DNA from: a virus
DNA: 11,460 nucleotides
IMG/VR virus record: IMGVR_UViG_3300035698_002205
Location: 1-11,460 of that record
Strand: one strand, 5' to 3'
In this document: positions 1 through 11,460 of the stretch, piece by piece
Layout: every line of letters starts with the position of its first letter
How positions within the stretch are numbered: the stretch's first letter is position 1
The notes under the pieces: generated by a model
Told to the model about the DNA's origin: nothing
Databases searched by the model: none
The model's input: the letters and a program-made list of their open reading frames with translations, nothing else
Program-made: the position numbers and the translations under genes

Positions 1-127
1 ATCAACATTCTGATACGTCGTCTCAGCCTGCGAACCAGCACCATCAGTAGAAACCGGGTCAACCGAGAAGTCAGTTATCGCATTGGCTAGGTCGCTCGCG
101 ACCGCCGACCCGATGTTAGTCTCGGGC
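1..127. repeat. Terminal direct repeat, identical to 11334..11460. It closes the window into an 11,333-bp circle.
   Basis: Base-by-base comparison shows atcaacattctgatacg...gttagtctcgggc at both ends. The repeat lies inside the portal reading frame. Its length of 127 equals a common maximum assembler k-mer, so an assembly overlap of a circular contig is more likely than a biological DTR. Confidence 0.95.
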
Positions 128-129
128 AT
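1..129 (-). CDS. Portal protein, first 43 codons (MPETNIGSAVASDLANAITDFF...). This is the same gene as 10353..11460 once the circle is closed.
   Basis: I extended the frame of the 10353..11258 ORF upstream by hand. It stays open through the window end and wraps to an ATG at 129..127. That ATG is preceded by AAGGAGGTTAAGGATA, with an in-frame stop at 162..160. Confidence 0.8.
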   Translation of the reverse strand, partial: MPETNIGSAVASDLANAITDFSVDPVSTDGAGSQAETTYQNVD

Positions 130-349
130 TATCCTTAACCTCCTTATCAAGCTCGAGCTTCAACTTCACAGTCTTATCAGCCTTCCTCTGCTTACAAAGA
201 GTATACTCCGAACACTTACGCAAAATCTCAGCCTTCAAAGCATCCAAGGACTCAAACCGGTCAGCATGATACACGAACTCAGGCATAGCCTTAAAATCAG
301 TCTGTACGACGAGCATACCATCACGCTCAACATAACTCTTAATTTTCAT
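116..349 (-). CDS. Hypothetical small protein, 77 aa (MKIKSYVERDGMLVVQTDFKAMPEF...)
   Basis: ORF track 116..358. I prefer the ATG at 349, which forms an ATGA overlap with the stop of the upstream gene. The 3' end overlaps the portal start by 14 nt, consistent with translational coupling. Confidence 0.7.
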   Translation of the reverse strand: MKIKSYVERDGMLVVQTDFKAMPEFVYHADRFESLDALKAEILRKCSEYTLCKQRKADKTVKLKLELDKEVKDNARD

Positions 350-723
350 TCTTCCCACCCGTAAACGCTAAAATCCCAACTCGTAGCGGAAGCAGCAGCT
401 ACCACGCTCGTTTCAAATTTCACCGGAGCATCAAACGTGAAAATCTTTTGGTTATTAGCCTCCGCACTCTTCAAACTAATCTTCGTCGTCGCATTATCCT
501 TCAACGTGCCAACAGAAACAGTCGCAGCCTCAACCCAAACGATAAACGACTTCAAATAAAAAGTCTTACCAGCAGTCACCGTAAAAATAGTTACATTCCC
601 GTCGCCAACGCTTACGCCCGTGACAGTCCCATCTTTAACCTCACTCCCCTCCTGATTCCAACGCTCTCTAAGCAAACCAGTATCCTGCTGCAAACCACCC
701 CTATCAAACAAATTCACCACCAT
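346..723 (-). CDS. Hypothetical 125-aa protein, apparently beta-rich; possible virion component
   Basis: ORF track. The ATG at 723 overlaps the nuclease gene end by 10 nt. No recognisable motif. Confidence 0.75.
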   Translation of the reverse strand: MVVNLFDRGGLQQDTGLLRERWNQEGSEVKDGTVTGVSVGDGNVTIFTVTAGKTFYLKSFIVWVEAATVSVGTLKDNATTKISLKSAEANNQKIFTFDAPVKFETSVVAAASATSWDFSVYGWEE

Positions 724-1169
724 TGATTACCCCGAAAGTAAAAACTACTTTCTGGAACCTCCCCTTCTTTTTTGGCGCCGAAAGCCGCGGCCAAGCCAAG
801 ATACACCTCTTCCTGTCCAATATCCAAGCCGGAATAAAACACTCGCCCCAAGAGCCGACCGTACTTTCCGACACGATTCATTGAATCGACGAGCACCTGC
901 ACTTCTTGACCCAATATTTTTTGTTTCAACCATTCTCTTGTCTCCTCACCACCCTCGGACAATTCCGGAGCGTCAATGTCAAGCAGCCTGAGCGGGAAGT
1001 CAAAATCCCGCCATCCAACCCTGAGGGTGACCGTGTCACCATCATGCACCTTCACCACCTCAGCGGTGAAATCCTCGGTTATTTGCACGTGCGGGGACGT
1101 GAACTGCAACTCCTCAAGCTGACGATTAGTCAACTCAGGGAACGCGTCGTAATCGTGCTCGAAAGCCAT
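714..1169 (-). CDS. Staphylococcal (micrococcal) nuclease-like thermonuclease, about 151 aa
   Basis: VVKVHDGDTVTLRV...LRLLDIDAPE...GEETREWLKQKILGQEVQV...DKYGRLLGRVF matches the SNase OB-fold signature (DGDT ... R..GIDAPE ... D.YGR.L). I trimmed the start to the ATG at 1169, which follows GAGGAGGAGG. The track start at 1232 is a TTG with no SD. Confidence 0.8.
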   Translation of the reverse strand: MAFEHDYDAFPELTNRQLEELQFTSPHVQITEDFTAEVVKVHDGDTVTLRVGWRDFDFPLRLLDIDAPELSEGGEETREWLKQKILGQEVQVLVDSMNRVGKYGRLLGRVFYSGLDIGQEEVYLGLAAAFGAKKEGEVPESSFYFRGNQWW

Positions 1170-1249
1170 GAAGCCTCCTCCTCTTGTATGAGCTGGCGCG
1201 CCCGAGCCGTTAACTGCCCATGACAGCGCCAATGAGTACGATATTTCAT

Positions 1250-1621
1250 TTATGCCTCTTGTATGAACTTCTGAACCTTCTTATCCCGCAAGATACTCAT
1301 GTTACGCAGGGCGATGTCCCGGAGCACGTTAATCATATCCTCAGCCTCAGTACGAGTCGTGAAACCACTCATATCCCAAGTGATACCCTCAATAGCAGCC
1401 AAACAAGCACCAGTATCAATCAAGATACCCCGGACAGTAGTGTTCAACGTCGTCGCGGTGTCAGCAGTACTGAAATCAAAACGGGTCATACAATTAACAA
1501 TCGCCTCCTGGTCGATAATGATACTATCAAACCAGCCAGCCGCCTTCACCGTAGCACTAGCATTAGTCCCAACTCGTAACAAAATGTCTGCATCCTGCGC
1601 GAATTGTCCAGCATTAGCCAT
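1250..1621 (-). CDS. Hypothetical 123-aa protein; possible head-completion or adaptor protein, judged by position only
   Basis: ORF track. It is the first gene after the large terminase. It has no SD and is preceded by an AT-rich promoter-like gap. Confidence 0.75.
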   Translation of the reverse strand: MANAGQFAQDADILLRVGTNASATVKAAGWFDSIIIDQEAIVNCMTRFDFSTADTATTLNTTVRGILIDTGACLAAIEGITWDMSGFTTRTEAEDMINVLRDIALRNMSILRDKKVQKFIQEA

Positions 1622-1665
1622 CTTTAAGCTCTTTTATGGAGTAAATAGTATAAAAATGTTTGTAT
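1622..1665 (-). promoter_or_regulatory. AT-rich gap with a TATA-like box (minus sense ATACAAACATTTTTATACTATTTACTCCATAAAAGAGCTTAAAG then ATG)
   Basis: This is one of the few non-overlapping gaps in the genome. TTTATA lies about 30 nt upstream of an ATG that has no SD. It shares the 12-mer AAACATTTTTAT with the region upstream of the tRNA-like gene. Confidence 0.4.
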
Positions 1666-2904
1666 TTAAGCACAATACACGCTGAGCCCCTTATCACGCA
1701 AACACCAACAAGCCCTGACCAGCGCTTCCGTTAAGTGGGAGTAAGCGCCCATAATCCTAATCTTCTTATCAGCGGTGTACTCAAACGTGATACTCTTCAA
1801 ACTACGCAACAAGTCCAAATCGCTAATCAACTCCAACTTACCAGTCTCCATCAACATCAAAGTATGCGAATACAAATCCTCCTTAAGGATTTTGACTCTC
1901 TTCTCTTCACCCTCGACAACAACACCTTTAGAACTGTTATCCAAACCAACAACACGACGCCGACCCAACTTCTCTTGAAGTTGGTCGAGGACAGGTCCTC
2001 CCAATCCCCCACTATCAGTAAATATCCTACGGAATTTCCATTCATCGTCTATGACCCCCGTTTCGCCAACAGTCGCTGTAGTACTCACCCGCGCACGAGT
2101 AAGACACTTAACAGCCTTCAGCTTAGACTGGTGCTCCTCCACAATCACGTAAGCAACCTCATCACCACCATACCGGGCGAGGTCCTGCCCGAGATAATAA
2201 TTAGCGCCTAGTATGGCATCCTCCTTCTTGCTCCACTCAATAAAAGTCATACACTCCTTAATAAGAGTCGTCGGGAAGAACTGCTGATAATCATCAATAA
2301 ACTCACCCAAGTACTCCTGCGCATACTCAACCTTACTCATCCGGCCTTTCTCCTTCCTGAGAAAATCTGCTGGTATTCTCTTACAATCCTCCGAAGACAC
2401 GTGCCAACTACGAAAACTATCATCAGTAAACGAGTCAAAAAAGTACCCACCCTTACCAAAAGGCGTAGACAACAAGACGATGTGACCAAAACCCTTCAAC
2501 TGACGACTCACCGCAATCATCGGCGTCACCGCATTCCAAACAGTCTCAGGAATAAAAGCAGCCTCATCAGCAATCAACAAATCAATCGTGAAACCACGAA
2601 TAAAATGCCCAGTCCGACCAGTAGGCATACAATAAATCCGGGACCCATTACACAACACGATCTTAGTCATCGTCGGCTTCTCAGCCAACTCATCAGCCGC
2701 GAACCGAGCAGTCATCTTCTCAAACAACAAACTAGACTGGCGCTGACTAGCCGCAATCACCATCGTCACCGTCCCCGGATGACGACGAGCAAAATCAGAA
2801 CCCTTCTCCGAGATCACTTCACTCTTACCGACCTGCCTTCCAGTGCGCAACGTGCAATTACCCTCGTAGTCCAAGACCTCCCGCTGCCACTTATCCCACT
2901 TCAT
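1666..2904 (-). CDS. terL: Terminase large subunit, 412 aa
   Basis: Walker A is TGRQVGKS and Walker B is IDLLIADEAAF. The C-terminal RNase-H-like nuclease half carries acidic motifs (GQDLARYGGDEVAYV, IFTDSGGLGG). Confidence 0.93.
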   Translation of the reverse strand: MKWDKWQREVLDYEGNCTLRTGRQVGKSEVISEKGSDFARRHPGTVTMVIAASQRQSSLLFEKMTARFAADELAEKPTMTKIVLCNGSRIYCMPTGRTGHFIRGFTIDLLIADEAAFIPETVWNAVTPMIAVSRQLKGFGHIVLLSTPFGKGGYFFDSFTDDSFRSWHVSSEDCKRIPADFLRKEKGRMSKVEYAQEYLGEFIDDYQQFFPTTLIKECMTFIEWSKKEDAILGANYYLGQDLARYGGDEVAYVIVEEHQSKLKAVKCLTRARVSTTATVGETGVIDDEWKFRRIFTDSGGLGGPVLDQLQEKLGRRRVVGLDNSSKGVVVEGEEKRVKILKEDLYSHTLMLMETGKLELISDLDLLRSLKSITFEYTADKKIRIMGAYSHLTEALVRACWCLRDKGLSVYCA

Positions 2905-3065
2905 ATATCAGCCACCGGCTCAGGCTTCTTCGGACACTTTGAAACAAGTTCACGCATACGAACAACACCTGCCTCAACAACCTCGAGTTGAATCAGCAAC
3001 TGCACCCGCTGTCCTTTGAGTTCCTTCAACGTCAATTCATAATCATCCCTTTGCAAAATTCCCAT
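2901..3065 (-). CDS. Small coiled-coil protein, 54 aa (MGILQRDDYELTLKELKGQRVQLLIQLEVV...); candidate small terminase or packaging accessory
   Basis: The ATG at 3065 follows GGAGGT. The stop overlaps the terL ATG (ATGA). The longer track start at 3113 would run into the tRNA-like T-arm, so I rejected it. Confidence 0.6.
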   Translation of the reverse strand: MGILQRDDYELTLKELKGQRVQLLIQLEVVEAGVVRMRELVSKCPKKPEPVADI

Positions 3066-3083
3066 TTTAACTATACCTCCACA

Positions 3084-3195
3084 TGTCGGCGGCAGGATTC
3101 GAACCTGCAACATATCCTTTCAACGGATGCGGTCAATATTAAACCGTGGACACATCAACCTAGTAATCGCGGCTTTCCTCTCCGCCCTCGCCAAC
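3084..3195 (-). tRNA. tRNA-like gene, 112 nt. The acceptor stem and T-arm are canonical, but the body is about 40 nt too long, suggesting an intron or insertion, or a non-canonical tRNA-like RNA.
   Basis: Minus sense: GTTGGCG AG GGCG GAGAGGAA AGCC G ...40 nt... CATCC GUUGAAA GGAUA UGUU GCAGG UUCGAAU CCUGC CGCCGAC A. The acceptor has 7 bp (one U-G pair). The T-loop is a perfect UUCGAAU. The D-loop has GG at positions 18/19. CCA is not encoded. Confidence 0.45.
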
Positions 3196-3214
3196 TTTTG
3201 CAATAAAAATGTTT
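3196..3214 (-). promoter_or_regulatory. AAACATTTTTAT motif immediately upstream of the tRNA-like gene
   Basis: The 12-mer at 3203..3214 is identical to 1650..1661. It ends only 7 nt before the proposed tRNA 5' end. Confidence 0.3.
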
Positions 3215-3253
3215 CGACCCCAGGCTATACCCACCAACCACAACCAATCAACA

Positions 3254-3273
3254 TTCGCTCATCCACCCACTCA
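3254..3273. repeat. Left arm of the 20-bp perfect inverted repeat (ttcgctcatccacccactca)
   Basis: It is the exact reverse complement of 3578..3597. Confidence 0.95.
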
Positions 3274-3282
3274 CCCACTCAC

Positions 3283-3386
3283 TGGCGGGCGCCCACAAGC
3301 GCCCGCCGGCGAGCGAAGCGAGCCATATCCTACTTGGCGGGCGCCCACAAGCGCCCGCCGGCGAGCGAAGCGAGCCATATCCTACT
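3283..3386. repeat. Perfect tandem duplication, 2 x 52 bp (3283..3334 and 3335..3386)
   Basis: Both units read tggcgggcgcccacaagcgcccgccggcgagcgaagcgagccatatcctact. Each contains the hairpin GGCGGGCGC-CCACAA-GCGCCCGCC and one GCGAAGC. Confidence 0.97.
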
Positions 3387-3577
3387 CACGGGTCACTTGC
3401 TGGGCGTCAAGGGGATTGGGGGTTGACCCCAAGGTGCAGGTGGTAAGAGGCGAAGCCCCACCTGCCCCCCAATCACCGCCAGACGACCGGCAAGGGCGGG
3501 AAGTTAAGAGCTCCATAACTTCCCGAGCCGACAATCAGAGCCCGACGGGGGCGACAAGGCTGACCCGTGAACCTAAC

Positions 3578-3597
3578 TGAGTGGGTGGATGAGCGAA
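3578..3597. repeat. Right arm of the 20-bp perfect inverted repeat (tgagtgggtggatgagcgaa)
   Basis: It is the exact reverse complement of 3254..3273. Confidence 0.95.
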
Positions 3598-3623
3598 GCG
3601 AAGCCACGCCTATCAAGGTGTTC

Positions 3624-3848
3624 TCACCCTTCACTCAAATCATTATCAGTCAATGTGATATCAGAGCCACGATGAAACACTATCCAACCCAGCTTTTTCA
3701 AAGCGTTCTTATTGTTCCTCATGGTCTTAGGGTCAGTCCCGCACTCAAACATGATAGCCCGCTCCAACTGGAGGCGAGGAACGACCGTCATGTTCGGACA
3801 GTGCTTCCGCAACCGCCATAAGACCCGTTCCAAACGCTCAACAGTCAC
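3624..3848 (-). CDS. Small putative winged-helix DNA-binding protein, 74 aa
   Basis: ORF track with a GTG start after AGGGTGA. The ...ERAIMFECGTDPKTMRNNKNALKKLGWIV... pattern resembles the recognition helix plus wing of small wHTH regulators. The product call is by eye only. Confidence 0.6.
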   Translation of the reverse strand: MTVERLERVLWRLRKHCPNMTVVPRLQLERAIMFECGTDPKTMRNNKNALKKLGWIVFHRGSDITLTDNDLSEG

Positions 3849-3962
3849 GAATCACCCTTTTCTTCTTTGCAGGTGCAGTAGTGTCGGTGTACCCCGCATT
3901 GTCGGCAGATAGTGCTTTGTCTGCTTGGCGGGACGAACGGCTCCGCGTACCGCTTCGTCTTG

Positions 3963-4184
3963 TTATTCATCGTCTTTGTTTGCTCGTCTGACATCATCGC
4001 CTTGTACCACTATGTGATCAGTCATTTCTAGTTGCTCGAGTGTTTTCCGTACTGTTTGGTCGCTGAAACCCAGCTTCAAGCTCGTCAGTGCTATCAGCTT
4101 CTCTTTGCTAATGTTCTCTGTTGTGTTGAGAGTGTTCATTAGGAAGTCTGCCAGTGCTTTCTTTTGTTTCAAATAATCAACCAT
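3963..4184 (-). CDS. Small putative winged-helix DNA-binding protein, 73 aa
   Basis: The ATG follows GAAGGAGGCAGAATACA. ...LKLGFSDQTVRKTLEQLEMTDHIVVQGDDV... is wHTH-like. It is the first gene after the only long intergenic region. Confidence 0.65.
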   Translation of the reverse strand: MVDYLKQKKALADFLMNTLNTTENISKEKLIALTSLKLGFSDQTVRKTLEQLEMTDHIVVQGDDVRRANKDDE

Positions 4185-4282
4185 TGTATTCTGCCTCCTT
4201 CGGTGCTTTTGTTAGTCTTCTTATTTCTCTGTTGCATGCGCAGTTTATGAAGTGATTGCGGCTTTTGAACAGTATTGGGTGG

Positions 4283-4308
4283 GCGGAGATTGCATGGTCA
4301 ATCTCCGC
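4283..4308. promoter_or_regulatory. Perfect palindrome gcggagattg-catggt-caatctccgc; candidate operator or hairpin
   Basis: It has a 10-bp stem and a 6-nt loop. It lies about 100 nt upstream of the first wHTH gene. Confidence 0.45.
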
Positions 4309-4524
4309 GCGTAGTGCTGTTTGTAGATATATGTTGGCTGCTATCCCATGTTTCATAGGGGGAATGTGGGGGGAGGGGGTATTTATAGTTATGGGTCAAC
4401 TGCTTAAAACCTTTAAGCACCGATTTGAGTTTACTGATAAGAACACGAAATCCTTCCCCCCTCCCCCTCTCATATATATATAGTGCTATGCACTTTTTTA
4501 GTACTACAATACTATTAAAGTGCA

Positions 4525-4549
4525 CCCTTACCTAGAAACATCGTAAGGG
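4525..4549 (-). terminator. Hairpin (7-bp stem cccttac/gtaaggg, 11-nt loop) 15 nt downstream of the LamG gene stop; possible terminator of the late operon
   Basis: The stem is read directly from the sequence. The downstream U-tract is weak. Confidence 0.3.
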
Positions 4550-4564
4550 GAAGGGGGGAATAAG

Positions 4565-5359
4565 TCAGAAGATCGTTTTCCAATCATCACCAATGTTAAT
4601 CTGCACTCCTTCGACAGCCTTCCAACTGTCACCAATGTTAATCTTCACACCCTCGACCGTCTTCCAAGCGTCGCCGATGTTAACTTGCAAGTTCGTGCCA
4701 GCCAACGGATTTAAACCCGTCCCGCTATTCCACAACTCCGTCACCTCACTACTCGTTAAGCAACGACTCCAAATACCCATATCATCAATCAACCCTTCAA
4801 AATAATGACCACTAATAAAAGTGTCCGGAGCATTACCATTACCCACACCAGACAACAACCCGAAAGTCGTCGTCGACAAGCTACCGCTATGAGTGAAACT
4901 TCCAGCGCTCGAACCATTAACATACAAGGTAAACGTGTTACCATTCCGCGTCGCAACACAATGCACCCACGAATCAGCAGTGCTCGTCGTATACTCTACT
5001 GAACCCCACGAACTATCGTAAAATAGTAATTTCAAAGAAGTAGTATTCACGTGATCCAACACCAAAATACCACCAGCCCCGCTCGACTGGTTGCCCTTAG
5101 CAAAAACCAATCCTTCAGCATTAACATCACTCTTAAACCACACGCTAATACTAAAATCACCCGTGCCAAAAGCATAATCACCTACGGCACCATTCAAGAT
5201 ATGATCGTTCGTACCATCATAATCATAACAACCAGCACCAAGCTTTTTATTAGTCGTGTCGTGAGTCGCCCCAGTAACAGTGCCATCCTTAGCACCAACA
5301 TCATCATCAGCGTTCACATCCCAACTATAATAATTATCCAAGTCGGTAGTCAAAGCCAT
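4565..5359 (-). CDS. LamG/concanavalin-A-like lectin domain protein with C-terminal 14-aa repeats; candidate receptor-binding or adhesion protein, 264 aa
   Basis: DGT..D....G..GDFSISVWFK...WVHCVATRNGNTFTLYVNG...FEGLIDDMGIWSRCLTSSEVTELW fits the Laminin_G_3 pattern. The tail reads NIGDAWKTVEGV / NIGDSWKAVEGV / NIGDDWKTIF. Confidence 0.8.
   Translation of the reverse strand: MALTTDLDNYYSWDVNADDDVGAKDGTVTGATHDTTNKKLGAGCYDYDGTNDHILNGAVGDYAFGTGDFSISVWFKSDVNAEGLVFAKGNQSSGAGGILVLDHVNTTSLKLLFYDSSWGSVEYTTSTADSWVHCVATRNGNTFTLYVNGSSAGSFTHSGSLSTTTFGLLSGVGNGNAPDTFISGHYFEGLIDDMGIWSRCLTSSEVTELWNSGTGLNPLAGTNLQVNIGDAWKTVEGVKINIGDSWKAVEGVQINIGDDWKTIF
4577..4690 (-). repeat. About 2.7 copies of a 42-bp coding repeat (W codons at 4580, 4622 and 4664)
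   Basis: caatgttaatct.cac.cc.tcgac.g.cttccaa... recurs with a 42-bp period. It encodes (I/V)NIGDxWKx(V)EGVx. Confidence 0.85.
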
Positions 5360-5598
5360 CAGGCAACAACCTTACCATCTTTTATTTCTTTACTAATACA
5401 AGACAAGTTTTTAGCAGGGTCAGGATCATGTTTCATTTCAACAAAAACCGCTACTGGATTATCAAACTCATCGATGACTCCATTACATAGAACTTCAGCT
5501 TCTTTTTCATCCTGAACGTATTTTCTGATAATAGCCAGTGGTTTAAACTTGTTCAGCGCCGTCTCTTTTTCTCGTATCTCAAAATAAAATTCTGCCAT
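5359..5598 (-). CDS. Hypothetical 79-aa protein in an AT-rich island; possible fibre-assembly chaperone, judged by position only
   Basis: ORF track. The ATG follows GAGGT. The stop overlaps the LamG ATG (TGATG). G+C is about 36% by hand count, versus roughly 50% in the flanks. Confidence 0.65.
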   Translation of the reverse strand: MAEFYFEIREKETALNKFKPLAIIRKYVQDEKEAEVLCNGVIDEFDNPVAVFVEMKHDPDPAKNLSCISKEIKDGKVVA

Positions 5599-5607
5599 GT
5601 TGTTACC

Positions 5608-6588
5608 TCAAGCGGTGTACTGAACATAAAGAGTGCCGACAGGGAACCCACTAGCAGCGGGCGGGGTGGCGTCCGTGTTATAGAGAACCATCGGCACGTA
5701 AGCAGTATCAGCACTCGCATTATCACCAGTCAAAGTGAGCCCAACACCCACATCAGCCGCACTATTCAACAAATAATCTGAGTGGGCCTGAGTATTATCC
5801 TGCGAATGAGTATAAGCAGTATTCGACTGCGTACTCGTACCACCACTCCACGTTAGTACTCCGGTGGTCGTGTCATTAGCGTTATTCACCAAGTAGTCAC
5901 TATGAGCTTGTGAATTATCGCCAACGTGTGTAGTAGCAGCGACAATCTCATTCCACTTATCAGCACCGAGCAAGCCGGCGTTAGTTGTATCAGCCTCAAT
6001 GAGTGTGCAGTCGGTGCCATCACTACAAGCAACAATCTGAGTCGTCGCTGTGCCAGCGCCCAAGCTCAAATTAGTCGTAACATTCGTAGCCTTCGCCGTG
6101 TTCAAACCGACAGCCGTCGAAGCAGCAGCACTGTAAGAAATCTTTGCATTGTTAGCGGTGATCTGCGCAGCAGTCACCGCACTCGTCTTAACACCTTTTG
6201 CCCCGCCGTCACCCTGAACAAGGGTCTCGTCGGTGAGGTTAGCTGCAGCAGTAACATCACCACCACCAGCGGGAGCTTGCCAAGAGCAAGTCCCGTCACC
6301 ATCCTCGCGCAAGAAAAGAGCCGCACCACCCTCACCAGTACTGAGAACATCCACGCCCTCAACGGAAGCGGCCGCGCTTCCAGCATTCCCACCGGATAAG
6401 ACGCCGTCAGCGTCGTTCTTCACGAAGCCGGCACCGGTACCATCAGATAAGGTGATCTCTTTCGCACCCAACACCTTAGTCTTGATGTGCGGGTCGATGT
6501 TCTCGCGCGGATTATCAAATCCGGCGTAGCCCTGCCCGGTTTTCTTGGGAGGGGGTTTCCCGTTGAATACTTTAGAAGATAATCTCAT
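5608..6588 (-). CDS. Fibre/spike-like structural protein, about 326 aa
   Basis: The composition is Gly/Ala/Thr/Asn-rich, with a duplicated motif N(S/T)QAHSDYL(V/L)N(N/S)A and a C-terminus ...PPAASGFPVGTLYVQYTA typical of phage fibres. I trimmed the start to the ATG at 6588, 12 nt after GGAGG. The GTG at 6600 abuts the SD. Confidence 0.7.
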   Translation of the reverse strand: MRLSSKVFNGKPPPKKTGQGYAGFDNPRENIDPHIKTKVLGAKEITLSDGTGAGFVKNDADGVLSGGNAGSAAASVEGVDVLSTGEGGAALFLREDGDGTCSWQAPAGGGDVTAAANLTDETLVQGDGGAKGVKTSAVTAAQITANNAKISYSAAASTAVGLNTAKATNVTTNLSLGAGTATTQIVACSDGTDCTLIEADTTNAGLLGADKWNEIVAATTHVGDNSQAHSDYLVNNANDTTTGVLTWSGGTSTQSNTAYTHSQDNTQAHSDYLLNSAADVGVGLTLTGDNASADTAYVPMVLYNTDATPPAASGFPVGTLYVQYTA

Positions 6589-6616
6589 AGTCTGTTTCAC
6601 CCTCCACCAGTGATTT

Positions 6617-6814
6617 TTATTCGATGATGCCTTTCGCTTTCAAGTCCTCAATCAACGTGCAGAGCACATCACTCGTGACTAGTGTATCTCCGACGTTAGC
6701 GTTCAACGCCCGCGTCGTCGACACGTTAGTGGTCGTGTAAGCCCCCGTCGCCGGAAGCGTAGAGTTCATCCGAAGCTCCTTCACTTCGAGAGCTATGATC
6801 ACGTCGCGACCCAT
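6617..6814 (-). CDS. Hypothetical 65-aa protein (MGRDVIIALEVKELRMNSTLPATGAYTTTNV...)
   Basis: Track ORF 6617..6841, trimmed to the ATG at 6814. That ATG lies just downstream of the stop of the upstream mini-ORF. Confidence 0.6.
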   Translation of the reverse strand: MGRDVIIALEVKELRMNSTLPATGAYTTTNVSTTRALNANVGDTLVTSDVLCTLIEDLKAKGIIE

Positions 6815-6815
6815 C

Positions 6816-6971
6816 TTACTTCCGCCCCTTCTTCTTCTCAACCACAGGTTCTATCTGAGGCGTAGGGGTTGGGGCTGCGCCGAACTCGGCCACGAGCGAA
6901 CCATCATCCTTATTCAATCGCCCTTCAGCGACGAGCTTCTTATACATCTTTAATCGGTTCTTTTGTGACAT
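6816..6971 (-). CDS. Hypothetical 51-aa basic protein (MSQKNRLKMYKKLVAEGRLNKDDGSLVAEFGAAPTPTPQIEPVVEKKKGRK)
   Basis: Translated by hand because it is below the track cutoff. It fills an otherwise empty gap exactly and is on the same strand as all other genes. Confidence 0.5.
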   Translation of the reverse strand: MSQKNRLKMYKKLVAEGRLNKDDGSLVAEFGAAPTPTPQIEPVVEKKKGRK

Positions 6972-6976
6972 TATTA

Positions 6977-7123
6977 TCAGCTCCCTTGTAAGAATATCGC
7001 GACACCCTGACCGCCCCCATTGGGTACCATAATCAAAGTTGAAGCCGCGTTAGTGCCAAGCGCCGTGATGATACTAGCAGTGTCAGTCGCGCTCCCATTA
7101 TACAAAAGCGTTGCTGCAGCCAT
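6977..7123 (-). CDS. Hypothetical 48-aa protein (MAAATLLYNGSATDTASIITALGTNAASTLIMVPNGGGQGVAIFLQGS)
   Basis: Translated by hand. Its ATG shares one base with the capsid gene stop (TAATG). Confidence 0.5.
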   Translation of the reverse strand: MAAATLLYNGSATDTASIITALGTNAASTLIMVPNGGGQGVAIFLQGS

Positions 7124-7980
7124 TAGACACCCGTGATTTTACAGATGGCGTCAGGGTTCACAACCTGCGTCTGACCCACTTCCCAAGCCCGGATAGTGTT
7201 CTTGATGCCGGGGTCGTCGATAGTCTTGACGGTCAAGGCAACAACGCTTTTCCAAGTCAAGGCTTCCTTACCAATCACGACCTGCGCGCCACCCTCAGCA
7301 ACGCTGTTACTCACCAGCACAGTCAAGCCGAGCAGCTGGCCGAGGACACCGTTCCGCGTCGCGCCATCAGTATAAAACTGGCCAGCGTTCCGCACATTAG
7401 GATTACCCAACATTTCACTTTCTTGGTCTGGGTGAACCAGTAAGAAGCTGTTGTTGATCATCGTATAATCGTCTTTCTTGATTTCCGCCTTCGCGTCCAA
7501 GATGTCCTGAATAGGGTCCCGGTCAGCGATAATAGCGTTATCCCACGTTGCATTAGCTGCGACCGTGTTACCAGCCTCAGCGATAATCTGGGTTGCAATC
7601 TCATCATCAACACTCTTAGTTACCGCGCGCGCAATACGCAAGAGGGTGCGGGCGATCATCGGCACGTTGTTAGTGTGAATATCTTCCCACGAGAGGACGC
7701 CTTCCATAGCGTACTTTTCATTGCGCCCACTTACTTTCGTCCAGGTCACTTCTCCGTAAGGGAAGTTCGCTAGGCGTGGAACGCCTTTTACCGTGCCGCT
7801 CGTTGTCGTGTCTTGTCCGACGAGGTCAGCCTTGGTCTCGCGATAGTAAGTTTCCGTCCATGCGTTGCTTGTTTCGATCATGCAGAGTTGTTTCATTACA
7901 TACTGTTGCTGCGCGAAACCCTTCACGATGCGGCTGAAGTTCTCTGCTCGTAAGTCCTGTTCTCCTGTGGAATCTGCCAT
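7123..7980 (-). CDS. Major capsid protein, probably HK97 fold, 285 aa
   Basis: It sits directly after the scaffold and DUF2190-like genes and follows a strong SD (GGTGAGGAAAT). Its size and N-terminal pattern are typical of small-phage major capsid proteins. The call rests mainly on synteny. Confidence 0.75.
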   Translation of the reverse strand: MADSTGEQDLRAENFSRIVKGFAQQQYVMKQLCMIETSNAWTETYYRETKADLVGQDTTTSGTVKGVPRLANFPYGEVTWTKVSGRNEKYAMEGVLSWEDIHTNNVPMIARTLLRIARAVTKSVDDEIATQIIAEAGNTVAANATWDNAIIADRDPIQDILDAKAEIKKDDYTMINNSFLLVHPDQESEMLGNPNVRNAGQFYTDGATRNGVLGQLLGLTVLVSNSVAEGGAQVVIGKEALTWKSVVALTVKTIDDPGIKNTIRAWEVGQTQVVNPDAICKITGV

Positions 7981-7982
7981 TG

Positions 7983-8390
7983 TTATTTCCTCACCTTAAT
8001 CATGCCTGTTGAGCCGACGCCGATAGTTTCTAGAGCGTAGCCAACAGCCCACCCTTTTTCAACGTCGAGCGTGCTTGACAGCTCTACTCGACCATCATGC
8101 GACGTCCCAATACTGACACTGTCTCCGATCTCGCACTGTGTATCTTCACACACAACTTGAAAGATGCCGTTAGTATAAACGGCGATGCTTGTTTGTCCAT
8201 CACCCGCAACCTTCTCCGAGGCTGCGATGCCGACGACGGGCTTATCAACCGCGTCAGGTTCGATAACAGTCCGAGGACTGTTCAACTGCATGATAGTACC
8301 TTTCGGAATAGCCGTGCCATCAGCACAAGTATACCTTACCGGATCACCTTGATTACCTAAGAGTTCAACAATGATTGCTTCGTTAGCCAT
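7983..8390 (-). CDS. DUF2190-like head decoration/cement protein, 135 aa
   Basis: MANEAIIVEL...GTAIPKGTIMQL...VVGIAASEKVAGDGQTSIAVYTNGIFQVVC...IGDSVSIG... resembles the DUF2190 family, which usually sits just upstream of the major capsid protein. I trimmed the start to the ATG at 8390, after GAAGGTGAT. Confidence 0.65.
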   Translation of the reverse strand: MANEAIIVELLGNQGDPVRYTCADGTAIPKGTIMQLNSPRTVIEPDAVDKPVVGIAASEKVAGDGQTSIAVYTNGIFQVVCEDTQCEIGDSVSIGTSHDGRVELSSTLDVEKGWAVGYALETIGVGSTGMIKVRK

Positions 8391-8441
8391 GAGTAAATCA
8401 CCTTCAAGCACTGCTAGGAACTTTTGACTATTTAAACTTTG
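8391..8441 (-). promoter_or_regulatory. Gap with TTTAAATA about 38 nt upstream of the decoration-gene ATG; possible internal promoter for the capsid genes
   Basis: Minus sense reads AACAAAGTTTAAATAGTCAAAAGTTCCTAGCAGTGCTTGAAGGTGATTTACTC then ATG. Confidence 0.3.
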
Positions 8442-8771
8442 TTATTTCGGCGTTGCAGGGTCAAACATGTCCTCAAAACCAGTCCCTGCGAGGTACTTCT
8501 TAGCTTCCATGTTCGCTTTTTCTTCTGGTGTCTGTCCTTGTTTCCCAGCCGCCGCCTCGCCGCCAAGCGTGTTCTCCACTTGATCAGCCATACGCTCATC
8601 GAGCAACGACCGCGCTACAACATTCGCTTTCTCCAACCGGTCAGCCGCGGCGTTAGCCGCTGAGATTGTTTCATCAACCTTCGGGGGGGGAGTTTTCGGT
8701 TGTCCTTTCGGTTCTTCCACGGTGGGTTCTGTCCGGTCAGGTTCCACAGGGGGAGTTTTATCTTTCGCCAT
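8442..8771 (-). CDS. Putative scaffolding protein, 109 aa
   Basis: The N-terminus is Pro/Glu/Lys-rich and the core is predicted helical (AANAAADRLEKANVVARSLLDERMADQVE). It lies upstream of the decoration and capsid genes and follows the SD GGAGAGG. Confidence 0.6.
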   Translation of the reverse strand: MAKDKTPPVEPDRTEPTVEEPKGQPKTPPPKVDETISAANAAADRLEKANVVARSLLDERMADQVENTLGGEAAAGKQGQTPEEKANMEAKKYLAGTGFEDMFDPATPK

Positions 8772-8774
8772 TGT

Positions 8775-8975
8775 TTAGCCTCTCCGTTGTTGTTTACCAT
8801 AGCAATCACGGCAGTACACGGGCCACCCATCGCGTGGCTTGAATGGGACTTCACATGCCTGTTTGCAGGCCGAACAAACCGCTTCAAACAAATCAGGCGG
8901 CGGGCGTTGCGGCTCTGGCTCTTCTCTTAGATGTTGTTGGCTGGCAATCTCTTCATTACATTTCTCGCATCTCAT
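8775..8975 (-). CDS. CxxC-x17-CxxC zinc-ribbon protein, 66 aa
   Basis: CSAC-KQACEVPFKPRDGWPVY-CRDC has exactly 17 residues between the CxxC pairs and carries the CEVPFKP...RPVYC signature of the CxxC-x17-CxxC domain (TIGR04272-type). There is an extra N-terminal CEKC. The SD is GGAGGT. Confidence 0.75.
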   Translation of the reverse strand: MRCEKCNEEIASQQHLREEPEPQRPPPDLFEAVCSACKQACEVPFKPRDGWPVYCRDCYGKQQRRG

Positions 8976-8994
8976 CCTATACCTCCTACTACTC

Positions 8995-10209
8995 TTAGAG
9001 CAACCCGAATTTCAAGTTACTCGGCGCATCATAAGACCGAGACTGGCTCGGCGCTTTATAATTATTCAACGTCCTGTAATACTCGCTCCAATAATCATCA
9101 TCATCTTTAGCGCGCTTCGTCTCAGCAGGCGCCCGCTTAGCCAGTATGTCAGCCCAGTATTTCTCATCAGCGGCTCGCTCCTCAGCCTTCGCCGCCGCCT
9201 GTTGAGCTGCTACGTTAGCATAATACTCTTCGTCAGCAATCCTATTCTGTTCCTTAGCATCCGCTCGCTCTTGAGCCACCCGAGCATACATTTCAGTATC
9301 AGTCTCGCCAGTTTCTTGCTGGACTTTCAACTTCTCAATAATATCATCATTAATCTGAGCGGCTGTCACCGCACCCTTAATCTTCTGAGGAATACCCACG
9401 AGCGGGCTGACCGGACTCCACAAACCAACCTTCGACCACCAACTCATATCCAAGATTTCACTTCGCGCAGCCGTCGCCTCATCGACCAAGCTCCAATCAC
9501 CCGTTTTCTGTGCCTCAGGAATTAATGTAGAGGTTAACAAGATAGACAACGGCTCAGGCGCTTCAGCCTGCCCCCACTTACCCAAGAACACGGCGCCAGC
9601 CCAAGCACCAGCCCAAGCCATAGCCTTGGCAGTGTACTTACTCGTTAAGATGTTCTTCACACCCTGAACAGTCTTAGCACTCACAAGAGCGTTATTCGTA
9701 GTAGCAGGAACCAACTTGCCAACAGTCGTCTTACCCAAATCATCAATGGAAGCAGGCAACACCCTCTTAGCGTATTGTTTCACCAGCGCTTCGAAACCTT
9801 TCTTGCCAGCGCTTGATATAAGAGCGGGTCCCGGCGCAAGACTCTCAAAACGCAACTCCTCACCTGATACTTCACCCCCTCTTCTCTTAACAGCATCCAG
9901 ATACGACTCGCCCGCACGAGTCCTTCGAGTATCACCACCACCTACAAGATTACCAATCGACGTATCTAACAATGGTGATCCAGTCTGAGTAGGAGCCTTG
10001 TTCTGCGTGACTTGAGTAATCGCCGCGTCAGTCAATGGTGACCCACTCGGCGCGGCTTGTCGCACCGGTGACTTTTTCAAGTCGGTTCGACTCCTGCTCT
10101 CAGCACGCGTCAAGTTCTTCCCCGTCGTCGGGCTGAAGCTCTTACGCTGCGCGCCAGGAGCGTCCTTCTTCACCCTGCGATTCTGTGCATCACGATAAAC
10201 AACAGCCAT
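8995..10209 (-). CDS. Orphan 404-aa protein; possible internal virion, ejection or minor head protein
   Basis: The N-terminus is basic and contains a duplicated GSPL(T/L)D motif. There is a hydrophobic segment (AMAWAGAWAGAVFLGKW) and a C-terminal Ala/Glu/Asp-rich helical region with repeated EEYY/EKYW/DYW. It lies between the portal and scaffold genes. Confidence 0.8.
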   Translation of the reverse strand: MAVVYRDAQNRRVKKDAPGAQRKSFSPTTGKNLTRAESRSRTDLKKSPVRQAAPSGSPLTDAAITQVTQNKAPTQTGSPLLDTSIGNLVGGGDTRRTRAGESYLDAVKRRGGEVSGEELRFESLAPGPALISSAGKKGFEALVKQYAKRVLPASIDDLGKTTVGKLVPATTNNALVSAKTVQGVKNILTSKYTAKAMAWAGAWAGAVFLGKWGQAEAPEPLSILLTSTLIPEAQKTGDWSLVDEATAARSEILDMSWWSKVGLWSPVSPLVGIPQKIKGAVTAAQINDDIIEKLKVQQETGETDTEMYARVAQERADAKEQNRIADEEYYANVAAQQAAAKAEERAADEKYWADILAKRAPAETKRAKDDDDYWSEYYRTLNNYKAPSQSRSYDAPSNLKFGLL

Positions 10210-10356
10210 TTATGACCGCCTCTTCAATTCAATAGTCATCTCACGAATAGCGAGCGTGTTCGCTTTAATCGTCGTGCTACTCTGATACCACATCAACAAG
10301 AACGCCACGATAGGGAAACCAACAGTACTGATGGCAGTCAAGAGCTCATCCATCAT
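10210..10356 (-). CDS. YvrJ-like single-pass membrane mini-protein, 48 aa (MMDELLTAISTVGFPIVAFLLMWYQSSTTIKANTLAIREMTIELKRRS)
   Basis: Translated by hand. Its ATG overlaps the portal TGA (ATGA), and its TAA abuts the next ATG. The GFPI-containing TM helix followed by an amphipathic tail resembles my recollection of the YvrJ family. Confidence 0.6.
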   Translation of the reverse strand: MMDELLTAISTVGFPIVAFLLMWYQSSTTIKANTLAIREMTIELKRRS

Positions 10357-11460
10357 GTCTGACCCTCCAACTCTGAGGCTGTGTCATTCGGCTGAGCCGC
10401 GCCTTCAAGCGGCTCCTCTTCTAGTTCCGTCGCTGGAGTATCACTCACCAACTCTTGTTGCAAGCTTGCCGGGAACGTCAGCTGAATCTCAATGTTTAAC
10501 TGGCCGAGAACCTGCTCTTCTATATAGAGCTGTTCTGCTTTCACACTCTGCTCGTAAGCCAAGTAAACAATCTTACCACTAGCATCAGTGAACGCCTTCG
10601 CGTTACCCATGATGATCTGCGGGACATTCACCGCCTGAAAAAAATAATCATTCAACTGAGCAATCCACTGCAAAGGATTCAACGTCGCGTTAGGAGCCAC
10701 ACCCTTCAACTCAACCTCAACCGCCCCCTTAGGAATGTACATGTTCTCCCCAGCGCCAGTCGCCGCATCCTGCTTTGCCTTAAAAGCCGCGACCTCACCC
10801 GGGTCGTCAGTGTCTAAGTGAAAAATCCACTGCGGATAAACGCTCCGATGAAGCACTGTTTTCCAATCATTCATCGCCTCATTACGAGCGAGGATCAACC
10901 ACTGCAGGGAATCGATGATTCTCGTCCCGTGAATCTCATCAGCCACGCGATCATGACTCAAGTGGAAGATCCGCTCCGGCTTAAAACGCTTATTCGGCGT
11001 CTCAGTCTTACTGACTTGTTCGTACCGCTTGATACGACCCTGCGCGTTCTGCACGATCACCATGCTCTCAGGGTCGAGCGGCTTAAGATTGATAAGGTTC
11101 CCTTCCTTATCCCTGATCACCTCAGCAAAACTATCTTTGCTGATGGTCTTTATTTTAATCATGTTCTTAAGAAGAGAATTGAAGCTGTCCTTCCCATTAC
11201 CCTTAATGTTAGCGAGCAGCAACTGAGTAGTCTCGTCAGCCTCGAATCCCGCGCCCACCGTCCAAGTAGCCTTCGCATCAATAGCAATCTTAAACTCCGG
11301 AATCTGCTTATAAAAACCATAATCCTGCGACCAATCAACATTCTGATACGTCGTCTCAGCCTGCGAACCAGCACCATCAGTAGAAACCGGGTCAACCGAG
11401 AAGTCAGTTATCGCATTGGCTAGGTCGCTCGCGACCGCCGACCCGATGTTAGTCTCGGGC
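10353..11460 (-). CDS. Portal protein, about 369 aa in total. Within the window it is truncated by two nt at the 5' end; the ATG is at 129..127 after circularisation.
   Basis: Track ORF 10353..11258 starts at an internal GTG. The frame remains open to the window end. The size, the acidic C-terminus and the position near terL fit a small portal. Confidence 0.8.
   Translation of the reverse strand, partial: PETNIGSAVASDLANAITDFSVDPVSTDGAGSQAETTYQNVDWSQDYGFYKQIPEFKIAIDAKATWTVGAGFEADETTQLLLANIKGNGKDSFNSLLKNMIKIKTISKDSFAEVIRDKEGNLINLKPLDPESMVIVQNAQGRIKRYEQVSKTETPNKRFKPERIFHLSHDRVADEIHGTRIIDSLQWLILARNEAMNDWKTVLHRSVYPQWIFHLDTDDPGEVAAFKAKQDAATGAGENMYIPKGAVEVELKGVAPNATLNPLQWIAQLNDYFFQAVNVPQIIMGNAKAFTDASGKIVYLAYEQSVKAEQLYIEEQVLGQLNIEIQLTFPASLQQELVSDTPATELEEEPLEGAAQPNDTASELEGQT
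11334..11460. repeat. Second copy of the 127-bp terminal repeat
   Basis: Identical to 1..127. Confidence 0.95.

Follow-up and report, generated by a model that had tools for sequence, protein, structure and literature searches.

The window analysed here is the whole stretch of 11,460 nt. Its first and last 127 nt are identical (positions 1–127 are repeated at 11334–11460, with the junction inside the portal ORF), giving a unit of 11,333 bp; the closure had been described in an earlier note on this DNA, and the exact identity of the ends confirms it. All 23 plausible genes of the genome, against the 24 products of the earlier count, are carried on the minus strand, as are the promoter elements described below.

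The portal gene g01 runs across the circle junction (10353–11460 and 1–129) and matches the Pfam families Portal_Mu, above its cutoff, and Phage_portal, together with PHROG 9232 (6e-14). Translation probably begins at the ATG at 129; the longest ORF opens with a TTG at 150. Homologues occur in 63 of the 78 related IMG/VR loci described below, and it has no match among 50,697 deposited phage and virus records. The major capsid protein (MCP) g07 (285 aa, 7123–7980) is of the HK97 type, matching Phage_capsid_4 (2e-12) and PHROG 1650 (5e-20). In the same deposited records it has only weak matches, with 24–28% identity across no more than 67% of its length, the nearest being from Bacillus phages. 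The cement or decoration protein g06 (135–142 aa; 7983–8390, with a likely ATG start at 8390 and an ORF reaching 8411) scores just under the cutoff for Pfam Phage_cement_2 (2e-4, 22.1 bits against 24), and 74 of the 78 loci have a homologue. The large terminase subunit (TerL) g19 (412 aa, 1666–2904) matches Terminase_6N (6e-12) and, over residues 4–400, PHROG_2 (4e-39). Its best deposited relative is from Halogranum tailed virus 1 (HGTV-1; 30% identity, 98% coverage, 5e-40). These four assignments, made previously from sequence alone, are thus borne out by family matches. Two further proteins belong with this group. The scaffold-like g05 (109 aa, 8442–8771) has no family match in Pfam or PHROG; it is named from position and composition, is flanked in 33 loci by the portal module on one side and the cement gene on the other, and is homologous to cluster c9. 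The coiled-coil protein g18 (2901–3065; 54 aa from its second ATG, which is preceded by GGAGGT) overlaps the start of TerL, is found in 6 loci, and may be a small-terminase-like partner.

The MCP gene is followed by three small proteins, g08 (48 aa), g09 (51 aa) and g10 (65–74 aa), at 6617–7123. The N-termini of g10 and of fibre-like proteins in relatives share the motif ALEVKEL, and hhalign comparisons of g10 with clusters c28, c19 and c21 give probabilities of 23–71% over about 20 residues. Next comes g11 (330 aa, 5608–6600), a Gly/Thr/Ala-rich protein with a repeated QAHSDYL motif, which is called fibre-like from its composition, position and repeats; it has homologues of varying length in 46 loci and no match in Pfam, PHROG or PDB. 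The orphan g12 (79 aa, 5359–5598) has no homologue in related loci. It is followed by g13 (264 aa, 4565–5359), a LamG (concanavalin-like) adhesin matching Laminin_G_3 (4e-22), with NIGDxWK repeats at the C-terminus and homology to cluster c7. The earlier suggestion of a scaffold and two adhesin or fibre-like proteins therefore holds for the LamG protein by family match, while scaffold and fibre are assigned by position, composition and repeats only. Across the family, the receptor-binding region 3′ of the MCP is hypervariable and includes LamG, F5/8-C, CBM5/12, C1q and sialidase-N domains, which fits a virus that recognises its hosts itself.

Directly after the portal, here and in 14 loci, is g02 (48 aa, 10210–10356), a membrane protein with one transmembrane helix that matches PHROG 4898 'holin' (1.5e-7), which is modest evidence that it is a holin. 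The earlier statement that lysis genes are lacking is correct for an endolysin, but it missed this holin-like gene. The protein g21 (714–1169, about 151 aa from an internal ATG, with an ORF to 1232) is a nuclease of the staphylococcal nuclease family (Pfam SNase, 8e-9; PHROG 452 endonuclease, 3e-15) found in 29 loci. At 151–172 aa it contradicts, as does the cement protein, the description of all other genes as shorter than 130 aa bar one orphan of 404 aa. That orphan, g03 (8995–10209), is a candidate internal, pilot or ejection protein. In two alignments (A4 and A7) its N-terminal half is basic and disordered and its C-terminal half helical, with a hydrophobic glycine-zipper segment and a near-invariant C-terminal motif, PSNLxFGLL. 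In the AlphaFold model, pLDDT is below 50 for residues 1–173, and residues 175–390 form helices with pLDDT up to 96. It is homologous to clusters c3 and c11 of distant relatives, and has no match in Pfam, PHROG, PDB or Foldseek searches.

The most conserved small gene is g20 (123 aa, 1250–1621), whose homologues form 399 clusters. It is predicted to be all-alpha, with seven helices (pLDDT 78, pTM 0.72). Foldseek against PDB returned nothing, and the best BFVD match is an unnamed protein (A0A0C5K877, E 7e-3, TM 0.72). By its position it is a candidate head-completion or adaptor protein. The structure prediction and Foldseek searches proposed in the earlier note thus leave both the 123-aa and the 404-aa orphan without an assignment. 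Between nuclease and portal (116–723) are g22 (125 aa, beta-rich) and g23 (80 aa), neither with a significant match in Pfam, PHROG or PDB; the g22 family comprises 164 clusters at 50% identity, nearly all of them stand-alone proteins of 115–135 aa. The 66-aa g04 (8775–8975) is a treble-clef zinc finger, CxxC-x17-CxxC (Pfam zf_Tbcl_2, 4.5e-15; TIGR04272 cxxc_cxxc_Mbark, 4e-15). Finally, a variable 'early' module (3624–4356) holds g14 (59 aa), g15 (73 aa, a probable winged helix), the Cys-rich g16 (50 aa) and g17 (74 aa). The last is a family-conserved winged-helix protein with homologues in 21 loci, and its family weakly matches HTH_36, HTH_11 and Crp. No homologues of g14–g16 occur in relatives, and their slot is where 15 relatives hold a conserved protein of about 265 aa, c1.

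Upstream of the terminase genes is a structured, GC-rich non-coding element of 344 bp (3254–3597), bounded by a perfect 20-nt inverted repeat (3254–3273 and 3578–3597). It contains a perfect 52-nt tandem duplication (3283–3386) and a conserved core motif (3414–3474), and its folding z-scores are -7.9 and -11.2. The same architecture is found in relatives L002, L010, L020 and L044. In ten genomes, 147 of 150 pairs in the core motif are Watson–Crick, with several pair types per position and no G–T wobble. The element, supported by this covariation, is a candidate origin of replication, packaging site, or both. Close by, a tRNA-like element (3084–3151, minus strand) overlaps the 5′ end of the longest g18 ORF. 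It has a perfect T-arm (GCAGG-TTCGAAT-CCTGC) and five of seven acceptor pairs, and scores 25.5 bits against the Rfam tRNA gathering score of 29 (E 0.099); ARAGORN finds nothing here. It is also present in the distant relatives L068, L072 and L077.

More than 400 related contigs were found; those encoding the MCP come from 78 IMG/VR loci, 333 JGI contigs and 7 GTDB contigs. The samples are aquatic and sediment, and the family is globally distributed, large and apparently undescribed. Gene order is kept down to 33% MCP identity. The window could in principle be a collapsed fragment or chimera of a larger genome, since its 127-nt overlap is a common assembler k-mer and three related contigs of 20–25 kb exist (L051, L086 and L110). 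We consider this extremely unlikely. The family includes 13 distinct closed units of 10,818–12,084 bp, independently closed in different samples, by different assemblers and at different break points, and all with the same gene order. The 20–25-kb contigs each consist of two non-identical units head to tail; in L110 a 160-nt segment of 95% identity is common to both units at matching positions, which fits a figure-of-eight assembly path. The longest single-unit contig among the 80 best related JGI contigs listed is 12.7 kb. The end overlaps of relatives are exactly 127 nt in six cases and 99, 91, 119 or 123 nt in others. Since 127 nt is a common k-mer length, the overlap shows that the assembly path closes on itself, as for a circle or a permuted concatemer, and not that there is a biological terminal repeat. 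The exact closure and the closed relatives support the earlier view that this is a complete miniature genome.

Promoter motifs were analysed in 316 unique upstream regions of the family. The motif TTTAWATA peaks at -28 from the ATG: the 4-nt bin there holds 38 sites, the -40 bin 24, and most of the remaining bins roughly 2–13. Just upstream of the box, which stands about 27 nt before start codons, is an A-rich, cRAAA-like stretch (BRE), and a Shine–Dalgarno sequence is missing from 41 of the 46 genes preceded by TTTAWATA. This arrangement speaks for archaeal hosts; in bacteria, the -10 box of a leaderless gene would be about 10 nt from the start codon. With only 25 genes, the bacterial control used for the scan was underpowered. 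The window holds three such sites. One is the TATA box TTTAAATA (8429–8436), with an A-rich BRE upstream, assigned as the promoter of the cement–MCP operon; the box is also present upstream of g06 homologues in L042, L044, L063, L068, L072 and L076. The second lies in an intergenic control region (4357–4564) that contains G-tract/C-tract inverted repeats, a hairpin and TATATATATA; its TATA box TATAAATA (4380–4387) is 27 nt before the ATG of g14, which has no Shine–Dalgarno sequence. The third is a TATA-like box TTTTTATA (1649–1656), 31 nt before the ATG of g20, and L005 and L034 have TTTATATA at about -27 before the g20 homologue. Throughout the family, promoter signals follow the archaeal BRE/TATA pattern, and the genes behind them are often leaderless.

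A minimal bacteriophage, infecting for instance ultra-small Patescibacteria (CPR), would account for several other observations. Shine–Dalgarno motifs precede many internal genes, the holin-like match of g02 and the nearest deposited relatives of the MCP are from Bacillus phages, and the CxxC-x17-CxxC zinc finger of g04 is a type that occurs in bacteria too. Moreover, two of the seven MAG-binned relatives are in bacterial bins, one with Paceibacterota (11,986 bp) and one with Spirochaetales. The other five are in archaeal bins, the best TerL relative is a haloarchaeal virus, and scans for sigma-70 promoters and intrinsic terminators gave results near shuffle expectation. With the BRE/TATA arrangement, these make a bacterial host improbable. 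The promoter motifs, the weak binning and the TerL relationship indicate that the host is probably an archaeon.

Searches of Pfam, PHROGs and NCBIfam found no polymerase, primase, helicase, Rep, integrase, endolysin, tape measure, tube or sheath in the window, and the family pan-genome likewise has no polymerase, primase, helicase, Rep, integrase, lysin or tail-tube gene. The earlier observation that replication, integration and tail genes are not recognisable is therefore upheld for both. No tail, adaptor, nozzle or tube protein was identified, even when g20 and g03 were modelled with AlphaFold and compared by Foldseek. Nor was a replication initiator recognised, the best candidate of the family, c1, being absent from this genome. 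These absences would suit a capsid-forming satellite, which makes its own small capsid and packages itself while a co-infecting helper virus provides tails, replication or both, in the manner of capsid-forming PICIs (cf-PICIs) or of P4 in reverse. The size is within the P4/PICI range, and the tRNA-like element could be a remnant of an attachment site. We nevertheless regard a satellite as unlikely. There is no integrase, the search for integrated copies suggested in the earlier note found none in 185,579 species genomes, and every genome-derived contig is at most 12 kb, whereas to our knowledge all described capsid-forming satellites reside in the chromosome. The hypervariable adhesins and the holin-like gene would be needless for an element that borrows tails. 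The family is also abundant and diverse alone, with its 399 g20 clusters and 333 JGI contigs, and no helper candidate is known. The same absences could indicate a non-infectious element: GTA-like, defective, or a plasmid with a captured head module. This is very unlikely, because the genome is extrachromosomal, self-contained and conserved in size, with its own TerL, and the marked diversity of its sequences and the diversification of its adhesins are what an evolving infectious agent typically shows. GTAs, moreover, are chromosomal and package host DNA.

The closest known systems each resemble this genome in part. HGTV-1, an archaeal member of the Caudoviricetes, shares an HK97-type MCP, portal and TerL, as well as archaeal-type promoters and many small winged-helix and zinc-finger proteins; however, it is 144 kb long with a contractile tail and its own replication genes, modules not recognisable here. 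Like Salmonella phage Astrid and the satellite P4 (11.6 kb), and the phi29-like Picovirinae (about 19 kb), this genome is at the lower size limit for a virus with capsid, portal and packaging ATPase, and a small capsid (T=3 or T=4) is expected. Those viruses all have bacterial hosts. Picovirinae encode a protein-primed DNA polymerase, terminal protein, tail knob, collar and lysin, and P4, which lacks capsid genes, has an integrase and a primase; the searches found none of these functions here. The cf-PICIs are 10–15-kb elements with their own TerL, portal and MCP and no tail genes. They are integrated, bacterial elements that carry an integrase, regulators and a primase-replicase and borrow helper tails, whereas the present family has no integrase or integrated copies and has its own adhesins and a holin-like gene. 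The 'twilight-zone' mini HK97 genomes are likewise metagenomic, DTR-closed, below 11.6 kb and with an HK97-fold MCP, and tail genes can be detected in few of them (4.3%; Aguilar et al., 2025, bioRxiv 10.1101/2025.06.18.659913). The group described in that study consists of temperate genomes of about 8.9 kb from human gut that encode an integrase together with RepA or a helicase, have encapsulin-like MCPs, and possess neither portal nor terminase. Our family, in contrast, has portal and TerL, lacks integrase and Rep, is aquatic or sediment-derived and looks archaeal. The genome had been placed at or below the known size floor. It is indeed just under the smallest isolates (11.6 kb; Aguilar et al., 2025), but it is typical of its 10.8–12.1-kb family and not exceptional among metagenomic sequences. 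The same study counts 4,730 tailed-phage-like, DTR-bounded genomes of less than 11.6 kb in IMG/VR.

We conclude, with a probability of roughly 0.55, that the window holds the whole genome of a miniature virus that is uncultivated and autonomous, has an HK97-type capsid, portal and terminase (Duplodnaviria, Caudoviricetes-like), and most likely infects an archaeon. Autonomy is favoured by the virus's own hypervariable adhesins, the holin-like gene, and the lack of any integrase or integrated copy in the family. Three readings had been offered earlier, and the evidence favours a mixture of two of them, namely a minimal virus relying on host replication and one with unrecognisable neck, entry and initiator proteins; the third, a satellite, is weakened by the adhesins and the missing integrase. 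A complete infection apparatus within 11.3 kb is assumed here. The host replisome would copy the genome after being brought, perhaps by the neighbouring winged-helix protein g17, to the inverted-repeat-bounded element that precedes the terminase genes. TerL would then cut concatemers and package them into the small capsid. The neck and entry device would be built from the family-specific g20, g22, g23, g10 and g03 (the last with a transmembrane segment), which current profiles and structure libraries would miss, and release would be via the holin-like g02.

The first 127 nt of the window are exactly the same as its last 127 nt, and it closes to a unit of 11,333 bp with a G+C content of 49.6%. 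ORFs were called on the circularised sequence, which gave 23 plausible genes (g01 to g23) on the minus strand, covering 91% of the unit. The circle junction lies within the portal ORF, as proposed in the earlier note. Searches with the major capsid protein (MCP) matched 78 loci in IMG/VR, 333 contigs in JGI metagenomes and 7 contigs among 185,579 species-representative genomes, while homologues of the small protein g20 form 399 clusters at 90% identity. Thirteen distinct relatives are self-closing, with unit sizes of 10,818–12,084 bp and different break points. Their terminal overlaps (45–127 nt) match common assembler k-mers, and so point to an assembly path that is circular, not to a terminal repeat of biological origin.

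Gene order is kept in relatives down to about 33% MCP identity. It runs from the large terminase (TerL) through g20, a nuclease, g22/g23 (or alternatives), the portal, a small membrane protein and a g03-like protein to a zinc finger, the scaffold, cement and MCP genes, small proteins, fibre/adhesins, small regulators and a non-coding region. Three longer contigs, L051 (21.4 kb), L086 (25.2 kb) and L110 (20.5 kb), each consist of two different related units arranged head to tail. The two units of L110 are 67–69% identical in nucleotide sequence, and carry at corresponding positions a 160-nt segment with 95% identity. The most likely origin of such doubles is an assembly path that traced a figure of eight through co-occurring strains; real heteroconcatemers are the less probable explanation. 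The possibility of a collapsed fragment of a larger genome, raised in the earlier note, fails on three counts, namely the 13 closures, the conserved order, and the fact that the 20–25-kb contigs hold two units each, as in a figure-of-eight path. The genome in the window is complete and typical of its family, which is large.

The proteins that define a virus of the Duplodnaviria/Caudoviricetes type, namely an MCP, a portal and a large terminase, are all present in the window. TerL (g19) matches Terminase_6N in Pfam (6e-12) and PHROG_2 (4e-39, over residues 4–400), and aligns over its full length with the TerL of HGTV-1. The portal (g01) matches Portal_Mu above the Pfam cutoff and PHROG 9232 (6e-14). 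The MCP (g07) matches Phage_capsid_4 above the Pfam cutoff (2e-12), PHROG 1650 (5e-20) and NCBIfam capsid_Caudo_1 (5.5e-7), and is predicted from these matches to have the HK97 fold. The cement or decoration protein (g06) matches Phage_cement_2 at 2e-4, slightly under the cutoff. These four assignments agree with those made originally. Comparison with 50,697 deposited phage and virus genomes gave only weak relatives for the MCP and none for the portal. The two adhesin- or fibre-like proteins described earlier fared differently: a LamG domain was identified in the 264-aa protein g13 (4e-22), while the 330-aa fibre (g11) has no family match and is assigned by position and composition only. The same applies to the 109-aa scaffold (g05).

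Three more genes have family matches. The product of g21 (about 151 aa) is a nuclease of the SNase family (Pfam 8e-9; PHROG 452 3e-15), g02, the gene that immediately follows the portal, encodes a 48-aa membrane protein with a single pass (PHROG 4898 'holin', 1.5e-7), and the 66-aa protein g04 is a CxxC-x17-CxxC treble-clef zinc finger. The nuclease and the holin-like protein had been overlooked originally; the original statement that no replication, integration or tail-tube genes can be recognised is confirmed. Pfam, PHROGs and NCBIfam revealed no polymerase, primase, helicase, Rep, integrase, endolysin, tube, sheath or tape measure in the window, and searches of all the small ORFs and four plus-strand ORFs against the same databases gave only weak winged-helix hints and the holin match. 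Of tail-related proteins, the window contains the fibre-like and LamG proteins; profiles from Pfam, PHROG, NCBIfam and the PDB showed no adaptor, tube, nozzle, sheath or tape measure, and AlphaFold with Foldseek, applied to g20 and g03, showed no tail part either.

The survey was extended to the family by clustering those ORFs of 90 aa or longer, from the 78 IMG/VR loci, that match no window protein, and searching 74 cluster representatives against Pfam. This identified two C5 methylases, one RNase T/DnaQ-type exonuclease, one HNH nuclease, several winged-helix regulators, and adhesin domains of the LamG, F5/8 type C, CBM5/12, C1q and sialidase N-terminal types. No integrase, Rep, polymerase, primase, helicase, lysin or tail-tube family was found among the 74 representatives. 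The lack of recognisable replication, integration and tail-tube genes noted for the window extends to the family, in which Pfam recognises no tail or replication module in either the window or the representatives. Nor was an integrated copy seen, since all 7 contigs among the 185,579 species genomes are free and never exceed 12 kb.

These results bear on possible dependence on a helper. The cf-PICIs carry an integrase and reside in the chromosome, whereas neither feature was found here, in the window, the 74 family representatives or the 185,579 species genomes. The missing recognisable tail genes are compatible with a helper that supplies tails; the adhesins and the holin-like gene argue against it. 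The window also differs from the phi29-like Picovirinae, as neither their protein-primed family-B DNA polymerase nor their terminal protein was found in it.

Several conserved proteins are orphans. The most conserved small protein of the family is g20 (123 aa), for which AlphaFold predicts a seven-helix bundle (pLDDT 78, pTM 0.72). Foldseek found no match to this model in the PDB and one in BFVD, to an unnamed viral protein (E 7e-3, TM 0.72). The 404-aa protein g03 begins with a basic region of 170 residues that is disordered in the AlphaFold model, and continues through a hydrophobic glycine-zipper segment into a C-terminal half that is modelled with confidence as helical. The large protein that follows the portal in distant relatives is a homologue of g03, which evolves fast except at its extreme C-terminus (window 8995–9021), where g03 and its homologues carry a near-invariant PSNLxFGLL sequence. 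Neither Foldseek against the PDB nor a PDB profile search gave a match, so that the 404-aa protein keeps its orphan status. Based on its position, its membrane segment and the docking-like conserved C-terminal motif, g03 may be an internal, pilot or ejection protein. The motif may resemble bacterial sliding-clamp-binding peptides, and a clamp-binding role was considered and set aside. At the C-terminus of the scaffold-like g05 and its relatives is a comparable sequence of the type G(T/L)G(F/L)xPF, and the two C-terminal motifs may dock into one shared site on the capsid or portal.

The beta-rich g22 (125 aa) was matched to 3 proteins in a word-index search and to 164 clusters at 50% identity in an exhaustive search. 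Nearly all of these stand alone and are of similar size, and the exhaustive search gave no link to larger annotated proteins. A profile search against PDB sequences produced no significant structural relative for g22, the hit to the P22 coat protein I-domain (E 0.16) being a lead only. The profiles of g20, g03, g17 and the ORF clusters c0 and c1 of the relatives likewise gave nothing significant. Structure prediction and Foldseek had been put forward as a way to recognise hidden functions, and for the 404-aa and 123-aa proteins no tail, replication or lysis identity emerged. Neck, tail and entry proteins, if they exist, escape recognition by the profile and structure searches used.

The cluster c1 is a conserved protein of about 265 aa, present in 15 relatives including the nearest (L001 5424–6227, L087 9543–10340, L020 3210–4001 and 12 others). 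It starts with a winged helix, carries the invariant motifs DWNFHN, IEFNKDYSNLRLDG and FKxYQK...R.EHKTK, has no relative in Pfam or the PDB, and is the family's best candidate for a novel replication initiator. It is absent from the window, where its slot (3845–4356) is filled by three unique small genes, g14–g16. A separate observation concerns a peptide of about 20 aa, (D)VIPALxVKEL, which is found at the N-terminus of g10 (window 6617–6814) and of fibre-like proteins of L012/L014, L015, L017 and L024. The proteins that it heads are otherwise unrelated fibres or adhesins, and it may be an exchangeable virion-anchoring module.

The non-coding stretch between g17 and g18/TerL is 510 nt long and GC-rich (62%). 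Within it is a structured element (3254–3597), in which a perfect 20-nt inverted repeat (3254–3273 and 3578–3597) encloses 304 nt containing nested shorter inverted repeats. There is also a perfect 52-nt tandem duplication at 3283–3386, each copy of which carries a GC-rich hairpin (GGCGGGCGC...GCGCCCGCC). Because the 52-nt repeat has no copy in relatives or elsewhere in IMG/VR, the duplication within this cis element is probably recent. The element is predicted to fold much more stably than shuffled sequence, whichever strand is taken (z-scores −7.9 and −11.2). Perfect inverted repeats of 19–21 nt occur at the same place in four relatives (L002 7606–7977, L010 21–309, L020 4597–4830 and L044 152–482), although they are unrelated in sequence; they lie 196–330 nt apart and their interiors are again highly structured (z −5 to −11). 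By a rough estimate, about 1e-5 such repeats are expected by chance per genome.

A core motif, located at 3414–3474 in the window, is common to at least 10 genomes. Its layout is P1 - A - P2 hairpin - CACC... - (C/U)AA - P1', with the loop GCUWCGCUCUWA or AUAAC. Pairs were tallied on a hand-parsed alignment, MAFFT having failed to place the motif in register; in ten genomes 147 of 150 stem pairs are Watson–Crick and there are no G-T pairs. Most pair positions show two to four pair types, and this covariation implies that the pairing is under selection. A loose descriptor search for the motif was noisy, with 30 matches on the forward strand, 11 on the reverse strand and 16 in shuffled sequence. 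The absence of any wobble pair suggests pairing that acts at the DNA level or on both strands. As the pairing is under selection without any wobble, the structured element is a candidate origin of replication and/or packaging initiation site, and the adjoining gene g17, which encodes a conserved winged-helix protein, may provide the protein that binds it.

Other roles for the element were considered. In phi29-like viruses packaging depends on a pRNA. Here the motor is a terminase with a T4-type N-domain, the element has no match in Rfam, to pRNA or otherwise, and the zero count of G-U pairs argues against an RNA role; a phi29-like packaging RNA was therefore rejected. A mobile MITE is not supported, as neither the 20-nt arm nor the hairpin of the 52-nt repeat has another copy in IMG/VR. 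An invertible promoter was rejected because there is no recombinase and the interior itself has multiple hairpins.

Close by is a tRNA-like element (window 3084–3151, minus strand), which is also found in three distant relatives (MCP about 34% identical) at L072 9269–9333, L077 1591–1650 and 1783–1847, and L068 11193–11263, and is absent from close relatives. All of these elements share the same T-arm (GCAGGTTCGAATCCTGC) and have an acceptor stem that is paired, but their D and anticodon arms are truncated or absent. They score 25–27 bits against the Rfam tRNA threshold of 29, and ARAGORN made no call. The element may be what is left of an attachment site, a signal for processing or a mimic of tRNA. 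Because the window copy overlaps the longest g18 ORF at that ORF's 5' end, g18 probably starts at the second ATG (3065).

The host was addressed by a promoter scan of 316 unique regions upstream of family genes that follow an intergenic gap, using TTTAWATA with at most 1 mismatch. There is a peak at −28 from the ATG (38 matches in a 4-nt bin, compared with about 2–13 in most other bins), and a second peak of 24 matches at −40, for genes with a short leader carrying a Shine–Dalgarno sequence. Positions −5 to −3 upstream of the box are A in 30–35 of 46 cases, which is BRE-like, and 41 of the 46 TATA-box genes lack a Shine–Dalgarno-like 4-mer. A BRE/TATA about 27 nt before a leaderless start codon is the textbook archaeal promoter, while a bacterial leaderless gene is expected to have a −10 box about 10 nt upstream. 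The archaeal arrangement, at about −27 with leaderless first genes, is found both in the family and in the window. Window sites, all on the minus strand, are TTTAAATA (8429–8436) before the cement–MCP operon, with an identical box at the same operon in six relatives, TATAAATA (4380–4387), 27 nt before the ATG of g14, which is without a Shine–Dalgarno sequence, and TTTTTATA (1649–1656) before g20. The bacterial control was Bacillus phage Finn alone, which with 25 usable genes was underpowered. A scan for sigma-70 promoters and terminators gave numbers near the shuffle expectation.

The nearest deposited relative of TerL is from a haloarchaeal virus. In metagenome-assembled genomes, five of seven contigs lie in archaeal bins (two Methanosarcinales, one Pacearchaeota, one Nanoarchaeota and one unclassified 'archaeon') and two in bacterial bins. 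The host is probably archaeal. The G+C content of the window (49.6%) compares with a family median of 38.4% (range 29.8–53.1%), which hints that its host differs from that of most relatives. L079, a fragment in a Methanosarcinales bin whose MCP is 80% identical to that of the window, is among the few other high-GC members (50.9%); this match is a lead only, because binning draws on composition. GC skew, otherwise uniform across the window genome, changes sign solely at 4000–4600. The intergenic region after the LamG gene (4357–4564) contains complementary G- and C-tracts (GGGGGAGGGGG and CCCCCTCCCCC), a hairpin and a run of TATATATATA.

Small size alone is not new, since genomes below 11.6 kb, the size of the smallest isolates, are frequent in IMG/VR: 4,730 have DTRs, 536 of them with an MCP (Aguilar et al., 2025, bioRxiv 10.1101/2025.06.18.659913). 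The 'twilight' mini viruses of that survey are temperate, lack a portal and terminase and have an encapsulin-like MCP. The window, in contrast, has a portal and TerL, has no integrase, and its MCP matches Phage_capsid_4 and not encapsulin families. No description of the window's family was found in the searchable literature; papers on nanohaloarchaeal viruses, methanogen viruses and the 4.6-kb Charybdis elements deal with different entities. The window works like the head module of a tailed virus with a minimal periphery.

A possible life cycle can be outlined. The genome specifies procapsid parts (portal, scaffold-like protein, MCP and cement), a packaging ATPase-nuclease, adhesins, a nuclease, a holin-like protein and DNA-binding regulators, which are predicted to be expressed from archaeal-type promoters. 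The structured element would be the point at which host replisome proteins start to copy the genome, and TerL would package concatemers, with g17 and/or g18 as recognition subunit. With the density of packaged DNA taken as about 0.46 bp per nm3, we calculate that a capsid about 36 nm across on the inside would be needed for 11.3 kb. A T=3 or T=4 capsid would be expected from this, as in P4, which packages 11.6 kb (Aguilar et al., 2025). The proteins g20, g22, g23, g10 and g03 might form a minimal neck and entry device, the fibres g11 and g13 would attach to the host, g02 would aid release, and the nuclease could degrade host DNA or process replication intermediates.

We put at roughly three in ten the chance that the family is an undescribed lineage, at family level or higher, of the smallest archaeal duplodnaviruses, possibly in ultra-small DPANN or Methanosarcinales, with a portal and fibres, no conventional tail and no replication protein of its own, copied entirely by the host from a conserved DNA origin bounded by inverted repeats. 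The cis element beside the terminase genes is a concrete candidate for the recruitment of host replication or the start of packaging. g20, g22, g03 and c1 have many members and no detectable relatives of known function or structure, and are therefore suitable targets for structural work on minimal neck and entry structures. If this tentative reading is true, the family would in effect define the minimal gene set for a virus with a packaging motor, and would place the practical floor for a portal/terminase/HK97 virus at about 20 genes and 11 kb, with machinery that can run without a recognisable tail or replication module. The archaeal virosphere would then include head-type viruses of very small size, which are common in metagenomes from marine, saline and sediment sources.

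Follow-up and report, generated by a model that had tools for sequence, protein, structure and literature searches.

A family of tRNA-shaped RNAs with covarying acceptor helices in tailed viruses with archaeal-type promoters

On the minus strand of a small viral genome, two segments resembling the halves of a tRNA together span 112 nt, raising the question of whether they delimit a single RNA gene and, if so, whether the surplus nucleotides between them are an intron or part of the RNA. The window, as we call the whole stretch of DNA analyzed, is a complete 11,460-bp viral record with direct terminal repeats. Its recognizable genes, encoding a portal, a decoration protein, a major capsid protein, a LamG-type protein, TerL (2904-1666), and an SNase-type nuclease, all lie on the minus strand, as do all window features described below. 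On one side of the element is a GC-rich hairpin island; on the other is an ORF of 54 aa (3065-2901), which overlaps the start of TerL and whose own start was set by homology to relatives (M..DYELTLKEL). An initial annotation of the sequence had offered three options for this locus: a tRNA gene with an intron at a non-canonical position, a degenerate or att-derived tRNA, or the tRNA-like 3' module of a larger RNA originating in the GC-rich island.

All structural parts that the annotation had ascribed to the element (a perfect T arm, a 7-bp acceptor stem, a discriminator A, and a D arm with G18 and G19) were present between 3195 and 3084, a measured span of 112 nt in which CCA is not encoded. 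The 5' strand of the acceptor helix, GUUGGCG (3195-3189), pairs 7/7 with 3091-3085, with one U.G among the pairs, joining the two ends of the element, and the discriminator A follows at 3084. Immediately after the 5' strand is a 20-nt block that we refer to as the hallmark (3188-3169), composed of AG, one unpaired G, and a D-type hairpin (3185-3169) with a 4-bp stem and a purine-rich 9-nt loop whose GG falls at sequential positions 18-19; three linker nucleotides separate the acceptor strand from the D stem. At the opposite end, UU and the T arm occupy 3110-3092, with the T arm itself (3108-3092) having a 5-bp stem and the canonical 7-nt loop UUCGAAU. The intervening variable body (3168-3111) contains what had been described as surplus together with an anticodon-type hairpin. 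Both body hairpins were located as annotated, a 5-bp hairpin with a 7-nt loop at 3146-3130 and the 4-bp anticodon-type hairpin at 3128-3114 with UGA at the anticodon position and G32, and an alternative 6-bp helix within the body is possible (3153-3148 with 3117-3112). The annotated second near-match to the acceptor 5' strand was likewise found at 3159-3153, where it complements the 3' acceptor strand at 6/7 positions with an A.C mismatch; other upstream complements to the 3' acceptor strand are also present in two of the further copies described below (L107 and L104). The RNAfold centroid retained the end helix, both small hairpins, and the T arm, and the z-score of the element overall was only -1.5.

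Standard detectors did not report this element as a tRNA gene. ARAGORN, run on the window in default mode, with intron detection, and in tmRNA mode, called no gene at default thresholds, and its parses of the window at lowered thresholds were mutually inconsistent. No Rfam model matched the window at gathering thresholds, and at E <= 10 the only match was a sub-threshold tRNA, with no ribozyme, RNase P, YrlA, or tmRNA; neither ARAGORN nor Rfam found in the window a tmRNA, that is, a tRNA-like domain with a tag reading frame. The Rfam tRNA model (RF00005) scored 25.5 bits against a cut-off of 29 and aligned only with the 3' 68 nt (3151-3084), with two acceptor mismatches and positions 8-9 absent. 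Matches to named phages by megablast and blastn were no longer than the T arm. Judged by the features of tRNAs, the element has the 7-bp acceptor helix and the 5-bp T stem with a canonical T loop and lacks U8, A14, a two-nucleotide connector, and a conserved anticodon arm (7-nt loop, U33, and R37).

A similar frame was found directly past the TerL stop of a relative (L010, the same contig as L104), and the heptamer AGGGCGG right after the acceptor strand is common to the window and this contig. A first scan of IMG/VR with the heptamer plus the T arm as query gave 17 matches, four of which (L104, L107, L110, and L112) showed 7/7 acceptor pairing while the remaining 13 paired at 0-5 of 7 positions. 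A second scan used only an 18-nt D-arm block and was therefore blind to the acceptor and T arm; five of its seven matches (L107, L110, L112, L121, and L122) carried, where expected, a T arm and an acceptor helix with 7/7 pairing, and the other two were GC-rich chance matches in coding sequence. A mismatch-tolerant scan of the five scan-2 records revealed a second copy in L110 in the opposite orientation (L110b, the first being L110a). With membership defined as the hallmark following a 7-nt strand that pairs 7/7 past the T stem, these scans yielded seven further copies in six other viral contigs, for a total of eight copies in seven contigs. The copies are 112, 114, 119, 120, 120, 133, 147, and 206 nt long, or approximately 112-147 nt once an insertion in the longest, L122, is removed. 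L104 is the only one of the six other carrier contigs that belongs to the TerL-defined group of tiny viruses that includes the window.

The final covariation test was based on an alignment of all eight sequences (A5), which together with alignment A4 places the window element in the family. Helix cells in A5 were paired in 99.2% of cases, compared with 32-48% when partners were slid by 1-3 columns. The acceptor helices differ among all copies yet pair 7/7 in every one (100% of cells); both partners change at each of the seven acceptor pairs, which show three to four pair types each except for pair 7, with two. Compensation was also seen at one pair of the D stem (G-C to A-U) and at one pair of the T stem (A-U to U-A, in L104), and none of 500 shuffles reached the observed A5 covariation values. 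Because three acceptor helices carry G.U pairs that would be A.C mismatches if read on the other strand, the structure can be assigned to the tRNA-sense strand. These findings demonstrate that viruses with archaeal-type promoters carry a family of tRNA-shaped RNAs that is conserved and covaries, and they substantiate the annotation's view that the two canonical ends form one tRNA-like gene, as the acceptor pairing recurs in compensated form in seven further members. A chance match or an isolated pseudogene is excluded on the same grounds.

The hallmark, that is, the AG and D-hairpin block of 20 nt, is identical in six copies (the window, L107, L110a, L112, L121, and L122); the L110b D hairpin has one compensated change (A11-U27), and the L104 hairpin is a variant. 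Five copies (the window, L107, L110a, L112, and, without its T-loop insertion, L122) have an identical T arm, which differs by one to three bases in L104, L110b, and L121, with L110b and L121 both having the T loop UUCAAAU and an altered terminal stem pair (G.U in L110b and a U.U mismatch in L121). The discriminator is A in seven of eight members and U in L121. In both alignments, A8, a paired G14, and the 3-nt connector are invariant and U8 and A14 are absent; G19 is present in all eight copies, and A15 and G18 are present in the seven with a standard D loop (all except L104). Every copy also has a helix whose 3' strand ends 2-5 nt ahead of the T stem, followed by ..UU. Since the D hairpin, the UU, and the T arm are kept, a D-/T-loop elbow and an A15:U48-type pair can form and would be a structural consequence of the kept letters in the family RNAs. 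The resulting pattern, in which acceptor letters vary freely while D and T arm sequences are almost frozen, is unusual and separates what the family keeps (the shape of the end helix and the sequence of the D and T arms) from what is free (the letters of the helix and the entire body). Considering these results together, we favor with moderate confidence the interpretation that the window element is a real gene for a tRNA-shaped non-coding RNA, one of a small family in tailed viruses with archaeal-type promoters, and that the RNA is a non-decoding tRNA mimic.

Assignment of these promoters, and of a host, relied on the relatives of the window's virus. The TerL alignment A2 provided 80 further contigs, mostly of 10-12 kb, for a set of 81 genomes with the window (~710 kb). 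ARAGORN, with and without introns, found no tRNA in the 80 relatives, and none of them has a canonical T arm, making that of the window the sole one among the 81 genomes; another is present in the relative L010/L104, which lies outside this set. In the closest relatives (TerL 71-76% identical), the small ORF is kept and unrelated sequence occupies the site of the element. Its absence from the 80 other genomes indicates that the element is accessory and dispensable in the window's virus family. Across the 81 genomes, the spacing between TATA-like heptamers and the first ATG of a long ORF peaked sharply at 29-32 nt, with 105 cases in the peak in comparison to two to nine at each neighboring distance, and the peak cases span 77 distinct N-termini from several gene families. 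Most of the boxes are TTTAAATA or TTTATATA with a (c)gAAAg-type BRE in front, and an SD is absent. BRE/TATA spacing with leaderless mRNAs is the archaeal promoter geometry. On the basis of this geometry and the leaderless ATGs, the host of the window's virus is very probably an archaeon. The best named TerL relative, Halogranum tailed virus 1, is only 30% identical, which is weak but consistent with an archaeal host.

A BRE/TATA-like box of this kind (CGAAAC + ATTTTTATT, 3216-3202), belonging to the small-ORF/TerL operon, ends 6 nt (GCAAAA, 3201-3196) ahead of the window element and occupies the same alignment column in relatives without the element; the upstream ...ATTTTTAT box is kept in the closest relatives except L025-L027. 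Given the TATA-to-ATG spacing of 29-32 nt in the virus family, transcription from this box is predicted to start at 3180-3177, inside the D loop, and transcription of the 5' acceptor strand would then require read-through from upstream past a T5 run, which should hinder it. This arrangement also speaks against the proposal that the element is the 3' module of an RNA from the GC-rich island, as the island is separated from the element by the BRE/TATA box and the T5 run. Additional evidence against that proposal is that the L104 copy lies just past the TerL stop and not, like the island, ahead of TerL, that the L110, L121, and L122 copies stand among tRNA-shaped genes, and that the L112 copy is upstream of a tRNA cluster.

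Across the family, TerL is near the element in five of the seven contigs. The element is upstream of TerL in the window, 70 nt upstream in L121, and further upstream in L112; in L104 it is just downstream of the TerL stop and ahead of the next promoter, and in L122 it is between TerL and portal genes. TerL is also the only protein common to the carrier contigs, and no partner protein co-occurs with the element. tRNAs or tRNA-shaped genes flank the element in L110, L121, and L122, and a three-tRNA cluster lies downstream in L112, where the element and an 87-nt tRNA ~560 nt downstream of it (39.8 bits in Rfam) have the same acceptor helix and T arm. Leaders before the 5' end of the element are A/U-rich (...AAU|G), like those of the bona fide tRNAs in L112 and L121, and T runs terminate the L121 and L110b copies. 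In the window, L107, and L112, GGAGG follows 3-11 nt past the 3' end and precedes an ORF; in the window, this SD (3080-3076) begins 3 nt past the element.

The proximity to TerL could be explained if the element were mainly cis-acting punctuation of the terminase transcript, with a tRNA-like fold that recruits RNase P and RNase Z and sets mRNA ends, or that stabilizes the 5' UTR, without a role as a free RNA. Plant mitochondrial t-elements are tRNA-like folds that set mRNA ends in this way. The adjoining TerL units, the closely spaced GGAGG in three copies, and the L104 copy lying between the TerL stop and the next promoter all fit such a function, and t-elements are documented as processing signals (PMC1920247). 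The present elements resemble t-elements and mascRNA-type signals in placing within or next to an mRNA a tRNA-like fold open to cleavage by RNase P and RNase Z, with an SD close by in three copies. In contrast, half of the present copies behave as independent genes: the L121 element, the L122 element, and both L110 elements stand among tRNA-shaped genes, and those of L121 and L110b are followed by a T-run terminator as expected of an independent RNA gene. Furthermore, the frozen 20-nt D arm and the large variable body exceed what a processing signal or its fold needs, and close relatives do without the element. We therefore consider punctuation unlikely to be the main function, although it is compatible with, and does not exclude, the tRNA mimic.

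To address whether the surplus is an intron, we compared the bodies of all members. The body between the D and T arms is 55-95 nt long, differs in every copy, and cannot be aligned even between L110a and L110b. The arm adjoining the T arm varies in sequence, loop size, and loop letters, and an anticodon loop is not conserved; in L107, position 37 of this loop is C. When searched for antisense matches to their own genomes, the bodies did no better than shuffles, and a motif search of the bodies of members tested yielded nothing recognizable. As separate observations, the short motif ACUAGGUU of the window body also occurs in L107, with AUAGGUU in L121, and the GGUU...GACC hairpin of the window body also occurs in L121. 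The window loop GUUGAAAG, found only in the window among members tested, resembles a crRNA handle; AUUGAAAG is a common archaeal crRNA handle, from which it differs by one base.

Only in one member did we find a clear insertion. L122 (206 nt) contains 90 nt inserted in the T loop past the sixth loop base, and the insertion forms a near-canonical bulge-helix-bulge (BHB) fold with an outer helix of 8 bp, a central helix of 4 Watson-Crick bp, and an inner helix of 7 bp that was matched by 0/200 shuffles. Judging from this fold, the insertion is of the archaeal type, and its removal would be needed to restore the T loop; the RNA without it is still 116 nt. L121 has a strict 3-4-3 BHB-like fold (0/200 shuffles for the strict form) with the T loop taking part in its outer helix. 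For the window, strict and relaxed BHB scans gave a best fold that was equalled or bettered in 60/200 shuffles, and no BHB was present at the 30/68 junction. The BHB search that had been proposed for the window thus gave no significant result there; the same scan recovered L122 and L121. The annotation's suspicion that archaeal biology is relevant was nevertheless borne out by the BRE/TATA boxes and leaderless genes and by the BHB-type T-loop insertion of this one member.

These data bear on the explanation that the element is a decoding tRNA with a non-canonical intron, which an archaeal splicing endonuclease would remove to leave a class-I tRNA of ~72-75 nt with anticodon UGA. In one version of this explanation, an intron of ~37-40 nt separates the D arm from the anticodon stem; in the other, the intron is 40 nt at 9/10. 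The probably archaeal host is in line with splicing, as are the significant BHB-like folds of L122 and L121, which suggest that splicing acts on family RNAs. Deletion of 31-67 creates a 5-bp anticodon stem and a tRNA(UGA) that ARAGORN called even at 105% of its threshold, deletion of 3186-3147 leaves a 72-nt cloverleaf near the Rfam alignment, and a tRNA in L112 has a similar G32-U33-UGA loop. In total, ARAGORN called a tRNA in 214/994 single-deletion variants of the window, including deletion of 31-67 and of the 40 nt at 9/10. However, the same deletion scan still gave calls in 80/100 constructs with the true ends and a shuffled interior, and the calls therefore do not discriminate the true interior from shuffled ones. 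SerRS reads the long variable arm of Ser tRNAs, and a class-I body with a Ser anticodon would lack this arm. Moreover, the invariant part of the family has no U8 or A14 and has a 3-nt connector, the arm adjoining the T arm is not conserved and has a pyrimidine at position 37 in L107, and a hypervariable acceptor with frozen D and T arms is the opposite of what orthologous tRNAs show.

With no significant BHB in the window, uninformative ARAGORN deletions, and long bodies throughout the family, a spliced tRNA is disfavored, and we regard it as quite improbable. The non-canonical intron of the initial annotation fares no better, with a BHB fold equalled in 60/200 shuffles and a family that keeps a 55-95-nt body, L122 retaining 116 nt after removal of its insertion. 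Instead, an unalignable body combined with the invariant A8, paired G14, and 3-nt connector suggests that the body stays in the mature RNA, which would not decode, and argues that the surplus bases belong to the body of the RNA rather than to an intron.

The remaining option, a degenerate or att-derived tRNA, can be judged from its 3' end and from the family. The exact 3' 25-mer of the element occurred in two genomes, both bacterial, of ~185,000 species genomes, and the 3'-end 21-mer occurred in five metagenome contigs with mixed tRNA types. Overall, exact scans with the 25- and 21-mers across viral, genome, and metagenome collections matched unrelated tRNA types or tRNA-shaped genes, and no abundant host tRNA was among the matches in these collections. 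No integrase or recombinase was found in the window with Pfam or PHROGs, which together with the family-wide covariation disfavors an att remnant. We thus find a relic without function highly improbable, be it a host tRNA fragment that was captured or is of the att type or a decaying viral tRNA pseudogene. In favor of a relic, the element is present in only 1 of 81 scanned genomes of the window's virus family, its tRNA scores are below threshold, its promoter geometry suggests that the 5' strand may not be transcribed, and tRNA 3' fragments are common at prokaryotic integration sites (PMC9897764). Against it, six other viral contigs share the architecture with every acceptor pair compensated, the window helices are intact, and the exact 3' end is narrowly distributed.

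For the non-decoding tRNA mimic that we favor, the BHB insertion of L122 and the archaeal promoters suggest that the hosts are probably archaea and that the RNAs probably pass through tRNA processing. In the mechanism we propose, host tRNA enzymes recognizing no more than the acceptor/T-arm minihelix and the elbow would excise the RNA from a longer transcript, with RNase P acting at the 5' end and RNase Z at the 3' end before a CCA-adding enzyme; for the L122 copy, a splicing endonuclease would first take out the T-loop insertion. Expression, RNA ends, and CCA addition of the window element are in this respect predictions from its sequence. The product would be a stable RNA of ~115 nt that is unable to decode, given the missing U8 and A14, the three rather than two linker nucleotides, and the lack of a conserved anticodon arm. 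Our best guess is that this RNA, as a tRNA mimic, may occupy or divert a host factor that binds the acceptor/elbow side of tRNAs, with copy-specific properties coming from the variable body. Excision might also trim the neighboring mRNA; in the window, the new 5' end would then lie 3 nt from the SD of the small-ORF/TerL operon.

Like canonical tRNAs (RF00005), the members of the family have the 7-bp acceptor, the discriminator, G18 G19, and a pyrimidine before the T stem; their T arm carries the universal T-loop letters, and they are found in viral tRNA clusters. They differ in their length of 112-147 nt, in having A8 and a paired G14 instead of U8/A14, and in the three linker nucleotides before the D stem and the 55-95-nt unalignable body. 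Archaeal pre-tRNAs with non-canonical BHB introns (PMC4090602) share the archaeal-type host and the BHB-like folds of L122 and L121, whereas the window and most members have no significant BHB and the surplus persists even once the clear insertion has been taken out.

Phage tRNA clusters have for decades been known to encode oversized look-alikes of tRNAs to which no function is assigned. Among them, we take T4 species 1 RNA (rnaC), a stable, oversized tRNA-shaped RNA encoded among viral tRNA genes, to be comparable to the present family. RNAs of the T4 cluster are presumably matured by tRNA enzymes, and their hosts are bacterial. This likeness is one of description, and the present family differs in that its D arm is frozen in a sequence of its own and its acceptor sequence is free. 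In tmRNA, an acceptor helix and T arm similarly close a large non-tRNA body, but the window body is far too short, G3:U70 is absent, and ARAGORN was negative for tmRNA; to our knowledge, archaea have no tmRNA. YrlA (RF02553), a tRNA-like Y RNA bound by Rsr/Ro60 that occurs in bacteria and some phages, is also an RNA of ~100-120 nt with a tRNA-like D/T module, and in M. smegmatis RNase P cleaves YrlA, to which CCA is also added (PMC4201824). In contrast to YrlA, whose ends form the Ro-binding stem with the tRNA module internal, the ends of the present RNAs form the acceptor helix. Furthermore, the seven members tested contain neither the Ro-binding motif GNCGAAN0-1G nor a C/D box, the window has no RF02553 match at E <= 10, and no TROVE/Ro60 match was seen among the window proteins. 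The family is absent from Rfam 15 and from the literature we looked at and is apparently undescribed; tRNA-like viral RNAs as a kind are already known, YrlA and the RNAs of the T4 cluster being examples.

A broader proposal, which we offer tentatively and consider improbable as it stands, is that viruses encode in these elements effector RNAs of a new class, built on a tRNA scaffold, in which a frozen acceptor/D/T frame would provide maturation and stability via host tRNA enzymes and the hypervariable body would be the working part. Such an effector might be a decoy for tRNA-directed or RNA-guided host defense, to which the closeness of the window loop to the archaeal crRNA handle is a weak pointer, or it might be an RNA cofactor of the packaging machinery, an idea prompted by the usual position of the element next to TerL.

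Regardless of which function applies, tRNA-shaped genes of this kind escape standard tRNA finders and Rfam. As a by-product of this analysis, a large group of 11-12-kb tailed viruses was assigned probable archaeal hosts from promoter evidence. The compact, covariation-supported family described here provides a defined object for testing what tRNA-binding machinery of archaea is exploited by viruses.

The 3' end of the element, a 21- to 25-mer, was also found at the ends of tRNA and tRNA-shaped genes in other contigs. A 136-nt tRNA-shaped gene with an encoded CCA (L013 13895-14030, plus strand) shares its 25-nt 3' end with the window but differs in its D arm, and ARAGORN with introns allowed read it as a tRNA-Lys(UUU) interrupted at 32/33 by an insertion of 54 nt. 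This tRNA-shaped gene is also present in L014, L015, and L022, which, like L013, are phage contigs of 15-46 kb; L014 also encodes RecT, a RecE-like exonuclease, and an endolysin. Two tRNAs from bacterial or metagenome contigs end in the window's 21- to 25-mer as well: a tRNA-Lys(UUU) (L016 2318-2394, plus strand; same region in L018), whose 5' acceptor strand pairs poorly in whatever register, and a tRNA-Leu(CAG) (L021 about 728-817, plus strand), which has a C2 x A71 mismatch within its acceptor helix. These imperfect acceptors are possibly the signature of tRNA 3' ends replaced by integrated elements.

Contigs carrying members of the element family contained further tRNAs and tRNA-shaped genes. 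Two in L110 (1084-1160 and 1297-1410, plus strand) and one in L122 (about 12655-12775, minus strand), about 85-130 nt in length, have ends joined in a 7-bp helix, carry a T arm, and lack the hallmark D arm of the family; none was called by ARAGORN at default settings or by Rfam at gathering thresholds. A tRNA in L121 (5354-5435, plus strand) scored 45.6 bits with Rfam, and ARAGORN reported it as 'tRNA-???'; its anticodon arm forms a closed, palindromic hairpin whose loop has 2 nt. An 87-nt tRNA in L112 (9976-10062, minus strand) is identical in acceptor helix and T arm to the family copy in that contig (10623-10736, minus strand), which suggests that one arose from the other by duplication, that gene conversion took place, or that both must satisfy a common recognition requirement. 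The family member in L122 has a 90-nt T-loop insertion (12449-12538, minus strand) with a near-canonical bulge-helix-bulge fold (outer, central, and inner helices of 8, 4, and 7 bp), and this insertion resembles an archaeal-type intron, located at about 59/60 of a tRNA-like gene of viral origin.

Upstream of the element, we observed a second complement to its 3' acceptor strand (window about 3230-3238, minus strand; 8 bp, two of them G.U), and the L107 copy is preceded by one of 9 Watson-Crick bp (367-375, plus strand). These reflect either an alternative pairing or chance.

BRE/TATA-like boxes precede both the element (3202-3216, minus strand) and a 123-aa gene (ATG 1621; box 1648-1661, minus strand), and both include the 12-mer AAACATTTTTAT. 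The latter position fits a near-leaderless start, and the transcription start predicted from the former falls within the D loop of the element. Across the 81 genomes of the 10- to 12-kb tailed-virus family (including the window and L023-L101), such boxes lie 29-32 nt upstream of the ATG of ORFs without Shine-Dalgarno sequences, with 105 boxes at this spacing serving 77 distinct N-termini. This spacing is that of archaeal promoters driving leaderless mRNAs and therefore points to archaeal hosts for the entire family.

What the first reader, a model, noticed from the sequence alone, without database searches (positions are those of the whole stretch)
3254..3597. 344-bp GC-rich island built of nested perfect helices, bounded by a 20-bp inverted repeat
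The island is about 65% G+C in a genome that otherwise looks near 48%. It has no ORF on the coding strand.

Five long-range or local perfect helices nest without crossing: 20, 10, 9, 8 and 10 bp. Two more 9-bp hairpins sit in the tandem repeat. This much perfect self-complementarity in 344 bp is far beyond chance.

The island lies between the early regulators and the tRNA-like gene, just upstream of the packaging genes. That is where pac/cos sites, origins, or large phage ncRNAs (often found next to tRNAs) tend to occur. The 20-bp terminal inverted repeats, the size and the compositional contrast also fit a MITE-like insertion. I cannot match it to any RNA family I know; I considered RNase P, SRP, tmRNA, hammerhead and group II domain V.
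Basis: seen in the sequence. Interest (0 to 1): 0.8.

Follow-up and report, generated by a model that had tools for sequence, protein, structure and literature searches.

The report
Hairpin-array control region of tiny virus
The 344-base GC-rich stretch of nested hairpins is real and sits at the same spot in a whole family of very small tailed viruses, where it most likely acts as a single-stranded-DNA start signal for copying (or packaging) the genome rather than as a mobile insertion or a known RNA gene.

Summary
The 20-, 10-, 10-, 9- and 8-bp perfect helices and the two 9-bp hairpins in a perfect 52-nt x2 repeat are all present. The island has 64.8% GC against 49.2% elsewhere. Folding z-scores are -9 to -12, and an independent contig carries the same sequence.

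The window is a complete 11.3-kb tailed-virus genome, probably of a DPANN archaeon. In more than 60 related contigs a GC-rich hairpin island lies in the same place: after a small winged-helix gene and before a conserved promoter and the terminase genes.

A core hairpin module (P4-P5-P6) is shared, and its stems change by compensatory substitutions. No Rfam family, tRNA, conserved ORF, intrinsic terminator or dispersed copy was found, so it is not a MITE.

Three results point to folded DNA rather than RNA:
- The covarying stems contain no G-U pairs.
- Many helices are long and perfect.
- Hairpins are capped, on the strand opposite the genes only, by c(GNA)g or c(GNNA)g loops. These include five copies of d(GCGAAGC), the "extraordinarily stable DNA mini-hairpin" known from single-strand priming origins.

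Best reading (about 0.38): a strand-specific single-stranded-DNA initiation signal, that is, an origin. Rivals are a structured RNA (about 0.27) and a packaging site (about 0.2).

The parts
3254..3604 (+). The whole GC-rich hairpin-array island. The + strand (opposite to all genes) carries the stable loop caps.
   Evidence: Repeats and folds. GC content. Independent contig. Strand bias of the caps.
3254..3273 (.). Left arm of closing helix P1 (TTCGCTCATCCACCCACTCA). It pairs with 3578-3597.
   Evidence: 20/20 complementary. Equivalent long closing helices of different sequence occur in 7 of 20 relatives.
3578..3597 (.). Right arm of closing helix P1 (TGAGTGGGTGGATGAGCGAA).
3283..3386 (.). Perfect tandem repeat, 2 x 52 nt. 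Each unit has a 9-bp hairpin (GGCGGGCGC/GCGCCCGCC) and a GGC-[GAGCGAAGCGA]-GCC mini-hairpin unit.
   Evidence: Relatives carry different tandem units of about 52-74 nt. L096 lacks one TCGCT pentamer here.
3386..3395 (.). Helix P3, left arm (TCACGGGTCA). It pairs with 3561-3570 and encloses the conserved core.
   Evidence: 10/10. The CACGGGTCAGCC block can be aligned by eye with GCTCACGTCCCAGCC of relatives.
3561..3570 (.). Helix P3, right arm (TGACCCGTGA).
3414..3474 (-). Conserved module P4-P5-P6, read on the gene strand: GATTGGGGG-G-CAGGTGG-[GGCTTCGCCTCTTA]-CCACCTG-CACCTTGGGGTCAA-CCCCCAATC.
   Evidence: The same module with different stems occurs in L008, L027, L066, L069, L070, L073, L080, L085, L112 and L122. 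Covariation.
3431..3467 (-). P5 hairpin, hit by covariance model R1, which was built from five relatives without the window.
   Evidence: 31.4 bits, E = 3.7e-5, on the minus strand only.
3497..3525 (.). Local 10-bp perfect hairpin (CGGGAAGTTA/TAACTTCCCG).
3527..3560 (.). Local GC-rich hairpin (GCC...GGC with an inner CCCC/GGGG helix).
   Evidence: MFE folds.
3313..3319 (+). d(GCGAAGC) mini-hairpin motif, copy 1. Other copies are at 3365-3371, 3450-3456 (the cap of P5), 3593-3599 and 3598-3604.
   Evidence: There are 5 matches in the window, all on the + strand and all between 3313 and 3604.
3244..3259 (-). Conserved boundary motif AGCGAATGTTGATTGG (family consensus GCGAATCTTGATTGG). Its first bases form the end of P1.
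   Evidence: Present in about 20 relatives, at a fixed ~34 nt before the T-run of the promoter.
3230..3243 (-). G/T-rich tract (TTGTGGTTGGTGGG), made of GGTTG/TTGTT-type repeats in relatives.
3203..3212 (-). Archaeal-type BRE/TATA-like promoter motif ACATTTTTAT, heading the terS-like/TerL genes.
   Evidence: Conserved in relatives. A second copy lies at 1659-1650.
3624..3848 (-). Conserved 74-aa winged-helix protein gene that always precedes the island.
   Evidence: Alignments A4 and A11. AlphaFold2 pLDDT 90; the fold search returns only generic winged-helix neighbours.
1666..3068 (-). Small coiled-coil ORF (3068-2901) and terminase large subunit (2904-1666), downstream of the island.
   Evidence: Pfam Terminase_6N, E = 6e-12. 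The small ORF is conserved.

Best explanation
The island is a cis-acting DNA element, not a gene and not an insertion. It is conserved in position across a family of roughly 10-12.6-kb tailed viruses that probably infect DPANN archaea.

Proposed mechanism: when the window's + strand becomes single-stranded, it folds into a closed, nested array of GC-rich hairpins. The + strand is the complement of all mRNAs and the template for DNA synthesis running in the direction of the genes. Many hairpin tips are DNA 'mini-hairpins': c(GNA)g or c(GNNA)g loops, including five copies of d(GCGAAGC). By analogy with phage G4 oric, RSF1010 ssiA/ssiB and the single-strand origins of rolling-circle plasmids, such a compact fold would mark where a host primase or RNA polymerase lays down the primer. 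The fold is expected to bind single-strand-binding protein poorly and to resist nucleases. DNA synthesis would then run co-directionally with the whole gene array. The virus encodes no recognisable replication protein.

Shown here: the structure, its conservation, compensatory stem changes, strand-specific cap bias, lack of coding capacity, and lack of mobility.

Inferred: that the relevant molecule is DNA, that the process is priming of replication, and that host enzymes recognise the fold.
For: 1. The element has a fixed place in the gene order. A GC-rich island of 200-650 nt lies between the winged-helix gene and the conserved promoter plus terminase genes in nearly all relatives. Background GC in those genomes ranges from 33% to 50%.

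2. The core is homologous and its stems covary. A model built without the window finds window 3431-3467(-) at E = 3.7e-5. For helix P5:
- 5 of 7 pairs changed on both sides.
- 98.7% of cells are paired.
- Covariation score is 0.574, against 0.141 in shuffles (0 of 500 reach it).
For helix P4, 88.7% of cells are paired against 63.9% in shuffles (0 of 2000 reach it).

3. The pairing looks DNA-like.
- There are no G-T wobble cells in the P4 and P5 covariation tables.
- Closing helices of 15-21 bp with at most one mismatch occur in 7 of 20 islands, each with a different sequence.
- G-U counts in the MFE folds show no strand bias, 75 against 79.

4. The hairpin caps are strand-specific and of the stable-DNA type.
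- GCGAAGC occurs 5 times on the + strand, all inside 3313-3604, and never on the - strand of the window.
- Across the family it occurs 44 times on the non-coding strand and 15 times on the coding strand.
- Among hairpins closed by C-G, the three commonest triloops on the non-coding strand are GAA, GCA and GGA.
- GNA loops number 47 against 30.3 expected if the loop positions were independent (Fisher 1.8e-6). This holds only for C-G closure.
- Inside islands, c(GNA)g numbers 22 on the non-coding strand against 5 on the coding strand, and c(GNNA)g 8 against 0.
- Density is 0.91 per kb in islands against 0.08 per kb elsewhere.
- The bias was replicated on hairpins from 79 newly fetched loci that had not been seen before: 33 against 10 upstream of TerL (p = 6e-4), and 19 against 13 in the TerL zone.

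5. Known biology. The review PMC13037366 states that GCGAAGC and GCGAAAGC mini-hairpins are exceptionally stable DNA structures. It reports them at the G4 primase start site, in RSF1010 ssiA and in N4 hairpin promoters, and reports that SSB binds them poorly.

6. No replication, primase, Rep or integrase gene was recognised in the genome. This is the largest intergenic gap, 555 nt.
Against: - No process is shown that exposes the + strand as single-stranded DNA. No Rep/HUH nuclease or dedicated primase is encoded, unlike in every known system that uses ssi or sso signals.
- GNA and GNRA caps are also acceptable in RNA, so a + strand RNA is not excluded by the cap bias alone.
- Two of the nine P5 caps are GCAAAGC, which is not a GNA loop.
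- Four cUNCGg tetraloops (an RNA-type cap) lie on the gene strand and none on the other strand.
- The whole-window count of GCGAAGC is only modestly above chance: 5 against 1.8 expected, reached in 9 of 200 shuffles. Two copies come from the tandem duplication and two overlap.
- The island is GC-rich, not AT-rich as classical unwinding elements are.
- The island will in any case be transcribed as the tail of the winged-helix gene mRNA unless transcription stops earlier.
- The host assignment rests on metagenome bins that also include two bacterial bins.
Confidence: 0.38

Rival explanations
1. A structured non-coding RNA. One form is the 3' tail of the winged-helix gene transcript, perhaps cut out at the closing helix. 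The other is an antisense RNA read from the + strand. Either would act as a protein-binding scaffold or sponge through its repeated CGCUUCGCU / GCGAAGC loops.
For: - A GC-rich island in AT-richer genomes is the classical signature of a structural RNA.
- The architecture is nested and multi-branched, with long-range helices.
- Stems covary while loop sequences stay conserved.
- The motif occurs in one orientation only.
- The island follows a gene directly, with no terminator between them, so the gene strand is almost certainly transcribed.
- GNRA and GNA caps on the + strand, and 4 cUNCGg caps on the - strand, are RNA-compatible.
Against: - It matches no Rfam family.
- There are no G-U pairs in the P4 and P5 covariation tables, and no strand bias in G-U use.
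- Perfect 15-21-bp helices are unusual for natural RNAs.
- The stable caps lie on the strand opposite the genes, and no promoter was seen for that strand. The BRE/TATA motif is oriented toward the late genes.
- The recurrent caps are triloops closed by C-G. That is the DNA mini-hairpin rule, not the RNA tetraloop rule.
Confidence: 0.27
2. The DNA packaging start (pac or cos region). The terminase, possibly helped by the adjacent winged-helix protein and the small coiled-coil protein, would recognise the repeated TCGCT/GCGAAGC motifs or extruded hairpins and cut here to begin packaging.
For: - The island lies directly upstream of the terS-like and TerL genes, the usual place for cos and pac sites.
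- It carries repeated short motifs and tandem repeats.
- Near-complete contigs of relatives very often end inside or next to the island.
- The helices are strictly Watson-Crick on both strands, which would suit cruciform extrusion.
Against: - Contig ends are scattered over the island rather than at one site. Other assemblies of the same virus read straight through: L027 and L028 against L007, L025 and L026.
- The window itself assembles as a circle.
- Known pac and cos sites do not need long-range nested helices or one-strand-specific loop caps.
- No canonical small terminase was recognised.
Confidence: 0.2
3. A transcriptional insulator or 3'-end protector. A block of very stable RNA hairpins would stop or shield transcripts coming from the upstream genes before the late promoter.
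For: - It lies exactly between the last upstream gene and a conserved promoter.
- All genes are co-oriented on a circular map.
- A T5 run follows the island, inside the TATA motif.
Against: - No hairpin followed by a T-run was found on either strand.
- Conserved loop sequences, a conserved module and a cap bias on the antisense strand are not needed for this role.
- By established knowledge, archaeal termination depends on oligo-T tracts and not on hairpins.
Confidence: 0.07
4. A passive or selfish sequence: a MITE-like insertion, or neutral build-up of palindromic GC-rich repeats in the only tolerant intergenic gap.
For: - A perfect 20-bp inverted repeat lies at the borders.
- Perfect tandem duplications differ between genomes.
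- A pentamer indel separates near-identical genomes.
- The composition contrasts with the rest of the genome.
Against: - No relative has an empty site.
- The core module is homologous and covaries.
- The bordering helix has a different sequence in each genome and overlaps conserved boundary motifs.
- There is no target-site duplication.
- No second copy exists in the window and there are no hits in IMG/VR.
- The strand-specific cap bias argues for selection.
Confidence: 0.05

Closest known systems
Single-strand initiation signals that contain DNA mini-hairpins (phage G4 oric primase site; RSF1010 oriV ssiA/ssiB)
   Same: - Non-coding, GC-rich hairpins on one particular strand.
- Hairpins capped by c(GNA)g or c(GNNA)g loops such as GCGAAGC, GCGAAAGC and CCGAAGG.
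- Orientation-specific.
- Proposed to escape SSB and to position a primase (PMC13037366).
   Different: - Those elements are about 50-150 nt and work in single-stranded DNA phages or in plasmids that encode their own primase or Rep.
- This element is 200-650 nt, is closed by a long-range helix and carries tandem repeats.
- It sits in a tailed dsDNA virus with no recognisable replication gene.
- Priming was not tested.
Single-strand origins (ssoA, ssoU and others) of rolling-circle plasmids
   Same: From established knowledge:
- 150-300 nt with extensive intrastrand pairing.
- They function in one orientation only.
- Short conserved loop motifs (RSB, CS-6) with otherwise variable stems.
- Located in a non-coding region next to the main replication or expression signals.
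   Different: - No rolling-circle Rep or double-strand origin is recognisable here.
- The RSB and CS-6 consensus motifs were not looked for.
- The host is probably archaeal.
Phage N4 early promoters (template-strand DNA hairpins)
   Same: Short GC stems with GNA-type triloops (GGA, GAA), extruded on the template strand upstream of genes (PMC13037366). Here the caps also lie on the template strand of the downstream operon.
   Different: - N4 needs its giant virion RNA polymerase, and no polymerase is encoded here.
- N4 promoters are single 5-7-bp hairpins, not a nested array.
Large structured ncRNAs of phages (ROOL, GOLLD) and phi29 pRNA
   Same: Large, GC-rich, highly structured non-coding regions of phage genomes. 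They are often found next to tRNA genes, or in the case of pRNA are linked to packaging.
   Different: - No match to any Rfam model.
- No G-U pairs.
- The stable caps lie on the strand opposite the genes.
- No promoter of its own was seen.
- The tRNA-like neighbour is sub-threshold and unique to this genome.
pac and cos regions of tailed phages (lambda cosB, P1 pac, SPP1 pac)
   Same: An intergenic region at the head of the terminase genes that carries repeated short motifs.
   Different: - Known sites work as double-stranded protein-binding sites.
- They do not show covarying long-range helices or one-strand loop-cap bias.
- Genome ends were not mapped here.
MITEs
   Same: Similar size, perfect terminal inverted repeat, and a composition that contrasts with the surroundings.
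   Different: - Found at the orthologous position in all relatives.
- No dispersed copies and no target-site duplication.
- The arm sequences differ in each genome.

Membership tests
Any Rfam family (tRNA, RNase P, SRP, tmRNA, GOLLD, ROOL, HEARO, pRNA, ribozymes and others) | The covariance model scores at or above the family's gathering threshold. | tested here: not met
   No match at gathering thresholds in the window or in 11 related loci. With a permissive E-value only chance-level miRNA hits fall in the island. The neighbouring tRNA-like element scores 25.5 bits, below the 29-bit threshold. ARAGORN calls nothing.
MITE | Multiple dispersed, near-identical copies. | tested here: not met
   No second copy in the window. 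The 20-mer terminal repeat and the 24-mer hairpin give 0 hits in IMG/VR. No blastn hit in the phage collection. Host genomes could not be searched.
MITE | Related genomes have empty sites; the insertion is flanked by a target-site duplication. | tested here: not met
   All relatives carry an island at the same site. The flanks are CAATCAACA and GCGAAGCCAC, with no duplication.
MITE | Terminal inverted repeat sequence is shared by members of the family. | tested here: not met
   The closing-helix arms differ completely between genomes.
ssDNA initiation signal with mini-hairpins (G4 oric / ssiA type) | Stable hairpins capped by c(GNA)g or c(GNNA)g on one specific strand. | tested here: met
   Five GCGAAGC copies, on the + strand only. 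Family-wide cap bias: 22 against 5 and 8 against 0 inside islands. Replicated at 33 against 10. The excess is specific to C-G closure.
ssDNA initiation signal with mini-hairpins (G4 oric / ssiA type) | Primase or RNA polymerase starts a primer on the folded single strand. | not testable with these tools
   This needs biochemistry or origin mapping.
ssDNA initiation signal / rolling-circle single-strand origin | The replicon has a single-stranded stage, with its own Rep, primase or double-strand origin. | tested here: not met
   No Rep, HUH, primase or polymerase domain was found in any ORF by Pfam or PHROGs. Absence of a hit is not proof of absence.
Iteron-type origin | Several direct repeats of one initiator-binding site, an adjacent initiator gene, and an AT-rich unwinding element. 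| tested here: inconclusive
   - TCGCT-pentamer doublets occur several times per island in one orientation. The tandem units differ in each genome.
- The adjacent winged-helix protein is a generic winged-helix fold.
- An AT-rich promoter region follows the island.
pac / cos site | Defined DNA ends or terminase cleavage at the site. | not testable with these tools
   Only indirect evidence is available. The island is adjacent to TerL, and contig ends cluster in the island but are scattered within it.
Intrinsic transcription terminator | GC-rich hairpin followed directly by a T-run. | tested here: not met
   0 sites in 3000-3900 on either strand, against 1.1 expected in shuffles.
Structured ncRNA (generic) | Compensatory base-pair changes that include G-U intermediates, its own promoter and terminator, and a detectable transcript. 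| tested here: inconclusive
   Compensatory changes are present, but with no G-U. No promoter or terminator of its own was found. The transcript cannot be tested.

The most novel reading that the evidence does not exclude
The island is the complete replication origin of a tailed virus that carries no replication genes. A strand-specific array of DNA mini-hairpins would recruit the host's (archaeal) primase or RNA polymerase directly onto unwound DNA. Leading-strand synthesis would then start co-directionally with all genes. This would be an archaeal-virus, double-stranded-DNA counterpart of the G4 oric and ssi/sso signals. To my knowledge no such mechanism is described for any tailed virus or any archaeal virus.
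Probability: 0.25. Interest if true: 0.8.

Novelty: new variant of a known kind. Interest (0 to 1): 0.55.

Why it matters
These viruses are about 11.3 kb. That is below the 11.6 kb quoted for the smallest isolated tailed phages (bioRxiv 10.1101/2025.06.18.659913). They encode capsid, portal and terminase but nothing recognisable for replication.

The island is the one large non-coding region. It is conserved in place, structure and strand polarity across hundreds of metagenomic relatives.

If it is a hairpin-type initiation signal, it would explain how a minimal tailed virus of reduced-genome archaea gets copied by host enzymes. It would also extend the biology of 'mini-hairpin' DNA from single-stranded phages and plasmids to double-stranded archaeal viruses.

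If it is instead an RNA, it would be a new family of large viral non-coding RNAs in archaea.

In practice it also explains why assemblies of this virus family break at this position.

Tried and rejected
- Rfam at gathering and permissive thresholds, and ARAGORN: nothing.
- blastn of the island against GenBank phages: no match.
- Exact-pattern scans of IMG/VR for the W hairpin and the 20-mer arm: 0 hits. The conserved hpB block found only 2 contigs.
- MAFFT plus RNAalifold on whole cores: the alignment was too poor to give a meaningful consensus. Only a 3-bp helix around the hpB block showed covariation.
- nhmmer with the hpB block did not reach the window.
- RNAduplex energies of cognate against non-cognate island ends were uninformative, because C/A-rich and G/T-rich arms cross-pair. 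This was replaced by a longest-helix test.
- Bulge-helix-bulge processing motifs in the closing helix of the window: none seen by eye in the perfect 20-bp helix.
- cUUCGg tetraloop idea: the stems are in the triloop register, not the tetraloop register.
- Reading the tandem repeats as a mini-CRISPR array was rejected, because whole 52-nt units are identical, so there are no spacers.
- Island ORFs on both strands have no homologues.
- The winged-helix protein gives only a generic fold and no specific family: profile search against PDB sequences E = 0.8, Foldseek E > 0.01.
- PHROGs and Pfam on all remaining ORFs found no replication function.
- Bacterial-type terminators: none.
- Literature searches for described viruses of Pacearchaeota or other DPANN archaea found nothing that matches this family.
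Full report
OBSERVATION

- A 20/20 inverted repeat, 3254-3273 with 3578-3597.
- Perfect 10-bp helices, 3386-3395 with 3561-3570 and 3497-3506 with 3516-3525.
- A 9-bp helix (GATTGGGGG/CCCCCAATC) and an 8-bp helix (GCAGGTGG/CCACCTGC), nested inside.
- A perfect 52-nt x2 tandem repeat at 3283-3386, each unit with a 9-bp hairpin.

The island is 64.8% GC against 49.2% for the rest of the window.

It folds far better than dinucleotide shuffles on both strands:
- RNA parameters give z = -12.1 (+ strand) and -8.7 (- strand).
- DNA parameters give z = -11.0 and -8.7.

An independent 751-nt ENA contig carries the same island. It differs only by the loss of one TCGCT pentamer, so the island is not an assembly artefact.

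Mechanical ORFs cross the island on both strands. None has a homologue in about 100 related loci, while the two flanking small genes do. The region is therefore non-coding.

CONTEXT

The window has identical 127-bp ends, so it is a complete circular assembly of 11,333 bp. All genes lie on the minus strand. Those recognised are portal, cement-like protein, HK97-type capsid, a Laminin_G_3 fibre protein, terminase large subunit and an SNase homologue. No replication, integration or polymerase function was recognised by Pfam or PHROGs.

On the host:
- The best named TerL relative is an archaeal tailed virus, Halogranum HGTV-1, at 30% identity.
- Close relatives sit as 6-11-kb contigs in bins labelled Pacearchaeota (two), 'uncultured archaeon' (two), Bacteroidota and Balneolia.
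- The promoters look like archaeal BRE/TATA elements.

A DPANN-archaeal host is therefore an inference, not a result.

The island lies in the largest intergenic gap, 3069-3623, 555 nt.

THE ELEMENT IS A FAMILY FEATURE, NOT AN INSERTION

TerL and the small winged-helix protein encoded just upstream (3848-3624) were used to fetch about 180 loci. These came from IMG/VR, JGI metagenomes, GTDB genomes and ENA/Logan assemblies.

Wherever the region is on the contig, the order is the same:
1. The winged-helix gene.
2. A GC-enriched stretch of about 200-650 nt. It runs at 0.45-0.68 GC against genome backgrounds of 0.33-0.50.
3. A conserved motif, GCGAATCTTGATTGG.
4. A G/T-rich tract.
5. A conserved AAA(C/T)TTTTTAT promoter motif at a fixed distance.
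6. A small coiled-coil ORF.
7. TerL.

This order is supported.

There are no empty sites. Exact searches for the window's hairpin and for its 20-mer arm found nothing in IMG/VR. There is no target-site duplication. In 7 of 20 non-redundant islands the ends are joined by a 15-21-bp helix with at most one mismatch. The sequence of this helix is different in each genome. Non-cognate pairs reach at most 15 bp, with a 99th percentile of 12. The MITE reading is rejected.

A CONSERVED, COVARYING CORE

Ten or more islands share a module, read here on the gene strand:

P4 - P5 [loop GG CUUCG CC UCUUA] - CA - P6 - YAA - P4'

In the window it occupies 3474-3414. A covariance model of P5 was built from five relatives without the window. 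It finds window 3431-3467(-) at E = 3.7e-5.

In P5:
- 5 of 7 pairs show changes on both sides.
- 98.7% of cells pair.
- The covariation score is 0.574, against 0.141 in shuffles (0 of 500 reach it).
- Slid-partner controls collapse.

In P4, from a hand alignment, 88.7% of cells pair against 63.9% in shuffles (0 of 2000 reach it).

A second conserved block, TTCGCTTAATTCGAA.AACGCTC.GGTC, links other subclades. It is enclosed by a short helix that also covaries. The window keeps only its 3' half, CACGGGTCAGCC, which forms helix P3.

Around this core each genome has its own tandem repeats of hairpin-bearing units: 52 nt x2 in the window, and units of about 60-74 nt repeated 3-4 times in L008, L034, L040 and L070.

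The pentamer-repeat motif TCGCTTCGCTC recurs in the islands in one orientation only. It occurs 43 times on the gene strand. The 13 reverse occurrences are scattered elsewhere.

WHAT IT IS NOT

- It matches no Rfam family, in the window or in relatives, even at permissive thresholds.
- It contains no tRNA.
- No hairpin followed by a T-run occurs on either strand.
- No promoter is placed to drive an island RNA of its own. The BRE/TATA motif next to it points toward the terminase genes.

WHICH STRAND AND WHICH MOLECULE

Three observations argue that the helices are selected as DNA.

First, the covarying stems change only from one Watson-Crick pair to another. The P4 and P5 covariation tables contain no G-T wobble cells and one A-C cell. 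G-U counts in the MFE folds show no strand bias, 75 against 79.

Second, many helices are long and perfect, and they differ between relatives. This is unusual for natural RNAs. It is expected if inverted repeats are made and corrected at the DNA level.

Third, the hairpin tips are biased on one strand. The recurring gene-strand motif GCTTCGC is d(GCGAAGC) on the window's + strand.
- The window has five copies, all on the + strand and all within 3313-3604, and none on the - strand.
- Across the family, the commonest triloops on the non-coding strand among hairpins closed by C-G are GAA, GCA and GGA.
- GNA loops exceed the expectation from independent loop positions, 47 against 30.3 (Fisher 1.8e-6). 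This holds for C-G closure only, not for G-C or A-T closure.
- Inside islands, c(GNA)g numbers 22 on the non-coding strand against 5 on the gene strand, and c(GNNA)g 8 against 0.
- Density is 0.91 per kb in islands against 0.08 per kb elsewhere.
- On hairpins from 79 newly fetched loci that had not been seen before, the bias was reproduced: 33 against 10 upstream of TerL (p = 6e-4), and 19 against 13 in and after TerL.

GCGAAGC, GCGAAAGC and the c(GNA)g class are the 'extraordinarily stable mini-hairpin DNA' reviewed in PMC13037366. The review reports them at the primase start site of the phage G4 complementary-strand origin, in ssiA of RSF1010 oriV and in phage N4 hairpin promoters. It also reports that SSB binds such hairpins poorly.

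MOST LIKELY MECHANISM (confidence about 0.38)

The island is a cis-acting DNA signal that works when the + strand is single-stranded. That strand is the template for DNA synthesis running in the same direction as every gene.

The proposed steps are:
1. The strand folds into a closed array of mini-hairpin-capped stems.
2. The fold stays free of single-strand-binding protein.
3. It positions a host primase or RNA polymerase.
4. The primer is extended through the adjacent AT-rich promoter region and around the genome.

This is how G4 oric, ssiA/ssiB and plasmid single-strand origins work. It would fit a virus with no replication genes.

Shown here: structure, conservation, covariation, strand-specific caps, absence of coding capacity, and absence of mobility.

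Inferred: that the molecule is DNA, that the process is priming, and that the enzymes are the host's.

Weak points:
- No Rep or primase is encoded, and no single-stranded stage is known.
- GNA and GNRA caps are also tolerated in RNA.
- Two of the nine P5 caps are GCAAAGC.
- Four cUNCGg caps lie on the gene strand.
- The window-level count of GCGAAGC is only modestly above chance.

RIVALS

- A structured RNA, either the 3' tail of the winged-helix mRNA or an antisense RNA, remains plausible (about 0.27). The region is GC-rich, multi-branched and covarying, and it is certainly transcribed on the gene strand.
- A packaging start is also plausible (about 0.2). The island heads the terminase genes, and near-complete contigs of relatives very often break within it. 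However, the break points are scattered, other assemblies of the same virus read through them, and the window assembles as a circle.
- A terminator or insulator role (about 0.07) is poorly supported.
- A passive or selfish sequence (about 0.05) is also poorly supported.

COMPARISON AND NOVELTY

In how it works, the nearest known systems are mini-hairpin-containing single-strand initiation signals and plasmid single-strand origins. It cannot be filed as a member of those families. Priming is untested, and the accompanying Rep or primase is missing.

It differs from them in four ways: size, a long-range closing helix, fast-evolving tandem units, and its setting in a minimal tailed dsDNA virus that probably infects archaea.

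I rate it a new variant of a known kind and moderately interesting (0.55). It is a real, family-wide, strongly selected element. Its function can be tested directly, and the answer bears on how the smallest tailed viruses replicate.

Noticed in passing
window 1-127 and 11334-11460: The ends are identical over 127 bp. The window is therefore a complete circular (or terminally redundant) assembly with a unit length of 11,333 bp. That is below the 11.6 kb quoted for the smallest isolated tailed phages (bioRxiv 10.1101/2025.06.18.659913).
   Followed up: partly
window 3084-3151 (- strand): A tRNA-like element with a perfect T-arm (GCAGGTTCGAATCCTGC) but a poor acceptor stem and D-arm. Rfam tRNA gives 25.5 bits, below the 29-bit threshold, and ARAGORN does not call it. 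It lies between the late promoter and the ribosome-binding site of the small ORF (ATG at 3068). It is absent from the relatives examined.
   Followed up: partly
window 3203-3212 and 1650-1659 (- strand): The promoter-like motif AAACATTTTTAT (BRE/TATA-like) occurs twice: after the island and just after TerL. The first copy is conserved at a fixed distance from the island boundary in relatives.
   Followed up: partly
window 3230-3259 (- strand); L027 960-1030; L097; L098: The conserved 16-mer AGCGAATGTTGATTGG is followed by a G/T-rich tract of GGTTG/TTGTT-type repeats. The tract looks telomere-like or G-quadruplex-prone. It is often the 3' arm of the long closing helix.
   Followed up: partly
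window 4578-4683: A 42-nt tandem repeat (2.5 copies, 81% matches) lies inside the C-terminal part of the Laminin_G_3 fibre-like gene. It encodes repeated INIGD.WK.VEGV segments.
   Followed up: no
whole window: No replication, integrase, polymerase or tail-tube gene was recognised by Pfam or PHROGs. A staphylococcal-nuclease homologue (1232-714, - strand) follows TerL and is conserved in L098.
   Followed up: partly
L001, L003, L007, L021, L039, L042, L064, L076, L082, L084, L091 and others: Contigs of relatives, including near-complete ones of 9-12.7 kb, very often end inside or next to the island. The end positions are scattered. This fits assembly failure at repeats, stable hairpins or strain-variable sequence, but real genome ends are not excluded.
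   Followed up: partly
L096 versus window 3363-3367: Two otherwise identical genomes differ by one TCGCT pentamer in the first tandem unit. This suggests slippage-type copy-number variation of the motif within populations.
   Followed up: yes
L030 ~1750-1850; L037 ~50-250; L077 ~3100-3300; L090 ~3650-3800: Some relatives have extremely AT-rich stretches (GC 0.10-0.22) within 0.4-1.3 kb of the island. These could be DNA-unwinding elements.
   Followed up: no
L039, L044 (Pacearchaeota bins); L041, L043 (uncultured archaeon); L040, L042 (Bacteroidota and Balneolia bins): Whole-genome-sized contigs of this virus family are binned into metagenome-assembled genomes of DPANN archaea, but also of bacteria. 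The host assignment is therefore suggestive only.
   Followed up: no
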